Shown: in pieces, positions 1 to 64,000 of the stretch | Position numbering within the stretch: the stretch's first letter is position 1 | Layout of the letters: each line of letters opens with the position of its first letter | Source of the DNA: Ruminococcus sp. | Lineage (GTDB): Bacteria; Bacillota; Clostridia; Oscillospirales; Acutalibacteraceae | Assembly: GCA_022779485.1 (NCBI GenBank) | Contig: JALFTC010000013.1 | Span: 34,240 to 98,239, forward strand | Length of the DNA stretch: 64,000 nucleotides | Direction of reading: 5' to 3' | Position numbers and translations under genes: made by a program | Notes under the pieces: model-generated | Seen by the model: the letters and a program-made list of their open reading frames with translations, nothing else | Database searches by the model: none | Told to the model about the DNA's origin: nothing

Positions 1-837
1 TACAATGGATTGAACAAGTCCCAAAATTGTGGAGCAAATCCAGTAGAAACCAACAGCAGCAGGTACGGAATATGCAATATATGCCGAGAATAGCGGCATA
101 GCAAGGAGCATAAACATCATACAACCCTGCATTTGAGTACCGTTGAGCTTCATTGTAATGATTTGTGTTGCGATTGATGAAACAAGACAAAGAATCGGAA
201 TAAGAATATACCATGAACCAAACATACCATAGGTTGCCGGAACTTCAAGCATACTTATTCCGCTGCCCGGAATGAGGTCAAAGCCATTCGCAAGCATATT
301 AATGTTATCTATCTGTGCTTGTGTAAAGCAGTTCTGAATAAAGTCGGTGTTACTCATAGCACCAAAGTTATTGAGAACCTCTATCTGCTGATAGTATGTA
401 TTTACGCTTGTATGTAAAGGCATACCGGGGATATGCTGAGCATAATTAACAGCAGAATTAACAAGATTAGAATCAAGATGTAGAGTATTTGTAAGAGGAG
501 AAGAAATACTGTAGAAGATACCCAGCATAACAAGCATTGGAACTATACTTGTAAGGCATCCTGAGGTTGGGCTTACACCCTCCTTTTGATACAGCTTTTG
601 CATTTCCTCATTAGCTTTTACTTTGTTGTTTTTATACTTTTCCTTAATTTCCTGTTGTTTCTTTTGAAGTCTGGCGTTGTTAGCCATAGCCTTTTGCTGT
701 TTGATTGAAAAAGGAAAAAGTACAATCTTAGCCAAAATAGCAAATATGATAATTGCTATACCGTAGTTTTGTACAAGATAAAAAATCGGCCACAAAACAT
801 AACCAAAAATACTTCCGAAGAAGTTAAATAATGCCAT
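1..837 (-). CDS. yidC: Membrane protein insertase YidC/Oxa1 (3' end runs off the window)
   Basis: Not in the ORF track; translated by hand from ATG at 837: MALFNFFGSIFGYVLWPIFYLVQNYGIAIIIFAILAKIVLFPFSIKQQKAM...KLYQKEGVSPTSGCL...AAVGFYWICS. Canonical position after yidD. Confidence 0.95.
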   Translation of the reverse strand, partial: MALFNFFGSIFGYVLWPIFYLVQNYGIAIIIFAILAKIVLFPFSIKQQKAMANNARLQKKQQEIKEKYKNNKVKANEEMQKLYQKEGVSPTSGCLTSIVPMLVMLGIFYSISSPLTNTLHLDSNLVNSAVNYAQHIPGMPLHTSVNTYYQQIEVLNNFGAMSNTDFIQNCFTQAQIDNINMLANGFDLIPGSGISMLEVPATYGMFGSWYILIPILCLVSSIATQIITMKLNGTQMQGCMMFMLLAMPLFSAYIAYSVPAAVGFYWICSTILGLVQSIV

Positions 838-838
838 T

Positions 839-1078
839 TTATTTTCTCCTTTTGTTTTTCTCTTTCTTAGGAGGAACAGGGTCAAACCCACCCTTAGAAA
901 AAGGATTACACCTTAGTATCCTCCAAGCTGTCATAAGTCCTCCCTTAAAAGCACCGTGTGTACTGATAGCCTCAAGACCGTAGCTTGAACAGGTGGGATA
1001 ATACTTACATTTTGAGCTTGTGTATGGAGATATACATTTTTTGTAGAATTTAATAATTGCTATGAAAACCTTTTTCAT
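839..1078 (-). CDS. yidD: Membrane protein insertion efficiency factor YidD
   Basis: [15 protein letters not shown] and [17 protein letters not shown] motifs; synteny. Confidence 0.95.
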
Positions 1079-1422
1079 AACTTTTCTGTCCTTAAAACAT
1101 TTGCTTTCTTAAGGTGACTAAGCATTTCCTTTTTAACAAGGGTACTCTTTACATAGGGAGTTTTACCCCTTGCAACAAAAACAATGTCATATCCCGGAAT
1201 AATATCACTGTACAGATCATAGAAAGAGGCTCTGATAACTCTTCTTGCCCTACTTCTCTGTACAGCCTTACCTATTTTTTTGCTGGTAGTTATTCCGTAC
1301 CTTTTTTCATTACTTCTGTTTTTCAGAACATAGGTTACAAGAGAAGAACCTACAAAGTTTTTGCCTTTTCGGTACAATCTGAGAAAATCCCTGTTCTCTT
1401 TTAAAGTAACACCTTTTCCCAT
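1075..1422 (-). CDS. rnpA: Ribonuclease P protein component
   Basis: [30 protein letters not shown] (RNR-like motif); synteny. Confidence 0.95.
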
Positions 1423-1439
1423 GTAATCACCTTTGAGAA

Positions 1440-1475
1440 TAAAATAAAAAGAAAGACCACTTAAAAGTGGCCTTC
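1440..1475 (-). terminator. Intrinsic terminator-like hairpin between rpmH and rnpA
   Basis: Minus strand GAAGGCCACT-ttta-AGTGGTCTTTC followed by TTTTTATTTT. Confidence 0.6.
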
Positions 1476-1479
1476 ATTT

Positions 1480-1655
1480 TAAGGAAATACTGATTAAATC
1501 ATTTGCACAAATTGTATAGTCAAATTTCTCGTCATACTTCACAGACAAACCGCAGTAATACTTGACGCATTACAAGGTTTTTCGGACAAACAGACGGAAA
1601 ATATAAGGGCAAGATGCACAAATAACTTTTGAGTGATTTATTCAGCGTTTCCTTA
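1480..1655. mobile_element. 176-bp MITE-like element with 22-bp imperfect terminal inverted repeats
   Basis: Left end TAAGGAAATACTGATTAAATCA (1480-1501); reverse complement of right end TAAGGAAACGCTGAATAAATCA (1634-1655), 19/22 match. Interior is imperfectly palindromic with no ORF; the right end includes the rpmH stop codon. Confidence 0.7.
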
Positions 1656-1787
1656 ATAAGACAACTTCTTTCTACCTTTAGCTCTTCTTCTTGCTAAAAC
1701 TTTACGGCCATTCTTAGTTGCCATTCTCTTTCTGAAGCCATGCTCTTTCTTTCTATGAAGCTTTTTAGGCTGATATGTTCTCAGCAT
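1653..1787 (-). CDS. rpmH: 50S ribosomal protein L34
   Basis: Hand-translated 44 aa: [44 protein letters not shown]; GGAGG RBS upstream. Confidence 0.97.
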
Positions 1788-1834
1788 AGAAAACCCTCCT
1801 TTCGGATTTACATTACATAACCTTGCAATATAGC

Positions 1835-1863
1835 ATTATATATTATTTTGCAAATACAGTCAA
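1835..1863 (-). promoter_or_regulatory. SigA-type promoter of rpmH
   Basis: TTGACT-17 bp-TATAAT on the minus strand. Confidence 0.75.
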
Positions 1864-2034
1864 CAAAAATTTTTTATTTTTTGCTTTTTATTTTAAAGTA
1901 TTTTTTATTTTTTATTACATAGTACAATATATAGTATTTTTCTAAGTTTTGACCACAAATTATGTCAGAAAATTTTTATAAAAAACCTCATAATTTTAAT
2001 AGTAAATATATACTTATAAATGTAATTATTTTTA

Positions 2035-2063
2035 TTGCAAAATTTAACTGTTTTTGATATAAT
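2035..2063 (+). promoter_or_regulatory. SigA-type promoter of dnaA, with a downstream DnaA-box-like site TTATCCACT (2118-2126)
   Basis: TTGCAA-17 bp-TATAAT with a TG extension; a near-consensus box in the leader suggests autoregulation. Confidence 0.7.
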
Positions 2064-2164
2064 GTATAATGTATCTGTATGGGTAGATAAAACCAAGCAG
2101 AATTATTTTAAAGCAAATTATCCACTTTTTTAGATAGATAAGGAAAAATAAAGGAAGTGCAAAA

Positions 2165-3481
2165 ATGGATTCCTTCAGCGAAGCCTGGAACATAATAAGC
2201 GACTACTGCAAAAGTCAGATTACAGATGTTGCTTACAATACTTGGATTAAGAGGATTGAGCCTGTAAGCCTTGATTTTGACAAAAACGAAACAACTCTGC
2301 TTGTTCCAAACGACTTTCACCGTCAAACCCTTATGAGGTGCTACATTCCACTTCTTAATGACGCTTTTGACACAGTTTTCGGAACTCACTTTAAAATTGT
2401 TTTTCGTGTTCCCGATGAGGTTAACAATATACAGGAAAAGGAACAGAAGTCAATTGCCGAAACAGGATATGAATTTACCTTTGAAACCTTTATTGTAGGT
2501 TCTTCAAACAAATTCGCCCACGCAGCCTCAATAGCTGTTGCCCAAAATCCTGCCGGTGCATACAATCCCCTTTTCCTTTACGGAAACAGCGGTCTTGGAA
2601 AAACTCATCTTATTTGTGCTATAAGTAACGAAATAAAGAAAAATCAGCCTGACAAAAACATTGTTTATGTCAAGGGTGATGACTTTACCAACGAGCTTGT
2701 TGAGTCCATAGCCAAGGCAACCACATCTGAATTTAGAAATAAATACAGAAGTGCCGATGTTCTTTTGGTAGATGATATTCAGTTTATCGGAGGTAAGGAA
2801 AGAACACAGGAGGAATTTTTCCATACATTTAATACTCTTTATGAAGCAAATAAACAGATTGTTCTCACATCTGACCGTCCTCCAAGGGAGATTAAAACTC
2901 TTGAGGACAGACTTCGCAACAGATTCGAATCAGGTCTTCTTGCAGATATTCAACCACCTGACCTGGAAACAAGAATTGCAATTATAAAGCGTAAATCTGA
3001 AATATTAGGCATAAACCTTAACGACGATGTGTGCGAATACATAGCAAAAAATCTAAAAACAAACATTCGTCAGCTTGAGGGTGTTGTTAAAAAGTTAAAA
3101 GCAAAGATTTTGCTTTCGGGAGAAGAACCATCCCTTTCCGTAGTCAAAGAGGGAATAAGCGACATTCTCAACAACGATACTCCCCCTGAGCTTACAGTTG
3201 AAAAGATAGTAGAAGAGGTTGGCAGAAATTACGGTTTTACTGCTGATGAAATAAGGAACTCCAAAAATCACAAGGCTAACATAAGCCAAGCAAGGCATAT
3301 TGCAATTTACATTGTAAGAAGTCTTACTAACCTTTCTATGATAGAAATAGGCAAGGAGTTCGGCAACCGTCACTACACAACAATAGTTTATACTATTCAA
3401 AAAATAACTCAGCAGATGCAGGAAAATACAGCTATAAAGGAAACAATAGAGGACATAATTAAAAATATAAGGGACAGATAA
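2165..3481 (+). CDS. dnaA: Chromosomal replication initiator DnaA
   Basis: Walker A GNSGLGKTHL, Walker B LLVDDIQF, TQEEFFHTFN; domain IV is divergent (see findings). Confidence 0.98.
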   Translation: MDSFSEAWNIISDYCKSQITDVAYNTWIKRIEPVSLDFDKNETTLLVPNDFHRQTLMRCYIPLLNDAFDTVFGTHFKIVFRVPDEVNNIQEKEQKSIAETGYEFTFETFIVGSSNKFAHAASIAVAQNPAGAYNPLFLYGNSGLGKTHLICAISNEIKKNQPDKNIVYVKGDDFTNELVESIAKATTSEFRNKYRSADVLLVDDIQFIGGKERTQEEFFHTFNTLYEANKQIVLTSDRPPREIKTLEDRLRNRFESGLLADIQPPDLETRIAIIKRKSEILGINLNDDVCEYIAKNLKTNIRQLEGVVKKLKAKILLSGEEPSLSVVKEGISDILNNDTPPELTVEKIVEEVGRNYGFTADEIRNSKNHKANISQARHIAIYIVRSLTNLSMIEIGKEFGNRHYTTIVYTIQKITQQMQENTAIKETIEDIIKNIRDR

Positions 3482-3680
3482 TTTTTCACATTTTCACACA
3501 CATTCACATCACATACTTTCACAAAATGTTGAAAACTTAGCTTATCATCTTTTTTATTCACATAATTTATTTTTTTCAACATTTTTTATGTTGACTTAAA
3601 AATGTGATTATATCTATGATAGACGGACTTTTCATATATTTTCACACCCTCTAATACTACTATTATAAATTTACATAACA
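3482..3680. other. oriC (dnaA-dnaN intergenic) with DnaA boxes and a DnaA-trio-like unwinding element
   Basis: TTTTTCACA 3482-3490, TTATTCACA 3554-3562, TTTTCAACA-type sites at ~3527 (reverse) and ~3573. ATTTTCACA-CCCT is followed by CTAATACTACTATTAT (3651-3666) and an AT-rich run, as in the B. subtilis basal unwinding site. Confidence 0.85.
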
Positions 3681-3711
3681 GATCATATGAAAAACGGAGA
3701 AAGGATAAAAA

Positions 3712-4812
3712 ATGAAATTTACTTGTTCAAGAACAGACTTAAGCAACGCTGTTACAAATGTTCAAAGGGCAGTTGCAACTAAATCTTCAATACCTTCACT
3801 TGAAGGAATACTTATAAAAGCATATGACGGTTTTCTTAACCTGTCAGGTTATGACCTTGAAATCGGTATTACAACAGATGTTGAAGCCCAACTTGACAGT
3901 GAGGGAGAAATTGTTGTTTCAGCCAGACTTTTCGGTGACATTATAAGAAAGCTTCCCGAGGAAGTTGTAACCATTGAAACAGACGAAAGAATGGTAACCT
4001 ACATAACAAGCGGTAATGCGTCATATCAAATTGTAGGACTTTCCGCAACAGAATATCCCGACCTGCCTAAATTTGAAGAAACCGACAAGATAGTAATCAA
4101 GGGCGGACTTTTGAGGGATATGATTCGCCAGACAATCTATGCTGTTTCCGACAACACATCAAAGCCTATCTACACAGGCTCACTGTTTGAAATCAAGGAC
4201 AAGGTATTAACCATTGTTGCCATTGACGGTTACAGAATGGCTATTCGTAAAGAGGCAATCGACAGTGATTCCGAAAACAGCTTTGTTATTCCAAAGAAAA
4301 CACAGAGTGAAGTGCTAAAGCTGATAACAGATGATGAAGAAAATGTGGAAATTGTTATCGGTCAGCGACACACACTGTTTAAGGTTGGTTCTTTCTATGT
4401 TATTTCAAGACTGATTGAAGGTCAGTTTATCGACTATAATTCTACAATTCCCAAGGGAAATGATACAGAGGTTGTTGTAAATACAAGGGAAATCGGTTCT
4501 TCTGTTGAAAGAATGAGCCTTTTGGCAAATGAAAAAATTCCATCCCCTGTAAAATGTGTTTTCAGTGATGATGAAATAAAGATGACCTGTAAAACATCAA
4601 TGGGAAAGGCAAATGATGTAATAAGCACAACAATAGCCGGAAGTGATGTTGAAATAGGCTTTAACAACAGATATTTACTTGACGCAATCAAGAATTGCGA
4701 TACAGACGAGGTAAAGCTAATTCTTAACGGAGGACTTTCACCAATGATAATTAAACCGGTAAAAAGCGACAGCTTTTTATACCTTGTAGTACCAATGAGA
4801 ATATCACAATGA
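3712..4812 (+). CDS. dnaN: DNA polymerase III beta sliding clamp
   Basis: 366 aa; [32 protein letters not shown]-terminal VVPMR. Confidence 0.97.
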
Positions 4813-5027
4813 GCAGAGAAGTAATTTTTATTGAAACAGAATTTATAAGACTTCAGGATTTACTTAAATTTTCCGGTATGACTGAAACAGGAGGACAGGC
4901 TAAGTTGTTGATTCAAGAGGGTTATGTCCTTGTTAACGGAGAGGTTTGCAAAGTGCGGGGAAAAAAGCTTGTTGAAGGTGACAAGGTAACCCTTTATGAC
5001 AAAACTTTAGAGGTTAGACGATATTGA
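4809..5027 (+). CDS. yaaA: S4-like RNA-binding protein YaaA
   Basis: [20 protein letters not shown]...[15 protein letters not shown]; synteny. Confidence 0.9.
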
Positions 5028-6127
5028 AAGTAAAGTATTTGGAATTTGAAAATTTCAGAAATCTTGAAAATAATAAGGTTTATGCCCACGAAAATACAAA
5101 TGTAATATTCGGAGAAAATGCCCAAGGAAAAACTAATCTTCTTGAATGTATTTGGCTTTTCTGCGGAGGTCATTCCTTTAGAGGCTCTGCGGAAAAGGAG
5201 CTTGTAAAATTCGGAGAAAAGTTCTTCAAAATAAAACTCACTTTTGATGGACAGGAAAGAGAACAAAATGTAGAAATAAGGTATATGGGCGGAAAAAAAG
5301 AAGTCTATATTAACGGTGTCAAGAAAAAAAGTGGGGCAGAGCTAATTGAGAGATTTTCCTGTGTTGTTTTTTCTCCTGAACACCTTTCACTTGTTAAAGC
5401 AGGTCCGGGAAAAAGGAGAAAATTCCTTGACGGTGCACTTTGTCAGCAAAAACTAAAGTATGCTATGTTCTTTTCAAAGTACAATCAAGTTCTAAATCAA
5501 AGGAATGCTCTCTTAAAGGATATAAACAGACATCCCGAACTAAAATCAACTCTTGAAATATGGGATGATAATTTAAGTATGTTAGGTGCGTACATTATTC
5601 AGCAAAGGATAATGTATGCAAAAAAGCTAAAGGAAAATGCCCAGTACTTTCACAGTGGTATTTCCGAAGAAAAAGAAATTTTAGATATAGAATATGTTTC
5701 CACAATAAAAGAAATCAATGTGGAAAATTTAGAAGATATTAAGGAAAAGTTTTTAAATAATTTAAGGGATAATCTAAAGGATGACCTGTATAATGGTTTT
5801 ACAACAGTTGGACCTCACAGGGATGATATAAACATACTGATAAACGGTATGAAGGCAAAAAATTTCGGCAGTCAGGGTCAGCAGAGGAGTGCTGTGCTTT
5901 CCCTAAAGCTGTCCGAGGCAAATTTGTTAAGTGAAATTCACGGGGAAAAGCCTGTTTTACTCTTGGATGATGTTTTGTCTGAGCTTGACTCAAAAAGGCA
6001 GAGCTATCTCCTTAACAAGATAGACGACTATCAGGTTTTTATCACCTGCTGTGAAAAAAGCAACAAGGAACTGCTGAAAAAAGGAAAAGTCTTTTCCGTT
6101 GCAAATGGTAAAGTAACATCGGAATGA
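5024..6127 (+). CDS. recF: DNA replication/repair protein RecF (TTG start)
   Basis: [36 protein letters not shown]. Confidence 0.97.
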
Positions 6128-6184
6128 CAGGTGACTGCAAAATTTTCAATTTTTCATACTATTCATTAAAGGAAAGAATTTTTT

Positions 6185-6436
6185 ATGTATCTCCATTTAG
6201 GTGAAAATACAGTTGTAAGAACAGATAATATACTGGGTATTTTTGATATGGATACCTCTACAATTTCCAAGTGGACAAAGGATTATCTTTCAAGTGCAAC
6301 AAAAAATAAAAGGGTAATTAATGTTTCAATGGAGCTTCCAAAGAGCTACATTGTTTGCAATGAAGATGATGAAATAAAAGTATATGTAAGTCAGATAAGC
6401 AGTCAAACGCTTATGAAAAGAAAAAGTAATTTGTGA
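6185..6436 (+). CDS. remB: RemB/YaaB (DUF370-like) protein
   Basis: MYLHLGENTVV...GIFD...PKSYIV...SQISSQTLMKR; recF-gyrB position. Confidence 0.85.
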   Translation: MYLHLGENTVVRTDNILGIFDMDTSTISKWTKDYLSSATKNKRVINVSMELPKSYIVCNEDDEIKVYVSQISSQTLMKRKSNL

Positions 6437-6449
6437 AAGGTCGTATGTT

Positions 6450-7064
6450 ATGAAATTAGCAAAATGTCCTTACTGCGGTAGAAGGTTGTCCTATCCTTCT
6501 GCATTTATGTACAAATCAAAAGGTGAATATAAATGCACCAGATGTAAAAAGGAGAGCAATGTCTTTATCAACAAAAAGATGTGGCTTGCCTTTACACTTA
6601 CAATGATGGTTGCAATAGTGGCTATGATACTCATAATTATGTTTCTTGCAGACAAAAGCATATTTACATTTTTGCTTGTTATGATACCTTTTATGATTTT
6701 CTACCTCTTTGTGCCTTTCTTTGTAAAGTTAAGACCTCTTAAAAAATACCGTGACTTTGTTATTCAACAGCAAAAGTTCACAAAGCCTGAGATTTTGCCC
6801 CCAATCACCGATGAGGAATTTGAGCATAGCGGACCAATGATAAACACCGATGTGTTCAATCAAATTAAGGCAAAGAGAAGAATAATTACGGAGGAACAAG
6901 AGGCAAGGACAAAGGCGTTTGTTGAGGATGATGATTTTAAAAAGGTTGAAACAGACACAATATCCAGGGATTTGCTAAAGGGAAGAACAGCAGCCTTTAA
7001 CTTTAACGGCAAAGAAAAATCATCCGACATAAACTACTTTGATGATTTGCTGAATGACGACTGA
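6450..7064 (+). CDS. CxxC-x19-CxxC zinc-ribbon membrane protein with two TM helices and a charged C-terminal tail
   Basis: CPYC-19aa-CTRC followed by two hydrophobic segments. Confidence 0.7.
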   Translation: MKLAKCPYCGRRLSYPSAFMYKSKGEYKCTRCKKESNVFINKKMWLAFTLTMMVAIVAMILIIMFLADKSIFTFLLVMIPFMIFYLFVPFFVKLRPLKKYRDFVIQQQKFTKPEILPPITDEEFEHSGPMINTDVFNQIKAKRRIITEEQEARTKAFVEDDDFKKVETDTISRDLLKGRTAAFNFNGKEKSSDINYFDDLLNDD

Positions 7065-7066
7065 TT

Positions 7067-7363
7067 ATGTTTAAAAAACCTGTTTGTCCTCATTGCAAGG
7101 CAATATATGACTATAAAGAAATAAATAATCAAAAGAATAATGAAAAAATAAAATGTCACAACTGCAAAAAATATTTTACAGTTAAAAAAACAGGAGGATA
7201 TATACTCCTTATGACTATGGCTGTTTTGTTTGCAATAGTTTTTAACATTTTTCTTTTGACTGTAATAAAAATCAAGGGAATTATTCCCCTATTCATTTCG
7301 GCAGTGCTGATAATTATTATTGCATTGCTTTTAAGACCATTTTTTGTTAAGTATAAGAAATAG
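7067..7363 (+). CDS. Small CxxC-x19-CxxC zinc-ribbon membrane protein, probable paralog of the upstream gene
   Basis: CPHC-19aa-CHNC, two TM helices, ends RPFFVKYKK (compare VPFFVKLRP upstream). Confidence 0.7.
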   Translation: MFKKPVCPHCKAIYDYKEINNQKNNEKIKCHNCKKYFTVKKTGGYILLMTMAVLFAIVFNIFLLTVIKIKGIIPLFISAVLIIIIALLLRPFFVKYKK

Positions 7364-7416
7364 AGAGTAGAAAGTAAAAGAAAATCAGAAATGATTTTTC
7401 TGATGGAGGAATTGTA

Positions 7417-9372
7417 TTGGATAATATAAATGAAATCACCAAAGTAGAAAACGAATACGGTGCGGATGAAATTCAGGTCCTTGAGGGACTGGAGGCTGTT
7501 CGTAAAAGACCGGGTATGTACATAGGCTCAACAGGTGAACAGGGACTTCATCACCTTGTTTACGAAATTGTGGATAACTCCATTGACGAGGCACTTGCAG
7601 GGTATTGTACAAAAATTGAGGTTTCAATTTTGCCGGGAAATATAATCAGAGTTAAGGATAACGGCAGAGGTATTCCTGTTGGCATAAATGCAAAGATGGG
7701 TATGCCTGCTGTTACTGTTGTTTTCACCGTTCTTCACGCCGGAGGTAAATTCGGCGGAGGCGGATACAAGGTGTCAGGCGGTTTGCACGGTGTTGGTGCG
7801 TCTGTTGTTAATGCACTTTCCGAGTATCTTGAGGTTAAGGTTTGTGACGGCAAGGATATTTACTTTCAGCGTTATGAACGAGGAAAAATAATGAATGACC
7901 TTGAAATTATAGGTCAGGGTACAGAAAAGGGAACAGAGGTTATCTTTAAGCCTGACCCTGTTATGTTCACAGATACCACAGTTTATAAGTACGAAATTCT
8001 TGAAAAGCGTCTGCGTGAACAGGCTTTCCTTAACGCAGGTGTAAGAATTGAGCTTAAGGATGAGCGTGACCCTGAAAATGTAGTGGTAAATGAATACTGC
8101 TACGAGGGGGGAGTGCGTTCTTTCGTAAACTTTATCAGGGAAAGAAAGAGCAAAACTAAGGAAATTAATCCTTTACACGAAGAAGTTATTTACTTTGAGG
8201 CTGAAAATGACGACAACACAATGTCTGTTGAAATTGCAATGCAGTACACAGACGCAATTACATCAGATGTCCGTTCCTTTGCCAACAATATCCATACAAT
8301 CGACGGCGGTACTCACGAGGAGGGCTTTAGGCGTTCCTTAACAAAGGTGCTTAACGAATACGGTAGAAGATTTAACAAGCTTAAAGAAAAGGACGATGAC
8401 CTGAAGTACAGCGACTACGAGGAAGGTCTTTTTGCAGTTATTTCCGTAAAGCTGACAGAGGCTGAGTTTGAAGGACAGACCAAGGCAAAGCTTGGTAACA
8501 CAGAAGTCCGCACAATGGTTTATCAACTTATTAAAAATAAATTTTCGGAATTTCTTGAGGAAAATCCTGCAATCGGCAAGGTGATTTTTGACAAGGCTAT
8601 GATGTCCTACACAGCAAGAATTGCCGCCCAAAAGGCAAGGGAAAATGTAAGAAGAAAGTCAGCACTTGACGGTGCAAGACTTCCCGGTAAGCTTGCCGAC
8701 TGCCAGAGCAAGGATTCTTCGGAAACAGAAATATATATCGTAGAGGGTGACTCTGCGGGCGGTTCTGCTAAAGAGGGCAGAGATAGAAGAATTCAGGCTA
8801 TTCTCCCACTTTGGGGTAAAATGCTGAATGTTGAAAAGGTAAGAGAGGACAAGGTTTACGGAAACGACAAGCTGACGCCTGTTATCCTTGCCCTTGGCAC
8901 AGGACTAAAGGACGACTTTGATATTTCAAAATTGAGATACGACAAGGTAATCATTATGGCTGATGCCGATGTTGACGGCTCCCATATCCGCACACTTCTT
9001 TTAACATTCTTCTTCCGCTTTATGCGTCCTCTTATTGAGGAGGGTCATGTTTATATTGCACAGCCTCCTCTTTACAGAATTACAAAGGGTAAAAAGCATA
9101 AGTATGCTTATTCAGACGAAGAAAGGGACGCTATGCTTGCTCAAATTGAGGGTAAGACAGAAATTCAGCGTTACAAAGGTCTTGGTGAAATGGACCCTGA
9201 ACAGCTTTGGGAAACAACTATGAATCCCGAAACAAGAACAATGCTTCGTGTTGAACTAAAGGATGCAGAACAGGCTGATGAAACCTTCTCTATGCTTATG
9301 GGTGAAAAGGTTGAACCGAGAAAAGAATTTATCGAGGCTAACGCCCGATTTGTTGAAAATCTTGATATATAA
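7417..9372 (+). CDS. gyrB: DNA gyrase subunit B (TTG start)
   Basis: EAVRKRPGMYIG, GGLHGVGASVVNALS, VEGDSAGGS, DADVDGSHI, QRYKGLGEM. Confidence 0.97.
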   Translation: MDNINEITKVENEYGADEIQVLEGLEAVRKRPGMYIGSTGEQGLHHLVYEIVDNSIDEALAGYCTKIEVSILPGNIIRVKDNGRGIPVGINAKMGMPAVTVVFTVLHAGGKFGGGGYKVSGGLHGVGASVVNALSEYLEVKVCDGKDIYFQRYERGKIMNDLEIIGQGTEKGTEVIFKPDPVMFTDTTVYKYEILEKRLREQAFLNAGVRIELKDERDPENVVVNEYCYEGGVRSFVNFIRERKSKTKEINPLHEEVIYFEAENDDNTMSVEIAMQYTDAITSDVRSFANNIHTIDGGTHEEGFRRSLTKVLNEYGRRFNKLKEKDDDLKYSDYEEGLFAVISVKLTEAEFEGQTKAKLGNTEVRTMVYQLIKNKFSEFLEENPAIGKVIFDKAMMSYTARIAAQKARENVRRKSALDGARLPGKLADCQSKDSSETEIYIVEGDSAGGSAKEGRDRRIQAILPLWGKMLNVEKVREDKVYGNDKLTPVILALGTGLKDDFDISKLRYDKVIIMADADVDGSHIRTLLLTFFFRFMRPLIEEGHVYIAQPPLYRITKGKKHKYAYSDEERDAMLAQIEGKTEIQRYKGLGEMDPEQLWETTMNPETRTMLRVELKDAEQADETFSMLMGEKVEPRKEFIEANARFVENLDI

Positions 9373-9384
9373 GGAGGGATAAAA

Positions 9385-11943
9385 ATGGCTGATAACAACG
9401 AAAAGGACTACACAATGCCCCAGGCAAAAACCATAAATGTTGATATTGACAGGGAAATGAGAAAGTCATTCCTTGACTACTCAATGTCAGTTATTGTATC
9501 CCGTGCACTTCCCGATGTCAGGGATGGACTAAAACCTGTACACAGAAGAATACTTTACACAATGCACGAAAAAGGTCTTGAACCAAACAAGCCTTACCAC
9601 AAGTGCGCCGACACAGTTGGTGCTGTGCTGGGTGCTTATCACCCACACGGTGACGCATCTGTTTATGATGCCCTTGTAAGACTTGCACAGACCTTTTCAA
9701 TGCGCTATATGCTGGTTGACGGTCACGGTAACTTTGGTTCTGTTGACGGTGACCCGCCTGCCGCTTACAGATATACAGAGGCAAGAATGAGCAAAATTTC
9801 AACAGAAATGCTTACAGATATTGATAAGAATACTGTTGACTTTATGCCAAACTATGACGACAGACTTCAGGAGCCTACTGTACTTCCCTCAAGGTTCCCT
9901 AACCTTCTTGTAAACGGTTCTTCAGGTATTGCGGTTGGTATGGCTACAAACATTCCGCCTCACAATTTAGGCGAGGTTGTTGACGCAATGTGTCTGCTCA
10001 TTGACAATCCTGACGCAGAGGTTGCCGACCTTATGGAATGTATGCCCGGACCGGACTTCCCCACAGGTGCAATTATTATGGGCAGAAGCGGAATAAGAGC
10101 CGCTTACGCCACAGGCAGAGGAAAAATTGTCCTAAGGGCAAAGACAGAAATTGAAGAACAGAAAAACGGAAGATTTAAGATTATTGTTTCCGAACTTCCT
10201 TATCAGGTCAACAAAGCAAGACTTATTGAGTCTATTGCCGATATGGTCAGGGATAAAAGGCTGGAGGGTATCTCCAACATTGAAGATCACTCCGACCGAA
10301 ACGGTATGCACATTGAAATTGACATCAAGAGGGATGCATCCCCTCAGGTTGTGCTTAACACACTCTTTAAAAATACACAGCTCCAAATCACCTTTGGTGT
10401 AATCAACCTTGCCATTGTAAACGGTGAGCCTAAGGTGCTTACACTTAAGGAAATGCTCCAGCATTACATTGATTTTCAGGTTGAGGTTATTGTTCGCAGA
10501 ACAGAATTTGACCTTAAAAAGGCACAGGAAAGATGCCATATCCTTGAAGGTCTGAAAATTGCACAGGACAATATTGAAGAAGTAATCAAGGTTATCAGAG
10601 AGTCAAAGGATCAGACAACAGCAAAGGCAAATCTCTGTGAAAAATTCGGTCTTGATGATGTTCAGGCTCAGGCTATTGTACAGATGCGCCTTGGCCAGCT
10701 GACAAACCTTGAAAGAGAAAAGATTGAAAACGAAATAAACGAACTGACAATAAAGATTGCAAACCTAAACGAAATCCTTGCAAACAAGGAAAAACAGCTT
10801 AGCCTTGTAAAAGAGGAAACTATGGCTGTAAGGAACAAATATGCCGACCAAAGGAGAACAGAAATTTGTGCTGTTTCCGGTGAGGTTGACATTGAGGATC
10901 TTATTCCGCAGGAGGATTGCGTTCTCACACTTACACAGTTTGGTTACATCAAGAGAATACCTGCCGACACCTACAAAATTCAGAACCGTGGTGGCAGAGG
11001 TGTTTCCGGTATGTCAAGGAGAGAAGAGGATGTAGCAAAGGAAATGTTTGTTGTAAACTCCCACGACCTTATTCTGTTCTTTACCGACAAGGGAAGAGTT
11101 TACCGCATAAAGTGCTACGAAGTTCCCGAGGGTTCTCGTCAGAGCAAGGGTATGAATATAGCAAATCTCCTGCCTATTGACCAGGACGAAAAGGTTACTT
11201 CAATGATTAAGGTTGACAATATGGAGGACGACAAGTACCTCATTATGGTTACCAAAAAGGGCATAATCAAGAGAATTGAGCTTTCAGCCTACAACACAGC
11301 AAGAAAGGGCGGACTTATTGCCCTTGAGCTTAATGAGGGTGACGAGCTTGCTTGGGTTAAAATGACCGAGGGTAACGACAATGTTATTGTTGCAACCAAA
11401 AACGGTATGGCTATCCGCTTTAACGAAAATGATGTCAGAGCAATGGGCAGACAGGCTCGTGGTGTAAAGGCTATGAAACTTGATGAGAATGACGAAATTG
11501 TGGGTATGTGTGTTGCATCTGACGACGATATGGTTCTCACCGTTTCCGAAACAGGCTACGGAAGAATTTCCAAGGCTGTTGACTACCGTGTTCAGTCCCG
11601 TGGCGGTAAGGGTCTTACAAACTACCACACAGACAAGTACGGCAAGGTAGCCACAGTTCAGTCAGTAAGCCTTGATGACGACATTATTATGATTTCAAAG
11701 TCAGGTATTGTCATCAGGATAGAGGCATCCTCTGTAAGAATTTGCAACAGACCAAGCAAGGGTGTAACCCTTATGAAGCCTGTTGACGGGGACAAGGTTG
11801 TTACAATAGCAACTGCACCTCACGAGGATGAAGAAAATAGTGAAAAGCCACAGGATGATAACGAAGAAAATTCTGTAAATTCTGAAAATGCCAATGATAC
11901 AGATAATCAGGAAAATACAGAACAAGCGGACAGCAACGAGTAA
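9385..11943 (+). CDS. gyrA: DNA gyrase subunit A
   Basis: [26 protein letters not shown], GyrA-box QNRGGRG, acidic tail. Confidence 0.97.
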
Positions 11944-11951
11944 TTTGTAGT

Positions 11952-12662
11952 ATGAAGATTAAAAAACTTTCCATAATTACTGTTTTGATAATGGCGGTTT
12001 TGTCAGTTTCTATGCTGGCAGGCTGTGAAAAAGAAAATTCAAAAAGCAAATTTCCCGAAAATAAATCAACAGTGATTAGTGCAAAAAATTCCTCTCAAAG
12101 GTCATACGATATGGACATTGAGAAATTTACAGAAAAATTCAATGAAATGTATGAGGATAAGACAGAAAAAGGTGGTGTTGCCCTTGACAGCAAGGACAAG
12201 CCAACCGGTCTTACCGAAGAAAACTTTACCCAAATTGGTGAAAAAAATGTAAAGAACGGAGAAACCACCTGCAACACCTATCATCACCCAACAGCAAAAT
12301 GCGAAATTATCCTTACAGTTGACAATAACACCGAAAAGATAATTTCCTTTGCCGTTGCAACAACAGGGGAAGTGTGGGAAAAGTCTGCAAAGGATGTGGA
12401 AACAGTTGCAGTTATCGGCTCTATTGTGTGTGGCGGTTATGAGGTTGAAGATTTTGACTTCTTCAAAAAACTGTACGAAAGCGCCATAAGCGGAAACTGT
12501 TTCTATGATAATATTCTCTACAAAACATCAGGCACAGAAAAGGACAACAACTCTGTAATAAAGCTGATGTCCCTGCCCTGCTCAAAGGAATCAATCAACA
12601 AAACATCATACACAGACTACAAAAAATACCTGAACAAAAAGTGCAAATTCGGAGAGCATTAA
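11952..12662 (+). CDS. Lipoprotein of unknown function
   Basis: Signal peptide with lipobox MLAG-C. Confidence 0.7.
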   Translation: MKIKKLSIITVLIMAVLSVSMLAGCEKENSKSKFPENKSTVISAKNSSQRSYDMDIEKFTEKFNEMYEDKTEKGGVALDSKDKPTGLTEENFTQIGEKNVKNGETTCNTYHHPTAKCEIILTVDNNTEKIISFAVATTGEVWEKSAKDVETVAVIGSIVCGGYEVEDFDFFKKLYESAISGNCFYDNILYKTSGTEKDNNSVIKLMSLPCSKESINKTSYTDYKKYLNKKCKFGEH

Positions 12663-12674
12663 GTTTAAAATTAG

Positions 12675-12712
12675 GACTATCACAAAATTTATTCTTTGCG
12701 ATAGTCTTTTTT
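12675..12712 (+). terminator. Intrinsic terminator of the gyrB-gyrA-lipoprotein unit
   Basis: GACTATCACAAA...TTTGCGATAGTC followed by T6. Confidence 0.75.
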
Positions 12713-12873
12713 GCCTAATAATAGTAAATTATTAATAAATTATATTATGAAAATACATAAATTTCGTATATTATAGAAAAATTTTGAAAATTTGTCCCAT
12801 TTTTCACTTTTTTATTGTTGTATTAGTAAAGGTGTTGTAAAATAATACCGTAATTATAAGTGAGGAATATTAA

Positions 12874-15192
12874 ATGATAAAATTTACCGACAGAATATCT
12901 AAGGTTTTAGCTGTGATTTTCGGGTTTTTTACCTGTGTAACAATTTCCTGTATATTTTCTTCATACATCGGTTTCGGGAAATATTTAGGGTTACATACTA
13001 AGGACAACATAAAGCTATTTGTTACATATTCTATGAATATTTTAGGAGGAATACTAATTTCCTTTGGAATTTTGGCTGTTTTTCGGCTGATAAACAAATG
13101 TTCAAGGAAAGGTATTATTGTTTTAAGTTTAGTTCTCTTTTCTCTGTTTGGCGGAATTTTGTTTTTTATACTTATAAACTACAACACAATACCAAATACG
13201 GACAGTTTTTTTGTCAACGATTATGCAATAAGTATGGTTAAGGGAAAACACAATGTTATTGACGGAGGTATAAGATATTTTGCAAAGTATTCAAACAACA
13301 ACCCTATTGTAATTCTGCTTTTCTTTATTTATTCTGTTGCAGATTTTGTTGGAGTTAATGACCTCTTTTCATTTGGCAGATTTGTAAACGCTGTTGCCAT
13401 TATGGGGGCTGAGGTGCTGTTCTTCTTTGCAATTAAAAAACTGACAGGAAAACTTACCACAGCAGTAAAATTTCTTTTGCTGAGCCTGTTATATCCACCA
13501 CTTTTATTAATGGTTTCCTGGGTCTACACAGCAACCCTTTGCCTTCCCTTTATGGGAGGAATTTTCCTTGCAGGGGCAAGCCTTTACCGTACCAAGAAGA
13601 AATCTTCGCTTATAGTAAATTCAGCCGTTGCCGGTGTTTTGACCGTTGCAGGATACAATATTCGCCCTGTTGTAATGATTTTGTCAATTGCATTCTTTAT
13701 ATGCCTTGTACTTTGGACATTACGCAGTAAGGAAAGGCTGAAAAAATTTCTTACAATTACTGTGACAGGGATAATTTTTGCCGTAGGCACATTCGCCTGT
13801 TGCACCGCTTTAAACAATCATTACTATACGGGAAGTGAAAGGAATTTTCCTCTTATACACTGGGTTGCAATGGGACTTACAAATGACGGAACATTTGACA
13901 TCAATTTATCATTACAAAATGAAAAACTTGAAAATCAACAGAAAATTAAAGAAAATTGTAGAAGATACATAAGTAAAGCCATAAATCAATACACACCAAA
14001 AACATTTATAAAACATATGTACAAAAAGCACAGCAGTATGTGGGGGGACGGCTCGTTGGGATTTCCCTCCCGTATAGGCAGTATAAAAGAGTCTGCATTT
14101 GGAGCAGAGTATTTAATTGGCGGAAAGTCTGAATTTTTGTATATTTACTGTCAGATGTTCTGGGCGTGTCTTAACATACTTTGCATTTTATTTGCGGTTA
14201 GTTTTATTCTTAACAAACAGAAAAATTATTCCTTTGTATTGTTGCTTACTATGATTGGCGCTATTATTTTCTATATGATTTGGGAGGTAAAGAATGTATA
14301 CGCACTGCCGTTTTTGTATTTTATAACCGCAATGGCTGTTTCAGGGGGAGAAAGCGGTGAAAAATTCTTTGACTTATCCCGAAAAAAACGGAATAATATT
14401 TCAAGGCTGTTATATGTCGGAGTTGCAATATTTTCTATTGTTATTATGCTTATTGCAAGTCCCTACCTTACCTATCAGGTGAAAAAAAGCAGAACACCCT
14501 TGCTTTCCGTTGGAATTACATACAAAGCAAACATAAAAGACATTGCAAGAGAGAAAAAGACAGTTACACAAAGCTTTTATATCAATGAAAAGTTTAATCG
14601 TATTCAGATATATTATGATTATACAGGCGTAAAAGATAATAAAGGGAAACCTCCTGTTTATTTTATAGGTTTATTTAACAGCGACAAAAAACTGATAGGT
14701 AAAAAGATTCTTGATTTTTCTGAAACTAATGCATATCCAAAATCGAAAATTCACTCAATAACAGCTAAGAGGGAGAATCTTAGAAAACTTGGATGTGTTA
14801 AAATTAAGCTTAAAAAATATTATCAACCAAAAGCCAAAGAAAAATTAACAATTAAAATAACAGGAAAAGGAGATTATGATACTCTGTCTTTTAACTCTGC
14901 CTTTGGAGAAACGCTTGATTCATATAGGGGAGAACTTAAAATTAACGGAGAAAAACAAAATAAAGATTTGCGTATCAGCGTACAGCAATCAAAAAAAGAA
15001 CCCCTTACAACAATTCCTGTATACATCAGCCTTTGCTTTTTTGTTATTTCTCTTGAACTTTTAACATATAAAGAATTGTTTTGTGGAAAAAGTAATAGGG
15101 AAACACTGAATAAATCACTTTACACATCTTGTTTACATAGAAAAAATAAAAATTTTATAAAAAGCACTGAGAAAAGCACTGAGAAATTATAA
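12874..15192 (+). CDS. Polytopic GT-C-fold (PMT-like) glycosyltransferase, copy 1
   Basis: Many TM segments, first-loop acidic motif TDSFFVND, YFAKYSNNNP, HWVAMGL, extracytoplasmic C-terminal domain. Family assigned by pattern recognition only. Confidence 0.6.
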   Translation: MIKFTDRISKVLAVIFGFFTCVTISCIFSSYIGFGKYLGLHTKDNIKLFVTYSMNILGGILISFGILAVFRLINKCSRKGIIVLSLVLFSLFGGILFFILINYNTIPNTDSFFVNDYAISMVKGKHNVIDGGIRYFAKYSNNNPIVILLFFIYSVADFVGVNDLFSFGRFVNAVAIMGAEVLFFFAIKKLTGKLTTAVKFLLLSLLYPPLLLMVSWVYTATLCLPFMGGIFLAGASLYRTKKKSSLIVNSAVAGVLTVAGYNIRPVVMILSIAFFICLVLWTLRSKERLKKFLTITVTGIIFAVGTFACCTALNNHYYTGSERNFPLIHWVAMGLTNDGTFDINLSLQNEKLENQQKIKENCRRYISKAINQYTPKTFIKHMYKKHSSMWGDGSLGFPSRIGSIKESAFGAEYLIGGKSEFLYIYCQMFWACLNILCILFAVSFILNKQKNYSFVLLLTMIGAIIFYMIWEVKNVYALPFLYFITAMAVSGGESGEKFFDLSRKKRNNISRLLYVGVAIFSIVIMLIASPYLTYQVKKSRTPLLSVGITYKANIKDIAREKKTVTQSFYINEKFNRIQIYYDYTGVKDNKGKPPVYFIGLFNSDKKLIGKKILDFSETNAYPKSKIHSITAKRENLRKLGCVKIKLKKYYQPKAKEKLTIKITGKGDYDTLSFNSAFGETLDSYRGELKINGEKQNKDLRISVQQSKKEPLTTIPVYISLCFFVISLELLTYKELFCGKSNRETLNKSLYTSCLHRKNKNFIKSTEKSTEKL

Positions 15193-15288
15193 AAAATCGA
15201 AAAATTTGTCCTATTTTCCGTTTTTTTATTGTTGTATTGGTAAAGGCGTTGTAAAATATAACTGTTGTTATTAGTGAGGAATATTAAG

Positions 15289-17538
15289 ATGACAAAATTT
15301 ACTGATAAAATCTTAAAAATATTAGCTGTGGTTTTCGGGTTTTTTACCTGTGTGACTATTTTTTCTGCTACTGTGATGTACTCGTCAACAGGGCATTACT
15401 TTACTGCAACAGCCCATAACAATTTGCAATTATTTTTGTTATATTCAATGAACATTTCCGGCGGAATACTGATTGCCTTTGGAATTCTTGCTATGTTCCG
15501 ACTGATAAACAAATTGTCAAGGAGAGGGCTTGTTATTGCAAGTGCTGTTCTCTTTGCACTGTTTGGGGGAGTTTTGCTTTTTGTACTCCTGAACTACACC
15601 ACAATCCCCATCAGCGACAGTTTTTATGTCAACGATTATGCTGTGGGTATGGCTAAAGGTAAGTATAGTGTGATTGACGGCAGTACAAGGTATTTTGCGA
15701 AGTACTCAAACAACAATCCTATGGTGATTTTACTTTACTTCCTTTATTCAATAGCAGATTTCTTTGGTGTTACCGACCTTATTGGGTTTGGCAGATGTGT
15801 AAACGCTGTTGCAATTATGGGTGCTGAGGTGCTGTTTTTCTTTGCAATAAAAAAACTGACAGGAAAACTCACCACAGCAGTAAAATTCCTTTTGCTTAGC
15901 CTTATATATCCCCCTGTTATGCTTTTGGTGCCTTGGGTATATACCGCCTCGTTTTGTCTGCCCTTTATGGGAGGAATTTTCCTTGCAGGGGCTAACCTTT
16001 ACCGTGCAAAAAAGAAATCTTCAATTATTATAAATTCAGCCGTTGCAGGTGTTTTGACAGTTGCAGGCTATAATATTCGCCCTGTTGTAATGATTTTGTC
16101 AATTGCATTCTTTATATGCCTTGTAATGTGGACTTTACGAAGTAAGGAAAGGCTGAAAAAGGCTATTACAATATCCTTGGTAGGTGTAATATTTGCCGGA
16201 AGTACATTTGCCTGTTGCTCTGCTGTTAACAACCACTACTATACAGGAAGCGAGAGAAATTTCCCACTAATACACTGGGTTGCAATGGGACTTACAAATG
16301 ACGGTACCTTTGACGGTAATTTGGTTGCACAAAACGAAAAACTCTCAACAAAACAGGAGATTAAGGAAAACTGCAATAAATATATTGAAAAAGCCTTAAA
16401 GAAATATACTCCTGCAACATTTCTTAATCACTTGTACATAAAACACAAAAGTATGTGGGGCGACGGTAGCATGACCTTCCACCAAAGAATAAAGGGAGTA
16501 GAAAAGTATGCCAAGGGTGCAAAATATTTAATTGGCGAAAAGTCGGACTTTCTGTACATTTACTGTCAGATGTTCTGGATAGCCCTAAATATTTTGACTT
16601 TAATTTTTGCCGTAGGTTTCATAATTAACAAGCAAAAGAAATTTACCTTGGTAATTTTCCTGACAATGCTTGGTGCATACGGATTTTATATGCTTTGGGA
16701 GGTAAAGCCCTCCTATGCAACACCGTTTATCTTTTTAGTTACAGCAATGGCAGTTTTAGGTGGAGAAAGTATAGAGAATGTTTTTGCTTTTGCCACTAAA
16801 AAGGCGAAAAACACAGGCAGAATAGTCTATGGTGTAGTTGCAGTTTTTTCCATTGTACTTATGTTTATTGCAAATCCTTTCTTTACAGAAAAGGTGGTAA
16901 GAGTGAAAACCTCTGTGCTTGAGGTAACTTCAACACACAATAAATATATCCATGCAACTGCAAAAAGACAAAAAACTATATCACAGGAATTTTGCACTGA
17001 CACAAAATTTAACCGCATTACAGTTTTATACAAATATAAAAACGGAGCAATCCAAAAGGGTGAGGCTCCTGTTTATCAGCTAAAGCTGTATAATCAAGAG
17101 GAAAAACTTTTGGGTGAGGGAAAAATAGACTTTACTAAAAAGACAAAAATAAAGGATACAACTGTTGAGGGCGACAGAGTAATAGGATATCACAAGGATA
17201 CAGGGGTAATTCGCCTTAAAAAATATTACAATCCGAAAAATAATGAGAAGTTCAGAATAGAAATTAGCGGAAAGGGAGATTACGACCTTGCGCTGTTCTG
17301 CATATCCCATGGAGAGTCCATTGACCCCTACCCCGGCAAATTAACTATTAACGGAAAAGAGAAAAAGGGTGACCTGCGTATAAATGTGCAACAGCTTTAT
17401 AAAGGAATTTTGATTGGAAAATCAAAATATTTATTGGTGTGTTCAGCAATAATTTTCCTTGAAATGTTAATATATGCTTTGGTGTTCTATAAGGGTAAAA
17501 GAAAAGTAAGAGAAGAAAAAAACAAGCATAAATTATAG
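15289..17538 (+). CDS. Polytopic GT-C-fold glycosyltransferase, copy 2 (start moved from 15265 to ATG 15289)
   Basis: Near-identical blocks with copy 1; same GTGAGGAATATT RBS and duplicated promoter. Confidence 0.6.
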   Translation: MTKFTDKILKILAVVFGFFTCVTIFSATVMYSSTGHYFTATAHNNLQLFLLYSMNISGGILIAFGILAMFRLINKLSRRGLVIASAVLFALFGGVLLFVLLNYTTIPISDSFYVNDYAVGMAKGKYSVIDGSTRYFAKYSNNNPMVILLYFLYSIADFFGVTDLIGFGRCVNAVAIMGAEVLFFFAIKKLTGKLTTAVKFLLLSLIYPPVMLLVPWVYTASFCLPFMGGIFLAGANLYRAKKKSSIIINSAVAGVLTVAGYNIRPVVMILSIAFFICLVMWTLRSKERLKKAITISLVGVIFAGSTFACCSAVNNHYYTGSERNFPLIHWVAMGLTNDGTFDGNLVAQNEKLSTKQEIKENCNKYIEKALKKYTPATFLNHLYIKHKSMWGDGSMTFHQRIKGVEKYAKGAKYLIGEKSDFLYIYCQMFWIALNILTLIFAVGFIINKQKKFTLVIFLTMLGAYGFYMLWEVKPSYATPFIFLVTAMAVLGGESIENVFAFATKKAKNTGRIVYGVVAVFSIVLMFIANPFFTEKVVRVKTSVLEVTSTHNKYIHATAKRQKTISQEFCTDTKFNRITVLYKYKNGAIQKGEAPVYQLKLYNQEEKLLGEGKIDFTKKTKIKDTTVEGDRVIGYHKDTGVIRLKKYYNPKNNEKFRIEISGKGDYDLALFCISHGESIDPYPGKLTINGKEKKGDLRINVQQLYKGILIGKSKYLLVCSAIIFLEMLIYALVFYKGKRKVREEKNKHKL

Positions 17539-17579
17539 TATTCTTCACTTTTCTAACTTTTTGTGATACAATTTGCTTT

Positions 17580-18509
17580 ATGAATGTAAAGAAATTTTTT
17601 AGTAACAAAATTATAGCGTCGCTTTTGGCTTTACTTTGTGTTTCTCTGTGGGGAACAGCATTTCCTGTAATTAAAAAGTGCTATGAAATATTTGCTTTGG
17701 AAACATCGGATTATGCCGGCAAGGTGCTCTTTGCCGGTTACCGCTTTTTATTAGCAGGGTTAATGGTACTTTTTGTTGCCTCTTTGGTGGAAAAAAGGCT
17801 TGTATATCCCAAAAAAAGTGATATAGTACCCATAGGTATAATGGGAACATTGCAAATTTTTCTGCAGTATCTTTTTTCCTACATAGGACTTTCAAACACA
17901 ACCGGCACAAAAACCTCAATTATTACATCATTGGGTACATTTTTAGGAGTTGCATTGTCACCGCTTTTCTTTAAAAGCGACACCCTTACAATAAAAAAGG
18001 CATTGGGTTGCGGTGTTGGTTTAGCCGGAATAATTGTTGTCAATCTTGACGGAATAAGTGAAAACAGTTTTACCTTTATAGGTGAAGGATTTGTTATGCT
18101 TTCAGCCGTTACCGCCACAGCAGGAAGTCTTTACAGCAAAAAGGCAAGCAAGGGCAGAAATCCTATGACAGTTTCAGCATATCACCTTATTATAGGTGGC
18201 ACAGGACTGGTGCTTGTGGGATTTTTGTTTGGGGGAAGTCTTGAATTTAACGGAGCAATAACCTATATTCTGCTGATTTATTTAGGTGTGGTTTCCGCAG
18301 TTTCCTTTACAATTTGGACAGCACTTTTAAAGTATAACCGTCCGTCGGGAATACTTATTTTTAATCTCCTGATACCTATTTTCGGAACAATTTGGAGCGG
18401 TATTCTCCTTGGTGAGGAGATTTGGAATATTTACACCTTTATTTCGATTGTGCTTATCACATTGGGAATAGTTTTTGTGAATTTAAGGGGTGAGAAAAAT
18501 GGTAATTAA
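17580..18509 (+). CDS. DMT/EamA family transporter
   Basis: About 10 TM helices; LWGTAFPVIK and GYRFLLAGL EamA repeats. Confidence 0.85.
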   Translation: MNVKKFFSNKIIASLLALLCVSLWGTAFPVIKKCYEIFALETSDYAGKVLFAGYRFLLAGLMVLFVASLVEKRLVYPKKSDIVPIGIMGTLQIFLQYLFSYIGLSNTTGTKTSIITSLGTFLGVALSPLFFKSDTLTIKKALGCGVGLAGIIVVNLDGISENSFTFIGEGFVMLSAVTATAGSLYSKKASKGRNPMTVSAYHLIIGGTGLVLVGFLFGGSLEFNGAITYILLIYLGVVSAVSFTIWTALLKYNRPSGILIFNLLIPIFGTIWSGILLGEEIWNIYTFISIVLITLGIVFVNLRGEKNGN

Positions 18510-19143
18510 AGGCGTAATTTTTGATATGGACGGAGTTTTGCTGAATTCCGAAGTGCTGTATCAGCGATTTTGGCTTGAGTCACTCCACTACTACGGTTAC
18601 CCGGCAGAAAAAGAGCATATACTTGCACTTCGCTCCTTAACAGGGAAAAATGCGGAATTAAAGTTAAAGTCATTTTTCGGTGACAGCCTTGATTACGAAA
18701 AGGTTAAGAATAAAAGAATTGTCTTAATGGATGAATATGTCCGTAAAAACGGTGTGGAAATAAAAAAGGGAGCAGATGAAATTTTGCCTTACCTAAAGAA
18801 AAAAGGCATAAAAATTGCCCTTGCCACATCCTCACCCTATGAAAGAGCACAGGAGCATTTGGGTATGGCAGGACTGTTTAAATATTTTGACCAATGTGTG
18901 TGTGGCGGTATGGTGAAAAATTCAAAGCCACAGCCGGATATTTACCTTTTGGCATCGGAAAAATTAGGTTTAAAGCCTTGTGAATGTATAGCGGTTGAGG
19001 ACTCCCCCAACGGTGTAAAGTCAGCCGTTAACGCAGGGTGCAAAACCGTAATGATACCCGACCTTACCCCCTGTACAGAGGACTTAAAAAAAGACCTCTT
19101 TGCCATTTGTAACGATTTGACAGAGATTAAAGAATTTGTATAG
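18499..19143 (+). CDS. HAD-IA family phosphatase (beta-PGM-like)
   Basis: FDMDGVLLNSE, ATSS, KPQPDIY, EDSPNG. Confidence 0.85.
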   Translation: MVIKGVIFDMDGVLLNSEVLYQRFWLESLHYYGYPAEKEHILALRSLTGKNAELKLKSFFGDSLDYEKVKNKRIVLMDEYVRKNGVEIKKGADEILPYLKKKGIKIALATSSPYERAQEHLGMAGLFKYFDQCVCGGMVKNSKPQPDIYLLASEKLGLKPCECIAVEDSPNGVKSAVNAGCKTVMIPDLTPCTEDLKKDLFAICNDLTEIKEFV

Positions 19144-19146
19144 CAC

Positions 19147-19190
19147 AAAAACCCCGAAAGATGGATTCTATTCCGTCTTTCGGGGAAATC
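19147..19190. terminator. Bidirectional terminator between convergent HAD and GH13 genes
   Basis: CCCCGAAAGATGG / CCGTCTTTCGGGG stem. Confidence 0.7.
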
Positions 19191-19211
19191 TATTTATGAT
19201 TAATATTTGAA

Positions 19212-21083
19212 TTACATTGCAATAAAGGCTGTGCCCCTTGCGGGAACAATTACTCTGCCCTTTACAATTTCTGTACCCATCATTGGTTTTCCGTCATAGA
19301 TGGCGGCGGGAATGTCCATAATAACATCCACATCTCCTGTGTTAAAGGCACAGTAAATTCCGCTTTCTTTGTCATATCTCAGGTATGAAAGTACATTGCC
19401 CTTTGCGTAAACAGGCTGAAAATCTCCGTCCCAAAGTGCGGATATTGTCTGCCTCATAGCACCTAAATCGCTGTGCCACTTAACAAGCTCCTTGTCCTCG
19501 TTGCCCCAAGGATAGCAACATCTGTTGAATGGGTCACGGTATCCCTCCATTCCTGCCTCGTCACCGTAGTAAACGCAGGGGAATCCGGGAAGTGTATACT
19601 GTATTCCTGTGGCAATTCGCATAAGCTCCAAGCCTCTTTTACGCTGTTCCGGAGTCATACGAGTTTCTGACTGCCACTTTCTGTCTCTGCCGTTAAGGGG
19701 TTCACCTGCAAGCATTGTTAAAATTCTCTCGGTGTCGTGTGTGGAAAGGAGATTCATAAGAACCCTGATAACAGGCTTTGGATAATTTTCAAGTACGCTT
19801 AAAATTGTATCCATTGTATATTTGGAGTCTGTACCCTTGCAGTAGTCAAGGATAGCGTTTCTAAATACATAGTTCATAACGGAGTCAAGCTGATTGCCAA
19901 GTAGGAATTTTCTCCTTGCACCGTAGCTTTCCTTGTTAGATGCGTCCTCCCAAACCTCACCGATTACAAAACCCTCGGGATTTTCTGCCTTAACGGCTCT
20001 TCTGAGATTTTCAATAAAGGGGTCGGGTAGCTCGTCTGCAACATCAAGTCGCCAGCCGGAGTTACCACAGCGCATCCACTTTCTAACAATACCGTTTTCA
20101 CCGTTTATATATTCGTTAAATGCAGGGTCCTCCTCGTTAACCTCGGGAAGAGTGTAAAATCCCCACCAGCTGTTGTAGTTATCAGGCCAATTATTAAACT
20201 TGTACCAGCTGTAATAAGGGGAATTTTTATCCCTGTAAGCACCACCGTCACCGTAGTTTCCGCTACGATTAAAGTACTTTGAGTCACTTCCTGTGTGAGA
20301 ATAGACACCGTCGTTGATTATATGAATTCCAATTTTTGACGCCTCTTTGCAAAGAACTACAAAGTCCTCTTCAGTACCCAGCATAGGGTCAATCTGTGAG
20401 TAGTCCCCTGTGTCGTAACGGTGGTTGCTGTACGCTTTTGAAATAGGATTGAGGTAAATGCAGGTAACACCCAACTTTTTAAGGTAAGGCAGTTTTTCTG
20501 TAATACCCTTTAGGTCGCCCTGAAAAAAGTCTGTGTTGGTGATTTCACCCTGCTCGTTAGGCCACCACTGTGGAAGGCTCTCCCAGTCCTCCATAATAGT
20601 AAGGTCTGTTCTGTTAATCTCTTTCTTTTCACCGCTAAAGCAAAATCTGTCGGGAAAAATTTGGTACATTACACCGCCCACAGGCCACTTTGGAGTTTCA
20701 AAGCCTTTTTTGTAGCAGGTTATCTGCCAAGCTCTGCCCGGAGCCTCTGAAATGCAGGATTTTGTATCTACATCTGTGGGAACAATGTACCTGTCACCGT
20801 ACTGGGTGCGAAGTCTGAATCCGTGCCAATAAAGTCCAATTCTGTCGGCAACAAAGTCGCATTCCCACTTGTCGTAGTCGTTGTCGTGAATTCCAAACCA
20901 GTACATCTTGTGAAATTCCCAGTCGTAGTCCTCGTCAAACTTTATGCACAGCTCGGCATAGGAGCAGTGCAAATCCCTTGGAACACGAATGGTAAGGTGG
21001 ATTGTAGTGCCCTGTTCTACCGCACCAAAAGGAGTACGGTAATGTTTGTTTCTGGAGTCATAAGGAATTACCATTTTTATCAC
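19212..21083 (-). CDS. Cytoplasmic GH13 neopullulanase/cyclomaltodextrinase-like enzyme
   Basis: YQIFPDRF, GDLKGI, GWRLDVADE (nucleophile), GEVWED, LSTHDTER; no signal peptide. Confidence 0.85.
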   Translation of the reverse strand: MIKMVIPYDSRNKHYRTPFGAVEQGTTIHLTIRVPRDLHCSYAELCIKFDEDYDWEFHKMYWFGIHDNDYDKWECDFVADRIGLYWHGFRLRTQYGDRYIVPTDVDTKSCISEAPGRAWQITCYKKGFETPKWPVGGVMYQIFPDRFCFSGEKKEINRTDLTIMEDWESLPQWWPNEQGEITNTDFFQGDLKGITEKLPYLKKLGVTCIYLNPISKAYSNHRYDTGDYSQIDPMLGTEEDFVVLCKEASKIGIHIINDGVYSHTGSDSKYFNRSGNYGDGGAYRDKNSPYYSWYKFNNWPDNYNSWWGFYTLPEVNEEDPAFNEYINGENGIVRKWMRCGNSGWRLDVADELPDPFIENLRRAVKAENPEGFVIGEVWEDASNKESYGARRKFLLGNQLDSVMNYVFRNAILDYCKGTDSKYTMDTILSVLENYPKPVIRVLMNLLSTHDTERILTMLAGEPLNGRDRKWQSETRMTPEQRKRGLELMRIATGIQYTLPGFPCVYYGDEAGMEGYRDPFNRCCYPWGNEDKELVKWHSDLGAMRQTISALWDGDFQPVYAKGNVLSYLRYDKESGIYCAFNTGDVDVIMDIPAAIYDGKPMMGTEIVKGRVIVPARGTAFIAM

Positions 21084-21296
21084 CCTGTTTTGATAATACT
21101 GTAAGCAATTATACTATAATAATGTCTTTTTTTCAATAAAATATATGTTAGAAAAGTTCGATTTTAAGTAACAAATTAGAAAGAATGATTACAATATTAA
21201 TACTTTACTTTTTCTTTTGACATATTAACACTATAATGAGAGTATAGAAAATATCGTTTAGTTTAGAAAATACGGTTTGCGAAAGGTTGTGTCGAT

Positions 21297-21758
21297 ATGG
21301 ACAGACAGATTATTTTTGTAGGAGGAAAGAGGTTTACTATCGTTACTGACGAAAGCGAAGCCTATATGAAAAAGCTGGTTGAAAGAGTTGACACAAGGCT
21401 AAAGTCAATTATTTCCTCAAACCCAAAGTTAGATAAGGATTCAGCCGCCATACTTGCCTCTTTGGACTACTGTGACGAGGAGTACAAGCTCCGCCAAAAG
21501 CTTGAGGATGTTAAGGAGCAGATTAAGGATTACATTGAAGATACTGCAAGGCTCCACAAGGAAATTGCCCAGTTAAAGGCACAAAATGTGATTTTGCAGG
21601 ACAAGATTAACAAAATCCTCAACATCACTCCAACAGAGGATAAAAAGACACAGCAAAAGGAAAAGAAGATTATAGCCACAGGCAAAATAGAACATTCTGT
21701 TCCAAAAATTTTAGACGGTGCTGTTCAGCAGAGCCTTTTTAACAATGAAAAAAATTGA
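21297..21758 (+). CDS. zapA: Cell division protein ZapA with a C-terminal extension
   Basis: IFVGGKRFTIVTDESEAYMKKLVERVD...AAILASLD ZapA pattern, then a coiled coil and a disordered tail. Confidence 0.8.
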   Translation: MDRQIIFVGGKRFTIVTDESEAYMKKLVERVDTRLKSIISSNPKLDKDSAAILASLDYCDEEYKLRQKLEDVKEQIKDYIEDTARLHKEIAQLKAQNVILQDKINKILNITPTEDKKTQQKEKKIIATGKIEHSVPKILDGAVQQSLFNNEKN

Positions 21759-23796
21759 GATTTTAGCTCCCTGCGGAGGTATTGACTCTGTAATCAGCAG
21801 TGTAAACAGCGGTGCAGACGCTGTTTACCTTGGACTTAAGGACTTTTCCGCAAGGAAGGACGCAAAAAATTTTACATTTGACGAGCTTAATCAGGCTGTT
21901 TCCTACTGTCACATCAGGGGAGTAAAGGTTTATGTCACAATGAACACCCTGATTTTTGACAGCGAGATGAAGTCGGCACTTGAAACTGTAAAAAGGGCAA
22001 CTGACTGCAACATTGACGCATTGATTGTACAGGATATTGGCTTTGCAAGTCTTGTGAGGAAAGCCTGTCCAAAGTTACCTTTGCACGGCTCAACACAGAT
22101 GAGTATTCACACCCTCAGCGGGGCAAAAATGCTGAAAGATATGGGCTTTAAAAGGGTTGTTTTAAGCCGTGAAATGTCAAGAGAAGAGATAAAGTATATC
22201 GCAGATAATTGCGATATTGAGTTAGAGGTTTTTGTCCACGGGGCGCTTTGTATGAGCGTCAGCGGTCAGTGCTACTTTTCCGCAATGCTTGGCGGTCGCA
22301 GTGGTAACAGAGGCCGTTGCGCCCAAACCTGCCGACTTCCCTTTACAGTCAAGGGCAACGACCACGCACTTAGCCTGAAGGATAATTCAATCATTGACTA
22401 CATTGACGATATGGCCGAAATCGGCATAACCTCGGCAAAAATTGAGGGCAGAATGAAACGCCCCGAATATGTTTCCTCTGCTGTCCGTGCCTGTTACGAA
22501 AAGAGGGAAAAGGGTTTTATTTCCCAAAAAACATTGGAAAATTTAAGGAATGTTTTTTCCCGAACAGGCTTTACACAGGGATATTACACAGGTCAGTTGG
22601 GCAGGGAAATGTTTGGCTTTCGCAAAAGAGAGGATGTAATTTCCGCAACAGAAAGCCTTTTTAAGGAAATTCGCAATTCATACAAGGACGAAATGCCAAG
22701 AGTTCCCCTTAAGGGGAAATTTACTGCAAGGCTTGGGGAATTTCCGATATTCGAAATCACAGACGGTGAAAATACAGTTGCTGTAAAGGGAGAAGAACAG
22801 GCGGAAAAAGCCATAAAACTCCCACTTGACAGGGAAAAGGCTGAAAAACAGCTTTCAAAAACAGGTGGAACTCCCTTTTATTTTGACAATATTTCCACAG
22901 AAATTGAGGATAATATAAGTATCCCCATTTCGTCCCTTAACAAGCTAAGACGAAATGCTTTGGATGAAATTGCAGACAAGAGGGATTTTTCTCACCACTA
23001 CTCCTTTACAATGCCAAGCCTTAGTATTACCCCTGCAAACCAAGGAATTACGGAAAAAAGGGCAGAGGTAAAGAAAATTGACAGCAATATAAGCACTGAA
23101 TATGACCTTGTGTATGTTCCCATTGACTCAAAGGATGAGGATATTTCTTACCTTAGGTCAAAGGGTATAGAGGTTGGTGTGTCAGTTCCACGAGGACTAT
23201 TTGGCAGAGAAGAAAAAGTCATCAGCAGATTAAAGGAACTAAAAGAAAAGGGAATAAATCATCTGCTGTGCAACAACCTCGGTGCTGTCTATTTTGGCAA
23301 GGCACTTGGGTTTAAGGTACACGGCGGAGAATTTTTAAACCTTACAAATACATTTTCCCTAATTTGGGCAGAGGATTACGGTCTTGAGGATGTAACACTT
23401 TCCATTGAGCTTACTGTGGAGCAGATTAACGCACTTGGGGGAAATATAAGGAGAGGTGTTGTCGCCTACGGATATATACCACTTATGCTCACTCGGAACT
23501 GCCCTGTAAAAAGCGGAAATGAGGATTGCAGAACTTGCAAAAAAAGAGGAAAAATGCAAGACCGTAAGAATTACCAATTTTCTCTATATTGCGACGGAAT
23601 TTGCACTGAGGTACTGAATTCGGTACCGCTTTTAATTCCTGAAAGGAATAAAAAAGAGTTTTTCACATTTTTCACAACGGACAGGTTCTATGTGGAAAAC
23701 TATGTGGAAAAAGTGGAAAACTACAAGGGAAACCATAGTAAAACTCTGGAAAAAGTTAATTTTACCCGTGGATTGTATTATCGTGGGGTTAAATAA
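21745..23796 (+). CDS. U32 family protein with a long C-terminal region (RlhA/TrhP-like RNA hydroxylation protein; start moved to ATG 21745)
   Basis: EILAPCG, GADAVYLG, HGSTQM, HGALCMSVSGQC...NRGRCAQTCR Fe-S cysteines, KIEGRMK, terminal FTRGLYYRGV. Confidence 0.85.
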   Translation: MKKIEILAPCGGIDSVISSVNSGADAVYLGLKDFSARKDAKNFTFDELNQAVSYCHIRGVKVYVTMNTLIFDSEMKSALETVKRATDCNIDALIVQDIGFASLVRKACPKLPLHGSTQMSIHTLSGAKMLKDMGFKRVVLSREMSREEIKYIADNCDIELEVFVHGALCMSVSGQCYFSAMLGGRSGNRGRCAQTCRLPFTVKGNDHALSLKDNSIIDYIDDMAEIGITSAKIEGRMKRPEYVSSAVRACYEKREKGFISQKTLENLRNVFSRTGFTQGYYTGQLGREMFGFRKREDVISATESLFKEIRNSYKDEMPRVPLKGKFTARLGEFPIFEITDGENTVAVKGEEQAEKAIKLPLDREKAEKQLSKTGGTPFYFDNISTEIEDNISIPISSLNKLRRNALDEIADKRDFSHHYSFTMPSLSITPANQGITEKRAEVKKIDSNISTEYDLVYVPIDSKDEDISYLRSKGIEVGVSVPRGLFGREEKVISRLKELKEKGINHLLCNNLGAVYFGKALGFKVHGGEFLNLTNTFSLIWAEDYGLEDVTLSIELTVEQINALGGNIRRGVVAYGYIPLMLTRNCPVKSGNEDCRTCKKRGKMQDRKNYQFSLYCDGICTEVLNSVPLLIPERNKKEFFTFFTTDRFYVENYVEKVENYKGNHSKTLEKVNFTRGLYYRGVK

Positions 23797-23841
23797 TGTG
23801 AAAAACTTTATATTTTGTTAAAAGAATATTTATGTGGAAAA
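23659..23841. promoter_or_regulatory. DnaA-box cluster (6 exact TTWTNCACA plus 2 single-mismatch sites)
   Basis: Plus strand: TTTTTCACA 23659-67 and 23668-76. Minus strand: TGTGGAAAA 23691-99, 23703-11, 23833-41 and TGTGAAAAA 23797-805; near matches AGTGGAAAA 23712-20 and TCTGGAAAA ~23746. Confidence 0.75.
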
Positions 23842-23867
23842 CTTTTATTTTCTGTTACAGAATTAAT

Positions 23868-23896
23868 TTGTGAAGTGTTTATTAACAGTTTATAAT
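23868..23896 (+). promoter_or_regulatory. Putative dut promoter
   Basis: TTGTGA-17 bp-TATAAT immediately downstream of the last DnaA box. Confidence 0.5.
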
Positions 23897-23979
23897 TATA
23901 TTATTTTAAAGAATTTATATAGAGAATTAAGAACATAAAATTGCAAGATAACATAGATTTTTGCAGGAAGGTGGAGTAA

Positions 23980-24423
23980 ATGGAAACATTAAAGATAAAA
24001 AGGATACGAAAGGATGCAAAAATCCCAAAAAGGGCAACTCCCGGCTCGGCAGGTATGGACTTGTGCGCCTGTATTGAACAGGAGGTCACAATAAACCCCG
24101 GCGATTTGGTGATAATTCCAACAGGAATTGCCATTGCTCTGCCCTCAAATAAATATATGGCAAACATCTATGCCCGCAGCGGATTGGGAGTGAAACACGG
24201 GATTTGCCTTTCTAACGGTGTGGGTGTTGTTGACAGCGACTACCGTGGGGAAGTTTGCGTTGGTCTTTGTAATGTTTCAAAAAAACCATACACCGTAACA
24301 CCGGGAGAAAGAGTTGCCCAGCTTGTGACTCAACCTGTTTCTGTTATGGAAACTGAAGAGGTGGATGAATTGGACGACACTTCCCGAGGGGAAGGTGGCT
24401 TTGGCTCAACAGGAAAAAAATAA
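23980..24423 (+). CDS. dut: dUTP pyrophosphatase
   Basis: GSAGMDL, ARSGL, GVVDSDYRGE, RGEGGFGSTG. Confidence 0.96.
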   Translation: METLKIKRIRKDAKIPKRATPGSAGMDLCACIEQEVTINPGDLVIIPTGIAIALPSNKYMANIYARSGLGVKHGICLSNGVGVVDSDYRGEVCVGLCNVSKKPYTVTPGERVAQLVTQPVSVMETEEVDELDDTSRGEGGFGSTGKK

Positions 24424-24456
24424 TTTTCTCCGCCTGCTTAATACCCCTTATTGCAG

Positions 24457-24485
24457 TTGAAAATTACAAATTTTTAGGGTATAAT
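24457..24485 (+). promoter_or_regulatory. SigA-type promoter of the mreB operon
   Basis: TTGAAA-17 bp-TATAAT. Confidence 0.7.
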
Positions 24486-24555
24486 ATTTTGGAAAAACAC
24501 TTAAGGAAACACTGAATAAATCACATTGAAAGATTGTGAAAGGTAGATTGATAAT

Positions 24556-25563
24556 ATGTTTACTAAAGACATTGGTATAGATTTGGGAACAGCCAACACC
24601 CTTGTTTATATGAAGGGAAAGGGAATTGTACTGCGTGAACCCTCTGTTGTTGCTGTTGATATTCGTCAGGACACCGTACTTGCAGTTGGCGCTCAGGCTA
24701 AGGAGATGATAGGCAGAACTCCCGGCTCTATCGCCGCCATAAGACCTCTTAAGGACGGAGTTATTGCCGACTTTGAGATTACGGCAATTATGCTGAAGCA
24801 CTTTATCCGCAAGGTTGTTCACAGCAACTTTTTCTCCCGTCCCAGAATAGTTATTTGTATTCCAAGCGGAGTTACTCAGGTTGAAAGACGAGCTGTTGAG
24901 GACGCCGCCATTCAGGCAGGCGGTAAGGATGTTGAGCTTATTGAAGAGCCTATGGCTGCCGCTATCGGTGCAGGACTTCCTGTTGCAGAGCCAACAGGAA
25001 GTATGGTTGTTGACATTGGCGGAGGTACATCCGAGGTTGCAGTAATTTCCCTTGGTGACATTGTTGCCCACAATTCCGTAAGGGTTGCCGGTGACAAATT
25101 TGACGAGGCAATTATGACCTACATCAAGAAGAAGTATGGACTTACCATTGGTGAAAGAACAGCCGAAGAGATTAAAATGGAAATCGGCTCTGCTTTTCCT
25201 CACGAAAACGAAGGAAGTATGACAATCAAGGGCAGAAATACCATTGACGGACTTCCAAAGGATGTTACCATTACAGCAGAAGAGGTGAGGAATGCACTTG
25301 CATCTCCCCTTGCAGCGATTATTGACGGAGTACTTGACACCCTTGAAAAAACTCCGCCTGAGCTTGCCGCCGACATTATCGACAGAGGAATTACCCTCAC
25401 AGGCGGCGGAGCATTACTAAAGGGCATTGATTTACTTGTAAGCAAACAGACAGGTATTCCTGTTCACATTGCAGACAGACCTCTTGACTGCGTAGCAGAC
25501 GGCGCAGGAAAAAGGCTTGAAACTGTAATGCCAAAGGAATATTACCGTGACAGAAGAAGATAA
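24556..25563 (+). CDS. mreB: Rod shape-determining actin MreB
   Basis: [39 protein letters not shown]. Confidence 0.96.
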
Positions 25564-25575
25564 AAGGCAAAAAGA

Positions 25576-25676
25576 AACCCCACAATTTTGTTGTGGGGTT
25601 ATGGTTATATAACCCACTTCACTCTGTCATTATATTCCACCCTTGTTATGACATAATGGTGCGGAATGACAGAGTA
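25576..25676. repeat. Two hairpins in the mreB-mreC spacer; the second resembles a degenerate REP doublet
   Basis: AACCCCACAA/TTGTGGGGTT; ACTCTGTCATT...AATGACAGAGT, sharing the CTGTCATT/GAATGACAG core with other repeats in the window. Confidence 0.55.
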
Positions 25677-25764
25677 GTTGTAATTAAAAAAATTAATTCT
25701 GCATTTTGCATTCTGACTTTCGCATTCCCATCCCCCTCCGTTGGAGGTTTTTATAAAGAGGTTT

Positions 25765-26625
25765 ATGATGAAGGATATTTTTAAAACGAAAAATTTTAAA
25801 ATTCTCATAGCAACGCTTATCATTATTATAATGTGCATAGGCGTATCTTCTGTTTTTGACACAAGTATAATTTCCAGTACAGTTGGCTACATAACCACAG
25901 GTATGCAAAGGGTTTCAGCCACAGTAATCGGCGGAGAAAACAAAAAGTCCTATGATGAGCTTGAGGCGGAAAATCAACAGCTTAAAAAAGAGGTTGCATC
26001 CCTTAGAACCCGTCTTGCCGACTACGAGGATATTAAGGAAGAAAATGCAAGACTTTGGAAGTATTACGAACTAAAGCAGGAAAACAGCGGTTATGACTTT
26101 GTTCCGGCGTCAGTAATTCGCCGTGACCCGGGGGAACTTTTCTACTCCTTTACAATAGACAGAGGAACAGGAGATGACATTTCCTTAAACGACCCTGTTG
26201 TCACCGAAAACGGCCTTGTGGGATATATCAGCGAAGTAAATAGAAGTTACAGCAAGGTTACTACCATACTTTCTCCCGACCTTTTGGCAGGTGCAAAGGA
26301 TGTGAAGTCAAAGGACACAGGTGTTATTAACGGAGATGCAGATTACAGCGACAAGAACCTTGTTACAATGAAAAAGCTGGCAGAAAATAACAAGATAAAA
26401 GTGGGCGACCAGATTTCTACAACAGGTATCGGTGGAATGTACCCCGAAAACATTTCGGTTGGAAAAGTGAAAGAGGTTAAGTACGACCATTTTGATACAA
26501 GCCTTTATGCTGTTATTGAGCCTTATGAGGACATTCAGAATGTTTCTGATGTTGTGGTTGTCACCTCCTTTGACGGACAGGGTGTAATTGAGGAAGGCAG
26601 TTTGCCTGAAAATACGGAGGATTAG
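25765..26625 (+). CDS. mreC: Rod shape-determining protein MreC
   Basis: N-terminal TM, coiled coil, FTIDRGTGDDISLNDPVVTENGLVG, STTGIGGMYP. Confidence 0.92.
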   Translation: MMKDIFKTKNFKILIATLIIIIMCIGVSSVFDTSIISSTVGYITTGMQRVSATVIGGENKKSYDELEAENQQLKKEVASLRTRLADYEDIKEENARLWKYYELKQENSGYDFVPASVIRRDPGELFYSFTIDRGTGDDISLNDPVVTENGLVGYISEVNRSYSKVTTILSPDLLAGAKDVKSKDTGVINGDADYSDKNLVTMKKLAENNKIKVGDQISTTGIGGMYPENISVGKVKEVKYDHFDTSLYAVIEPYEDIQNVSDVVVVTSFDGQGVIEEGSLPENTED

Positions 26626-26626
26626 T

Positions 26627-27142
26627 ATGGAAAGGAAGTACACCGTTCTCCGATATATGGCTTACAGCTTGGAAATACTGATTTTTTACATAATTCAAGG
26701 TGTGCCTGACCTTATCCCCAATGTGTTGGGGGGCAAACCCCTTTTGCTTATTCCCGTTGCCTTAACTATCGCCTGTTTTGAAAACGAAGTTCCTGCAATG
26801 GCTTTTGGCGTAGCCTGTGGCGGTATGATGGACTTTGGCGTTGGCACACATTTTGGCTTTTACACAATAGCCTTGGCGATAGTTTGTTTTTTCGTGGGAT
26901 ACTTTGCCGAAAATTATTTCAACACAAAGCTTGTTATTACTTTGATTATCTCTCTTGTGCTAATCCCCTTATTAATTAGCCTGAACTTTGTTATTAACTA
27001 TATTTTTGCAGGCTTCTCAAAGGGCGGTTACTACTTTGTTCATCACACCCTTGCTACTATGGGATACACATTTGTTACAGTTCCTGTTTTTTACGGAATA
27101 AACAGAGTGCTTAGCAGAGGTTTTAACGATAATTTGTTCTAA
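26627..27142 (+). CDS. mreD: Rod shape-determining protein MreD (start moved to ATG 26627)
   Basis: Hydrophobic; FGVACGGMMD pattern; position in operon. Confidence 0.85.
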   Translation: MERKYTVLRYMAYSLEILIFYIIQGVPDLIPNVLGGKPLLLIPVALTIACFENEVPAMAFGVACGGMMDFGVGTHFGFYTIALAIVCFFVGYFAENYFNTKLVITLIISLVLIPLLISLNFVINYIFAGFSKGGYYFVHHTLATMGYTFVTVPVFYGINRVLSRGFNDNLF

Positions 27143-27165
27143 ACGATAAATTTGGAGGTGGTTAT

Positions 27166-29169
27166 TTGGATACAGAAAGATATAGACGCAGGGGAATTCT
27201 TGTCCTGATAATCGCCCTGGTATTTTTTGCAGTTTTTGTTGTCAGGCTGTTCTTTTGGCAGGTTGTAGAGGGTGACAAGTACAAGGATATTGCATTAAAC
27301 AGCACAACCTTTTCACTTTCCTCCAACAGTACAAGGGGTGAGATTCTGACTTCTGACGGAAAGCCCCTTGCCACAAACAAAACTATTTACAACATTACCT
27401 TTAAAAAGAATTATGTAAAAGAAGAAAGTCTTAACGGCACCATACAAAAGGTGCTGAAAATTATGAAAATCCGCAACGAAAAGTGGGTGGATATGCTTCC
27501 CATAAAATACAGTAACGGCGGATATTCCTTTACAAATGACGATACAACACAGGACTCTCTTACATTTTTGCAGGGCGAAAGTATGCTTGACACCGGTGTT
27601 TATACTATGCCACAGCAGTATATGGAGGACCTTATAAAAAGGTATGAATGTGAAAATATTAAGGACAAAAATGAGCAAAGGGATGTAATTTCCGTCCGCT
27701 TTAATATGGAAATGCAAAACTTTAGCTCTGTAAACGACTACACCTTTGCCGAGGATGTCAGCAACGATATGATGCAGATTATCTGTGAAAATAATCAAAA
27801 GTTTGACGGTGTTGAAATCACCACAACAGTTGAAAGGCAGTACCTGAACGGTACACTTGCACCTCACATTGTGGGAACAGTGGGACAAATCAACGCCGAG
27901 GAATACGAGGACAAAAAGGACAAGGGTTACGGCTACAACGACCTTATCGGTAAGTTCGGCATTGAGAGAGTTTTTGAAAGTCAGCTTAGGGGCGAAGCCG
28001 GAAAGGCTTATATTGAAAGGAACAACAACGGCTCTGTTGTCCGCACAGTTGAGGCACAGGACGCAAAGCCGGGTAATTCCGTTTGGCTCACCATTGACAG
28101 CGAACTTCAAAAAATTGCTGATGATTCACTAAAATATAATGTTGACACCTGCCACAGCGAGGAGGCAAAGGACTGTGTAGCCGGTGCTGTTGTTATGCTT
28201 GATGTAAAGGACTTTTCCGTACTGGCGGCTGCTACCTACCCAAGCTATGATTTGTCAAAATACAACAACTACAAGTACTATTCAAAGCTTGCAAATGACG
28301 AAACAAGTCCCCTTTATTCCAGGGCATTCAGCGGTGCTTTTGCACCCGGCTCTGTGTTCAAGCCCTGTGTTGCACTTGCCGGTCTTGAGGAGGGCAAAAT
28401 CACAGAGAACAGCACTATTGTTTGTACCCAAAACTACGACTACTACCCAACGGATATTGTAAGGTGTATGGGATATCACAACGGAATTAGTCTTAACACA
28501 GCACTTGCAGTTTCCTGTAACTATTACTTTGCCGAGGTGGGCAGAAAGCTGGGAATTAACACCATTTACAGCTATGCCGAAAAGTTCGGTTTGGGACTTC
28601 CCACAGGTGTTGAGATTGACGAAAGCACAGGTATCCTTGCCGGTCGTGACAGTACCCATTGGACAGCCGGTAACACCGTTCAGGCGGCAATAGGTCAAAG
28701 TGACAATGCCTTTACACCTGCACAGCTTGCCACATATGTGGCAACAATAGCCAACGACGGCACAAGGCTTAAAACTCACCTTGTGGATAAAGTCACCACC
28801 TATGACAGAGAAAAAACCGTTGAAAAAACAGAGAGTGAAGTGGAGTCCACACTTAAGGTTGACAAGAAAAATCTTAAGGCAGTTCAAGAGGGTATGTGGA
28901 GCGTCTGCAACGAAGAGGACGGCACAGCCTACGGTATCTTCGGAAATTACGGTGTTGAGGTTGCCGCAAAAACAGGTACAGCGGAAAACAGCGGAACAGA
29001 CCACACAGTGTTTATGTGCTATGCCCCCTATGACAAGCCTGAGGTTGCAGTTGCTGTGGTAATTGAACACGGTGCTTTGAAGAAGTATTCCTGTGATGTT
29101 GCAAAAGCACTTTTGGACAAATACTTTTTTGATAAGGACTATGAACCGCAGAGTAATATGCTTTCTTAG
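27166..29169 (+). CDS. mrdA: Class B penicillin-binding protein 2 (elongasome transpeptidase; TTG start)
   Basis: RGEILTSDG; SxxK (GSVFK), SxN (SCN), KTG; follows mreBCD. Confidence 0.88.
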   Translation: MDTERYRRRGILVLIIALVFFAVFVVRLFFWQVVEGDKYKDIALNSTTFSLSSNSTRGEILTSDGKPLATNKTIYNITFKKNYVKEESLNGTIQKVLKIMKIRNEKWVDMLPIKYSNGGYSFTNDDTTQDSLTFLQGESMLDTGVYTMPQQYMEDLIKRYECENIKDKNEQRDVISVRFNMEMQNFSSVNDYTFAEDVSNDMMQIICENNQKFDGVEITTTVERQYLNGTLAPHIVGTVGQINAEEYEDKKDKGYGYNDLIGKFGIERVFESQLRGEAGKAYIERNNNGSVVRTVEAQDAKPGNSVWLTIDSELQKIADDSLKYNVDTCHSEEAKDCVAGAVVMLDVKDFSVLAAATYPSYDLSKYNNYKYYSKLANDETSPLYSRAFSGAFAPGSVFKPCVALAGLEEGKITENSTIVCTQNYDYYPTDIVRCMGYHNGISLNTALAVSCNYYFAEVGRKLGINTIYSYAEKFGLGLPTGVEIDESTGILAGRDSTHWTAGNTVQAAIGQSDNAFTPAQLATYVATIANDGTRLKTHLVDKVTTYDREKTVEKTESEVESTLKVDKKNLKAVQEGMWSVCNEEDGTAYGIFGNYGVEVAAKTGTAENSGTDHTVFMCYAPYDKPEVAVAVVIEHGALKKYSCDVAKALLDKYFFDKDYEPQSNMLS

Positions 29170-29480
29170 TTACAGTCAGCCTCCATCAGAGGAGGGAGGG
29201 GGACCGCTTGCGGTGGAAGGAGGGAAAAATTTTCCTCTTTTGCTCGTTTTGTCTTTAGAGGATAGTATGGTTTATTGTTCTGACTCATACTTTTCAATCT
29301 AAAGACAAAGCAAGATATATTGACTACTTTTTCGCTCCCTCAGTCACGCAAGGCGTGACAGCTCCCTCATCCGATTGAGCCTTTGTTTAGTCCTTAATTT
29401 CATCTAACCTATTAGTATCGGTTTAGGCACTACTGTTTTCCTTTCAGATTCATCGGTCACTTCGTTTCCTCGGAATGACA
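29168..29480 (+). repeat. REP/BIME-like mosaic element, copy A
   Basis: AGTTACAGTCAGCCTCC...GGGGACCGCTTGCGGTGGAAGGAGGG...CTCCCTCAGTCACGCAAGGCGTGACAGCTCCCTC...GGTCACTTCGTTTCCTCGGAATGACA; colinear with copies B, C and D. Confidence 0.85.
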
Positions 29481-29527
29481 ATATGGTTATGATACTTTTT
29501 CACGATTCGCTATAACTTTATAACTAC

Positions 29528-29558
29528 AACAACCTCCCTGATTTGGGAGGTTGTTTTA
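29528..29558 (+). terminator. Terminator of the mre operon
   Basis: AACAACCTCCC/GGGAGGTTGTT followed by TTTT. Confidence 0.7.
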
Positions 29559-29757
29559 CTCTGGTTATCCCTTTTGAAATAAATAATTTACACAAATTGT
29601 TTATTGATAAAAATCATACTTCTTGATAGAATGTATAATGTTAATTACATATCTGTTATTGTTCTTATAAGGAATTATTTATGCAAAAAAATAGCATACA
29701 ATGTTATGAGAAGTAGAATATTAAAATGGGATAGTATGAAGATTAAGGAGTCTTAAT

Positions 29758-32661
29758 ATGAGATTAGGATTGGATATAGGTTCAACAACAATTAAATGTG
29801 TTGTTTTGGATGAAAATAATAAGCTGTTATACAGTACATACGAAAGACATTACAGCCAAATCACTACAAAAATCGGAGAAATCCTAAATAAGGTAAGAAA
29901 AGAAATTCCAAATGTGGAAAAATCCCTTGTTGCCCTTTCAGGCTCTGCCGGAATGGGTGTTGCAGAGGACTGCGGTATTTCCTTTGTTCAGGAGGTATAT
30001 GCAACCCGTGTAGCCACAAATACATTTATCCCCGGTACTGATGTTGTCATTGAGCTGGGTGGCGAGGACGCAAAAATCCTCTTCCTTTCCGGCGGTATGG
30101 AGGTACGAATGAACGGAACCTGTGCAGGCGGTACAGGTGCATTTATTGACCAGATGGCAACTCTCCTTAATGTTCCCTTGGAGGAGATGAACGACCTTGC
30201 AAAGGGATACGAAAAGACATATACAATCGCATCAAGGTGCGGTGTTTTTGCAAAGACAGACATTCAGCCACTCCTTAACCAGGGTGCAAGAAAGGCTGAT
30301 ATTGCCCAAAGTATCTTTAGAGCAGTTGTAAACCAGACTGTTGCAGGACTGGCACAGGGCAGAGAAATTGAGGGTAATGTTGTGTACCTTGGCGGTCCTC
30401 TCACATTTATGGAGGAGCTGAGAAAGGCTTTTGACGAGGAGCTTAACACAAAGGGTACCTGTCCCGAAAATTCTCTTTACTATGTTGCCTGCGGTGCAGC
30501 CCTGTGTGCCGACAGCACTATTGACTTTGACAGCGTTATTGACAAGGTGAGCAATTACAGAGGTACCGGCAACTTTGCTTTTAACCCTCCCCTCTTTAAG
30601 AATGAAAAGGAGTATGAGGCATTTAAAAACCGTCACGCAAAGGCTACCGTAAAGGAAGTTCCCCTAAAGGACTATGACGGACTTTGCTACATCGGTATGG
30701 ATGCAGGAAGTACAACAGTTAAGGCTGTTGTTATGGGAGAAAATGGAGAATTACTCCACTCAAAATACCTTTCAAACAGTGGTAACCCTGTTCCCATTAT
30801 CAAGGATTTTTTACAGGAGCTTTACACAATAAAGCCCGATATTAAAATAAAGGCGTCAGCGGTGACAGGCTACGGTGAGGACATCATTAAAAATGCCTTT
30901 TGCGTTGACTACGGTATTGTTGAAACCGTTGCCCACTTCACCGCCGCAAAGAGCTTTATGCCTGATGTAGAATTTGTTATCGACATCGGCGGTCAGGACA
31001 TCAAGTGCTTTAAGGTGCACAACGGCGCTATTGACAATATTTTCCTTAACGAGGCTTGTTCATCAGGTTGCGGTTCATTTTTGCAGACCTTTGCCAATGC
31101 CCTTGGTTACTCAATTCAGGACTTTGCATCCCTTGGCATATTCGGCAAGCACCCTGTTGACCTTGGCTCAAGGTGCACCGTATTTATGAATTCCTCTGTT
31201 AAGCAGGCTCAAAAGGACGGCGCGACAATAGAGGATATTTCCAGCGGGCTGTCACTTTCTGTTGTTAAAAACGCACTTTACAAGGTAATCAGAGCGTCAG
31301 GTCCTGACGAGCTTGGCAAGAAAATTGTTGTACAGGGCGGAACATTCCTGAATGATGCAGTGCTTAGAGCCTTTGAGCAGGAAATGGGTGTAAATGTTGT
31401 TCGCCCCACAATTTCAGGACTTATGGGTGCATACGGTGCGGCTTTGTATGCACAAAGTAAATCACAGAATAGTAGTGAACTTAGCACACTTTTAGGTAGC
31501 GAGAAGCTGGAAAACTTTGTACACAAAATCAGCGTAGTTAACTGCGGACTTTGTAACAATAACTGCCGTCTTACTGTAAACACCTTTGCAGACGGCAGGA
31601 AGTTCATTGCAGGCAACAGGTGCGAAAGACCAATCACTAAAAAAGCACCTGACGAAAGTATGAACATATACGAATACAAGCTAAAGCTTTTGGAGGAATA
31701 TAAGCCTATTGAGGGAAGTCGAGGAAAAATCGGTATTCCTATGGGACTAAATATGTACGAGCTGTTGCCTTTCTGGCACAGGTTCTTCACAGAGCTTGGC
31801 TTTGAGGTTGTAAAGAGTCCATTCTCAACTCGAAAGCTGTATCAAAAGGGTCAGCAGACTATCCCAAGCGACACAGTTTGTTTCCCTGCAAAGCTTATGC
31901 ACGGTCATGTTAAGGCACTTATTGATGAGGGTGTGGATACTATTTTCTACCCTTGCTTGTCATACAATCTTGACGAAAAGCTGGGAGATAACCACTACAA
32001 CTGCCCTGTTGTTGCCTATTATCCCGAGGTAATTTACAACAATATGAAGGAGGTTCACAACATCACCTTCATTAAGGACTACTTTGGTATTCACCGCAAA
32101 AAGGACTTTGCCAAAAAGGCATATGAGGCTTTGTCAAAGTATTTCCCTGATTTAACAGCAAAAGAGGTTAAAAACGCAACAAAACTTGCATATGAGGAAT
32201 ATGACCGTTACTTTGAAAGGGTGAGAGCTCGTGGTGACGAAATAATTGCTCAGGCTGAAAAAGAGGGCAAGGAAATCATTGTGCTTTCAGGCCGTCCATA
32301 CCATATAGACCCTGAAATTAACCACGGTATCAGCAAGATGATAGGCTCCTTTGGTGTTGCAATAATCTCCGAGGACTGCGTTTCCAATAAGGTAGAAAAG
32401 TTCAAGGTTGGAGTGCTTAACCAGTGGACATACCACAGCCGTCTGTATGCCGCCGCTCGGTATGTCAGCACAAGGGATGATATGAACCTTGTTCAGCTTG
32501 TTTCCTTTGGCTGTGGCGTTGACGCTATCACTACCGATGAAGTAAGGGACATTCTTGAAAAGAACGGAAAAATTTACACACAGATAAAGATAGATGAAAT
32601 CACCAACTTGGGTGCAGTAAAGATTCGTATTCGTTCTTTACTTGCAGCCATAGGAAGATAA
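29758..32661 (+). CDS. Double BadF/BadG/BcrA/BcrD-type (2-hydroxyacyl-CoA dehydratase activator) ATPase fused to a DUF2229-like dehydratase domain
   Basis: Two ASKHA modules (GLDIGSTT...CAGGTG...CGVF; GMDAGSTT...CSSGCG...CTVF), then a PSDTVCFPAK, CPVV, SFGCGVD module. Confidence 0.85.
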   Translation: MRLGLDIGSTTIKCVVLDENNKLLYSTYERHYSQITTKIGEILNKVRKEIPNVEKSLVALSGSAGMGVAEDCGISFVQEVYATRVATNTFIPGTDVVIELGGEDAKILFLSGGMEVRMNGTCAGGTGAFIDQMATLLNVPLEEMNDLAKGYEKTYTIASRCGVFAKTDIQPLLNQGARKADIAQSIFRAVVNQTVAGLAQGREIEGNVVYLGGPLTFMEELRKAFDEELNTKGTCPENSLYYVACGAALCADSTIDFDSVIDKVSNYRGTGNFAFNPPLFKNEKEYEAFKNRHAKATVKEVPLKDYDGLCYIGMDAGSTTVKAVVMGENGELLHSKYLSNSGNPVPIIKDFLQELYTIKPDIKIKASAVTGYGEDIIKNAFCVDYGIVETVAHFTAAKSFMPDVEFVIDIGGQDIKCFKVHNGAIDNIFLNEACSSGCGSFLQTFANALGYSIQDFASLGIFGKHPVDLGSRCTVFMNSSVKQAQKDGATIEDISSGLSLSVVKNALYKVIRASGPDELGKKIVVQGGTFLNDAVLRAFEQEMGVNVVRPTISGLMGAYGAALYAQSKSQNSSELSTLLGSEKLENFVHKISVVNCGLCNNNCRLTVNTFADGRKFIAGNRCERPITKKAPDESMNIYEYKLKLLEEYKPIEGSRGKIGIPMGLNMYELLPFWHRFFTELGFEVVKSPFSTRKLYQKGQQTIPSDTVCFPAKLMHGHVKALIDEGVDTIFYPCLSYNLDEKLGDNHYNCPVVAYYPEVIYNNMKEVHNITFIKDYFGIHRKKDFAKKAYEALSKYFPDLTAKEVKNATKLAYEEYDRYFERVRARGDEIIAQAEKEGKEIIVLSGRPYHIDPEINHGISKMIGSFGVAIISEDCVSNKVEKFKVGVLNQWTYHSRLYAAARYVSTRDDMNLVQLVSFGCGVDAITTDEVRDILEKNGKIYTQIKIDEITNLGAVKIRIRSLLAAIGR

Positions 32662-32707
32662 AAGTAATTTGTTTAGATAAAGGATTAATTGTTGGGAGGT
32701 TTTGCTT

Positions 32708-34033
32708 ATGGCAAAGCTTGTATATGATAAAGACGGCCGTCTTATGTACACAAAGGAAATGAATGACGAGGGGTACAAAATTCTTGTGCCTATGATGATG
32801 CCTGTTCATTTTGGTATTCTTATGGATGCCTTTCGTCACGAGGGCTACAATGTTGAACTCCTTGACACAAACGGCCCGGAAATTGCACAGACAGGACTAA
32901 AGTATGTACATAACGACACCTGTTACCCCGCACTGCTTGTTATCGGTCAGCTTATAAACGCCCTTGAAAGCGGAAAGTACGACCTTAACAAAACAGCCCT
33001 TATGATTACACAGACAGGTGGCGGTTGCCGTGCCTCAAACTACATTCACCTTTTGAGAAAGGGGCTTAAAAAGGCAGGGCTGGAGCAAATTCCTGTTATT
33101 TCCCTGAATCTTTCGGGACTTGAAAAGAATCCCGGTTTTAAGATAACTCTACCCCTAATACGCAGGGTTATTGCAGGTCTTGTTTACGGCGATGTGCTGA
33201 TGACAGTGCGTAACCAGACAAAGCCCTACGAGGTGAACAAGGGCGAAAGTGACGCACTTGTGGAGAAGTGGCAGGATAAGCTTTCTAAGGACTTTAATGA
33301 GGGCAAAAGCTACCGTTTTAAGGAGATGGAAAGCATCCTTGACAGCATTTGCGGTGACTTTGCGAAGATTGAAAAAACAGGAGAGAAAAAGGTCAGAGTT
33401 GGCGTTGTGGGGGAAATTTATGTTAAATATGCCCGACTTGGCAACAACGACTTGGAGCAGTTCCTTTACGACCAGGGCTGTGAGGTATGTTTGCCCGGTG
33501 TTATGGGCTTTGCCGCCTTTAAAATTGACAACCGAATTGAGGACATCAAGCTTTACGGCGGAAGTCGTGCAAAGAAAAAGGTTTGCGAAATTATGCTTGA
33601 ATATGTTTCAAAGACAGAGGATATGATGATAGCCGCAACAACAAAGCACGGTTTTCAGCCACCTTCAAAGTATGCCCACACCAAGAGCCTTGTTGACGGT
33701 GTAATAGGCTTTGGCTCAAAGATGGGCGAGGGTTGGCTACTCACTGCAGAAATGCTTGAGCTTGCTGAAACAGGCTTTGAAAATATTGTCTGCACTCAAC
33801 CCTTTGGCTGTCTGCCAAACCACATCAATGGCAAGGGTATGATTAGAAGAATTAAAGAAATCAACCCAAAGGCAAATATTGTAGCCATTGACTACGACCC
33901 CGGCGCACCCAGGGTTAATCAGGAAAACAGAATCAAGCTGATGCTTGCCGTAGCCAAGGAAGAGCTTGACAAGCGTATTGTTGTGAAGAAAAAGGGTAGC
34001 AAGAAAGACAATAAAGAAAAGGCAACAGTTTAA
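32708..34033 (+). CDS. 2-hydroxyacyl-CoA dehydratase-like subunit, partner of the upstream gene
   Basis: VHNDTCYPAL, QTGGGCRASNY, GEGW, QPFGCLPNHI, IDYDPG. Confidence 0.82.
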   Translation: MAKLVYDKDGRLMYTKEMNDEGYKILVPMMMPVHFGILMDAFRHEGYNVELLDTNGPEIAQTGLKYVHNDTCYPALLVIGQLINALESGKYDLNKTALMITQTGGGCRASNYIHLLRKGLKKAGLEQIPVISLNLSGLEKNPGFKITLPLIRRVIAGLVYGDVLMTVRNQTKPYEVNKGESDALVEKWQDKLSKDFNEGKSYRFKEMESILDSICGDFAKIEKTGEKKVRVGVVGEIYVKYARLGNNDLEQFLYDQGCEVCLPGVMGFAAFKIDNRIEDIKLYGGSRAKKKVCEIMLEYVSKTEDMMIAATTKHGFQPPSKYAHTKSLVDGVIGFGSKMGEGWLLTAEMLELAETGFENIVCTQPFGCLPNHINGKGMIRRIKEINPKANIVAIDYDPGAPRVNQENRIKLMLAVAKEELDKRIVVKKKGSKKDNKEKATV

Positions 34034-34051
34034 CTGATGTGCTATGATATT

Positions 34052-34090
34052 AAAATACCCCAAAGCGTTTCTGCTTTGGGGATTTCTTTT
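34052..34090. terminator. Bidirectional terminator
   Basis: CCCCAAAGC/GCTTTGGGG between convergent genes. Confidence 0.7.
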
Positions 34091-34112
34091 TGGAAAATAT
34101 TATTATTTAATT

Positions 34113-34562
34113 TTAGTCCTTTTCCTTAAAGGCGAAGAACCTTTGACCTATGTAGTTGAATGCTACAAACAGGCACATACCTACAAGCATTGCAATGTTT
34201 GTCTGTATAGTTTCGCTTTGTCCCGACAAAATCCACAGAGCCACAGGCTTTGCAATTCCGTAAGCAAGTAGGTAGCAAACAGCAATGTTCAGGGAAAATT
34301 TCAGAATAGGCTTAATGCCCTTTTCTTTATTTTTAAATGTAAAATGCTTGTTTAAAATATAGCTTACAATACTTCCTATTATGTATCCAAGGGCAGATGA
34401 AGTCCAATATCCTCCGCTTGCAATAACCCCGTCAAGGTCTTTTATTGGGGTGAAGTTGTAGAACAGGAACATCAGTCCGTTGCCTACAATGGTGTTGAGG
34501 ATACCAACCAAAATAAATTTCCAAAATTTTATGTCAAAAAACTGTTTAAGAAAATCCTTCAT
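34113..34562 (-). CDS. gtrA: GtrA family Und-P-sugar flippase
   Basis: KFILVGILNT, SYILNKHFTF, FNYIGQRFFAF; 4 TM helices. Confidence 0.88.
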   Translation of the reverse strand: MKDFLKQFFDIKFWKFILVGILNTIVGNGLMFLFYNFTPIKDLDGVIASGGYWTSSALGYIIGSIVSYILNKHFTFKNKEKGIKPILKFSLNIAVCYLLAYGIAKPVALWILSGQSETIQTNIAMLVGMCLFVAFNYIGQRFFAFKEKD

Positions 34563-35509
34563 TACTTTTTCTCGTCCTCAGTGAAATTGGTGTGGTGAAT
34601 AATGTAGATAGGTCTGTCCTTTGTTTCCATAAATACTCTGCCTAAGTATTCACCTACAATGCCGATGGAAAATTCAATAATACCGCCCATAAACAGGAGA
34701 ATCATAAGTGTTGTGGCGTAACCGGGAACATCAATACCGAATATGATTGTCTGTACAAGGGTGATAAGAATGTAGATAAGGGCAATAAAGAAGATTACAA
34801 TTCCCATACAGCTGATAAATCTTAAGGGTGCAACGGAAAAGCTGGTTATGCCGTCAAGGGCATATTTAAACAGCTTCCAAAAGTTCCAGGTGGTTGTGCC
34901 AAGCTCCCTGTCAACTGTTTGGAAAGGTAGCCACTTGGTGTTAAAGCCAACCCAGCTGAAAAGCCCCTTGCTGAATCTTTGTACCTCGGAAAGTTCCAAA
35001 ATAGAGTCAACCATCTGCCGTGTCATAATGCGGTAGTCAACTGCACCGTATGGCATTTTTGTTTCGGACATAGCGTTTTGCAGACGGAAGAATAGCTTTG
35101 AGAAGGTTTCTCGGAACTTGCTTTCGCCCTCTCTGGCTGTTCGCTGTAAGGCACAGCAGTCGTATCCGTTTTCCGTAACCTCTTTAATCATCTGTGGGAA
35201 CATATGTGGGGGATGCTGCAAATCGGCGTCCATAACAATAACATAGTCGCCTGTGGTGTGCTGAAAGCCTGCATACATAGCCGCCTCTTTGCCAAAATTC
35301 CTTGAAAAAGAGATGTACTTAATGTTGCTGTACTTTTCGGCAAGCTGTTTCATAACAAGATATGTTTTGTCACGACTTCCGTCATTGACAAGAATGTATC
35401 TGAATTTGTGCTGTGGAATAGTGTCTATAACAGAATTGGTAACCTCCACAAAGTGGGCAAGTCCCTCTTCTTCGTTATAACAGGGTACCACAATGTCTAT
35501 TGTACTCAT
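34562..35509 (-). CDS. gtrB: GtrB/CsbB-like GT2 bactoprenol glycosyltransferase
   Basis: IVVPCYNEE, VNDGSRD, SRNFGKEAA, MDADLQHPP, two C-terminal TM helices. Confidence 0.88.
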   Translation of the reverse strand: MSTIDIVVPCYNEEEGLAHFVEVTNSVIDTIPQHKFRYILVNDGSRDKTYLVMKQLAEKYSNIKYISFSRNFGKEAAMYAGFQHTTGDYVIVMDADLQHPPHMFPQMIKEVTENGYDCCALQRTAREGESKFRETFSKLFFRLQNAMSETKMPYGAVDYRIMTRQMVDSILELSEVQRFSKGLFSWVGFNTKWLPFQTVDRELGTTTWNFWKLFKYALDGITSFSVAPLRFISCMGIVIFFIALIYILITLVQTIIFGIDVPGYATTLMILLFMGGIIEFSIGIVGEYLGRVFMETKDRPIYIIHHTNFTEDEKK

Positions 35510-35708
35510 AACAAATCTCCTGTTTTATAAAATCCTAATAGATTTATTATAACAAATGGAAAATAAAATGTCTATAAAATTATCTGTTTACAAAAAATTT
35601 ATAAAATTGGGTTTACGATACAACAATAAAATGTTAAAATAAGAAATAGTACTTTAGGAAATACGAATAGATTAATCATTATTTCCTTAAATTAACGGAG
35701 GACGCATT

Positions 35709-38700
35709 ATGTCTAAAAAAACAAAACAGCTGATTGATACATCCCAAATGTACAGTCAGGCAAAGAAAGGACTTGGCAGATTTTTCTCAAACAATGCTTT
35801 TGTGATTCTCGCCTTTTGTATTCCTTTTCTTGTAATGCTCATTAATTTTGCAATCAAAAAATTTGCACCATTTGGCGACCAGCAGATACTTGTTGTTGAC
35901 CTTTGGCATCAGTATTATCCTTTCCTAGTGGATTTTCAGGACAAGCTGATTTCAGGTCAGAGTATGCTTCATTCCTGGACAAACGGAATGGGCGGAAACT
36001 ACCTTTCCCTTATGTCCTACTATGTAGCAAGTCCCATAAACTTCCTGACAGCATTTGTACCTGCCGACTTTTTAAGGGAGTTCCTTATGCTCTCTGTCTG
36101 CGTTGAGGTAGGCTGTGCATCAGGCTTTATGGCTATATTCCTTAAAAAGACCTTCCACCGCAACGGACTGCCTTTGGTGTTCTTCTCCGCAGGCTACGGT
36201 TTTTGTGCTTTCTTTATGGGATATTACTGGAATGTAATTTGGCTCAACACAGTTGCAATGCTCCCACTTGTTGCACTTGGTATGATACTGATGTGGAGGG
36301 AAAACAAGTTTTGCCTTTACACCATATCCCTTGCACTTTCTGTAATTGCAAACTATTATGTTGGACTTTTCGCCTGTATTTTCGTTTTCCTTTCCTTTAT
36401 CGGTTACAGTATTACATATTGGAACGGAATCAAGGAATTTTTCGGCAGACTTCTAAGAACTGCATTGTTCTCGGGAATAGGAATAATGATAACAGCCTTC
36501 TTGACACTTCCTGCCTATAACGGTCTTAGCCTTACATACAGCGCCAACAACAGTATGCCTGATGTTTGGAGAACATATTATGCTTGGTCGGAGATTATGT
36601 CCCAGACTCTGGACTTTATCCCACCGTCAACAACGGAAAATCTGCCTAACATAGCTTGCGGTATGGCGGCTGTGTTCTTTGGCATAATGTTCCTGACAAC
36701 AAGAAAGATAAACTGGAGGGCAAAGGCAGTTTCTGTTTCTTTCCTTGTGTTCCTTGTTGCCAGCTTTAATGTAAATGTTCTTGACTACATTTGGCACGGT
36801 ATGCACGCAACTAATATGATTCCTCACAGATTTGCATACCTCTTTAGCTTTGTTCTCCTTGTAATGGCTTACAGGGCATACACCCTTATTGACAAGGCTA
36901 AAATATGGAATGTTCTCATAGCCTTCTTCGGAGCTACAATGATTGTCCTCATCTCTTGGCTTGTACAGGCAGGAGCGCCACTTTGGGGTTCATTCCTACT
37001 TATCTGCATCTTGGCTGTGGCAACAGGACTTTATGTTTTCAAGATTTACCCAAAGGTTGTTCTTGACATTATTGTGTTCTCGCTTGTTATGGTGGAAATT
37101 TTCATTGCCGGTTACAGCGGTATTAAGGCTGTTGGTTCAACAGGCACAGCGAATTACCCTGAAGGTGAGGCTGTAACTGCTGATGTAATCAACGCAATGA
37201 ACAATCTTGAAACAAACACCACCGATATGTGGCGTGCAGAGATGACCAAAACTCAAACTCTCAACGACGCAAGTCTTAACGACTACAACGGTATTTCACA
37301 GTTCTCCTCAATGAGCAATGTTTCCGTTACAAAGTTCCTTGAAGAATTTGGATGTCAGGGCTGGCAAAGCGGTAACAGATATACATATAGGGAGAGTACA
37401 CCTGTTACAAACCTGTTCCTGAATGTTAAGTACCTTATCTCCCGTGACGGTGTATATTCTGCAACAGATTATGTTTCACCTGTTTACACAAACGGAAATG
37501 AGGCACTGCTGAAAAACAACTATTACCTGCCAATGGGATTTGTGACAGAAAAGACAGCCACAGAATATACCCTTGAGGAGAGGGATCCTGACGACTTCAG
37601 CAACCTGAACACCTTTGATAAGCAAAATGAATTATTCTCAAAGGCAACAGGCATAAATGAAGATGTATTTACAATAGTTGAGCCTTCAACTGTGGACTTT
37701 AACAGTACAGTTAACCCAATTTCACAAAACAGAACATTTGCAGACAGCAACAAGGGTTATGATTACAGCATAAACCTAAACGGTACATCACAGCCAACAA
37801 ATATTGACTTTAAGTACGATATTGAGGAAAGCGGTAACTACTATGTTTACTGTTTGTACTACGGAACTGCCCTTGAAACAAAGGCTGTAAACATCAAGAA
37901 GGACGGAGTATCTGTTAAGAGTGACTCCGATATTGGCAGACCATACATTTTGAATGCAGGTAACTTTGAAAAAGGTCAACAGCTTTCTGTATCCCTTGAA
38001 AATCTGCCAACAGGCTCAACCGCAAACTTTATCACCTATGTTGCAAAGCTGAATGATGATGTATTCAAAGCCGGTTACAACCGTCTTGCAGAAAATACCT
38101 TAAAGGCAACAAAGGTTACCGACACTCAAATTAACGGTCAAATTGACTGTAACCGTGACGGACTTTTCTACACTTCCGTTGTATATGAGGACGGATGGAC
38201 TGTTAAGGTTGACGGAGAAAAGGTAGATACCAAAAAGGTTGGCGGTGCTTTACTTGCCTTTGACATAACAAAGGGTAAGCACACCATAGAGATGTCCTAC
38301 CTGCCGTCGGGATATTTGGTAGGTACACTTGCAAGTATTTTGGGCATTATTATGCTCATTGGCTGTGCATTCCTGTACAGAAAGTATTTGAGCAAGACAA
38401 TCCTCTTTAAGTACAAAACCCACCCTGACGCAAACCCTGACAGAGTGGAGGAGGAAGATGAGGAAACAGACTTTTTTGAAACAGAGGAAAAGGAGTCTGC
38501 GGAAAAATATGTAAAGAGAGAAACACCTGTGGCTGTAAGAGTAGTTATGTCAGTGCTGTTCTCCTTTGCATACTTCCTTGTTTGGTTTGCAGGTATTATT
38601 AAGAAGATTAAAATCCTTGCAGAGGAAAAGCCTGAATATGTGACAGATGTTCTGTTATCTTTATTAGTGCCTTTCTACTTTGTTTATGCAATTAATAAGT

Positions 38701-39077
38701 ACGGAAAAAAGAAAGCGAAAATTGCCGATACTCAGGACTTAAAGGTTACAAGCGCCTTTAACCATATGGCTCTTGAGCTTGGTTCAAGCTGTGCATTTGT
38801 TGTTTCCCTTGTCACTGTGCTGACAAGCATAATCAAAAATTACACCCTTTACATAGAACAGGTTCAGCAAAACGAAAACAGCATTGCTTCCGGCGGTCAG
38901 CCTGTTCCTGTAACAGCAAGTCTGTGGCCAACAGGAATATCCTTTATAATAATGTTGTTCTGCCTGTGTACCGGTGTGATTTTAAGAATTGCAAACCTTT
39001 ACCTCTTTGACCGTGACATTTTGGAAATTGCGGAAAGTAAGAAATTTGCAGGTTTAAAGAAGATTAAAAAGAGATAA
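35709..39077 (+). CDS. YfhO family GT-C membrane glycosyltransferase with an extra C-terminal membrane module
   Basis: VDLWHQYYPF, NYLSLMSYYVASP, IPHRFAYLF, YEDGWTVKVDG, GKHTIEMSYLP, then ~220 extra aa. Confidence 0.85.
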   Translation: MSKKTKQLIDTSQMYSQAKKGLGRFFSNNAFVILAFCIPFLVMLINFAIKKFAPFGDQQILVVDLWHQYYPFLVDFQDKLISGQSMLHSWTNGMGGNYLSLMSYYVASPINFLTAFVPADFLREFLMLSVCVEVGCASGFMAIFLKKTFHRNGLPLVFFSAGYGFCAFFMGYYWNVIWLNTVAMLPLVALGMILMWRENKFCLYTISLALSVIANYYVGLFACIFVFLSFIGYSITYWNGIKEFFGRLLRTALFSGIGIMITAFLTLPAYNGLSLTYSANNSMPDVWRTYYAWSEIMSQTLDFIPPSTTENLPNIACGMAAVFFGIMFLTTRKINWRAKAVSVSFLVFLVASFNVNVLDYIWHGMHATNMIPHRFAYLFSFVLLVMAYRAYTLIDKAKIWNVLIAFFGATMIVLISWLVQAGAPLWGSFLLICILAVATGLYVFKIYPKVVLDIIVFSLVMVEIFIAGYSGIKAVGSTGTANYPEGEAVTADVINAMNNLETNTTDMWRAEMTKTQTLNDASLNDYNGISQFSSMSNVSVTKFLEEFGCQGWQSGNRYTYRESTPVTNLFLNVKYLISRDGVYSATDYVSPVYTNGNEALLKNNYYLPMGFVTEKTATEYTLEERDPDDFSNLNTFDKQNELFSKATGINEDVFTIVEPSTVDFNSTVNPISQNRTFADSNKGYDYSINLNGTSQPTNIDFKYDIEESGNYYVYCLYYGTALETKAVNIKKDGVSVKSDSDIGRPYILNAGNFEKGQQLSVSLENLPTGSTANFITYVAKLNDDVFKAGYNRLAENTLKATKVTDTQINGQIDCNRDGLFYTSVVYEDGWTVKVDGEKVDTKKVGGALLAFDITKGKHTIEMSYLPSGYLVGTLASILGIIMLIGCAFLYRKYLSKTILFKYKTHPDANPDRVEEEDEETDFFETEEKESAEKYVKRETPVAVRVVMSVLFSFAYFLVWFAGIIKKIKILAEEKPEYVTDVLLSLLVPFYFVYAINKYGKKKAKIADTQDLKVTSAFNHMALELGSSCAFVVSLVTVLTSIIKNYTLYIEQVQQNENSIASGGQPVPVTASLWPTGISFIIMLFCLCTGVILRIANLYLFDRDILEIAESKKFAGLKKIKKR

Positions 39078-39093
39078 TAAAGTGCATAAGTAA

Positions 39094-39116
39094 TGGGCAG
39101 TCAAAAGGACTGCCCA
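39094..39116 (+). terminator. Hairpin after the yfhO-like gene
   Basis: GGGCAGTC-aaaag-GACTGCCC. Confidence 0.55.
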
Positions 39117-39147
39117 CTGCTATTTTTGTGAGGTTTTTTGCACTTTT

Positions 39148-39498
39148 AGTTACTGACAGCCTCCACCAGAGTTGGGGGGGAATCACTTGCCCTACATCCA
39201 GCCTCCCTCAGACGAGGGAGGGGGACCGCTTGCGGTGGAAGGAGGGAAAAATTTTCCTCTTTTGCTCATTTTGTCTTTAGAGGATAGTGTGGTTATGTGT
39301 TCTTATTCATACTTTGGCATCTAAAGACATACCAAGATACATTGACTACTTTTTCGCTCCCTCAGTCACGCAAGGCGTGACAGCTCCCTCATCCGAGGGA
39401 GCCTTTGTTAAGTTCATAATTTCATATAACCTTTTAGTGCCGAATTAGGCACTACTGCTATCCTTTCAGATTCTTCGGTCACTTCGTTTCCTCGGAAT
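39148..39498 (+). repeat. REP/BIME-like mosaic element, copy B (left end duplicated)
   Basis: Colinear with copy A; two AGCCTCC starts. Confidence 0.85.
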
Positions 39499-39516
39499 CC
39501 CATTTTGTTAGAGAAA

Positions 39517-40038
39517 TTAAATATTATACACTTCCCTGTAAAGCACAGCCTTGATTTTTTCAAACTCATCCTTGTCTATGCTTCCCTTGTAGGTCATTAT
39601 TGCCAATGGAATTGGGGATTTCCCCTTGTGAAAGGGTGGCTGAAAATATTTGTAGTCGTTATAGAAAAATCCGTTCCGTTTGTAAAACTCAATCCGTCTT
39701 TTTGCATTGTCGGTTTCGGGTAACTCCACCTCAAGGCAAAGGGGACAGGATAGCATTTTTGCAACCTCATTTAGTATTTTTGAGCCAAGATTTTTGTTGC
39801 GGTGATGGGAACTGACTGCAAAATGTTCAACATATGCAAAATTTTCAAATTGCCACACTGCAATAAAAGCCGTTATGCCCTTGTCCTCTGAATTTGGCAA
39901 AACATATATAGTATAAAAGGGATTATCCAGGAGTTTCTTCTGCTCCTCATATGTTCTGTATTCTTCCTTTGGAAAACTATCCTTTAATATTTCAAAAACC
40001 TTGTCAAATTCACCATTTTTAATTTTACGAATATTCAT
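39517..40038 (-). CDS. GNAT family N-acetyltransferase (start moved to 40038)
   Basis: YVEHFAVSSHHRNKNLGSKIL acetyl-CoA motif A; RRIEFYKRNGF. Confidence 0.85.
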   Translation of the reverse strand: MNIRKIKNGEFDKVFEILKDSFPKEEYRTYEEQKKLLDNPFYTIYVLPNSEDKGITAFIAVWQFENFAYVEHFAVSSHHRNKNLGSKILNEVAKMLSCPLCLEVELPETDNAKRRIEFYKRNGFFYNDYKYFQPPFHKGKSPIPLAIMTYKGSIDKDEFEKIKAVLYREVYNI

Positions 40039-40110
40039 AACTATAAATTCCTTAGAAAAGGGGCTGTGCAAATCACTTTTTGCAACAGCCCCGATTATGT
40101 TTGTTGAAAA

Positions 40111-41274
40111 TTACTCTGCAACAGATTCCTTGTTGCTTCTGCCGAATTTTTCTTCAATCTTTTTAACTGTAAAATTTAGCAGTTTGTCGTAGCCTATCAG
40201 CTTTTTGATACCCTCTATAACTATGGATGCCCCTAAAGAAACTGCGAAAAGCACTAAAGAAATAAGTGCAAAGTGACGGAAAGAATATGTAAATTCAGGG
40301 AACCAGTAGTGTCTTATAAAGGTGTGTAGCAGGAATATGTTCATTGAGTGCTTGCCGAAGAACATCAGCATTTGGCGGATAATCGGTATACCCACAATAA
40401 ATTCGTAGCAGTAATACACCACAAAAGTGGGAATAACACCGTCGCTTATTTCAAAGCAGTAGTTTGCATATGTACCCTTAAAGGCTGTTCGTGCCATATA
40501 AAAGCCTACAAGAATTGCTGTGGCGATTACAAACTTTATAATCTTGCTGAGCACCTTATTATTTGTAATCATAAAATCCTTTAGCTTTGGAAGTAAATTG
40601 TACTTTGCGAAGATAATTCCAAGGAGAATAGCAAAAACCCAACGGTAGCTGTTGGCAAGCTCGCCAACACGAAAATCCTTTGTAAGGTTGATTATCCTTG
40701 GCAAAAACAGGCATACAAGACTTACAAAGAGTATGTTGTACTTCTTCAGTGCCTTTGCCATAAAGGGTACAACCAAAACTATGAACACAGCAAGTGTCAT
40801 ATACCACCAGGTGTTGTTAAGAGAAGCTGTGCCAAAGAGATTTGACAATCCAAAAAAATCTACAACAATATTGTAAGCACCCCTGAACATACCGTCCCTA
40901 AAGTACTTCATTGTGTGTTCGGGGGCAATGAAAAGGGTGAGAATTTGTGAAAGTATAAACACAAACCAATATCCCCACATCAGCTTAACAAGTCGAGTGT
41001 TCAGGTAATCTGTGTACTGCTTGCTGTTAAGGTTGTATTGTGAGTCGTATTTTTTAAGGGAAACAGTAAGACCGTAGGCACTTAAAAATACAAACATACC
41101 AACGCAAATTTTGAAAAAGTTTGAAATTGGTACAATCAAGCTTTCACTAAAGGGATAAAAGCTCACATCATAATTTGCGAAAAGGGATACATTTCTAAAG
41201 CAATGATGTTGCATCATTATCAGTATGGCTATGCCCTTTACTGCAAGTGTATCGTCTTTAGAGAATTTTGTCAT
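40111..41274 (-). CDS. Acyltransferase-3 (OafA-like) membrane O-acyltransferase
   Basis: KGIAILIMMQHH, CVGMFVFLSAYG, WWY, GKHSMNIFLLH. Confidence 0.82.
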   Translation of the reverse strand: MTKFSKDDTLAVKGIAILIMMQHHCFRNVSLFANYDVSFYPFSESLIVPISNFFKICVGMFVFLSAYGLTVSLKKYDSQYNLNSKQYTDYLNTRLVKLMWGYWFVFILSQILTLFIAPEHTMKYFRDGMFRGAYNIVVDFFGLSNLFGTASLNNTWWYMTLAVFIVLVVPFMAKALKKYNILFVSLVCLFLPRIINLTKDFRVGELANSYRWVFAILLGIIFAKYNLLPKLKDFMITNNKVLSKIIKFVIATAILVGFYMARTAFKGTYANYCFEISDGVIPTFVVYYCYEFIVGIPIIRQMLMFFGKHSMNIFLLHTFIRHYWFPEFTYSFRHFALISLVLFAVSLGASIVIEGIKKLIGYDKLLNFTVKKIEEKFGRSNKESVAE

Positions 41275-42140
41275 TTATTCCCCTCCTTAGAGCCTTTAAT
41301 GTTTTTTTCAATCATAATTTGGGCAATTCTCCTGTCCTCAACCTTAAGAACAGTGAGCTTTAGGTTGTCCTCATATACAACAGGGTGCTGACCCTCGGTT
41401 GGCACTTCCCCTGTCTTTTCCAGTATAAAGCCTGCAATGGTGTCGCAGTCTGTTTCGGGAAAACGGTAGTCAATAAGCTGACTTACATCATCCAGTAGCA
41501 TTGCTCCGTCAACGGTGAACTTGTTGTCGGAAAGCTTTTTTATTTCCTCGTCCTCGTTGTCGTACTCGTCCTGAATATTGCCCATAATGTCCTCAATAAG
41601 GTCCTCAAGGGTGATAATACCCTCTGTACCGCCGTACTCGTCAACTACAATGGCAAGCTGGATTTTTTTCTTTGTCATTTCGGCAAAAAGCTGACTCAAA
41701 TTTTTACTGCGGGGAACGAATGGAACATCCCTTGTGATGTCGGTAATTTTAAAGTCCTCGGGTACGCTTGAACACACAAATTTCAGCAAATCCTTAACAT
41801 ACAGAATACCCACAATGTTGTCTATATCCTGATGAAAAACAGGTATTCTTGAATGTCCGCTTTCTATTGCAACTGACACAACCTTTTCAAGAGGTTCGTT
41901 GTCCTCAACCGCTGTCATTTCTGTTCGGTGAGTCATTATTTCCGAAACAGTTGTGTCGTCAAAGTCAAAGATATTTTCAATAAAGCTTTTTGTTTCGTCC
42001 TTAAAGTAACCCTTTTCTCTGCCCTCATCTACAAGGCTAAGGATTTCTTCTTCCGTTTTATGCTCTTCCTCGGCTTTGCTTTTGCCTCCGAATAATTTGT
42101 CAAAAAATGATTTTTTAGAGCCACCTGCGTCGTCAGGCAT
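41271..42140 (-). CDS. CBS-pair plus CorC/HlyC domain protein lacking the N-terminal DUF21 membrane domain
   Basis: VSEIMTHRTEM, SGHSRIPV, VVDEYGGTEGIITLEDLIE, TIAGF. Confidence 0.85.
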   Translation of the reverse strand: MPDDAGGSKKSFFDKLFGGKSKAEEEHKTEEEILSLVDEGREKGYFKDETKSFIENIFDFDDTTVSEIMTHRTEMTAVEDNEPLEKVVSVAIESGHSRIPVFHQDIDNIVGILYVKDLLKFVCSSVPEDFKITDITRDVPFVPRSKNLSQLFAEMTKKKIQLAIVVDEYGGTEGIITLEDLIEDIMGNIQDEYDNEDEEIKKLSDNKFTVDGAMLLDDVSQLIDYRFPETDCDTIAGFILEKTGEVPTEGQHPVVYEDNLKLTVLKVEDRRIAQIMIEKNIKGSKEGNK

Positions 42141-42270
42141 TTATAACTCAATCCTTTCAATAATTATGTAATATTTTTCCTACATTTAACATATGTTAGA
42201 CTTATTTTTGTTCTAACACATTGAGTGTACATAAAAAACGAATATTTGTCAAATTATTTGAGTTTTTTGC

Positions 42271-42299
42271 TTTACTTTTTCGGAAAAAGGTGATAGTAT
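42271..42299 (+). promoter_or_regulatory. Putative PFOR promoter
   Basis: TTTACT-17 bp-TAGTAT with a TG extension. Confidence 0.5.
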
Positions 42300-42404
42300 A
42301 AAAATGATACATTAGGTATCTTTGAATAAACTGATTTTGTGCATTATTGCTATTCTCACAGCAACGCTGTGGGAGCGCACATATATTTAAGGAGGAAAAA
42401 TCCA

Positions 42405-45400
42405 ATGGCAAGAAAAATGAAAACAATGGATGGTAACAGCGCTGCGGCTCATGTGTCCTATGCCTTTACCGATGTAGCTGCTATCTATCCTATTACACCA
42501 TCTTCTGTTATGGCTGACGAAACAGACAAGTACGCAACAGCCGGCAGAAAGAACCTCTTTGGAAGAGAAGTTCAGGTTACAGAGATGCAGAGTGAGGGCG
42601 GCGCCGCCGGTGCAGTTCACGGTTCTCTGACAGCAGGTGCTCTTACAACTACATACACAGCATCACAGGGTCTGCTGCTTATGATTCCTAATATGTATAA
42701 AATGGCAGGTGAGCTTTTGCCGTCTGTTATTCACGTATCAGCTCGTGCTCTTACAAGCCACGCACTTTCTATCTTCGGTGACCACTCCGATATTTATGCC
42801 TGCCGTCAGACAGGTTACGCAATGCTTTGTTCCAACAACCCACAGGAGGTTATGGACTTGGCTGCAGTTGCTCACCTTGCAACAATCAAGGGCTCTGTTC
42901 CTTTCCTACACTTCTTTGACGGTTTCCGTACATCCCACGAAATTCAGAAGATTGAATACTGGGATTACGAGGATTTGGGCGATATGCTTGACTGGGATGC
43001 TGTTGAGGCATACAGAAAGCGTTCTCTAAACCCTGAGCATCCACACATTCGTGGTACAGCACAGAACGACGACATCTTCTTCCAGGCAAGAGAAGCTTGT
43101 AACAAGTATTACGACGCTATCCCTGAAGTAGTTGTTGAATATATGAACAAGGTAAACGCAAAGCTTGGCACTAACTACAAGCCATTCAACTACTACGGCG
43201 CAGAGGACGCAGAGCATGTTATCGTTGCTATGGGTTCTGTTTGTGACTGTGCAGAAGAGGTTGTAGATTACCTTAATGCTTCCGGCGAAAAGGTTGGTCT
43301 TTTGAAGGTTCATCTTTACAGACCATTTGTTGCCGACTATCTCCTGTCCGAGCTTCCAAAGACTGTTAAGACCCTTTCCGTTCTTGACAGAACTAAGGAA
43401 CCCGGCTCAATCGGCGAACCACTTTACCTTGATGTTCTTGCAGCTATCAACGCATCCGAGTTTGCTAATGTATCTGTATTCACAGGTCGTTACGGACTTG
43501 GCTCCAAGGATACAACACCGGGCGACATTATTGCTGTTTACAGAAACGCTCAGTCACCAACACCTAAGAGAAGATTTACAATCGGCATTGTTGACGATGT
43601 TACAAATCTTTCACTTCCAATCGTTGAAAATCCTGACACAACTCCAAAGGGTACAACCTCTTGTAAGTTCTGGGGTCTTGGTGCTGACGGTACTGTTGGC
43701 GCTAACAAGAACTCCATCAAGATTATCGGCGACCACACAGATATGTATGCACAGGGCTACTTTGCATACGACTCCAAAAAATCAGGCGGACTTACAGTTT
43801 CTCACCTTCGTTTCGGTGACCAGCCGATTAAGTCCACATACTATATCTCAAAGGCTGACTTCGTAGCCTGTCACAACCCATCTTATGTTGATAAGTATGA
43901 GATTGTTGAAGACCTTAAGGAAGGCGGTTCATTCCTGCTCAACTGTCCTTGGGAGGGCGAAGAGCTTTCAGAAAGACTTCCTGCTAAAATGAAGAAGATG
44001 ATTGCAGACAAGAAAATCAACTTCTACACAATTGACGGTATCAAGCTTGGTAAGGAAATCGGACTTGGAACAAGAATTAACACAATTCTCCAGTCTGCAT
44101 TCTTCAAGATTGCCGACATTATCCCTGCTGAGGACGCAAAGCAGTACCTTAAGGACGCTGCAACAAAGTCATACAGCAAAAAGGGTCAGGCTATCGTTGA
44201 TATGAACCACAAGGCTATTGATATGGGTATGGAAAGCTTTGTTAAGGTTGATGTTCCTGCCGACTGGGCAAACGCTGTTGACGAAAAAGTTGACACAGTT
44301 GTTACAGAGGGCAGAAAAGAAGTTGTTGACTATGTTAACACAATCCTTAACCCTGTTAACGCTTACAAGGGCAACAGCCTTCCTGTATCTGCATTTATGG
44401 ATTATGTTGACGGTGAAGCTCCACAGGGCTCTGCCGCTTACGAAAAGAGAGGTATTGCAGTTGATGTTCCTGAATGGAATCCAACAGCCTGTGTACAGTG
44501 TAACATCTGTTCAATGGTTTGTCCTCACGCTGTAATCCGTCCAATCGCTATGACAGAGGAAGAGCTTGCTAAGGCTCCTGCAAATACAAAGTCAGCAGAT
44601 ATGCGTCCTGCAAACGGTATGAAGTTTGTTATGGCTATCTCAACCCTTGACTGTACAGGCTGTGGCGCTTGCGTTAAGTCCTGTCTTGGCAACAAGAAGC
44701 CTGAAAATCAGGCACTTGTTATGAAGCCAATCGACTCTCAAAGACCAATGCAGGAAGTATTTGACTATGCTATCACTACTTCCGACAAGCCTGAAATTGC
44801 AACAGACGCAACTGTTAAGAGTGCACAGTTCAAACAGCCTCTCCTTGAATTCTCAGGTGCTTGTGCAGGCTGTGGTGAAACACCATATGCAAAACTTGTA
44901 ACACAGCTCTACGGTGACAGAATGTTCATTGCTAACGCAACAGGCTGTTCATCAATTTGGGGTGGTTCTGCTCCTGCAACACCTTACACAGTTAACAAGA
45001 AGGGCTTTGGTCCTGCATGGCACAACTCCCTCTTTGAAGATAACGCTGAGTTTGGTCTTGGTATGACACTTGGTCAGCAGGCAATTCAGGACAGACTTGT
45101 TGGCTATGTTGACCAGATTAGCGAAATGACAGCTGACGAGGCTCTTAAGACAGCTATTGCCGACTATAAGGCAACACTTACAGATTCCGGCAAGTCAAGA
45201 GTTGCAACAGACGCTCTTATCTCCGCACTTGAGGCTACATCAGCCGAGGGCGAGCTTAAGGAAACAATCGACAAGACACTTGCCGAGAAGGATTCACTTG
45301 CTAAGAAGTCAATGTGGATATTCGGCGGTGACGGCTGGGCATACGACATCGGTTACGGTGGACTTGACCATGTTATCGCATCAGGCAAGAATGTAAACAT

Positions 45401-45965
45401 TGTTGTATTCGATACAGAGGTTTATTCCAACACAGGCGGACAGGCTTCCAAGGCATCTCCAATCGGTGCTATTGCACAGTTTGCAGCCGGCGGTAAGACA
45501 ACAAAGAAGAAAGACCTTGCTGCAATGGCTATGAGCTACGGCTATGTTTACACAGCACAGGTAGCTATGGGTGCTAACTACAACCAGTGCTTAAAGGCAT
45601 TTAAGGAAGCAGAGTCCTACAACGGTCCTTCACTCATCATCTGCTACGCACCATGTATCAACCACGGTATCAAGGGTGGTATGGGAATTGCACAGTTTGA
45701 AGAGAAAAAGGCTGTTGACGCAGGTTACTGGAATATCTTTAGATATGACCCAAGACTTGCCGAAGAGGGCAAAAACCCATTCCAGCTTGACTGCAAGGCT
45801 CCGACAATTCCTTACAAGGACTTCATTATGGGCGAGGTTCGTTACAACGCTCTCCAGAGAAGTAATCCTGAAAAGGCAGAAAAGCTCTTTGCAGAGGCTG
45901 AGGAGATTGCTGCTAAGAAGTACGCTCACCTCACATATCTTGCTGAGCCAACAGAGAATAAGTAA
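42405..45965 (+). CDS. nifJ: Pyruvate:ferredoxin/flavodoxin oxidoreductase (start moved to ATG 42405)
   Basis: YPITPSS, EMQSEGGAAG, two ferredoxin CxxCxxC motifs, ACAGCGET, GGDGWAYDIG, DTEVYSNTGGQ. Confidence 0.96.
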   Translation: MARKMKTMDGNSAAAHVSYAFTDVAAIYPITPSSVMADETDKYATAGRKNLFGREVQVTEMQSEGGAAGAVHGSLTAGALTTTYTASQGLLLMIPNMYKMAGELLPSVIHVSARALTSHALSIFGDHSDIYACRQTGYAMLCSNNPQEVMDLAAVAHLATIKGSVPFLHFFDGFRTSHEIQKIEYWDYEDLGDMLDWDAVEAYRKRSLNPEHPHIRGTAQNDDIFFQAREACNKYYDAIPEVVVEYMNKVNAKLGTNYKPFNYYGAEDAEHVIVAMGSVCDCAEEVVDYLNASGEKVGLLKVHLYRPFVADYLLSELPKTVKTLSVLDRTKEPGSIGEPLYLDVLAAINASEFANVSVFTGRYGLGSKDTTPGDIIAVYRNAQSPTPKRRFTIGIVDDVTNLSLPIVENPDTTPKGTTSCKFWGLGADGTVGANKNSIKIIGDHTDMYAQGYFAYDSKKSGGLTVSHLRFGDQPIKSTYYISKADFVACHNPSYVDKYEIVEDLKEGGSFLLNCPWEGEELSERLPAKMKKMIADKKINFYTIDGIKLGKEIGLGTRINTILQSAFFKIADIIPAEDAKQYLKDAATKSYSKKGQAIVDMNHKAIDMGMESFVKVDVPADWANAVDEKVDTVVTEGRKEVVDYVNTILNPVNAYKGNSLPVSAFMDYVDGEAPQGSAAYEKRGIAVDVPEWNPTACVQCNICSMVCPHAVIRPIAMTEEELAKAPANTKSADMRPANGMKFVMAISTLDCTGCGACVKSCLGNKKPENQALVMKPIDSQRPMQEVFDYAITTSDKPEIATDATVKSAQFKQPLLEFSGACAGCGETPYAKLVTQLYGDRMFIANATGCSSIWGGSAPATPYTVNKKGFGPAWHNSLFEDNAEFGLGMTLGQQAIQDRLVGYVDQISEMTADEALKTAIADYKATLTDSGKSRVATDALISALEATSAEGELKETIDKTLAEKDSLAKKSMWIFGGDGWAYDIGYGGLDHVIASGKNVNIVVFDTEVYSNTGGQASKASPIGAIAQFAAGGKTTKKKDLAAMAMSYGYVYTAQVAMGANYNQCLKAFKEAESYNGPSLIICYAPCINHGIKGGMGIAQFEEKKAVDAGYWNIFRYDPRLAEEGKNPFQLDCKAPTIPYKDFIMGEVRYNALQRSNPEKAEKLFAEAEEIAAKKYAHLTYLAEPTENK

Positions 45966-46006
45966 TTAAAATCTGTCAGTAAAATAGATTGTTAATTAAA
46001 TAAAAC

Positions 46007-46045
46007 AACCGCCGTATCCATATGGGTACGGCGGTTTGCATTTGT
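46007..46045 (+). terminator. PFOR terminator
   Basis: AACCGCCGTATCC/GGGTACGGCGGTT followed by a T-rich run. Confidence 0.75.
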
Positions 46046-46056
46046 TTCCCTAAAAA

Positions 46057-46461
46057 TGTCATTCAGAGGGAGCGAAGCGACTGAAGAATCTTAACGGACA
46101 GCAGTTTTGCCTAAATCGACACTAACAGGTTAGATGAAAGTATGGACTAAACAAAGCCTCCATCGGATGAGGGAGGTGGCACGGCTTTAGCCGTGACGGA
46201 GGGAGTGAAAAAGTAGTCAATGTATCTTTGTATGTCTTTAGATAACAAGGTTTAAGTCAAAACAATAAACCAAACTATCAACAAAGGACAAAATGAGCAA
46301 AAGAGGAAAGTTTTTCCCTCCTTCCCCCGCAAGCGGTCCCCCTTTTTCTGGCGAAAACGGCAAACCCTTTGTCACTTCGTGACATTTCCCTTAGCAGGGA
46401 ATACTCCTTTGATGGAGGCTATCTGTAACTCAAATTGCCTACTACCTGTCATTCCGAGCCA
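46057..46461 (-). repeat. REP/BIME-like mosaic element, copy C (inverted; carries an extra REP-like hairpin module)
   Basis: Reverse complement is colinear with A/B/D; extra CCCTGCTAAGGGAAATGTCACGAAGTGACAAAGGG block. Confidence 0.85.
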
Positions 46462-47184
46462 CTACACCTTAATTTCTCCAAGCACTTCTCCAACCTTTTT
46501 GTGAATAACAAGGTCTGCTTTTTGGTCGGCTGAAGTTTTGGTGAGGTTTATCAGCACAAGGTGGTTGCCCTTAAAAAATTTTATAAATCCGGCGGCAGGG
46601 AAAACTGCAAGGCTTGTCCCGGCAATAATCATTGTGTCTGCCTGTGAAATAGCCGTAAGTGCGTGTGTGACGGTTTTGTCGTCAAGCCCCTCCTGATAAA
46701 GTACTACATCAGGCTTGATAATCCCCCCACAATGGGTGCATTTCGGTATTCCCTTGCAATCCTTTATAAACTGCGGTTCAAAAAACTTGTGACAGTTAAT
46801 GCAGTAGTTTCTATGTATACTGCCATGCAGCTCGTAAACTGTATGGCTGCCGGCTTTTTGATGCAGACCGTCAATGTTTTGGGTGACAACCGCCCGCAAT
46901 TTTCCTGCCTTTTCAAGCTGTGCAAGCTTTTTGTGGGCAATGTTTGGCTGTGCGTCAAGTATCAGCATTTTGTCACGGTAAAAGTCGTAAAAATCCTCTG
47001 TTTTAGAGAAGAAAAAGTCGTGGCTTATAATCTCCTCCGGTGGGAATTTGTACTTCATATTGTACAGTCCGTCAACAGAGCGAAAGTCGGGAATACCGCT
47101 TTCGGTGCTTACTCCCGCACCGCCGAAAAATACAATATTATTGCTGTTGTCAATAATCTGTTGTAGCTTTTCAATGTCGGTCAT
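46462..47184 (-). CDS. cobB: NAD-dependent protein deacylase (sirtuin)
   Basis: GGAGVSTESGIPDFRS, TQNIDGLHQ, HGS, CxxC..CxxC, KPDVVLY, GTSL. Confidence 0.93.
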   Translation of the reverse strand: MTDIEKLQQIIDNSNNIVFFGGAGVSTESGIPDFRSVDGLYNMKYKFPPEEIISHDFFFSKTEDFYDFYRDKMLILDAQPNIAHKKLAQLEKAGKLRAVVTQNIDGLHQKAGSHTVYELHGSIHRNYCINCHKFFEPQFIKDCKGIPKCTHCGGIIKPDVVLYQEGLDDKTVTHALTAISQADTMIIAGTSLAVFPAAGFIKFFKGNHLVLINLTKTSADQKADLVIHKKVGEVLGEIKV

Positions 47185-47288
47185 TTTATCACCTCAAAAT
47201 TTAAAAGTTAAGGGTTATAGGGGGGGAGTGTTTGTTACATATAGCCTAATTGAAGTGGTCAATTAAGGAAAAATTCACACACTATAAT

Positions 47289-47474
47289 CCGAGCTACAAC
47301 CCTGTCATTCCGAGCCACAACCCTGTCATTCCGAGCTTGTCGAGGAATCCCCTGCCTCCACAAATTATTTTGTTAGAGAAATCACACTTTCCTATAACCT
47401 GATAGTGTGGATTTATGCACTACTGCTATCCTTTTAGATTCCTCGGTCACTTCGTTTCCTCGGAATGACAGGGT
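47289..47474. repeat. REPIN-like inverted doublet with a 21-bp tandem expansion (copy E)
   Basis: CCGAGCYACAACCCTGTCATT x2 (47289-47330); ACCCTGTCATTCCGAG (47320-35) pairs perfectly with CTCGGAATGACAGGGT (47459-74); the right ~75 bp match the right end of copies A-D. Confidence 0.85.
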
Positions 47475-47485
47475 GGGTATCTTTT

Positions 47486-48427
47486 TCAATCCGGCTTTAT
47501 CCCCGAAAAATACTCGTCCAAAAGGTCACAGCTGTCGTTTAGCTTGTTAATTTCTTTTCCTGTTAAAGAAAGCTCAATCAGTGACTTTACACCGTCCTTG
47601 TTAATGATTGCAGGATTCCCCAAAAATGTGTCCTGTCTGCCGTAGCTGCCGTTTAGCTTGCAGGAAACTGTGAGGACAGAATTTTCATTCTCCAAAATTG
47701 CTCGGCAAATTTGAACAATAGCCATACCTATACCATAGTAGGTTGCACCCTTTGCTTCAATGATTTGGTAGGCTGAGTTCCTCACTTCCTCCTCAATTTT
47801 AATAAGGTCGGACATATTGTACAACTTAGGATTGTCAAGGAGAACATCGTTGACAGGCTTTGTTGACAAAAGTGCCTGACTCCAGGGAACAAACTCGGTG
47901 TCGCCATGCTCACCCATAACATATGCGTGAACACTGCGGGGGTTTAGGTCAAAATATTCTCCCAAAAGGTACCTAAGCCTTGCCGAGTCAAGTGTTGTGC
48001 CTGTACCCAGCACCCTGCCACAGGGAAACCCCGACAGGTGGGCTGTAACCCTTGTCATTATATCAACAGGGTTCGTTGCAACAAGGAAAATCCCCTCAAA
48101 TCCGCTTTCGCAAATTGGCTTGACAATGGACTGAAAAACCTGTGTGTTGCGGTTGAGAAGCTCAAGTCGTGTTTCACCCTTTTTCTGTGGAACACCGGCG
48201 CAGATAACCACAACATCAGCGTCCTTGCAGTTGCTGTATTCCCCGGGATAAATCTTCATTGACGACCTTGAAAAAGCAAGTCCGTGGTTTAAATCCATAG
48301 CCTCGCCAACGGCACGCTCCTTGTTAATGTCAATCAAAACAAGCTCGTCACAAAGATTTTGATTAAGGCAGGCATAGGCAAAGCTCATTCCAACCATTCC
48401 TGTGCCAACAAGAACTATTTTTTTCAT
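47486..48427 (-). CDS. ldh: L-lactate dehydrogenase
   Basis: VGTGMVG, DLNHG, AGVPQKKGETRL, ATNPVD, GTTLDSAR, GEHGD. Confidence 0.93.
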   Translation of the reverse strand: MKKIVLVGTGMVGMSFAYACLNQNLCDELVLIDINKERAVGEAMDLNHGLAFSRSSMKIYPGEYSNCKDADVVVICAGVPQKKGETRLELLNRNTQVFQSIVKPICESGFEGIFLVATNPVDIMTRVTAHLSGFPCGRVLGTGTTLDSARLRYLLGEYFDLNPRSVHAYVMGEHGDTEFVPWSQALLSTKPVNDVLLDNPKLYNMSDLIKIEEEVRNSAYQIIEAKGATYYGIGMAIVQICRAILENENSVLTVSCKLNGSYGRQDTFLGNPAIINKDGVKSLIELSLTGKEINKLNDSCDLLDEYFSGIKPD

Positions 48428-48490
48428 TACTATTTGTCCTTTCCATTATAACATATTTTACTAAATTTTTAAAGGTCTTGATTATTTTCA

Positions 48491-48519
48491 TTGATATGAA
48501 TTGTAAGTGGTGGTATAAT
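48491..48519 (+). promoter_or_regulatory. Promoter of the CLC-HAD-Cof unit
   Basis: TTGATA-17 bp-TATAAT; RBS GGAGA then ATG 48541. Confidence 0.7.
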
Positions 48520-48540
48520 AAATCCACGGGAGATGGAACA

Positions 48541-49809
48541 ATGAGTGATTTTTTCTGGATTTTAAAAATCAAATTAAAGCGTATCGGTCTGTATGCCGGT
48601 ATCTTCATAAAGTGGCTTATCATCGCCTCAATCACAGGTGCATTGGGGGGTGCTGTGGGAACTGTATTTAACAAGGGTATATCCTATGTTACAGGTCTTC
48701 GTCAGGACTTCCCTTGGCTTTTGCTTTTTATGCCTGTTTTGGGACTTGTGATTGTTTTGATGTACGAAAAGGCAAACCTGTCCCGTGACGGAGGAACAAA
48801 CCTGATACTTCACTCCATAAGGCACCTTAAAGGCGTTCCCATTATTATTGCACCCTTGATTTTTGTCAGCACAATCGTTACCCATTTGGTGGGCGGTTCT
48901 GCCGGCAGAGAGGGTGCGGCACTTCAGCTTGGGGGAAGTATCGGCGCTCAGGTGGGAAAAATTTTCCGCCTTGATGTAAAGGATATGAATGTTGCGGTAA
49001 TGTGCGGAATGGGTGCATTGTTTTCAGCCCTTTTCGGCACTCCGCTTACAGCAGCTTTCTTTGCAATGGAGGTAATTGCCGTTGGGGTGCTGTACTATTC
49101 CGCATTTGTACCCTGCGTTGTGTCAAGCCTTGTTGCCTACGCAATGAGCTGTGTGCTTGGGGGAGTATCTGATAATTATGTTTCACCAAAAGTACCCGAT
49201 TTATCCCCTGTTCATATGCTTCAGGTAGGTGTACTTGCAATTTTGTGTGCATTTATCAGCATACTTTTTTGCCTTGCATTAAAATATTCAAAAGAGGGCG
49301 CTCAAAAGCTAATAAAAAACCCCTACATTCGTATGCTTGCAGGCGGTGTGTTCTTTATACTCCTTGTTGTGATTTTCGGTGATAAATACACCGGTCTTGG
49401 AACAGGTGTAATAGACGGCGCTGTTAACCATGGGAATGCAACATATTACGACTTTTTGCTTAAAATTGTCTTTACCGCAGTGACTATGGCTATCGGCTTT
49501 AAGGGTGGCGAGATTGTTCCAACCATATTTATCGGCTCAACCTTTGGCTGTGCTGTTGCACCTCTTTTGGGGCTTAACACTGCATTTGGTGCGTGTATCG
49601 GTGTGGTTGCAGTATTTTGCGGAGTTGTAAACTGTCCAATCGCATCGGTAATGCTTAGTGTAGAGCTGTTTGGCAGTGAGGGTATTGCGTTCTTTGTTGT
49701 TGCGGTGTGCATAAGCTATATGCTTTCGGGATATTACAGCATATACAGCAGTCAGCGATTTGCATACAGCAAGCTACACGCCGAATATGTAAATATGAAA
49801 GCAAACTAA
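48541..49809 (+). CDS. CLC family anion channel/antiporter with CLC-F (fluoride exporter)-like signatures
   Basis: GTNLI, GREGA and GGEIVP in place of canonical GSGIP/GREGP/GxFxP. Confidence 0.8.
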   Translation: MSDFFWILKIKLKRIGLYAGIFIKWLIIASITGALGGAVGTVFNKGISYVTGLRQDFPWLLLFMPVLGLVIVLMYEKANLSRDGGTNLILHSIRHLKGVPIIIAPLIFVSTIVTHLVGGSAGREGAALQLGGSIGAQVGKIFRLDVKDMNVAVMCGMGALFSALFGTPLTAAFFAMEVIAVGVLYYSAFVPCVVSSLVAYAMSCVLGGVSDNYVSPKVPDLSPVHMLQVGVLAILCAFISILFCLALKYSKEGAQKLIKNPYIRMLAGGVFFILLVVIFGDKYTGLGTGVIDGAVNHGNATYYDFLLKIVFTAVTMAIGFKGGEIVPTIFIGSTFGCAVAPLLGLNTAFGACIGVVAVFCGVVNCPIASVMLSVELFGSEGIAFFVVAVCISYMLSGYYSIYSSQRFAYSKLHAEYVNMKAN

Positions 49810-49842
49810 TATATATAAGAAAGAGAAAAGGAGAGAGAAGAA

Positions 49843-50565
49843 ATGATTAAGAATATATTTTTCGACCTTGACGGAACTATGCTCCCCATGGATATGGAAA
49901 AATTTATGAAACTGTACTTTACTTCCTTGGCAGAGGCTGTTTGCCCCTATGTGGGTATTTCTCCAAAGACATTGCAAAAGTCTGTTTTGGCAGGCCTTGA
50001 GGAGATGTACAAGAATGACGGCTCAATAACAAACAAGATGTGCTTTTGGAACAAGGTTGCTACCATTGTGGGGCCGGATATTATCAATCAAATCCCTGTT
50101 TTCAACGGATATTACGAAAACGAGTTTATACTCACCAAGGAGGCAACCTCGGAAAGTCCATATCCGCAAAAGATTGTGGAGGTGCTGAAAAACAAGGGAT
50201 ACACCTTGGTTATGGCGACTAACCCATTTTTTCCAAGGGTTGCAACTGAGAGGAGAGTAAAGTGGGCAGGTCTTAACAAGGATGATTTTAAGGTAATCAC
50301 CACATATGAAACATCAAAGTACACAAAGCCTAACCCAAATTATTTTACCGAAACCTGTAAAATGGCTGATTGTCTGCCGGAGGAAACACTTATGGTGGGC
50401 AATGATGTTGACGAGGATATGAGCAGTAGTAAAATCGGTATGGACACATACCTTGTAACGGACGACCTTATCAACAGGCACAACGCAGACATTTCCTCAT
50501 ACAAAAAGGGAAGCTTAAAGGACTTTTACGAATTTTGCTGTGAGCTTCCAAGCCTAAAGGATTAG
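49843..50565 (+). CDS. HAD family hydrolase
   Basis: FDLDGTM, ATNP, KPNPNYF, MVGNDVDED. Confidence 0.8.
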   Translation: MIKNIFFDLDGTMLPMDMEKFMKLYFTSLAEAVCPYVGISPKTLQKSVLAGLEEMYKNDGSITNKMCFWNKVATIVGPDIINQIPVFNGYYENEFILTKEATSESPYPQKIVEVLKNKGYTLVMATNPFFPRVATERRVKWAGLNKDDFKVITTYETSKYTKPNPNYFTETCKMADCLPEETLMVGNDVDEDMSSSKIGMDTYLVTDDLINRHNADISSYKKGSLKDFYEFCCELPSLKD

Positions 50566-50629
50566 AGAAACACACAAGAAAAATTTTGCTTGTGAAAACT
50601 ATGACGGATAAGAAAATGGAGAACATAAA

Positions 50630-51433
50630 ATGAAATACGATTTAATTGCCCTTGATATGGACGGCACTCTGTGTAATGACGAGAAGGAAATTCCACAGGA
50701 AAATATTGACGCTATTATAGAAATGCAAAAAATGGGAAAGACTGTGGCTGTTGTAACAGGCAGACCGGAAAGCGGTATTTTGCCCTTTATTCAGGAATTA
50801 AGGCTAAAGGACTTTGGAGGTTATGTGGTTTCCTACAACGGCGGAAGAATTTACAGTGTAAAGAAAGACAAAATTCTCTACAACTGTCCTTTTCCAAAGG
50901 AGTATTTGAAGGAAATTTTTGATATAGTTGGTGACAGCAGTATCACAGTAACATCACCTCTTGATAAAAAGATTGTGGCAGGTAACAGCCTTAACGATTA
51001 CTCCTACACAGAGGCAAACATTGTGGGACTTCCCTTTGAATTTTTTGACGACTTTGTAAATCTTGATGTGGAAATGAACAAGCTACTCCTTGTTGGCGAC
51101 CCTGTTGTTATCGAAAAATATCTCCCTGTTTTGCAAAAGACATTTGAGCCAAGGCTACATGTGTTTTTAAGTGAGCCTTTCTTCCTTGAAATCACCCCTG
51201 CAAATGTAAACAAAGGTGAGGGACTACACTCACTTGCCAAAATAACAGGTATTCCTGTGTCAAAAATGGTTGCAATGGGTGACAGCTACAACGATATTGA
51301 AATGCTTAGAGAGGCTGGACTTGGCGTTGCAATGAAGAATTGCAAGGAAGGTGTGGAAAAGTATGCCGACATCACCACAGTTACAAATAATGAATGTGGT
51401 GTAGCAAAAATCATAAGGGAATATATTATTTAG
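50630..51433 (+). CDS. Cof-type HAD-IIB hydrolase
   Basis: LDMDGTL, VTGRP, NKGEGL, GDSYNDIEML, GVAM. Confidence 0.88.
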   Translation: MKYDLIALDMDGTLCNDEKEIPQENIDAIIEMQKMGKTVAVVTGRPESGILPFIQELRLKDFGGYVVSYNGGRIYSVKKDKILYNCPFPKEYLKEIFDIVGDSSITVTSPLDKKIVAGNSLNDYSYTEANIVGLPFEFFDDFVNLDVEMNKLLLVGDPVVIEKYLPVLQKTFEPRLHVFLSEPFFLEITPANVNKGEGLHSLAKITGIPVSKMVAMGDSYNDIEMLREAGLGVAMKNCKEGVEKYADITTVTNNECGVAKIIREYII

Positions 51434-51508
51434 CCATTTTTTATTCATACATTATTCACAAGTTGGGGAATATAGCCAAAAACAGAGTCAAAAAATTGGC
51501 ACTGCAAA

Positions 51509-51548
51509 CAGATTAATTTTCTTTTAAAGAAAATTAATCTGTTTTTTT
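51509..51548 (+). terminator. Long AT-rich hairpin with a T-tract
   Basis: CAGATTAATTTTCTTT / AAAGAAAATTAATCTG followed by T7. Confidence 0.6.
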
Positions 51549-51584
51549 CATTATATAATCTAAATGTATAAGATTGTATTTATA

Positions 51585-51736
51585 CTAATACCTAATAAAA
51601 AGCAGACAATCTTTGCGGTCTAATTTCCAGAGTACTGCGTTGTTGTCCTTGCAAGGCGTCAGCCTTGCGGCGTCCTCCGCCTTGTCCTCTGAAAATTATC
51701 CTCGCAAATATTAGTCTACTTTCTATCAGATATTAG
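51585..51736. mobile_element. 152-bp MITE-like element with imperfect ~25-bp TIRs, flanked by TA on both sides
   Basis: Left CTAATACCTAATAAAAAGCAGAC vs reverse complement of right end CTAATATCTGATAGAAAGTAGAC; internal palindrome GCAAGGCGTCAGCCTTGC; TA at 51583-84 and 51737-38. Confidence 0.65.
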
Positions 51737-51758
51737 TAATAAAAAGGAGAATGTAGCT

Positions 51759-53990
51759 ATGAAAAAACTTACTGCAATCCTTATGGTTCTTGTTTTGGCA
51801 TTGTCAGTTGCCGGTGTTTCGGTTTCTGCCGCACAGACAAGCAATCAATCAAGCGGTGCTACGGGCATAACAGTCCACTATTACACAGAAAAGGGTACTC
51901 CAAGTGTTTACTACTGGAACTCTCTTCCAAGTAATATTTCAACAGACTATCCCGGTCCTAAGATGACAAGCGAGGGTAACAACTACTACAAGTACACCTT
52001 TAGCAGTGTTACAAAGATTAACCTACAGTTTGTTGACAGTGACGGAACACAGAGTGCAGAGCTCACAAGAAACACAGACAACGGTAACAATGAATTTTGG
52101 TACAAAAACAGCCGTTGGTTCAACAAGGTTCCAACTGATGCAGATGTAGAGAGAACAGACCTTCGTGAGGACAGTATCTACTTCATAATCACATCAAGAT
52201 TTTATGACGGTGACACAAGCAACAATGTTCACTGCTGGGATGACGGACAGGCAAACAACCCCGACTCCGACCCTGCTTGGCGTGGCGACTTTAAGGGATT
52301 AATTCAAAAGCTTGACTACATCAAGGCACTTGGTTTCTCCGCTATTTGGATTACACCTGTTGTTGAAAATGCATCAGGCTATGACTACCATGGCTACCAC
52401 GCATTTGACTTCAGCAAGGTTGACCCAAGATACGAGTCAAGCGACACTACATATCAGGACCTTATTGACGCAGCTCACGAAAAGGGTCTGAAAATCGTAC
52501 AGGATGTTGTTTGGAACCACACAGGTAACTTTGGTGAGGCTTTCCTTGCACCAATGTTTACAAAGGATTACAGCAAACTTGACTCTGTTGACTGTATGAA
52601 GACAATTCCCGGATCAGTATTTGAAAAAACTGCTCCCGGCTATGACAGTATGCTGCCGGGCTACCAGTATCAGGCAAGACTTGCTGTTATGAAAGAGGAT
52701 GCAAACGACACCAACCATTACTATCACCACGACAAGTCCATGAGTTACGGCTCATCTGCTGAGCAGACAGGACAGATGGCAGGTGACTGCGTTGATATTA
52801 ATACAGAAAATCCGATAGTTGCAAAATATATTACAGATTGCTACAAACAGTATGTTGATATGGGTGTTGACGCTTTCCGTATGGATACAGAAAAGCACAT
52901 CAACCGTTGGACACTTAACAGCGCTTATTTCCCTGTATTTACAGCATACAAGAACTTCCACATCTTTGGTGAGGTGTGTGCAAGATACCACGGCGCATAC
53001 AACGAGGGCGGTTCCTCCGACTCCTGCTTCTTCTACACCTGGAAAGAAACAGACAGCGCTTGGCAGAACAACTGGAGCAACTCCGGTTGGGAATCAAACT
53101 ATACCAACGCTATAAAGCACTTCGGGGCTTACCAGAACAGAGCTTTCCCAGAAAAAAGCACAAACGCAAGTCTTGACGGTATTAATTACCACACACCTGA
53201 CTACAGCAAGGCAAACGGAACAAGTACAATCGACTTCCCAATGCACTGGGCATTTAGGAATGCAGGTGAGGCTTACAGAGCAGCCTGTAGTGAGGATTCC
53301 CTGTACAATGACGCAACATGGGCAGTAACCTATGTTGACTCCCACGACTACGGTCCTGACGGACAGGAAAAGACCCGTTATCAGGGCGGTGCGCAGGCTT
53401 GGGCAGAGAATATGAACCTTATGTTCACATTCCGTGGTATTCCTTGTATTTACTACGGTTCTGAAATCGAGTTTAAGAAGGATGTTCCAATTGATGTTGG
53501 CCCTAACGCACCACTCGAAAAGACAGGTCGTGCATACTTTGGTACAAACCTTGAGGGTACTGTTTCTGCAAGTGATTACGGCAAGTATACAGCAAGCGGT
53601 ACAGTAGCATCCACACTTAATGCTCCCCTTTCCAAGCACCTTTCAAAGCTTAACCAAATCAGACGAGCAATCCCTGCACTTCAAAAGGGTCAGTACACAA
53701 ATTCTTCCAACTATGTTAGCGGAGATATGGCATATATCAGAAGATACACAAGTGCTGACGAGGGCGATTCACTTGCTTGTGTAGCGCTAAGCGGTAGTGC
53801 AACATTCAAGAATATTCCTAACGGTACATACATTGACGCTGTAACAGGCGACCAAAAGACTGTAACAAACGGTACACTTTCAGTCAGCGGTATCGGACAG
53901 GGCAATATGAGAGTATATGTATGCTGTGCATCAGGCTTTAACGGAATTTCCGGAGCAGTTGGCGAAACAGATCTTACATACCTCAAATAA
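51759..53990 (+). CDS. Secreted GH13 alpha-amylase with an N-terminal starch-binding module
   Basis: Signal peptide; VYYWN..DYPG CBM-like module; GDFKGL, DAFRMDT, GEV, VDSHD. Confidence 0.85.
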   Translation: MKKLTAILMVLVLALSVAGVSVSAAQTSNQSSGATGITVHYYTEKGTPSVYYWNSLPSNISTDYPGPKMTSEGNNYYKYTFSSVTKINLQFVDSDGTQSAELTRNTDNGNNEFWYKNSRWFNKVPTDADVERTDLREDSIYFIITSRFYDGDTSNNVHCWDDGQANNPDSDPAWRGDFKGLIQKLDYIKALGFSAIWITPVVENASGYDYHGYHAFDFSKVDPRYESSDTTYQDLIDAAHEKGLKIVQDVVWNHTGNFGEAFLAPMFTKDYSKLDSVDCMKTIPGSVFEKTAPGYDSMLPGYQYQARLAVMKEDANDTNHYYHHDKSMSYGSSAEQTGQMAGDCVDINTENPIVAKYITDCYKQYVDMGVDAFRMDTEKHINRWTLNSAYFPVFTAYKNFHIFGEVCARYHGAYNEGGSSDSCFFYTWKETDSAWQNNWSNSGWESNYTNAIKHFGAYQNRAFPEKSTNASLDGINYHTPDYSKANGTSTIDFPMHWAFRNAGEAYRAACSEDSLYNDATWAVTYVDSHDYGPDGQEKTRYQGGAQAWAENMNLMFTFRGIPCIYYGSEIEFKKDVPIDVGPNAPLEKTGRAYFGTNLEGTVSASDYGKYTASGTVASTLNAPLSKHLSKLNQIRRAIPALQKGQYTNSSNYVSGDMAYIRRYTSADEGDSLACVALSGSATFKNIPNGTYIDAVTGDQKTVTNGTLSVSGIGQGNMRVYVCCASGFNGISGAVGETDLTYLK

Positions 53991-54051
53991 TTGTTGAATT
54001 GGAACAAATACAGTAACTATGTAATTTTCATTTCTCAAAAATATTTCTCAA

Positions 54052-54092
54052 AAGAAAACCGAGTAATCCATTTTGGATTACTCGGTTCTTTA
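54052..54092. terminator. Bidirectional terminator
   Basis: AACCGAGTAATCCA/TGGATTACTCGGTT between the convergent amylase gene and valS. Confidence 0.8.
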
Positions 54093-54116
54093 TGTTGCAT
54101 CTTATTTTATTGCATT

Positions 54117-56744
54117 TTATTTTAGGGATTCAATGGCTGTGTTGATTAGGGCGATTTTTTCCCTTTCTTTTTCAGCCTGTGACTTGATTTTTTCAATAAC
54201 CTTTTCAGGGGCTTTTGACATAAAGCCGGGGTTGTTCAGCTTGCCCTCGTCCTGTGCAAGCATTTTTTCAACCTGTTTTAGCTCTTTGTTAAGTCTTGCA
54301 AGCTCTGCCTCTTTGTCAACAAGCTCTTCCATAGGAATATAAATCTTTGCATCCCCGGTGACAACTGTAACTGCACCCTCAATTTCAAATGCGTCACCAA
54401 TTTCTACACCGCTTGCAGACGCAAGTTTTTCAAAGAATTTAACTCCCTGACTAAATGTATCAGGTGTTGCAGTGGCTATAAACAGCTTTGCTTTCTTTGA
54501 CGGAGGAACATTCATCTCGTTTCTTTGGGTACGAATTGCTGTGATTGCCTCCATTACCTTCATCATATCCTGTGCTTCCGTTGAGAAGTTAAGGCTTTCG
54601 TCATACTGAGGATATTCCTCAAGCATAATTGTCTTGCCCTCAGTTTCGTGTGGAATTGTCTGCCAAATTTCCTCTGTGATAAAGGGCATAAATGGGTGGA
54701 GTAGCTTTAGCATTTTGTCAAGGACAAAGATAAGTACCTGACGGGCATTTTGTGCTGTTTCGCCCTCGCTTTGAAGTCTTGCCTTGCAAAGCTCAATGTA
54801 CCAGTCGCAGTAGCTGTTCCAAATAAAGTCGTAAATCTTTGAAAGTGCTATACCAAGTTCAAACTTTTCAAGGTTTTCGTTAACCTCTTTTGCCACATTG
54901 TTAAGTGTGTGCAAAATCCACTTGTCCTCTGTTTCCAGCTTTTCAGGAAGTTTATTTTCAACATCATAGTCGTCAATGTTCATATGAACAAAACGGCTGG
55001 CGTTCCACAGCTTGTTGGCAAAGTTCCTGCAAGCCTCAACTCTCTTTTCGGAATATCTCATATCATTTCCCGGTGAGTTACCTGTGGCGAGGAACATTCT
55101 AAGTGCGTCTGCACCGTACTGGTCAATAACAAGCAGCGGGTCAATGCCGTTGCCAAGGGATTTACTCATTTTAACACCGTTTTCGTCACGAACAATACCG
55201 TGAATGAATACTGTGTCAAAGGGCTGACTGTCCATCTGTTCAACAGAGCTGAAAATCATCCTTGCAACCCAGAAGAATATAATGTCGTAGCCTGTTACAA
55301 GTGTGTTTGTAGGGAAGTAGTAGTCAAGCTCAGGAGTTTTCTCAGGCCAGCCGAGAGTTGAGAAAGGCCATAGTGCCGAGCTGAACCAAGTGTCAAGTGT
55401 GTCCTCATCCTGATGCAGATGTGTACATCCGCACTTAGGACATTTTTCCGGTGCAGTTTTTGCAACAACAATTTCTCCGCACTCATCACAGTAGTAGGCA
55501 GGAATTCTGTGTCCCCACCAAAGCTGACGGGAAATACACCAGTCACGAATGTTCTCCATCCAGTGGTAGTAAATCTTATCAAAACGCTCGGGAACAAACT
55601 TTGTCTTACCGCTTTTTACACATTCAATGGCAGGACCTGCAAGCTCGCTCATTTTTACAAACCACTGCATAGAAACCCTTGGTTCAACTGTGCTGTGGCA
55701 TCTGTAACAGGTGCCAACATTGTGGTCGTGCTTTTCTACTCTTACAAGGTAACCGCCCTCGTCCAAATCCTTGACGATGGCCTCTCTTGCCTCGTATCTG
55801 TCCATACCCGCATATTTTGGGTAATCCTCAACGATTTTTGCGTCATCTGTCATAACATTGATAACAGGCAAATTGTGTCTTAAACCAACCTGAAAGTCGT
55901 TAGGGTCGTGAGCAGGAGTGATTTTAACAACACCTGTACCAAATTCAATGTCAACATAGCTGTCGGCAACAATGGGAATTTCTCTGCCCACAAGTGGAAG
56001 TGTGAGGGTTTTGCCAACAAGGTGCTTGTATCTGTCGTCATCAGGGTTAACAGCAACGGCTGTGTCGCCCAAAAGTGTTTCAGGTCTTGTAGTGGCAAGT
56101 TCAAGGTATCCGCTACCGTCTGTGAGAGGATAGCGAAGATGCCAAAAGTGACCTGCCTGCTCCTCAAACTCAACCTCTGCGTCAGAGATAGAAGTACAGC
56201 AGTGAGGACACCAGTTGATGATTCTTTCCCCTCGGTAGATTAAGCCCTTTTCGTAAAGGCGGATGAAAACCTCTTTAACAGCCTCGGAGCAACCCTCGTC
56301 CATAGTAAAGCGTTCTCTTTCCCAGTCACAGGAGGAACCCATCTTTTTAAGCTGACTTACAATTCTTCCGCCGTATTCCTTTTTCCAGTCCCAGGCTCTT
56401 TCAAGGAACTTTTCTCTGCCGATATCCTCTTTGGAGATGCCTTCCTTTCTCATAGCCTCAACAATTTTTGCCTCGGTTGCAATACTTGCGTGGTCTGTGC
56501 CGGGTAGCCAAAGTGCGGAATAACCCTCCATTCTTCTCCAGCGGATAAGAATATCCTGCAAGGTGTTGTCAAGGGCATGTCCCATATGGAGCTGACCTGT
56601 AATGTTTGGCGGTGGCATTACAATAGTGTAAGGCTTTTTGTCCTTGTCCACCTCCGCGTGAAAGTAGTTGCCCTCCAGCCAAAAGTCATATATTTTGTCT
56701 TCAACCTCTTTAGGGTTGTAGGCTTTAGCCATTTCTTTAGCCAT
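54117..56744 (-). CDS. valS: Valyl-tRNA synthetase
   Basis: [35 protein letters not shown]-terminal coiled coil. Confidence 0.97.
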
Positions 56745-56798
56745 AGCGTATTCTCCTTCATAGCTTAATATGTTAATAAGACATTAGTATTACATTCT

Positions 56799-56827
56799 AT
56801 TATCTCATTAATGAAAGAAATTGTCAA
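56799..56827 (-). promoter_or_regulatory. Putative valS promoter
   Basis: TTGACA-17 bp-GATAAT with a TG extension, about 50 nt before the ATG. Confidence 0.5.
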
Positions 56828-56869
56828 TTAAAACAGGGCAAAAATATGCACTGATTTTGTGGTGAGTTT

Positions 56870-57204
56870 GGAATGACAGAAGTAGACAGTTTTAGTTATA
56901 GAAAGCCTCCACCAGATGGGGGAGGGGGACCGCTTGCGGTGGAAGGAGGGAAAAAGTGTTCTTTTTATCTCTTTTTGTCTTTAGAAGATAGTGCGGTTAT
57001 ATATTCTGACTTAAACTTTATCATCTAAAGACATACCAAGATATATTGACTACTTTTTCACTCCCTCAGTCGACTTTGGCGACAGCTCCCTCATCCGAGG
57101 GAGCCTTTGTTAATTCCTTAATTTCATCTAACCTATTAGTGTCGTTCTATGCACGACAGCTTTCCTTTCAGATTCCTCGGTCACTTCGTTCCCTTGGAAT
57201 GACA
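56870..57204 (+). repeat. REP/BIME-like mosaic element, copy D
   Basis: Colinear with A/B/C; GGAATGACA at both ends. Confidence 0.85.
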
Positions 57205-57231
57205 GTGTGGTGCCGGTTATGACAGGGAAAG

Positions 57232-57258
57232 TAAAAACTCCCCTTATAATAAGGGGAG
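57232..57258 (-). terminator. Terminator of the fumarase-MBOAT operon
   Basis: CTCCCCTTA/TAAGGGGAG followed by T5 on the minus strand. Confidence 0.7.
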
Positions 57259-57284
57259 CCTGAAATAAACTATTCAGTGTTTCC

Positions 57285-58697
57285 TTAGAAATTAAAGTAA
57301 ATAAATGGATTGTAAGCGCCCTTTACGATGTAGCTTACAGATACCAAAAGTAATATGCATAGTCCAACGGTAGAAACAGCCACAATGACCGGATTGTCAC
57401 CCTTTGCCTTTAGTGAAAGATTTTTGAAAATCGGTGTGCTGACAAGGATGGCAATTACAAAGTACACAATATAGTTTAGTGCGTAGTAAATTGTGGTGTC
57501 GTCAATGAGATTTCCTCCGCCGAACATTGTGGCGAAGTATGCTCCGGCGTCACCTATGCTTTCTGCCCTAAACAGTACCCAACCCATTACAACAAAGAAC
57601 AGGGTGTAAATCCTGCGTAAAAGCTTCATTTTGTCGGGGTACTTCTTTTCCCAGCCAACAAGCTTTTCTATGGTCAAAAGCACAAAGTACATAAGACCCC
57701 AGCAAAGGAAGGTCCAGTTTGCGCCGTGCCAAATGCCTGTAAGGGACCACACAACAAACAGGTTAAACACAAGACGAGTCTTGCTCTTTACCCTTGAGCC
57801 GCCAAGTGGAAAATACACATAATCCCTGAACCATGTGCCAAGTGACATATGCCATCTGCGCCAAAATTCCGACACAGAAAGGCTGATGTAGGGGTAGTCA
57901 AAGTTTTCCAAAAAGTCAAAGCCAAACATCTTTCCAAGACCGATTGCCATATCGCTGTATCCGCCGAAGTCAAAGAAAATTTGGAATGTGTAGGCAATAG
58001 CACCTACCCAAGCCATAACAACTGTGAGTTCGCTGCTGGGCATATCAAAGGCATGGTCGGCAACCACAGCCATTGTGTTGGCAAGGAGTACCTTTTTGGC
58101 AAGACCTATAATAAATCTGCAAACACCCTCTGAGAATTTATCAAAGCTTTCTTTCCTGTGCTTGATTTGATATGCAACAGTTTCGTACCTTACAATAGGT
58201 CCGGCAATCAGCTGTGGGAAAAAGCTGATGTAAAGACCAACATTCAGTGGGTTTTTCTGAGCCTCGCCCTTTTCTCTGTACACATCAATTACATAGCTCA
58301 TTGCCTGAAATGTGAAAAAGCTTATGCCGATTGGCAGTACTATGTTTGGTACAGACAGGTGAAGTCCTGCTATTGAATTTATGTTTTCAATGGTGAACAT
58401 AAGGTATTTGAAGATGTAAAGCACACCAAGGTTGAACACAACCGTAAGCGCTATGACAAGCCTTGACTTTGCTTTGCTCTGTCTAAACTTATCCACCAAA
58501 AGTCCAAAGAGGTAGTTAACTATGATTGAAAGAATCATAATCAAAACATACTTTGGCTCACCCCAAGCGTAGAACAAAAGACTTGCCACAAGGAGCAAAA
58601 TGTTTTGCCCTGTTCTGAACTTTTTAAGCACTACATAGTACAGCAAAAGAACAGCCGGCAAAAATTCAAAAATAAAAACCGTACTTGCAAATAACAT
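57285..58697 (-). CDS. MBOAT family O-acyltransferase (AlgI/PatA-like)
   Basis: LPIGISFFTFQ, FFPQLIAGPI, DFGGYSDMAIG, EFWRRWHMSL, GIWHGA. Confidence 0.92.
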   Translation of the reverse strand: MLFASTVFIFEFLPAVLLLYYVVLKKFRTGQNILLLVASLLFYAWGEPKYVLIMILSIIVNYLFGLLVDKFRQSKAKSRLVIALTVVFNLGVLYIFKYLMFTIENINSIAGLHLSVPNIVLPIGISFFTFQAMSYVIDVYREKGEAQKNPLNVGLYISFFPQLIAGPIVRYETVAYQIKHRKESFDKFSEGVCRFIIGLAKKVLLANTMAVVADHAFDMPSSELTVVMAWVGAIAYTFQIFFDFGGYSDMAIGLGKMFGFDFLENFDYPYISLSVSEFWRRWHMSLGTWFRDYVYFPLGGSRVKSKTRLVFNLFVVWSLTGIWHGANWTFLCWGLMYFVLLTIEKLVGWEKKYPDKMKLLRRIYTLFFVVMGWVLFRAESIGDAGAYFATMFGGGNLIDDTTIYYALNYIVYFVIAILVSTPIFKNLSLKAKGDNPVIVAVSTVGLCILLLVSVSYIVKGAYNPFIYFNF

Positions 58698-58700
58698 AAT

Positions 58701-59249
58701 TCACTCTCTAAAGTATTTTTTTTGACCCTCATCGTAGGCGTTGTTTCCATAGGAATCAATGGCTACAATACAGGGGAAGTCCTCTACTGTGTATCGTCTT
58801 ATAGCCTCTGTGCCTAAATCCTCGTAGCAAAGAACTTCTTCCTTTTTGATGGATTTGGCTATAAGTGCGGCGGCTCCCCCAACACAGGCAAAGTAAACGC
58901 ATTTGTTCTTAACAATAGAGTCCACAACCTCTTTGCTCCTTGCACCCTTGCCTATCATTCCCTTTAAACCAAGGTCAAGTAATGTTGGAGCATACTTGTC
59001 CATACGGTAGCTTGAGGTTGGTCCTGCCGGTCCAACAGCAAAGCCGGGCTTTGCCGGAGCAGGTCCTACATAGTAAATCAGCTCACCCTTAATGTCAACA
59101 GGCAATTCCTTTCCCTGCGTCACAAGCTCATATAATCTTTTGTGGGCGGCATCTCTGCCGGTGAGGATTGTTCCTGTCAGCAGTACAGTTTCTCCTGCTT
59201 TAAGGTTTTTTATATCCTCGTCAGTTATTGGTAGATTAATTGTTTTCAT
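58701..59249 (-). CDS. Class I fumarate hydratase beta subunit (Fe-S hydro-lyase)
   Basis: LTGRDAAHKRL, GPTSSYRMD, MIGKG, GGAAAL, DLGTEAI; start probably ATG 59249. Confidence 0.9.
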   Translation of the reverse strand: MKTINLPITDEDIKNLKAGETVLLTGTILTGRDAAHKRLYELVTQGKELPVDIKGELIYYVGPAPAKPGFAVGPAGPTSSYRMDKYAPTLLDLGLKGMIGKGARSKEVVDSIVKNKCVYFACVGGAAALIAKSIKKEEVLCYEDLGTEAIRRYTVEDFPCIVAIDSYGNNAYDEGQKKYFRE

Positions 59250-59748
59250 TGTTTTCAACACCGTTCACCATATTTGATATGTTCTGTTGGGAAACTGCTG
59301 TTTTTCCGCAGATATAATATTCTCCGTCAGCAAAGTGCTGTTTATCCTTGTAGTAGCAGTATGTATCATCCCCAAGGAAATATAGGAAATATACATTGCT
59401 CTTCTTTGGAGTTCCGTCCTCCTCGTAGTTGAGAAGCTCAAAATAGTATATTTCTTTTGCATTTGAAACATCTTTCTTTGGCTGCAGCTTTTCATTCTTT
59501 GTTTCGGCATACATCTGATTTATGTCGCTCATTGCCTGTTTTGCCTCACCCTTAAGGGTAACAAGGAGGTCACCCTTCTTTTCCCCTGCACCTGAATATA
59601 TTTTAATTCTGTCAAGGGCGTTTGTGTTAAGTGACGGTGAAGTGTTTTGAGTACTTCCGCTGTCTGTGCTTGAACATCCGCATCCGGCAGAAATAACTGC
59701 AACCACCGCCAAAACGGCAACCATTAATACGCTGGATAATTTTTTCAT
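59236..59748 (-). CDS. Lipoprotein of unknown function (start moved to ATG 59748)
   Basis: AGGAG RBS; signal peptide ending ISAG-C. Confidence 0.7.
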   Translation of the reverse strand: MKKLSSVLMVAVLAVVAVISAGCGCSSTDSGSTQNTSPSLNTNALDRIKIYSGAGEKKGDLLVTLKGEAKQAMSDINQMYAETKNEKLQPKKDVSNAKEIYYFELLNYEEDGTPKKSNVYFLYFLGDDTYCYYKDKQHFADGEYYICGKTAVSQQNISNMVNGVENNENN

Positions 59749-59752
59749 AGTT

Positions 59753-60253
59753 TTACTCCTGGTTTTCAATTTTATATACAAAAGAGAGATTTCTTGTTTC
59801 CTCTCCGATTTTCACGGTAAAATCAAGTGAATTAAAACTGTGGTCGTTTATCAGGTTCTTTCTGTTTTCGTACACAATATCCCAGTAGTAAACATCGTTG
59901 TTTATCACAGTTTTGTTTTTGTCAAAGCACATATAGTCAGAGCCGTACTTAAACTTGATTTTCTCCCCAAAGTAGCAGTACTTTCCCTTTTCCTTTATCA
60001 TTTGGCATACGCTGATGGTTTTTCCGTTAAAATAAAGGTAAAGGCAGGTGTCCTCGGTTTCGGCTTTGCCTATTGACTGCTCCAGCATAATTTCGTCATA
60101 GTATTTTCTAAGGCTTTCCTCAGGGGAGTTCTGATATGTGTTTGAGTAAACATTGGTGCCGACCTTGAGAGTTCCGGGAGTTATAAACATCATCACAACT
60201 CCCACAGCAATTATCAGTACTGTTATAATGACTATTCGCAAAGTTCTTTTCAT
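59753..60253 (-). CDS. N-terminally membrane-anchored hypothetical protein
   Basis: Single hydrophobic N-terminal helix; aromatic-rich extracellular domain. Confidence 0.65.
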   Translation of the reverse strand: MKRTLRIVIITVLIIAVGVVMMFITPGTLKVGTNVYSNTYQNSPEESLRKYYDEIMLEQSIGKAETEDTCLYLYFNGKTISVCQMIKEKGKYCYFGEKIKFKYGSDYMCFDKNKTVINNDVYYWDIVYENRKNLINDHSFNSLDFTVKIGEETRNLSFVYKIENQE

Positions 60254-60270
60254 AGCTTTACCTACTTTTT

Positions 60271-61122
60271 TTATATTACCGCTTTTGCGTGTCTTGCCGC
60301 ATGACAGCAGATATTCACAGCCACAGGCATACCTGCAATATGGGTTGGATAAGTTTCTATATTGACGCCGATAGCGGTTGTTGTTCCCCCAAGTCCGGCA
60401 GGACCAAAGCCCATTTTGTTAATTTCATAAAGAAGCTCGTCCTCAAGGGAAGCGTAACGAACATCGGGGTTATGGGTGTCAATACTGCGGAAGGTTGCCT
60501 TTTTTGCAAGGGTTGCAGCCTTTTCAAAGGTTCCCCCGATTCCAACACCAACTACCATTGGAGGGCAGGGGTTAGGGCCGGCTTCCCTTACTGTGTCAAG
60601 GATAAAATTCTTAACACCCTCAATGCCCTTGCTTGGTGTGAGCATTGCAATTTTGGACATATTCTCACTGCCAAAGCCTTTGCCACCGGCTAAAATCTCA
60701 ATTTTGTCGCCGGGTACAATTTCTGTATGTATTATGCAGGGTGTGTTGTCCTTTGTGTTAATTCGGTCAAACACAGGGTCGTCCACAACACTTTTGCGAA
60801 GAAAACCATCCCTGTATGCCTTTCTCACACCCTCTGTTACAGCATCATTAAATGAGCCGTCCTCAACAACAACCTTGTCACCGTACTTTACAAAGAGTAT
60901 AGCCATACCTGTGTCCTGACACAGAGGTATTCTCTCCTTTGCGGCTATATCGTCATTTTCAATTATCTGTGCAAGAATGTTTCTGCCTGTTTCGCTTTCT
61001 TCGCTTTCCTTAGCCTTTTGCAAAGCACAGTAAATATCCTTGCCTATGTAGTAGTTGCAGTCCATAAAAAGACGGCAAACTGTTTCTGTAATTTCACTTG
61101 CTTTAATTTTTCTTATTTCCAT
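60271..61122 (-). CDS. Class I fumarate hydratase alpha subunit (start moved to ATG 61122)
   Basis: PLCQDTG, KGFGSEN, GPNPCPP, GIGGT, GPAGLGG, CHAARH. Confidence 0.9.
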   Translation of the reverse strand: MEIRKIKASEITETVCRLFMDCNYYIGKDIYCALQKAKESEESETGRNILAQIIENDDIAAKERIPLCQDTGMAILFVKYGDKVVVEDGSFNDAVTEGVRKAYRDGFLRKSVVDDPVFDRINTKDNTPCIIHTEIVPGDKIEILAGGKGFGSENMSKIAMLTPSKGIEGVKNFILDTVREAGPNPCPPMVVGVGIGGTFEKAATLAKKATFRSIDTHNPDVRYASLEDELLYEINKMGFGPAGLGGTTTAIGVNIETYPTHIAGMPVAVNICCHAARHAKAVI

Positions 61123-61310
61123 AAAATCACCCACACCTTCTATTATAGCTTTATTTATTAAACATTTCAATATTTCCTTTAAAAGGTTTTTATTTTGTGG
61201 TAAAATATTTTTAGAATGTTCATATATAAAGATTTTATATTTCAAAATATTAAGCTTTTCAACATATAATTGTCACATTGTGAATTTATTATTACCTTGG
61301 AGGGATAACT

Positions 61311-61991
61311 ATGAGCAAAATTTTAGTTGTTGACGACGAATTCAGAATAAGAGAAATTATTAAGAAATACGCAGTTTTTGAGGGACACCAGGTCACTGAG
61401 GCTGTTGACGGAATGTCAGCCATTGAGATATGCAACAGTGAAAGCTTTGACATCATCATTATGGATGTTATGATGCCTGAGCTTGACGGCTTTTCAGCCT
61501 GTCGAGAAATCCGCAAAAGCTGTAACACACCAATAATAATGCTTTCAGCTCGTGGAGAGGAATATGACAAAATCCACGGCTTTGAGCTGGGCATTGACGA
61601 CTATGTGGTAAAGCCCTTTTCCCCAAAGGAGCTTATGATGAGGGTTAACGCTGTGCTGAAACGCAGTAAAAACACAAGCGTTGAAAGCAAGGATGTTTTC
61701 AAGTTTAAAGGACTTGTTGTAGATTTTACCGCAAGAATTGTTACCGTTGACGGAAAAAGAGTGGAGATGACCCCAAAGGAGTATGAGCTTTTCTTCTATA
61801 TGGTTAGGAACAAGGGAATTGCCCTTACAAGGGAAAAGTTAATCAGCGAGGTGTGGGGATATGACTTCTTTGGTGACGACAGAACCCTTGACACCCACAT
61901 TAAGCTGTTGAGGAAAAGTCTTGGCGAATACAGCAGATGTATTGTTACACTAAGGGGGGTTGGCTACCGCTTTGAAGCACTTGAGAGCTAA
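61311..61991 (+). CDS. OmpR-family response regulator
   Basis: VVDDE, MDVMMP, K in VVKPF, winged helix RTLDTHIKLLR. Confidence 0.93.
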   Translation: MSKILVVDDEFRIREIIKKYAVFEGHQVTEAVDGMSAIEICNSESFDIIIMDVMMPELDGFSACREIRKSCNTPIIMLSARGEEYDKIHGFELGIDDYVVKPFSPKELMMRVNAVLKRSKNTSVESKDVFKFKGLVVDFTARIVTVDGKRVEMTPKEYELFFYMVRNKGIALTREKLISEVWGYDFFGDDRTLDTHIKLLRKSLGEYSRCIVTLRGVGYRFEALES

Positions 61992-63594
61992 ACTGAAGTT
62001 TTTGCCCTTGCACTACAAACTGCTGATGTGGTTTGTGATGTTTTCCCTGATAATGATGGTATTTTTGTGGGCATTTCAAACGGTGTTTTTCAGTACCTTT
62101 TACAAGGAAGTCAGGGTAAATCAGGTAAAGGAATGTTCCTCCTCAATAGAGGATAACATAACATCGGAAAATATCACAACCCTTGTGGAAAATTTGGCGG
62201 AGCAAAATGATGTTACCATTTATGTTTACGAAACAGGCTCATCACTTATAAAGCCACTTTACTCCACAGACAAAAGCTATATGAGAATTTTGTTTAAGCA
62301 GGGGGAGAGTAGTACTGCATCAAATAATACAAGTGAAAATTCACAGGATAGCAGTACATCTAAGGGTGACAGCGATACGGAAAACCAAGCAGAAAACGAT
62401 AACAAAAGTATTGTTATGTTCAACAGCGACAAGCTGATTAAGGGTAGCAGTCCCTACACCTACTACGAACAGGCAAAAAAGGAAAAGGGAAGTTATCTGC
62501 TGTTTACAGAGGAAAGTCAGGATAAGGAAAAGCAATCCCTTATTAATTCCTTTAGGGGAGAAACTCCTCCAATGGACAAGCTGAACACACAGGGGATGGT
62601 TTACACAAGGCTGATGGAGGACGACAGCAACCGTCAGTATATGGTAATAATCACCTCACAGATAACTCCTGTTGACAGCGTTGTAAGTACCCTTAGATAC
62701 CAGCTTGTTACAATTACATTTGTGCTTATAGCCCTTGGAATTTGCATTGCAATTTTTGCATCTCACAAAATCAGCAAGCCTATTACAGACACCACAAAGT
62801 CGGCAAAAAGACTTGCAAACAAGGACTATGATGTTGAGTTTAACAGTACAGGCTATATGGAGGTTAACGAGCTTAACAACACCCTGAACTATGCCGCAAA
62901 GGAGCTGAAAAAGGTTGAGTCACTCCAGCACGAGCTGATTGCAAACATCAGCCACGACCTTAGAACTCCCCTGACAATGATAACAGGCTACGGCGAGGTT
63001 ATGAGGGATTTGCCGGGAGAAAACACACCGGAGAATATCCAAATCATAATTGACGAGGCAAACCGACTTAATATGCTGGTAACAGACCTTCTTGATATTT
63101 CCAAAATTCAGTCCGGAGCTACAACCCTTAACTGCGAGATTTTCTCATTAACAATGCTGATTAAGGATATGTTCCAGCGTTATAACAAGCTAAAGGAACA
63201 GGAGGGTTATTCCCTGACCTTTGAATATGATGAAGAAATATTTGTAAACGCAGACCAAAGCAAAATAGGTCAGGTTGTTTACAATTTGGTCAATAACGCT
63301 ATCAACTACTCCCGAGAGGACAAGAGGATTGTTGTCCGTCAAATAAGAAAGGACGACAAGGTTTTGATTGAGGTTGAGGACCACGGAGAGGGAATTGACA
63401 GGGAGCACCTTGAAAATATTTGGGACAGATATTACAAGGTGGATAAGGAGCACAAAAGCTCCGTTATCGGCACAGGACTTGGACTTTCCATTGTAAAGAA
63501 TGTACTTGACCTGCACAGTGCCAAATACGGTGTAAAAAGTGTAGTAGGAGAAGGCAGTATCTTCTGGTTTGAACTGAAAATTTCAGAGGATTAA
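61960..63594 (+). CDS. Sensor histidine kinase (2 TM, HAMP, HisKA, HATPase); start uncertain, possibly TTG 61972
   Basis: ISHDLRTPL, NLVNNAINY, DHGEGI, GTGLGLSI. Confidence 0.92.
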   Translation: MATALKHLRAKLKFLPLHYKLLMWFVMFSLIMMVFLWAFQTVFFSTFYKEVRVNQVKECSSSIEDNITSENITTLVENLAEQNDVTIYVYETGSSLIKPLYSTDKSYMRILFKQGESSTASNNTSENSQDSSTSKGDSDTENQAENDNKSIVMFNSDKLIKGSSPYTYYEQAKKEKGSYLLFTEESQDKEKQSLINSFRGETPPMDKLNTQGMVYTRLMEDDSNRQYMVIITSQITPVDSVVSTLRYQLVTITFVLIALGICIAIFASHKISKPITDTTKSAKRLANKDYDVEFNSTGYMEVNELNNTLNYAAKELKKVESLQHELIANISHDLRTPLTMITGYGEVMRDLPGENTPENIQIIIDEANRLNMLVTDLLDISKIQSGATTLNCEIFSLTMLIKDMFQRYNKLKEQEGYSLTFEYDEEIFVNADQSKIGQVVYNLVNNAINYSREDKRIVVRQIRKDDKVLIEVEDHGEGIDREHLENIWDRYYKVDKEHKSSVIGTGLGLSIVKNVLDLHSAKYGVKSVVGEGSIFWFELKISED

Positions 63595-63598
63595 TTTG

Positions 63599-63627
63599 TT
63601 GACAATAACAAAGTATGGTGCTATAAT
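63599..63627 (+). promoter_or_regulatory. Consensus SigA promoter of the thi operon
   Basis: TTGACA-17 bp-TATAAT with a TG extension. Confidence 0.85.
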
Positions 63628-63639
63628 TTTTTTATAAAA

Positions 63640-63730
63640 GTAAAGAGGGGAGCTGCAAAAGTGGCTGAGAAAAAGGTGTGTGCCTTTGACCCATAACCTG
63701 ATTTGGATAATGCCAACGTAGGGATGCCGA
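63640..63730 (+). ncRNA. TPP riboswitch aptamer
   Basis: GGGGAGCT...GCTGAGA...GACCC...ACCTGAT.TGGATAATGCC..CGTAGGGA conserved core, upstream of thiS. Confidence 0.92.
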
Positions 63731-63749
63731 GTATAAATGTATTTTAACC

Positions 63750-63783
63750 GGGAGTTACCAAACAGGTAGCTCCCTTTATTTTT
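63750..63783 (+). terminator. Riboswitch expression-platform terminator
   Basis: GGGAGTTACC-aaaca-GGTAGCTCCC followed by TTTATTTTTT. Confidence 0.8.
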
Positions 63784-63798
63784 TAAGGAGGTAAAATA

Positions 63799-63993
63799 AT
63801 GGTTACAATCAACGGTGAAAGTGTTGATGTTGCAGGTAAAACAATAGGGGATTACCTGGACACAACTAATTACGATAAAAGAAGAATTGCAGTGGAAAAA
63901 AACGGCGAAATTGTGCCAAAGGCTTTGTATGACGAAACCTTGATAAATGACGGCGACAGCATTGAGGTTGTCAGCTTTGTGGGGGGCGGTTGA
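63799..63993 (+). CDS. thiS: Sulfur carrier protein ThiS
   Basis: 64 aa; IAVEKNGEIVP, EVVSFVGGG terminus; TPP riboswitch upstream. Confidence 0.93.
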   Translation: MVTINGESVDVAGKTIGDYLDTTNYDKRRIAVEKNGEIVPKALYDETLINDGDSIEVVSFVGGG

Positions 63994-64000
63994 TATGATT

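Follow-up and report, generated by a model that had tools for sequence, protein, structure and literature searches.

The MatP-ZapB-ZapA link joins the terminus to the Z-ring, with ZapA as its ring-side end. A long-standing question, open above all in bacteria without Min or nucleoid occlusion, is how replication is coordinated with where and when the division ring forms. A tetrameric coiled-coil hub that binds the sliding clamp DnaN is known from Bacillus subtilis in the form of YabA, the architecture of which was called reminiscent of ZapA (PMC4705661), and in E. coli the clamp is bound by CrfC, a non-polymerase oligomer that organises nucleoids (PMC6374313). The clamp-binding consensus is given as QxxLF or QL[SD]LF (PMC12926913; PMC11381352), the Gln and Phe being the hallmark residues of the pentapeptide (PMC11381352), and QSSLF of PolA2 is accepted as a QxxLF clamp motif (PMC12926913). 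For FtsZ, the C-terminal tail is laid out as a linker (CTL), a conserved peptide (CTC) and a variable end (CTV) (PMC9939409).

The window, the whole stretch of 64,000 nucleotides that was analysed, comes from an assembly of 2.02 Mb (39.6% G+C, 94.8% complete), and its named relatives, Ruminococcus sp. MAGs and Ruminococcoides intestinihominis (69% identity), place it in the R. bromii group, which comprises abundant and ecologically important bacteria of the human and animal gut. The zapA coding sequence lies at 21297-21758 on the plus strand (153 aa plus stop) and was recognised from the ORF list, Pfam and Foldseek; its product ends in ...KILDGAVQQSLFNNEKN, another excerpt of the same end being ...KKIIATGKIEHSVPKILDGAVQQSLFNNEKN. 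The Pfam ZapA profile PF05164 matches residues 8-94 above its curated cut-off (E=1.5e-16, 60.9 bits against 23.8). The score with the NCBIfam ZapA equivalog profile is below the cut-off (39.7 against 80), so the protein is a divergent member of the family.

An AF2 model (m2cde983d1891), for which 17 homologues were the alignment input, has pLDDT values of 73-94 across the folded part (21300-21617, plus strand), which consists of strands at residues 2-17, a helix at 21-41 and a coiled-coil-type helix at 47-107, that is, the beta-beta-alpha head and long coiled-coil helix of the ZapA fold. The best 11 PDB matches in Foldseek were exclusively ZapA structures, including 2MMV, 1T3U/1W2E, 4P1M, 9ISJ and the FtsZ-ZapA complex 9ISK, and the TM-scores, normalised by target length, were 0.76 to 2MMV and 0.79 to 9ISK_G, both of them ZapA chains. 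The head domain and the long helix are common to these structures and the window protein. The sequence-only reading had called a ZapA of 153 aa longer than usual, and this is indeed the case, as the solved ZapAs have 86-107 aa and end after the coiled coil, while the window protein goes on for a disordered tail of about 45 aa. In relatives, the added tail reaches up to about 150 aa and closes with a conserved peptide that the solved ZapAs do not have. The window protein is predicted, from its sequence, to be an ordinary FtsZ-bundling ZapA to which a disordered tail of around 45 residues was added.

The tail (residues 113-153; 21633-21755, plus strand) has pLDDT below 50 throughout, and in the AF2 monomer it is modelled without confident docking onto the ZapA head. 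The earlier description of a charged, disordered linker with the motif on a flexible C-terminal segment agrees with this, the 46-residue tail having 8 K/R and 6 D/E. A conserved block, KKIIATGKIE (residues 123-132; 21663-21692, plus strand), was seen upstream of the motif in the homologue alignment, in which K123 and G129 are almost invariant at 56-72% identity, and related [IL]A[FY]xGK blocks are present in other ZapAs of the genus. The conserved motif itself, QQSLF (residues 144-148; 21726-21740, plus strand), is a short linear motif of the clamp-binding type Q-x-S-L-F: position 1 is Q, position 4 hydrophobic and position 5 F. It is followed by a short polar and charged end, NNEKN (21741-21755, plus strand), which in relatives is 3-26 residues long and mostly acidic.

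The 3' neighbour of zapA is a gene of the U32 peptidase family, TrhP-like (21745-23796, plus strand; Pfam Peptidase_U32, E=1.7e-73). Its start was placed at the ATG at 21745 because the TrhP profile aligns from residue 1; the two genes therefore overlap by 14 nt (21745-21758), QQSLF ends 4 nt upstream of the U32 ATG, and its codons are outside the overlap, as had been claimed. The synteny of zapA and the U32 gene is kept across the genus, with intergenic gaps of -23 to +173 nt. The proposed partner, dnaN, was correctly located at 3712-4812 (plus strand), where all three DNA_pol3_beta domains were matched (E=1e-38 to 3e-24). From 21297 to 29169 the gene order is zapA, U32, dut, mreB, mreC, mreD and PBP2, with no minCDE past mreD. 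Three TTTTCCACA sites (DnaA box with one mismatch) are clustered on the minus strand where the U32 gene ends and shortly ahead of dut (23691-23699, 23703-23711 and 23833-23841); across the window, 33 one-mismatch DnaA boxes were observed and 20 expected.

The tail motif is kept in all 54 distinct ZapA sequences of the genus set (Ruminococcoides / R. bromii group), 50 times as Q-x-[ST]-[LIF]-F and four times as QLFSLF, and it was found in 23/23 other genomes of the same GTDB genus and at 33/33 named loci. In those 23 genomes the folded part is only 22-42% identical, and the tails, 60-160 residues long and charged, are unalignable. ZapA lengths in the genus run from 153 to 264 aa, the linker being hypervariable in size and sequence. 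Close homologues (57-100% identity) invariably keep GA[VI]QQ[ST]LF, and the endings found in the genus include KGY-x-P-x-RQYSLF[DE], LQ[FY]SIFDTDFI, RQISLFENE, RQYSFFD, EQGSLFDDE and AQLFSLFD. The only element common to all of the genus tails is Q-x-S-L-F; the blocks ahead of it differ by subclade, with KGY-x-P-x-R in most of the genus and KKIIATGKIE-x-SVPKILDGA in the window's group, and in one subclade there is also a His-rich block, KKRH-x-H-x-H-x-NP[YF]K, as well as [ED]DDL[SF]F[DE] in the mid-linker. The recurrent tail blocks of the genus also take in [IL]-A-[FTY]-x-G-K, represented in the window by KKIIATGKIE. The mid-linker block, which in its longer form reads [ST][AS][ED]DDL[SF]F[DE] in one subclade, looks like the acidic tip of SSB as well as like the older motif of ZapA tails.

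Within the motif, Ser is encoded by AGY (7) and TCN (14) and Leu by CTT, CTC, CTG and TTG, which is synonymous turnover. The distance to the C-terminus varies from 3 to 26 residues, and the motif is retained where the U32 gene starts 35-173 nt downstream and where 12-26 residues come after it. When the 46-aa tail of the window was shuffled, Q.[ST][LIF]F appeared in 413 of 200,000 trials (about 0.2% per tail). The QQSLF-type motif is under purifying selection at the protein level, because the codons, the distance to the end and the spacing to the U32 gene all vary around it. Conservation among orthologues, on which the sequence-only reading depended, was found throughout the genus (54/54) and in two neighbouring genera, and it does not extend to 31 other genera of the family.

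To compare the motif with those of other proteins in the same genome, a crude ORF set of the entire assembly was scanned for Q-x-S-[LIF]-F and the matches were annotated with Pfam. PolC has ...ESSQISLF at its extreme C-terminus, in DnaE, EGQLSFFDMG is internal, at residue 915, where such a motif usually lies, two Y-family (DinB-like) polymerases have QMSLFS and QLSFFQ immediately past the IMS_C domain, and a Dam-type methylase has IQMSLFDNE in the tail ...IQMSLFDNEQERVD; an Eco57I-type methylase has an internal match, and the further matches were in a few folded, membrane or secreted proteins. Real proteins with a match in the last 60 aa were PolC, the two DinB-like polymerases, Dam, ZapA and one secreted protein. 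The C-terminus of PolC is Q-[MILV]-[ST]-[LFM]-F in 30/30 genomes of the family, and the ZapA motif fits those of PolC, DnaE, the Y-family polymerases and Dam at every constrained position. The Dam-type enzyme is a D12-class adenine methyltransferase of 323 aa (contig C34:8564-9535, minus strand), with its clamp-motif-like tail ...RESPIQMSLFDNEQERVD located 19 residues from the end, and it may carry out DNA methylation at the replication fork.

The wider family gives a different picture of the tail. ZapA was sampled in 151 genomes of the same GTDB family, one per genus, of which 90 were read, and the counts leave out the window's own genus. Among ZapAs of at least 140 aa, a related motif is present in 32/47 and, in degenerate form, in about six others; below 140 aa, 39/40 are without a tail motif, which rules out the motif as a general ZapA feature. 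It was also absent from all ZapAs that were read outside the family, 30 from other Clostridia families and 7 from elsewhere in the order. The long tails of 31 further genera within the family read [DE]-[FIVML]-[MIL]-[SN]-[FL]-F-[EDN]-x-K, typically E-[FI]-M-S-F-F-E-K-K, so that position 1 is hydrophobic and there is no Q. Examples are PEQE[GS]F[MIV]SFFEKK, AEIMSFFEQK, EDIMSFFG, EIMNFFE, EDMLSFFD, EEMMSFFN, GEFMSLFD and, in another excerpt, ...EQEGFMSFFEKK. Many of these Q-less tails (L069, L074, L083, L090, L099, L104) read Q-E-[GS]-F-[MIV]-S-F-F or Q-Q-N-F-M-D-F-F, which is formally the eukaryotic/archaeal PCNA-interacting (PIP-box) pattern Q-x-x-hydrophobic-x-x-F-F; the likeness is probably coincidental.

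These Q-less tails resemble the C-terminal peptide of FtsZ. In the genome of the window, FtsZ ends in ...DDDEDDTFYDIMSIFNK, which includes TFYDIMSIFNK, and FYDIMSIFNK is invariant in 28 genomes of the genus and near-invariant in 30 other genera (F-x-DIMSIFNRK). The sister-genus ZapA tails share with it an acidic run, followed by a hydrophobic residue with M-S-[IF]-F and, after these, a polar residue plus K/R, and they match the FtsZ peptide of the same genome; their FtsZ-likeness follows from the hydrophobic position 1 together with the flanks. The window ZapA has the layout of an FtsZ tail (disordered linker, short conserved peptide, short variable end), and when its end GAVQQSLFNNEKN is set against TFYDIMSIFNK of its own FtsZ, only S-[IL]-F-N is common and the peptides do not match. 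In three other Clostridia families, ZapA ends in [VI]DIPRR[NS]RR or YDV.RRARR and the FtsZ of these families in the canonical LDIPTFLRRNR. These short ZapAs (102-109 aa; L247, L248, L257, L267, L274; compared with the FtsZ loci L285, L286, L297, L300 and L301), which also include an IYDLPKKIRRQ ending, are FtsZ-like but without TFL, and with such ends ZapA may imitate the FtsZ tail in another, independently acquired way.

Compared with the FtsZ tail of its own genome, the genus ZapA motif has an invariant Q for I at position 1, a relaxed residue (Y/F/Q/I/G, mostly Y, F or Q) for M at position 2 and L for I at position 4. The residue ahead of the motif is mostly R in ZapA and D in FtsZ, the net charge of the 15 residues upstream is +2.4 against -5.3, and the end past the motif is acidic in ZapA and basic in FtsZ. 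For comparison, the upstream charge is -2.6 in the sister-genus ZapA tails and -1.0 in PolC. A six-residue log-odds matrix of clamp against FtsZ tail was derived within the family (34 clamp motifs, 57 FtsZ tails); on this scale, where true clamp motifs score +18.6 bits and FtsZ tails -19.4, the window motif scores +14.0 bits, all 54 genus ZapAs are positive (median +14) and the Q-less sister-genus tails are in between (-11 to +12 bits, median +3.8). Judged by its residues, QQSLFNNE is indistinguishable from a local clamp motif, and the Q-less tails may also bind the clamp.

When 55 genomes are arranged by an FtsZ tree, the Q-type tails fall together in a single group that requires one change (support 90/50) and is nested among Q-less lineages; it consists of the genus and two neighbouring genera with the endings PRQYSFF and KKQQSFFDND. 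On this tree the Q-type is a distinct, derived class, which arose once among Q-less, FtsZ-tail-like forms. It may be that the ancestral site was converted into the motif of the genus, or else that this motif is an addition and the old site is represented by DDL[SF]F[DE] in the mid-linker. When the terminal motifs of genus and sister genera were compared via the NP-Y-K/R block, the similarity was weak.

SepF was found in 30/30 genomes sampled, and in the window's genome it is a protein of 176 aa, encoded on contig C38 in the usual ylmE-sepF-ylmH cluster. The FtsA-specific domain PF02491 was found in 0/28 genomes of the order and in both outgroups; no FtsA was found in the window's genome, where the sole match to the FtsA domain is MreB, and SepF is the only known membrane anchor found in these genomes. 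The FtsZ C-terminal peptide of the order (FtsZ of this genome at contig C16:143619-144710; other loci L121-L179, L276-L305) has no proline: instead of D-I-P-x-F-L-R-R, which is canonical, it reads F-x-D-I-M-S-I-F-N-R-K or a variant of this. FtsA is present in the two outgroup Clostridia, whose FtsZ carries the canonical form, and the FtsZ tail may have become free to diverge once FtsA was lost. No MinD-type protein was found in the assembly (94.8% complete) by a regex for MinD/ParA-type Walker A, which is weak evidence; the sole match of the deviant-Walker-A regex was a Soj-like protein (C11:26670-27443). The Min system may be absent, and the lack of a MinD-type match fits, weakly, a need for another positioning cue.

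We give about an even chance to the reading that Q-x-S-L-F of the Ruminococcoides / R. bromii clade and the two neighbouring genera is a beta-clamp-binding motif that tethers ZapA to DNA-loaded DnaN. This reading is favoured because each position that became fixed in the clade is one that is required by the local clamp motif. The fuller account, that an FtsZ-tail-like ZapA peptide was switched in the ancestor of the clade into a clamp-binding motif, giving a ZapA-DnaN tether between the Z-ring and replicating DNA, falls just short of even. Such a switch would have replaced the hydrophobic residue of position 1 by Q and the F of position 4 by L, and it would have reversed the flank charges. A ZapA tetramer, assumed from the solved ZapAs, could present as many as four flexible hooks, some 10 nm long or longer, which would dock on DNA-loaded DnaN in its hydrophobic pocket between domains II and III. 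ZapA could then be captured by clamps that stay behind on freshly replicated DNA, and the cross-linker of the Z-ring would be physically coupled to replicating DNA. ZapA could be held there until clamp unloading, acting as a timing device; alternatively, condensation of the ring could be biased to where replication occurs or ends. Binding of the tail to DnaN and its consequence, which we infer from the sequence, are plausible, and the divisome-replisome tether proposed in the sequence-only reading is in part supported, for this derived clade.

Several points speak against clamp binding. ZapA is not a DNA enzyme, and as the sister genera carry a Q-less, FtsZ-like tail, the default would be that the partner was retained. 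QMSLF of PolC and IMSIF of FtsZ differ by just 1-2 residues, and with the two motif classes this close within the family, a resemblance to the clamp motif is cheap. Position 2 is mostly Y, F or Q rather than L, M or I, and the QLFSLF subclade, with its acidic flank, is equally readable as the older form. The motif was also picked for resembling a clamp motif, and part of the match may be due to this selection bias.

It is somewhat unlikely, though clearly a competitor, that the motif still mimics the FtsZ C-terminal peptide and docks ZapA on a receptor of the FtsZ tail. Should the older tail motif be a mimic of the FtsZ tail, its likely receptor would be SepF; SepF was found in 30/30 genomes, and the FtsA-specific domain in 0/28 genomes of the order. 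Through such docking the cross-linker could gain its own attachment to the membrane or ring, or compete with FtsZ. The ZapA tails of 31 genera, which follow an acidic stretch (-2.6) and resemble the D-I-M-S-I-F-N-R-K of their own FtsZ (-5.3), are consistent with this, as are the ZapA ends of the three other Clostridia families, which likewise resemble their own FtsZ ends, the nesting of the Q-type among Q-less forms by one change in the FtsZ tree, and the S-[LI]-F-N that SLFN of the window still shares with SIFN of its FtsZ. However, the genus motif differs from the FtsZ tail at positions -1, 1, 2 and 4 and in both flanks, with reversed charges, and these differences are fixed over 54 sequences; a retained pocket for the FtsZ tail is hard to accept because the ZapA motif changed while the FtsZ tail did not. 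All 54 genus tails score as clamp-type, and co-variation of the ZapA and FtsZ tails within the family is weak (2/7 variant cases).

Less probable still is that the motif addresses another partner, or folds back on ZapA or FtsZ in the assembled ring, and that both likenesses are incidental. Conserved blocks that reach well past five residues, none of which a minimal clamp motif needs, would be accounted for in this way, but those upstream blocks are subclade-specific and only Q-x-S-L-F is genus-wide, and the AF2 monomer shows no confident contact between tail and head. Finally, short hydrophobic C-terminal peptides can act as protease tags, and in the window QQSLF is only 4 nt ahead of the ATG of the next gene, either of which could suggest that the motif is not a binding site but a chance match, a degradation tag or a by-product of constraint at the DNA level. 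This is very improbable. Chance, at about 0.2% per tail by shuffling, is ruled out by the 54/54 conservation; constraint from the start or ribosome-binding site of the U32 gene is ruled out by the synonymous codon variation and by the motif being kept with that gene at +35 to +173 nt; and a C-terminal degradation tag is ruled out by the position of the motif, 3-26 residues from the end.

No report of a contact between ZapA and the clamp, or of a ZapA with an FtsZ-tail-like peptide, was found in open-access papers and bioRxiv. If clamp binding is true, ZapA on the sliding clamp would be a direct and simple physical link in bacteria in which neither FtsA nor a MinD-type protein was found, and a previously undescribed coupling of replication and division. 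It is possible that a known protein family, ZapA, makes a new connection between two known machines. If instead the tail mimics FtsZ, a ZapA with a copy of the FtsZ tail, apparently undescribed, would alter the view of how the cross-linker is attached in divisomes that have only SepF. The docking peptides QMSLF (PolC) and IMSIF (FtsZ) are nearly alike and offer a natural example for the change of partner by short motifs.

Compared with the described systems, the ZapA tail has the three-part layout of the FtsZ C-terminal tail (PMC9939409). In the sister genera, its E-I-M-S-F-F-E-x-K is a near copy of the D-I-M-S-I-F-N-R-K of the family's FtsZ; in the window's clade, S-[LI]-F-[ND] alone is left in common, with Q for the hydrophobic residue at position 1 and reversed flank charges. 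Like QLDLF of B. subtilis Pol Y1 (PMC11381352) and QSSLF of PolA2 (PMC12926913), the ZapA motif has Q at position 1 and L-F at positions 4-5, and with the clamp clients of its own genome it shares S at position 3 and a place in a flexible terminal region. It differs from the usual clamp motifs in having Q, Y or F at position 2 rather than L, M or I, and ZapA is a cell-division protein, unlike the usual clients, which are DNA enzymes; the likeness is known here from sequence. The MatP-ZapB-ZapA link is proteobacterial and runs through ZapB and MatP rather than the clamp. CrfC is dynamin-like and unrelated to ZapA, and is a precedent for a non-polymerase clamp client. By analogy, the nearest architectural precedent is YabA, a DnaN-binding hub that, like the ZapA proposed here, is a coiled-coil tetramer and flexible in its C-terminal parts (PMC4705661), although it binds through a zinc-binding C-terminal domain, not a pentapeptide, and controls DnaA and the initiation of replication, not FtsZ.

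Follow-up and report, generated by a model that had tools for sequence, protein, structure and literature searches.

The 3' end of a U32-family gene of an uncultured Ruminococcus sp. carries a conserved candidate DnaA-binding site, located outside the origin of replication yet close to it. This site is well supported by synonymous-site conservation together with a box density found nowhere else in the genome, and its core is unchanged across the genus even at silent positions, which argues for a real off-origin DnaA site. We favor, with a probability slightly above even, its interpretation as a non-origin DnaA-box cluster (DBC) of the Bacillus subtilis type, genus-conserved and origin-proximal, which would sequester DnaA and possibly also regulate dut. 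In Firmicutes, control of initiation is mainly ascribed, as a candidate mechanism, to such off-origin clusters; how they work is not settled, and B. subtilis has supplied nearly all of the data.

Organization of the Cluster at the End of the U32 Gene

The window, i.e., the whole stretch of 64,000 nucleotides analyzed, contains 26 exact matches to the DnaA box TTWTNCACA, when 11.6 ± 3.2 are expected and none of 100 shuffles reaches 26. By motif scan, six exact boxes and one one-mismatch box, at 23712, are gathered within 183 bp (23659–23841; Table 1). This is in agreement with the preliminary description, which had counted six exact boxes and two near matches in ~185 bp; near matches were found here at 23712 and 23879. 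As it had also reported, the boxes lie partly inside the U32 gene: the first five sites (four exact boxes and the one at 23712) fall within the final ~140 nt of the ORF, which reads ...EFFTFFTTDRFYVENYVEKVENYKGNHSKTLEKVNFTRGLYYRGVK. Most boxes of the cluster are of the form TTTT(C/T)CACA and do not correspond to the highest-affinity TTATCCACA.

The core of the cluster is a double DnaA box arranged as a direct repeat with a 3-bp spacer. The box at 23712 completes it into a triple module with a 12+9-bp layout, which spans 30 bp (23691–23720) and reads TGTGGAAAA-CTA-TGTGGAAAA-AGTGGAAAA on the + strand and GTTTTCCACT-TTTTCCACA-tag-TTTTCCACA on the box strand, i.e., two abutting boxes, 3 bp and a box. 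It is contained in the last 35 codons of the U32 coding sequence, where it encodes xVENxVE(N/K)VEN.

Table 1. Positions of the features discussed, numbered from the first nucleotide of the window.
Feature	Position	Strand	Sequence, basis or remark
dnaA	2165–3481		
dnaA-dnaN spacer, putative oriC unwinding region	3482–3711	+	second-ranked box cluster in the genome
DnaA-trio-like array	3651–3665		CTAATACTACTATTA; in the dnaA-dnaN spacer, after the box at 3639
U32-family gene (Peptidase_U32 + DUF3656; TrhP/UbiU-like)	21718–23796	+	ORF; Pfam 1.8e-73; NCBIfam match
Forward pair, abutting	23659–23676	+	TTTTTCACA TTTTTCACA; codes F-F-T-F-F-T
Exact box	23659–23667	+	TTWTNCACA match
Exact box	23668–23676	+	TTWTNCACA match
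Core double DnaA box	23691–23711	-	+ strand TGTGGAAAA-CTA-TGTGGAAAA; box strand TTTTCCACA-tag-TTTTCCACA
Exact box	23691–23699	-	TTWTNCACA match
Exact box	23703–23711	-	TTWTNCACA match
Third, degenerate box	23712–23720	-	AGTGGAAAA (TTTTCCACT), one mismatch; abuts the box at 23703
Exact single box	23797–23805	-	TGTGAAAAA; begins 1 base past the U32 TAA stop
Exact single box	23833–23841	-	TGTGGAAAA; in the U32-dut spacer
Sigma-70-like match, candidate dut promoter	23868–23896	+	TTGTGA-17-TATAAT; consensus scan, 10/12 positions
Near match	23879		TTATTAACA
Direct repeat	23941–23968	+	TTGCAAGA ... TTGCAGGA; just 5' of the dut ribosome-binding site; genus-conserved
dut (dUTPase)	23980–24423	+	ORF; Pfam dUTPase 1.3e-33

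Rarity in the Genome and Position Relative to the Origin

The preliminary description had called the cluster dense, and a genome-wide scan shows that its density is unique in the assembly. Among the 461 exact boxes of the 2.02-Mb assembly, it is the only place with at least three boxes per 200 bp. When the relaxed word TTYCACA is used, at least four matches per 250 bp are found only in the cluster (six matches) and in the dnaA-dnaN spacer (four matches), vs. 0.18 clusters of at least four and 0.000 of at least six with randomly placed relaxed sites. The local box density is thus far above the genome background, as in a DBC. A third box cluster (C47:7049–7259) was judged to result from chance, since it is sparse and lies wholly within a surface-protein gene.

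The distance of 20 kb from oriC, as previously proposed, is correct. The GC-skew minimum of the contig (C11) is found at ~1.8–3.8 kb of the window, i.e., at dnaA, and GC skew and the DnaA-trio-like array, whose genus consensus is CCTACTACTACTACTAAAAATAAT, together lead us to place oriC in the dnaA-dnaN spacer. The boxes of this spacer are degenerate (TTTTTCACA, ATTTTCACA, TGTTGAAAAC, TTATTCACA, TTTTCAACA). The cluster, 20 kb away, is outside oriC yet close, and this proximity is general, the boxes being found 13–49 kb from dnaA in 9/9 genomes that have both on one contig.

The basal unwinding system at oriC reportedly combines a DnaA-box pair, DnaA-trios and an AT-rich DUE. The U32 site is similar to it in having a tandem pair of boxes in the same orientation, but it differs by the lack of DnaA-trios, the trio-like array and the skew switch being at dnaA-dnaN. 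These features bear on the earlier proposals that the cluster could be a backup origin or a DARS-like core of opposed boxes. It is highly improbable that it acts as a second or backup replication origin, or as a DARS-like site regenerating ATP-DnaA, even though its boxes are the densest of the genome, above the dnaA flanks, an AT-rich tract follows them and the window's own clade has opposed boxes. Indeed, no DnaA-trio array was found in 23590–23990, so that the cluster does not appear to be a second origin, and there is no skew switch at the cluster; a backup origin was rejected on these two grounds. The trio-like array that follows a box in the dnaA-dnaN spacer is, by contrast, conserved in the genus. 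As to a DARS, which has a conserved core of opposed boxes I/II, with box III and IHF/Fis sites, the forward boxes that provide the opposition at the cluster are conserved only in the close clade, the part kept genus-wide being a triplet in the same orientation. The core of the cluster moreover sits in an intact and conserved gene. We know of no IHF, Hda, SeqA or datA in Firmicutes, where Fis is, to our knowledge, not applicable either.

Constraint on the Silent Positions of the Core

The triple core is kept in all 25 genus relatives examined, whose U32 proteins are only 48–58% identical. Each position of the double box, including all third codon positions, is conserved in 22–25 of these 25 species, and GGAAAA of the third box in 21–25. 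Conservation reaches one base past the 9-mer (C at 23700, in 24/25 species), and every conserved unit fits TTWTNCACA exactly. At a larger scale, the exact 21-mer of the core is present in 95/151 genus genomes and its reversed control in none.

The constraint on third positions was measured in 20 species, in which the GC content of U32 ranges from 35 to 58%. Third codon positions are 85–100% conserved in the core, vs. a gene mean of 53%. The third-position major-allele frequency of the seven box codons is 0.957, the highest of the ~680 seven-codon windows of U32, when the next non-overlapping window is at 0.736 and the gene mean at 0.53. In particular, the Glu codons of the boxes are GAA in 100% of the species, vs. 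45% (80% at most) at 13 other columns with a conserved Glu, and their Val codons are GTG in 85–90%, vs. 23% at the comparison columns. Codons 659 and 663 vary in the amino acid that they encode (S, Y, T, F, N), whereas their third base, a T corresponding to box position 1, is 100% conserved. Codon-usage bias was ruled out as the cause of this conservation by comparison with the other columns of U32 in which Glu, Val or Asn is conserved. The question, raised in the preliminary description, of whether U32 orthologs keep the boxes at synonymous sites thus receives a strongly positive answer for the core pair. Judging from these silent sites, the triple module is held by selection acting on DNA rather than on protein.

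The opposite view, that conservation is due to the protein or the mRNA, i.e., to VENxVENVEN with a set codon usage or to a hairpin of forward and reverse boxes, is highly improbable, and these comparisons, together with the analysis of RNA structure, largely refute it. It is true that F-T-V-E-N is ancestral in U32 outgroups, and that the forward and reverse boxes of the window's own sequence would fold as a hairpin (-20.1 kcal/mol, z = -3.5). However, a conserved RNA structure was rejected, as the 25 species yield no consensus structure (0 predicted pairs). In addition, the synonymous sites are fixed against the codon usage of U32 itself, the third base is kept where the amino acid varies, no overlapping ORF is found at the cluster on either strand, and the module is found outside coding sequence as well, running along the direction of transcription at some loci and against it at others.

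Conservation of the accessory boxes, i.e., the forward pair and the two intergenic boxes, is restricted to a shallow clade with six close relatives (L064–L069; 72–97% U32 identity). The first forward box is kept in 6/6 of them, reading TTTTCCACA in L069, and the second is kept in L064–L068 and lost in L069; the rest of the genus has merely weak, partial counterparts. The box at 23797 is kept in this clade, L069 having TGTGGAAAA, which is altered only at the free N position despite diverged flanks. The box at 23833 is also kept in the clade (TGTGAAAAA in L069) and is not conserved genus-wide.

Occurrence of the Module Outside the U32 Gene

The distribution of the triple module indicates that it is independent of U32. 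In eight other genus genomes, the same 21-mer and third box are intergenic, upstream of a small ORF and opposite to the direction of transcription. This second copy is located ~155 bp upstream of the small ORF and is surrounded by conserved motifs that resemble promoters; the ORF has no match in Pfam or NCBIfam. The window's own genome also has a degenerate copy, at C52:14193. Within the order Oscillospirales, the 3-bp-spaced pair is found in 66/201 genomes, vs. ~6 for the reversed control, and the complete layout of two abutting boxes, 3 bp and a box is also found in other families. Among 20 sampled order-wide sites, three adjoin dnaA, seven adjoin tsaD and one adjoins mnmE. No tsaD- or mnmE-linked cluster was found in the window's own genome, nor a tsaD-linked cluster at the tsaD gene of 22 other genus genomes.

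The protein that recognizes the module could in principle be another DNA-binding protein, e.g., Spo0A, rather than DnaA, which we regard as very unlikely. The 0A box overlaps DnaA boxes in B. subtilis oriC, and its sequence TGTCGAA resembles TGTGGAA; a single central base presumably separates TGTGGAAAAC from the extended 0A-box consensus. The conservation one base beyond the 9-mer could also fit Spo0A, as could the non-canonical recognition signature of the genus DnaA, which in 11/14 species is RHY[ST]T, the canonical form being RDH[ST]T. This altered signature implies that affinities are not transferable from Escherichia coli or B. subtilis. However, the three species with a canonical RDH DnaA (G005, G008, G010) keep the same boxes, and all conserved units fit TTWTNCACA when none has the C-G core of the 0A box. 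Furthermore, the same words compose the dnaA-dnaN spacer beside the DnaA-trio array, the same module adjoins dnaA in other families, and the 3-bp spacing is that of a DnaA dimer (PMC11317965).

Comparison With Known DnaA-Box Systems

In B. subtilis, ChAP-chip-verified DnaA sites include rpmH-dnaA, dnaA-dnaN, gcp(tsaD)-ydiF and jag-thdF(mnmE), and all eight stable DnaA sites mapped are in intergenic DNA only (PMC2533591). The oriC-proximal DBCs are gcp-ydiF, jag-thdF, yydA-yycS, ywlC-ywlB, ywcI-vpr and yqeG-sda (Ishikawa, 2007, PMC2533591; Okumura, 2012, PMC3245932), and they are most effective when oriC-proximal (PMC3245932). The Ruminococcus cluster is similar to them in its dense consensus boxes and its off-origin but near position, with a predicted stable DnaA binding that would restrain initiation and/or regulate the neighboring genes; likewise, the module family adjoins dnaA, tsaD (gcp) and mnmE (thdF) in sister families of the order. 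It differs from them in several respects. The core and the forward pair are inside the U32 ORF, only the two single boxes being intergenic; its position is kept across a deep genus, as judged from U32 identity, whereas most Bacillus positions are species-specific; its box form is TTTTCCACA and not TTATCCACA; and the genus is without the tsaD-linked cluster. What is new with respect to the known kind of DBC is a cluster embedded in coding sequence under dual constraint.

The double DnaA box described in vivo in E. coli is composed of two direct boxes, 2 or 3 bp apart, e.g., ...ACAgagTTATCCACAg in datA (PMC11317965), and is found among others at datA, DARS2, purH, polA and nrdA (Stringer, Fitzgerald & Wade, 2024, PMC11317965). 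The Ruminococcus core is likewise made of two 9-mers in the same orientation with a 3-bp spacer, for which 'gag' is common to both, most genus species reading TTTTCCACAgagTTTTCCACA. Unlike the E. coli pair, in which one box is usually weak, both Ruminococcus boxes are near-consensus and are supplemented by a third, adjoining one (12+9 bp); phylum and DnaA recognition signature are also different. datA itself, a locus of DnaA titration and DnaA-ATP hydrolysis, is, like the U32 site, an off-origin cluster, and its high-affinity boxes would lower the initiation potential after its replication, but it requires IHF and is 470 kb distant from oriC; the Ruminococcus cluster gives no grounds for proposing a hydrolysis function.

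Possible Role in the Control of Initiation

From the sequence, we infer that DnaA would bind the cluster and be titrated by it. The 3-bp-spaced pair could be bound cooperatively by a DnaA dimer or oligomer, which would be extended, in the window's own clade, over the forward pair and the two intergenic boxes. The cluster would be copied within seconds of initiation, and its duplication would thereby double a strong DnaA sink beside the origin. Less DnaA would then be free and re-initiation would be delayed, as for the oriC-proximal DBCs of B. subtilis. Transcription entering or starting at dut might be affected secondarily.

A bolder version of this proposal, which we consider improbable, is that the strongest DnaA-binding element of the chromosome would be inside a housekeeping gene 13–49 kb from the origin, the origin boxes being few and degenerate. 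Control of initiation would depend on this element in cis, as a DnaA reservoir or timer that resets the cycle when it is duplicated, and the element would have replaced the ancient tsaD-linked cluster of sister families. xVENxVENVEN would then be dictated by a replication-control element, a box that had arisen by chance in ancestral T-V-E-N codons having been duplicated in frame by 12 bp and by 9 bp.

Whatever its exact role, the module is compact (30 bp), strict in its geometry, conserved in >90 species of a gut/rumen genus and recurrent through Oscillospirales. Its location within a gene makes it a clean natural experiment, in which silent recoding would part the DNA function from the protein. 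Its fixed synonymous sites point to the box positions that matter to a lineage whose DnaA has an altered recognition signature, and the module appears as a clear case in which regulatory DNA constrains, and probably gave rise to, part of a protein sequence.

Relation to dut

dut is followed by mreB, mreC, mreD and pbp2 (MreB Pfam 1.8e-149). As the site is upstream of dut, and as DnaA sites of E. coli are found at promoters of nucleotide-metabolism genes, gene regulation could be the selected function instead of titration. According to this possible, though rather unlikely, explanation, DnaA bound to the 3' end of U32 and to the spacer would activate, repress or roadblock transcription of dut (perhaps also of mreBCD-pbp2), which would link the state of initiation with dUTP sanitation and with wall growth, and titration would be a by-product. 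It is consistent with the position of the cluster, 140–320 bp upstream of the dut start, with the single boxes of the window's own clade (23797 and 23833), which bridge towards the promoter-like sequence at 23868–23896, and with the U32-dut synteny, seen in 23/25 genus loci, the other two ending at a contig end. The promoter-like surroundings of the second module copy, upstream of its small ORF, point in the same direction. So do data from other bacteria: E. coli DnaA ChIP-seq sites are mostly at nucleotide-synthesis or replication genes (nrdA, nrdD, purH, polA; PMC11317965), and sda, ywlC and yydA are regulated by B. subtilis DBCs (PMC2533591).

Other observations argue against it. The putative dut promoter of the preliminary description is no more than a consensus match, and it is not conserved past the nearest relatives: its -10 hexamer is lost in L066–L068, the TATAAT promoter being clade-specific. 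The core is ~165 bp upstream of this sole promoter-like match, and the bridging boxes are also clade-specific. The U32-dut synteny is found in families without boxes too (L027, L030), which implies that dut does not need the boxes. Finally, elsewhere in the order the module is found at convergent 3' ends, e.g., downstream of tsaD, where regulation is unlikely, the same argument having been made for gcp-ydiF (PMC2533591). On the basis of these sequence features, a titration site and a DnaA switch on dut, both of which had been suggested in the preliminary description, are two live candidates. Between the cluster and dut, the genus-conserved direct repeat has the alignment consensus TTTGCAnGA...ATTTTGCAnGAA.

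DnaA-box cluster at the 3' end of the U32 gene

The DnaA-box cluster noticed in the preliminary description at the 3' end of the U32 gene is confirmed: six exact TTWTNCACA matches lie within 23659-23841, and the first five sites, with a one-mismatch box counted in, fall in coding sequence, within the final 140 nt of a gene encoding a 692-aa U32-family protein (Peptidase_U32 + DUF3656), where they encode the peptide ...FFTFFTTDRFYVENYVEKVEN... The gene is preceded by zapA and followed by dut, mreB, mreC, mreD and a PBP2-like gene.

DnaA-box sites of the U32 cluster (window positions)
Feature	Position	Strand	Match
Two abutting forward boxes, TTTTTCACA TTTTTCACA	23659-23676	+	exact
Two reverse boxes, TGTGGAAAA CTA TGTGGAAAA, 14 bp past the forward pair (core pair)	23691-23711	-	exact
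Third reverse box, AGTGGAAAA, abutting the core pair	23712-23720	-	one mismatch
Single reverse box, first base after the U32 stop codon	23797	-	exact
Single reverse box	23833	-	exact

The window contains 26 TTWTNCACA boxes where 11.6 are expected and, among the 461 boxes of the 2.02-Mb assembly, the U32 cluster is the sole place with at least three within 200 bp, so that the density which had first drawn attention is unique genome-wide. When the relaxed word TTYCACA is used, at a threshold of at least four per 250 bp, just the U32 site (6) and the dnaA-dnaN spacer (4) are retrieved from the whole genome, the U32 cluster reaching seven sites if the origin's C6>A variant is added. Random placement gives 0.18 clusters of at least four words and none of at least six. 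The excess of boxes, their genome-unique density and the random placement all indicate that the cluster is beyond chance. A sparse group of four relaxed DnaA-like words in 210 bp on another contig (C47:7049-7259), all inside the gene of a 499-aa secreted repeat protein, is probably due to chance.

Conservation of the core at silent positions

The box element is found at the same codons in all 24 other species of the genus that were compared, although their U32 proteins are only 48-58% identical. Positions 23691-23711 are conserved in 22-25 of 25 species, according to per-column counts, every third codon position included; variation is free at 23702 (position 2 of the middle codon) and at positions 1 and 2 of the codon that precedes box 1. 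As to whether orthologs keep the boxes at synonymous sites, the answer is positive for the core pair: in a codon alignment of 20 species (U32 GC 35-58%), the mean third-position major-allele frequency is 0.957 in the seven-codon window of the box pair, the top of ~680 windows, versus 0.736 in the next non-overlapping window and a gene mean of 0.53. A third-position conservation of 0.85 is reached by just 5% of the codons outside the box, and the naive probability of seven such codons consecutively is ~1e-9.

Both box Glu codons are GAA in 100% of species, versus 45%, and at most 80%, across 13 further conserved Glu columns, and the box Val codons are GTG in 85-90%, versus 23% elsewhere; a protein-level or codon-bias constraint was rejected, as Glu and Val columns elsewhere in U32 lack this codon fixation. 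Moreover, two codons vary among S, Y, T, F and N while the T at their third position (box position 1) is fixed in every species. Since silent positions are fixed and amino-acid-variable codons keep their third base, the box pair is conserved by selection on the nucleotide sequence and not on the peptide. An overlapping ORF at the core was rejected by ORF scan.

The exact 21-mer TGTGGAAAA-NNN-TGTGGAAAA is present in 95 of 151 genus genomes and its reversed control in none of the 151; the other species examined carry variants with one mismatch, e.g., TGTTGAAAA, also the origin-spacer variant. All members of the close clade (72-97% U32 identity) retain five of the six exact boxes. The exception is the second forward box, missing from the most distant member, in which three boxes are changed at the free N position alone and the intergenic flanks have diverged. 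The forward pair, the two intergenic boxes and a TATAAT promoter match show no genus-wide conservation; the proposed DARS-like core was therefore rejected, its opposed arrangement not being conserved across the genus.

Within the clade of the window, forward and reverse boxes together make up a 19-bp interrupted inverted repeat (23657-23722; RNA fold -20.1 kcal/mol, z = -3.5), which could locally adopt a cruciform or, in mRNA, a 3' hairpin, but the 25 species are without a consensus structure and conserved mRNA structure was rejected.

Position relative to oriC, and DnaA itself

On contig C11, cumulative GC skew is lowest at window ~1.8-3.8 kb, at dnaA (2165-3481). oriC is in the dnaA-dnaN spacer, which holds the degenerate boxes TTTTTCACA, ATTTTCACA, TGTTGAAAAC, TTATTCACA and TTTTCAACA and, immediately after the box at 3639, a DnaA-trio-like array, CTAATACTACTATTA. 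This array before dnaN is strongly conserved in the genus (consensus CCTACTACTACTACTAAAAATAAT), and none is present near the U32 cluster. These results place the cluster 20 kb from oriC, as initially stated, and lead us to reject a second, or backup, origin at this site. The U32 boxes are 13-49 kb from dnaA in all nine genomes with both on one contig.

Canonical TTWTNCACA boxes are scarce at the dnaA flanks in the genus (0-3 per locus; window 891-2165 and 3482-3711, and loci L042-L055); the outgroup genome G029 has seven beside dnaA. In domain IV of DnaA (window 3260-3400; alignment A3), 11 of 14 genus species read G(N/G)RHY(S/T)TI(I/V)YT, and the outgroups and three genus species GRDH(S/T)T(V/I)x(H/Y)A. 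Both substitutions, D>H and H>Y, are within the base-contacting signature of the recognition helix; the basic-loop Arg (A/P-R-H/Q) is retained. The box repertoire looks alike with either signature, species with the canonical RDH[ST]T keeping the same boxes. Because RHY[ST]T replaces it in 11/14 species, DnaA affinities from model organisms are not transferable.

The triple module outside U32

A second copy of the 21-mer with the third box occurs in several genus genomes. It is intergenic in eight of them (L031 1775-2439; L032-L036, L039, L040), ~155 bp ahead of an ORF of 87-88 aa, and reads TTTTCCACA on the sense strand, inverted relative to the U32 copy. The window's own assembly has a degenerate copy (TGTGGAAAActaTGTGAAAAG and two TTTTCAACA) at C52:14193, upstream of the orthologous ORF (C52:13840-14340, outside the window). 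The ORF, after which come a DUF6512 gene and rlmB, matches no Pfam or NCBIfam family and is a candidate DnaA-regulated small gene. Its product reads MxxGxxxQVIEVT(D/E)T(E/N)NxYYExALLV... and has a C-terminal TM segment; on either side of the module there are the arms of a conserved inverted repeat, ATATACTATTTGTATTATTC ... TACAAATAGTAATAT..GTCAACA.

Across Oscillospirales, the 3-bp-spaced pair is found in 66 of 201 genomes and 47 of 121 genera (reversed control, ~6 genomes), and in none of 10 other genomes of the same family. Most of 20 sampled sites (L071-L090; GC 30-66%) share the 12+9-bp triple layout, e.g., TGTGGAAAActcTGTGGAAAAcGTGGAAAA, showing that the module exists independently of U32. 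Three adjoin dnaA (two ~350 bp upstream, one ~50 bp downstream) and seven tsaD; one lies before mnmE, one beside a DnaC/DnaI-like loader gene and one between tsaD and rex. The tsaD-linked cluster is absent from the window's genus. The tsaD and mnmE contexts mirror those of B. subtilis, where four of eight stable DnaA-binding sites are rpmH-dnaA, dnaA-dnaN, gcp(tsaD)-ydiF and jag-thdF(mnmE) (PMC2533591). Recognition of the repeats by another factor, e.g., Spo0A, is unlikely, as every repeat unit agrees with the DnaA consensus and the module is located at dnaA and beside trio arrays.

Possible function and origin of the element

All our results reveal a DnaA-box cluster that lies within coding sequence, is under dual constraint and has been conserved throughout a deep genus, and to which DnaA putatively binds. 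The initial interpretation is thus partly supported: the sequence points to an off-origin DnaA site, neither an origin nor DARS-like.

In vivo, E. coli DnaA binds almost exclusively at same-orientation box pairs 2-3 bp apart, typically reading ...ACAgagTTATCCACAg, and a 1-bp insertion abolishes binding (Stringer et al., 2024; PMC11317965). The genus core, TTTTCCACA-gag/tag-TTTTCCACA on the box strand, has the same architecture. A DnaA dimer or oligomer could bind the triple module cooperatively, and the complex might extend across the forward pair and two spacer boxes in the clade of the window.

In B. subtilis, DnaA-box clusters (DBCs) are dense boxes outside oriC, stably bound by DnaA and mostly origin-proximal; joint deletion of six advances initiation, a single re-insertion restores control best near oriC, and certain DBCs also regulate adjacent genes (Ishikawa 2007, PMC2533591; Okumura 2012, PMC3245932). 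Similar clusters are predicted in many Firmicutes (Okumura 2012, PMC3245932). By analogy, the U32 cluster would most likely act by titration: as the locus would be copied almost at once after initiation, its duplication would double a strong sink beside oriC and lower free DnaA.

The main rival is a direct effect on dut. A site upstream of this nucleotide-metabolism gene would fit the E. coli DnaA regulon, centred on genes of nucleotide synthesis and replication (PMC11317965), but any promoter-like site is distant from the conserved core, the bridging boxes are confined to the clade, and other families have U32-dut synteny without boxes. DBC-like titration remains the preferred reading, and the element makes DBC function outside Bacillus cleanly testable.

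As to its origin, outgroup U32 proteins have F-T-[VIL]-E-(N) at the corresponding place, and the codons ACT GTG GAA AAC already contain a perfect box; in-frame duplications of 12 bp and 9 bp could then have generated the 12+9 triplet along with the xVENxVENVEN peptide.

Genus-conserved elements unrelated to DnaA boxes were also observed in the U32-dut spacer (23806-23975): a pair of GGAAA(N8-12)TTTCC-type inverted repeats and a direct repeat, TTTGCA(A/G)GA ... TTTTGCAGGAA, which ends at the dut ribosome-binding site. These may be the real dut control elements. Finally, the ZapA-like protein ends in a genus-conserved ...(R/V)Q(Y/Q)SLF(D/N/E)... motif (window 21700-21758; same place in L002-L025; alignment consensus GGCTATGTnCCnATGAGnCAGTAnnCnCTTTTTGA), which resembles the beta-clamp-binding QL[SD]LF motif.

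Follow-up and report, generated by a model that had tools for sequence, protein, structure and literature searches.

Hairpin-rich repeats in a Ruminococcus genome are patchworks of separate REP-like families in intergenic DNA

The four repeat copies (A–D) in the window, i.e., the whole stretch of 64,000 nucleotides analyzed here, are patchworks composed of small hairpin-forming repeats from at least two separate families, which occur in intergenic positions across the genome. The genome is a Ruminococcus metagenome-assembled genome (MAG; 2.02-Mb assembly, 94.8% complete), and nhmmer profile searches of the whole assembly placed the first family, module X, at 54 loci and the second, module Y, at 35. 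The earlier note on this DNA had named a scarcity of copies outside the window as an argument against its proposal, and these counts remove that argument. Its description of the repeats as REP/BIME-like is borne out as well, since they are modular and hairpin-rich, contain several hairpin classes, lie in intergenic DNA mostly after genes, and are numerous genome-wide.

All four copies were found at the positions and on the strands first reported, and can be aligned over ~310 columns with pairwise identities of 84–90% (BLAST E-values 1e-83 to 1e-116). In BLASTN comparisons within the genome, copy A shared 89.9% identity with copy B (E 4e-116), 83.6% with copy C (E 1.5e-83), and 84.0% with copy D (E 2.6e-93). 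The landmarks AGCCTCC..., GGGGACCGCTTGCGGTGG, the inner inverted repeat TGTCTTTAGA/TCTAAAGACA and the end GGAATGACA were all recovered, and the extra hairpins in copy C and the doubled left end in copy B are real. The arm order proposed earlier needs correction for the copies in the window, where the second arm is not the inverse of the first hairpin but a homologous arm whose inner hairpin differs (GTCACGCAAGGCGTGAC vs. ACCGCTTGCGGT). The count of four composite copies was correct but overlooked a related stand-alone Y-type dimer at ~47238–47477. The features of the window are as follows.

29168..29177, + strand: copy A, left leader (TTAGTTACAGTC); the TAG at 29167-29169 serves as PBP2 stop codon
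29178..29383, + strand: copy A, module X, a 206-bp near-palindrome of two inverted two-hairpin arms, the centre with TGTCTTTAGA/TCTAAAGACA (nhmmer profile 1-206, E 2.5e-59 on +, 3.8e-51 on -)
29396..29480, + strand: copy A, module Y core with the terminal sequence ...CCTCGGAATGACA, forming the right half of a REP dimer with TGTC tags (nhmmer E 2.7e-22)
29481..29530, + strand: short further module (ATATGGTTATGATACTTTTTCAC...) between the Y of copy A and the true terminator at 29531-29557; common to relatives G029 and G028, absent in G030
39148..39199, + strand: copy B, doubled partial left end of X plus filler
39200..39405, + strand: copy B, module X (nhmmer E 2.5e-59)
39418..39498, + strand: copy B, module Y core, final bases diverged (GGAATCCCA; nhmmer E 1.5e-20)
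46057..46141, - strand: copy C, module Y core (nhmmer E 1.1e-21)
46154..46347, - strand: copy C, module X, left terminal hairpin interrupted (nhmmer profile positions 16-206)
46348..46461, - strand: copy C, extra modules: dRS3-like hairpin (ATTCCCTGCTAAGGGAAAT), GTCACGAAGTGAC hairpin, GGGTTTGCCGTTTTCGCCAG block, and leader, which begins CTCGGAATGACAGG immediately after the stop codon of the Sir2 gene
47238..47477, + strand: stand-alone full Y dimer (Yf): two to three tandem 21-bp units (CCACAACCC-TGTCATTCCGAG), TGTC hairpin at 47324, spacer, inverted TGTC hairpin ending at 47470
56870..56903, + strand: copy D, leader (GGAATGACAGAAGTAGACAGTTTTAGTTATAGAA) made of a Y right-end tail and the outer part of the X palindrome
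56904..57107, + strand: copy D, module X (nhmmer E 5.6e-57)
57120..57204, + strand: copy D, module Y core (nhmmer E 1.7e-21)

The module X profile aligns with both strands along its entire length. Each of the two arms flanking its conserved centre combines a terminal hairpin, CCTCCCTC-NNNN-GAGGGAGG, with an inner one (GTC...GAC), the latter in four to five discrete versions that are all fully compensated. Pairing extends to 86% of cells across the arm hairpins, as against 38–64% when the partners are slid, and both sides change in 7 of 15 pairs. In the congeners G003 and G001, the arms flank unrelated AT-rich centres and also stand solo. Because its arms recur in congeners around unrelated centres, X is a REPIN-like doublet. 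The hairpin CTCCCTC-N4-GAGGGAG is present in at least five copies in 16 of 151 genomes of the genus, while a metagenome scan for X gave 0 matches. The X arms are untagged, and no GTAG-type 5' tag was found on either the X arms or the Y hairpins, the tag of the latter being TGTC. The ends of X resemble local terminators (GGGAGCC followed by TTTGTTT), and terminator-like sites, two of them consisting of a hairpin plus a T-run, are present in the X(+) sense only. Half-copies of X were considered as ends of a larger element and rejected, the fragments lying in ordinary spacers. Spurious ORFs of ~85–95 aa are created across X.

Module Y is an 85-nt core with no consensus fold on either strand, and constitutes the right half of Yf, a ~155-bp dimer in which TGTC-tagged REP hairpins stand in inverted orientation on either side of a conserved spacer of ~90 nt. 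Yf ends in TGT...ACA, and its ends carry one to three tandem 21-bp repeats of the tagged unit. A strict hairpin scan of the genome gave 26 copies (24 TGTC-tagged and two CGTC-tagged; none in the reversed-sequence control), 25 of them intergenic. A ATTCCGAG-type stem, set against CGAGGAAT and including a tandem G.A mismatch, occurs in 19 of the 26; the loop is 5 nt in 15 and 13 nt in nine, and the tail is CCC in 11 and CTG in another 11. A superfamily of REPs with an unpaired 5' tag (CGTC, TGTC, or CCTC), a stem of 8–9 bp with A-T pairs at the first two positions, a loop of 4–5 nt, and a 3-nt tail has been described previously (Di Nocera, De Gregorio & Rocco 2013, PMC3733652). Its members, which include dRS3 of Neisseria and RPE-4/-6 of Rickettsia, mostly form inverted dimers with a spacer of 20–100 bp located in co-directional or convergent spacers (PMC3733652). 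The 15 short-loop copies fit this definition best, while the partner hairpin of each Yf dimer has a 13-nt loop, beyond the published range. From these sequence features, Yf fits as a member of the superfamily, and the earlier characterization of the repeats as little described is thus only half true, the end hairpin of Y belonging to a group already in the literature. The same TGTC hairpin was found across phyla: an identical 24-mer hairpin is present on 105 metagenome contigs with 37–74% GC, and TGTC copies reach 132 in one congener (G084).

X and Y do not behave as one unit. Y directly follows X at only ~14 loci, and each is also found by itself or combined with other modules. The Y core is preceded either by the left arm of Yf (~15 loci) or by the end of X or of a further hairpin module, Z (~15 loci). 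In a tree of Y cores, X-linked and free copies are intermixed, while one X-linked clade of nine members suggests that some may have spread as a block. The claim that the unit moves or converts as a whole does not survive these observations, the two modules being separable and differing in copy number, partners, and distribution in the genus. X, Yf, and the smaller modules are found almost solely in spacers after genes, between stop codons and terminators. Y lies in co-directional or convergent spacers at 31 of its 35 loci and in divergent ones at three. The statement that all four copies lie at gene 3' ends needs qualification for copy D, which lies at the 3' end of an MBOAT gene but also precedes the valS start by 126 bp. 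X is found in both orientations, while the orientation of Y in co-directional spacers is biased 14:1. In convergent spacers, the orientation of Y relative to the local leading strand was not biased in this way (4:7), and a replication-strand bias there, considered as a sign of a single-strand mechanism, was discarded. All genes bracketed by elements in this genome are ordinary, none encoding a transposase. An integron attC origin was rejected, as its core sites are not matched and the adjacent genes have housekeeping functions.

The comparison with empty sites that the earlier note had called for showed that occupancy differs between related genomes. At sites A, C, and D, relatives have either no element or a different filling, the entire element of copy D being missing at its site in G026, G029, and G027. 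The stand-alone Yf site is empty in G026, G027, and G030 and filled in G029 and G028. Several sites are filled only in this genome and G029, and empty in G026 and three more distant species. Of 13 Yf sites, at least five are occupied in this genome and in G029 but empty in G026 and more distant relatives. Of 14 X sites in relatives, ~8–9 are empty in this genome. Flanks are 93–100% identical between species with gains between them. Across the junctions compared between species, no target-site duplication of constant length was found. Microhomology at X-composite junctions was 0, 0, 5, 2, 7, and 0 bp, and Yf junctions were mostly without duplication, apart from one ~9-bp and one imperfect 8–9-bp case read by eye. 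Over both sets of junctions, microhomology ranges from 0 to 9 bp and is inconsistent. The sequence beside the junctions has often been remodelled. None of the copies were identical or near-identical, the nearest neighbour being 88–96% identical. Movement of the modules is read from occupancy between species rather than seen directly, and some of the differences between filled and empty sites could be deletions instead of insertions.

In none of the genomes examined did a Y1, TnpB, or matching DDE transposase adjoin the elements. A PF01797 search found no Y1/HUH gene in the 94.8%-complete MAG or in five X-bearing relatives, while control genomes were matched. TnpB (PF07282) gave no match in any element-bearing genome, so the ωRNA/TnpB idea was rejected. 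An IS110/bridge-RNA system was likewise dismissed, as the lone IS110 gene is on a 2.1-kb contig with neither X nor Y. The ends of an IS481-like rve element on contig C27 are unrelated to X or Y, and a tiny match resembling a RAYT remnant on contig C9 proved to be an out-of-frame coincidence inside a TraG-like gene. A screen of multi-copy ORFs for transposases gave only ICE and prophage duplicates and the spurious ORFs across X. A parent IS with the same ends was not found in the MAG, relatives, phages, plasmids, or metagenome loci, among which short-read MAGs can miss IS copies; the mobilizing transposase may be absent from all six assemblies merely by the loss of multi-copy IS elements from MAGs. 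No carriage of the repeats by phages or plasmids was detected.

The four copies are probably local assemblies from a lineage-wide stock of non-coding, BIME/NIME-like hairpin modules that spread as non-autonomous DNA by means of an unlinked enzyme. Such an enzyme, acting in trans, would recognize the folded hairpin ends, and its substrate would most plausibly be single-stranded DNA, because no duplication is made. It would not be a linked RAYT and would either have been lost or be encoded elsewhere in the genome. Recombination or template switching at junction motifs that the modules share (..GGAGCC|TTTGTT.., CTCGGAATGACA) may then reshuffle them, and deletions may remove them. After insertion, they would be co-transcribed in 3' untranslated regions, where the hairpins and the two hairpin-plus-T-run sites in the X(+) sense could end or stabilize transcripts, which would explain the strong preference for one orientation between co-directional genes. 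We infer both the single-strand mechanism and the RNA-level effects. The one or two junctions with a ~9-bp duplication count against this explanation, and would fit a DDE enzyme. A more specific proposal, in which TGTC/CGTC REP dimers and X doublets are copied by a conserved, genetically unlinked non-Y1 enzyme that recognizes the folded hairpin, is put forward only tentatively, and we consider it unlikely.

Two alternatives assign the spread to a known class of transposase. X and Yf could be MITEs, derived by deletion from one or two DDE insertion sequences whose terminal inverted repeats they share, and moved in trans by transposases that were not assembled. Each is bounded by terminal inverted repeats and is non-coding, the TGT...ACA ends of Yf with their tandem 21-bp units recall the multiple transposase-binding sites of IS21/Tn7/Mu-type ends, and the two Yf duplications and those of 5–7 bp at composites would agree with it, as would an assembly that does break at repeats. 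However, most clean junctions lack a duplication and the lengths vary from 0 to 9 bp, the sole rve and IS110 genes present have unrelated ends, and no matching pair of ends encloses a transposase in this genome. Furthermore, none of 80 metagenome TGTC loci had a Y1-like ORF nearby in a screen restricted to the Y1 class, and the survey of CGTC REPs found no linked transposase (PMC3733652). We therefore regard a MITE origin as unlikely. The earlier note had inferred a RAYT-analogous system, i.e., arms that are REPs multiplied by a single-copy Y1 (HUH) RAYT, present or recently lost and leaving a decaying population. Consistent with this, X has a doublet architecture without target duplication, and RAYT-like genes are common in the genus, with a Y1 match in 86 of 151 genomes. 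Such matches are commoner in arm-rich genomes (14 of 16 vs. 72 of 135 others; Fisher p=0.014, uncorrected for phylogeny), and G003, richest in arm hairpins (51), has an internally deleted RAYT-like pseudogene. The distance of copies from their nearest neighbours (4–12%) is also that expected for decay after loss of a RAYT (10.1101/2021.07.10.451892). Against it stand the missing Y1 gene in this genome and in the five X-bearing relatives, the absence of a GTAG tag, and the 38 IS200/RAYT-like loci of the genus, arm-rich genomes included, none of which has X, Y, or an arm hairpin within ~1.4–2 kb. The RAYT-like genes of the genus, with lengths of 164–209 aa, adjoin argC and resemble domesticated Group-1-type genes, which have no clear link to REPs (PMC5581495). 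In addition, six of 12 TGTC-rich genomes are without any Y1 match, including G084, and gains map to the common branch of this genome and G029, neither of which has Y1. Multiplication by a RAYT is accordingly a doubtful explanation, and the analogy drawn earlier is not upheld.

The remaining alternatives dispense with transposition to a greater or lesser extent. A structured RNA family, either small RNA genes or cis-elements of 3' UTRs, kept for its RNA function and with mobility secondary or absent, could account for the 14:1 orientation of Y, which is not tied to the replication strand, for the position between stop codons and terminators, and for the compensated base pairs of the arm hairpins. 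This is highly improbable, as no Rfam family was matched at the gathering score (only chance matches to miRNA hairpins at E-values up to 10), the Y core has no consensus fold, X is palindromic and occurs in both orientations, and the variable occupancy beside the same housekeeping genes in sister species argues against a gene-specific role. More improbable still are elements that never moved, such as duplicated terminators or other old intergenic sequence that recombination or gene conversion alone spread and homogenized and that deletions removed. The variable junctions with remodelled flanks, the terminator-like ends of X, and the lack of near-identical copies would be expected from such a history, whereas the 54 and 35 dispersed copies beside unrelated genes and the same hairpin across phyla would not; the sites filled only here and in G029 would by pure loss need many parallel deletions.

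The results extend CGTC/TGTC-tagged REPs to gut Clostridia and add X as a lineage-specific family of two-hairpin doublets. The way in which CGTC-type REPs multiply in the absence of a dedicated transposase has been a question since at least 2013, and closely related species with many differing sites and no Y1 genes found offer a comparative handle for narrowing down the enzyme. In practical terms, the repeats break short-read assemblies of the clade, contribute stop codons, and are located within 3' UTRs of core genes. Many element copies are located at contig ends, where the repeats break the present assembly.

Among known systems, Yf shares with the CGTC/TGTC superfamily (PMC3733652) the TGTC tag, a stem of eight positions opening with A-T and T-A, a 5-nt loop, a C-rich 3-nt tail, inverted dimers with a spacer inside the published length range, and a location near stop codons in co-directional and convergent spacers without an associated transposase. 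It differs in its host, a member of Bacillota where the 2013 survey listed five other phyla, in the G.A mismatch of the stem and the long loop of the dimer partner, in the tandem repeats of the tagged unit at its ends, and in that the Y core is often joined to the unrelated doublet X, which replaces its own left arm. X resembles REPINs (Bertels & Rainey 2011, PMC3116915) in consisting of two inverted hairpin units that can fold into one long hairpin, and in forming a diverse, "quasispecies"-like intergenic population of tens of copies without target duplication. Unlike REPINs, its arms have two hairpins each and no GTAG tag, its spacer is long (~95 nt) and conserved, and no RAYT was found in its genome, nor was any RAYT examined in the genus flanked by arms. 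The BOX elements of Streptococcus pneumoniae (PMC3049150) are also modular non-coding repeats of a Firmicute (boxA-boxB(n)-boxC) that vary in module number and fold stably, and for which no mobilizing enzyme is known, but they share no sequence similarity and have the order A-B-C instead of inverted arms.

The BIMEs of Escherichia coli and the NIMEs of Neisseria are likewise mosaics located after genes, built in changing combinations from non-palindromic connectors and more than one class of hairpin. The hairpin of module Z, ATTCCC-N7-GGGAAT, resembles dRS3 of Neisseria, whereas the sequences here are unrelated to BIME motifs. Binding of IHF or gyrase and use as phage attachment sites are known for BIMEs and dRS3, and the proteins bound by defined motifs of BIMEs also include Pol I. 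Overall, the inference of a RAYT system is not supported, and the elements of this Ruminococcus genome are best compared with mosaic repeats of the BIME/NIME kind.

In the genome searched (2.02 Mb in 52 contigs, 39.6% GC, 94.8% complete; the window is C11:34240-98239), the four look-alike stretches described in the earlier note were recovered and can be aligned over ~310 columns, with 83.6-89.9% identity to copy A in BLASTN searches of the whole assembly. Window coordinates are as follows:

29168-29480 (+), copy A, the query
39148-39498 (+), copy B, 89.9% identity to copy A, E 4e-116
46057-46461 (-), copy C, 83.6% identity to copy A, E 1.5e-83
56870-57204 (+), copy D, 84.0% identity to copy A, E 2.6e-93

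The matches of copy A split into two blocks (query 1-221 and 228-313), and with iterated nhmmer profiles two modules were delimited, X (206 bp, 54 loci in the genome, 29 of them full length) and Y (an 85-nt core, 35 loci). Every full copy of X matches on both strands, and X is thus an imperfect palindrome over its whole length. Y follows X, by ~13 bp, at only ~14 loci; at the remaining loci X either has no module after it or precedes another one, Z (TTTTACTAAC + ATTTCCCTTAGCAAGGGAATA + CCTCATCCGAGGGAGCC), and 5' of the Y core we found an X or Z end at ~15 loci and a quite different left arm at ~15 others. The stretch had been taken to move or convert as one unit, which these counts contradict, as at least two independent families are involved. 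In a tree of Y cores the X-linked and other contexts are intermixed (16 label changes vs 22 with shuffled labels) and all nine copies of one clade are X-linked, showing that the blocks are sometimes copied jointly and that the composite cannot be taken as the elementary unit. Copy C also has extra hairpins, and copy B a duplicated left end; these had been pointed out in the note and are indeed further modules, with other occurrences in the genome. A third, unrelated MITE-like family of ~160 bp, with terminal repeats GGAAACACTGA(A/T)TAAATCA, provides the most frequent 16-mers of the genome (34-48 copies); one end occurs alone immediately to the right of copy D (window 57271-57287), and a full copy is found at C27:15906-16065.

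Each arm of X consists of a terminal hairpin, CCTCCCTC-AGAC-GAGGGAGG, an inner hairpin and the run GGAGGGAAAAA. The inner hairpin occurs in four or five discrete types, each with a fully complementary stem (ACCGC-TT-GCGGT, GTCACGC-AAG-GCGTGAC, GTCGCC-TTT-GGCGAC, GTCGGC-AGA-GCCGAC and GTCACGGC-TAAA-GCCGTGC), and any one type can occupy either arm. Among 48 distinct aligned arms, including those of two congeners, 86% of cells are paired in the hairpins, compared with 38-64% after a shift of the 3' partners by 1-3 columns, and both sides have changed in seven of 15 pairs. Between the arms lies a centre of ~95 nt bearing the inverted repeat TGTCTTTAGA/TCTAAAGACA. Two congeneric genomes without X proper, G003 and G001, carry the same arms around unrelated AT-rich centres of similar length, as well as solo arms, and the terminal hairpin CTCCCTC-N4-GAGGGAG is present in at least five copies in 16 of 151 sampled genus genomes (read backwards, the pattern gave zero in nearly all genomes, the main exception being G150). 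It is thus the arm that is conserved and selected, and X is built from two of them as a REPIN-like doublet. In arm alignment A4, two non-pairing positions per arm always change together, GAGGGAGC...TGAGGGAG vs GAGGGGGC...TGGGGGAG, probably reflecting subfamily linkage and not base pairing. X also creates spurious ORFs of ~85-95 aa that mimic a multi-copy protein family (C11:112913-113200, C16:30138-30407, C46:3098-3361 and C49:84-347).

The genes flanking copies A-D are ordinary core genes (PBP2, CoA-enzyme activase, YfhO, GNAT, PFOR, Sir2, ValRS and MBOAT). Copies A and C are placed between the stop codon and the real terminator and should thus belong to the 3' UTR; the TAG stop of the PBP2 gene is itself supplied by the element of copy A. 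A TPP riboswitch was located at window 63636-63741 (+), its score of 58 bits exceeding the Rfam gathering threshold. Few copies of either module occupy divergent spacers (Y 3/35, X 2/43), and between co-directional genes most run against the direction of transcription (Y 14/15, X 18/26). In convergent spacers the orientations were unbiased with respect to the local leading strand (4 vs 7), which ties the orientation bias to transcription rather than to replication. Hairpin-plus-T-run sites are found only in the X(+) sense (GAAGGAGGGAAAAATTTTCCTCTTTT then GCTCGTTTTG, and GCTCCCTCATCCGAGGGAGC then CTTTGTT), and selection against terminators within transcription units could account for the preferred orientation of the repeats.

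Outside the studied genome, an exact 27-mer of the element was matched in no more than five species-level genomes (four MAGs of Ruminococcus sp. and one of an Oscillospiraceae). Comparison with related genomes (G026-G030) showed that site A is empty in G030 and G027, holds a lone TGTC-type hairpin in G029 and, in G028, a Yf without X, Yf being the ~155-bp dimer whose right part is the Y core. Site C is nearly empty in G030, and at site D the element is absent in G026, G029 and G027, where the spacer also has a different terminator. Of 14 X copies in relatives with both flanks mapping to the studied genome, ~8-9 correspond to empty sites there, two to filled sites and three to sites with other modules. 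Among 13 stand-alone Yf loci of the studied genome, most are also filled in its closest relative, G029; at least five are without Yf in G026, whose flanks are 93-100% identical, and Yf is missing at the same sites in the more distant G027, G028 and G030. The most parsimonious reading of this distribution is several gains of Yf on the branch leading to the studied genome and G029. Occupancy differs between relatives, and the repeats are mobile or at least turning over, as had been proposed.

No constant duplication was seen at the insert junctions of X composites or Yf. The composite X inserts measure 205-404 bp (638 bp in one badly aligned pair) and vary in module content, with microhomology of 0, 0, 5, 2, 7 and 0 bp at six clean junctions; Yf inserts are 147-287 bp long and mostly lack duplications, the exceptions being one of ~9 bp and an imperfect one of 8-9 bp, both read by eye. 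Nearest neighbours within the genome are only 88-96% identical, and the copies are accordingly not young; many X copies are situated at contig ends, and the most similar ones may be hidden by short-read assembly. Orthologous spacers of sister species have different terminator hairpins (window 56745-57284 vs loci L062-L064; C16:106174-106230 vs L117), where whole terminators appear to have been swapped together with repeats.

The earlier note had proposed a clostridial system analogous to the REP elements that HUH RAYT transposases mobilise in Gammaproteobacteria. No match to the Y1/RAYT class (PF01797) was obtained in the studied genome or in the five relatives bearing X, and arms, X and Y were absent near all 38 Y1 loci examined in the genus, those of arm-rich genomes included, which leaves the analogy unsupported. 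Y1 matches occur in 86 of 151 genus genomes, as IS200-type genes and single-copy RAYT-like genes of ~155-210 aa with HUH and Tyr motifs, often adjoining argC (motifs intact at L098-L113 and L136-L141). They are commoner in arm-rich genomes (p=0.014, phylogeny not accounted for), and G003, with the most arm hairpins of the genus sample, has a RAYT-like pseudogene with an internal deletion (L077:1353-1777, -). This co-occurrence weakly keeps a historical role of RAYT alive. Six of 12 TGTC-rich genomes are without a Y1 match.

TnpB was not found in element-bearing genomes, an ORF screen of the genome gave no multi-copy transposase, and the genome held no pair of matching ends enclosing a gene; genes bracketed by elements were not unusual, and phage, plasmid and viral-contig collections contained zero copies. 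A single IS110 gene and a single IS481-like element were rejected, as their ends are unrelated to the repeats. The former is an IS110-family transposase gene standing alone on C1 (2122 bp), and the ~420 bp of non-coding sequence upstream could be a bridge RNA site. The latter (C27:16484-17693, encoding a 310-aa rve-domain protein) is flanked on both sides by a 22-23-bp direct repeat, ATTTTATCTTACATCTTACATAT, much longer than target duplications usually are.

The assignment to a REP/BIME-like kind with several hairpin classes was right. On neither strand does the Y core fold into a consensus structure by itself. The Yf dimer starts with the left hairpin TGTC-ATTCCGAG-CTTGT-CGAGGAAT-CCC, followed by a conserved ~90-nt spacer and an inverted hairpin ending CTCGGAATGACA, and its ends often carry 1-3 tandem 21-bp copies of CCACAACCC-TGTCATTCCGAG. 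A strict genome scan identified 26 tagged hairpins (tag TGTC in 24, CGTC in two; loop of 5 nt in 15 and 13 nt in nine), 25 of them intergenic, and zero in the reversed-sequence control. TGTCATTCCGAG reaches at least 10 copies in 12 of 151 genus genomes, with a maximum of 132 in one, and the TGTC-rich and arm-rich sets of these genomes overlap only in part. In addition, the 24-mer hairpin CATTCCGAGCTTGTCGAGGAATCC is identical in 105 environmental metagenome contigs of 37-74% GC, often with the inverted partner hairpin where the flank is long enough, and no Y1-like ORF is present at any of the 80 loci listed (L143-L222). That genomes so unlike each other share the hairpin without a single change suggests that it is recognised by a conserved factor or, alternatively, has spread horizontally.

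The defining features of the Yf hairpins match those of the CGTC/TGTC-tagged REPs, which have an 8-9-bp stem opening with A-T pairs, a 4-5-nt loop and a 3-nt tail, and form inverted dimers with 20-100 bp spacers sited in co-directional and convergent spacers (PMC3733652). These REPs are recorded from five phyla, Firmicutes not included, with 'association to TPase genes: -' (PMC3733652). One half of the composite (Y/Yf) is thus a member of a described superfamily, whose CGTC-1 family has been equated with Neisseria dRS3 (PMC3733652).
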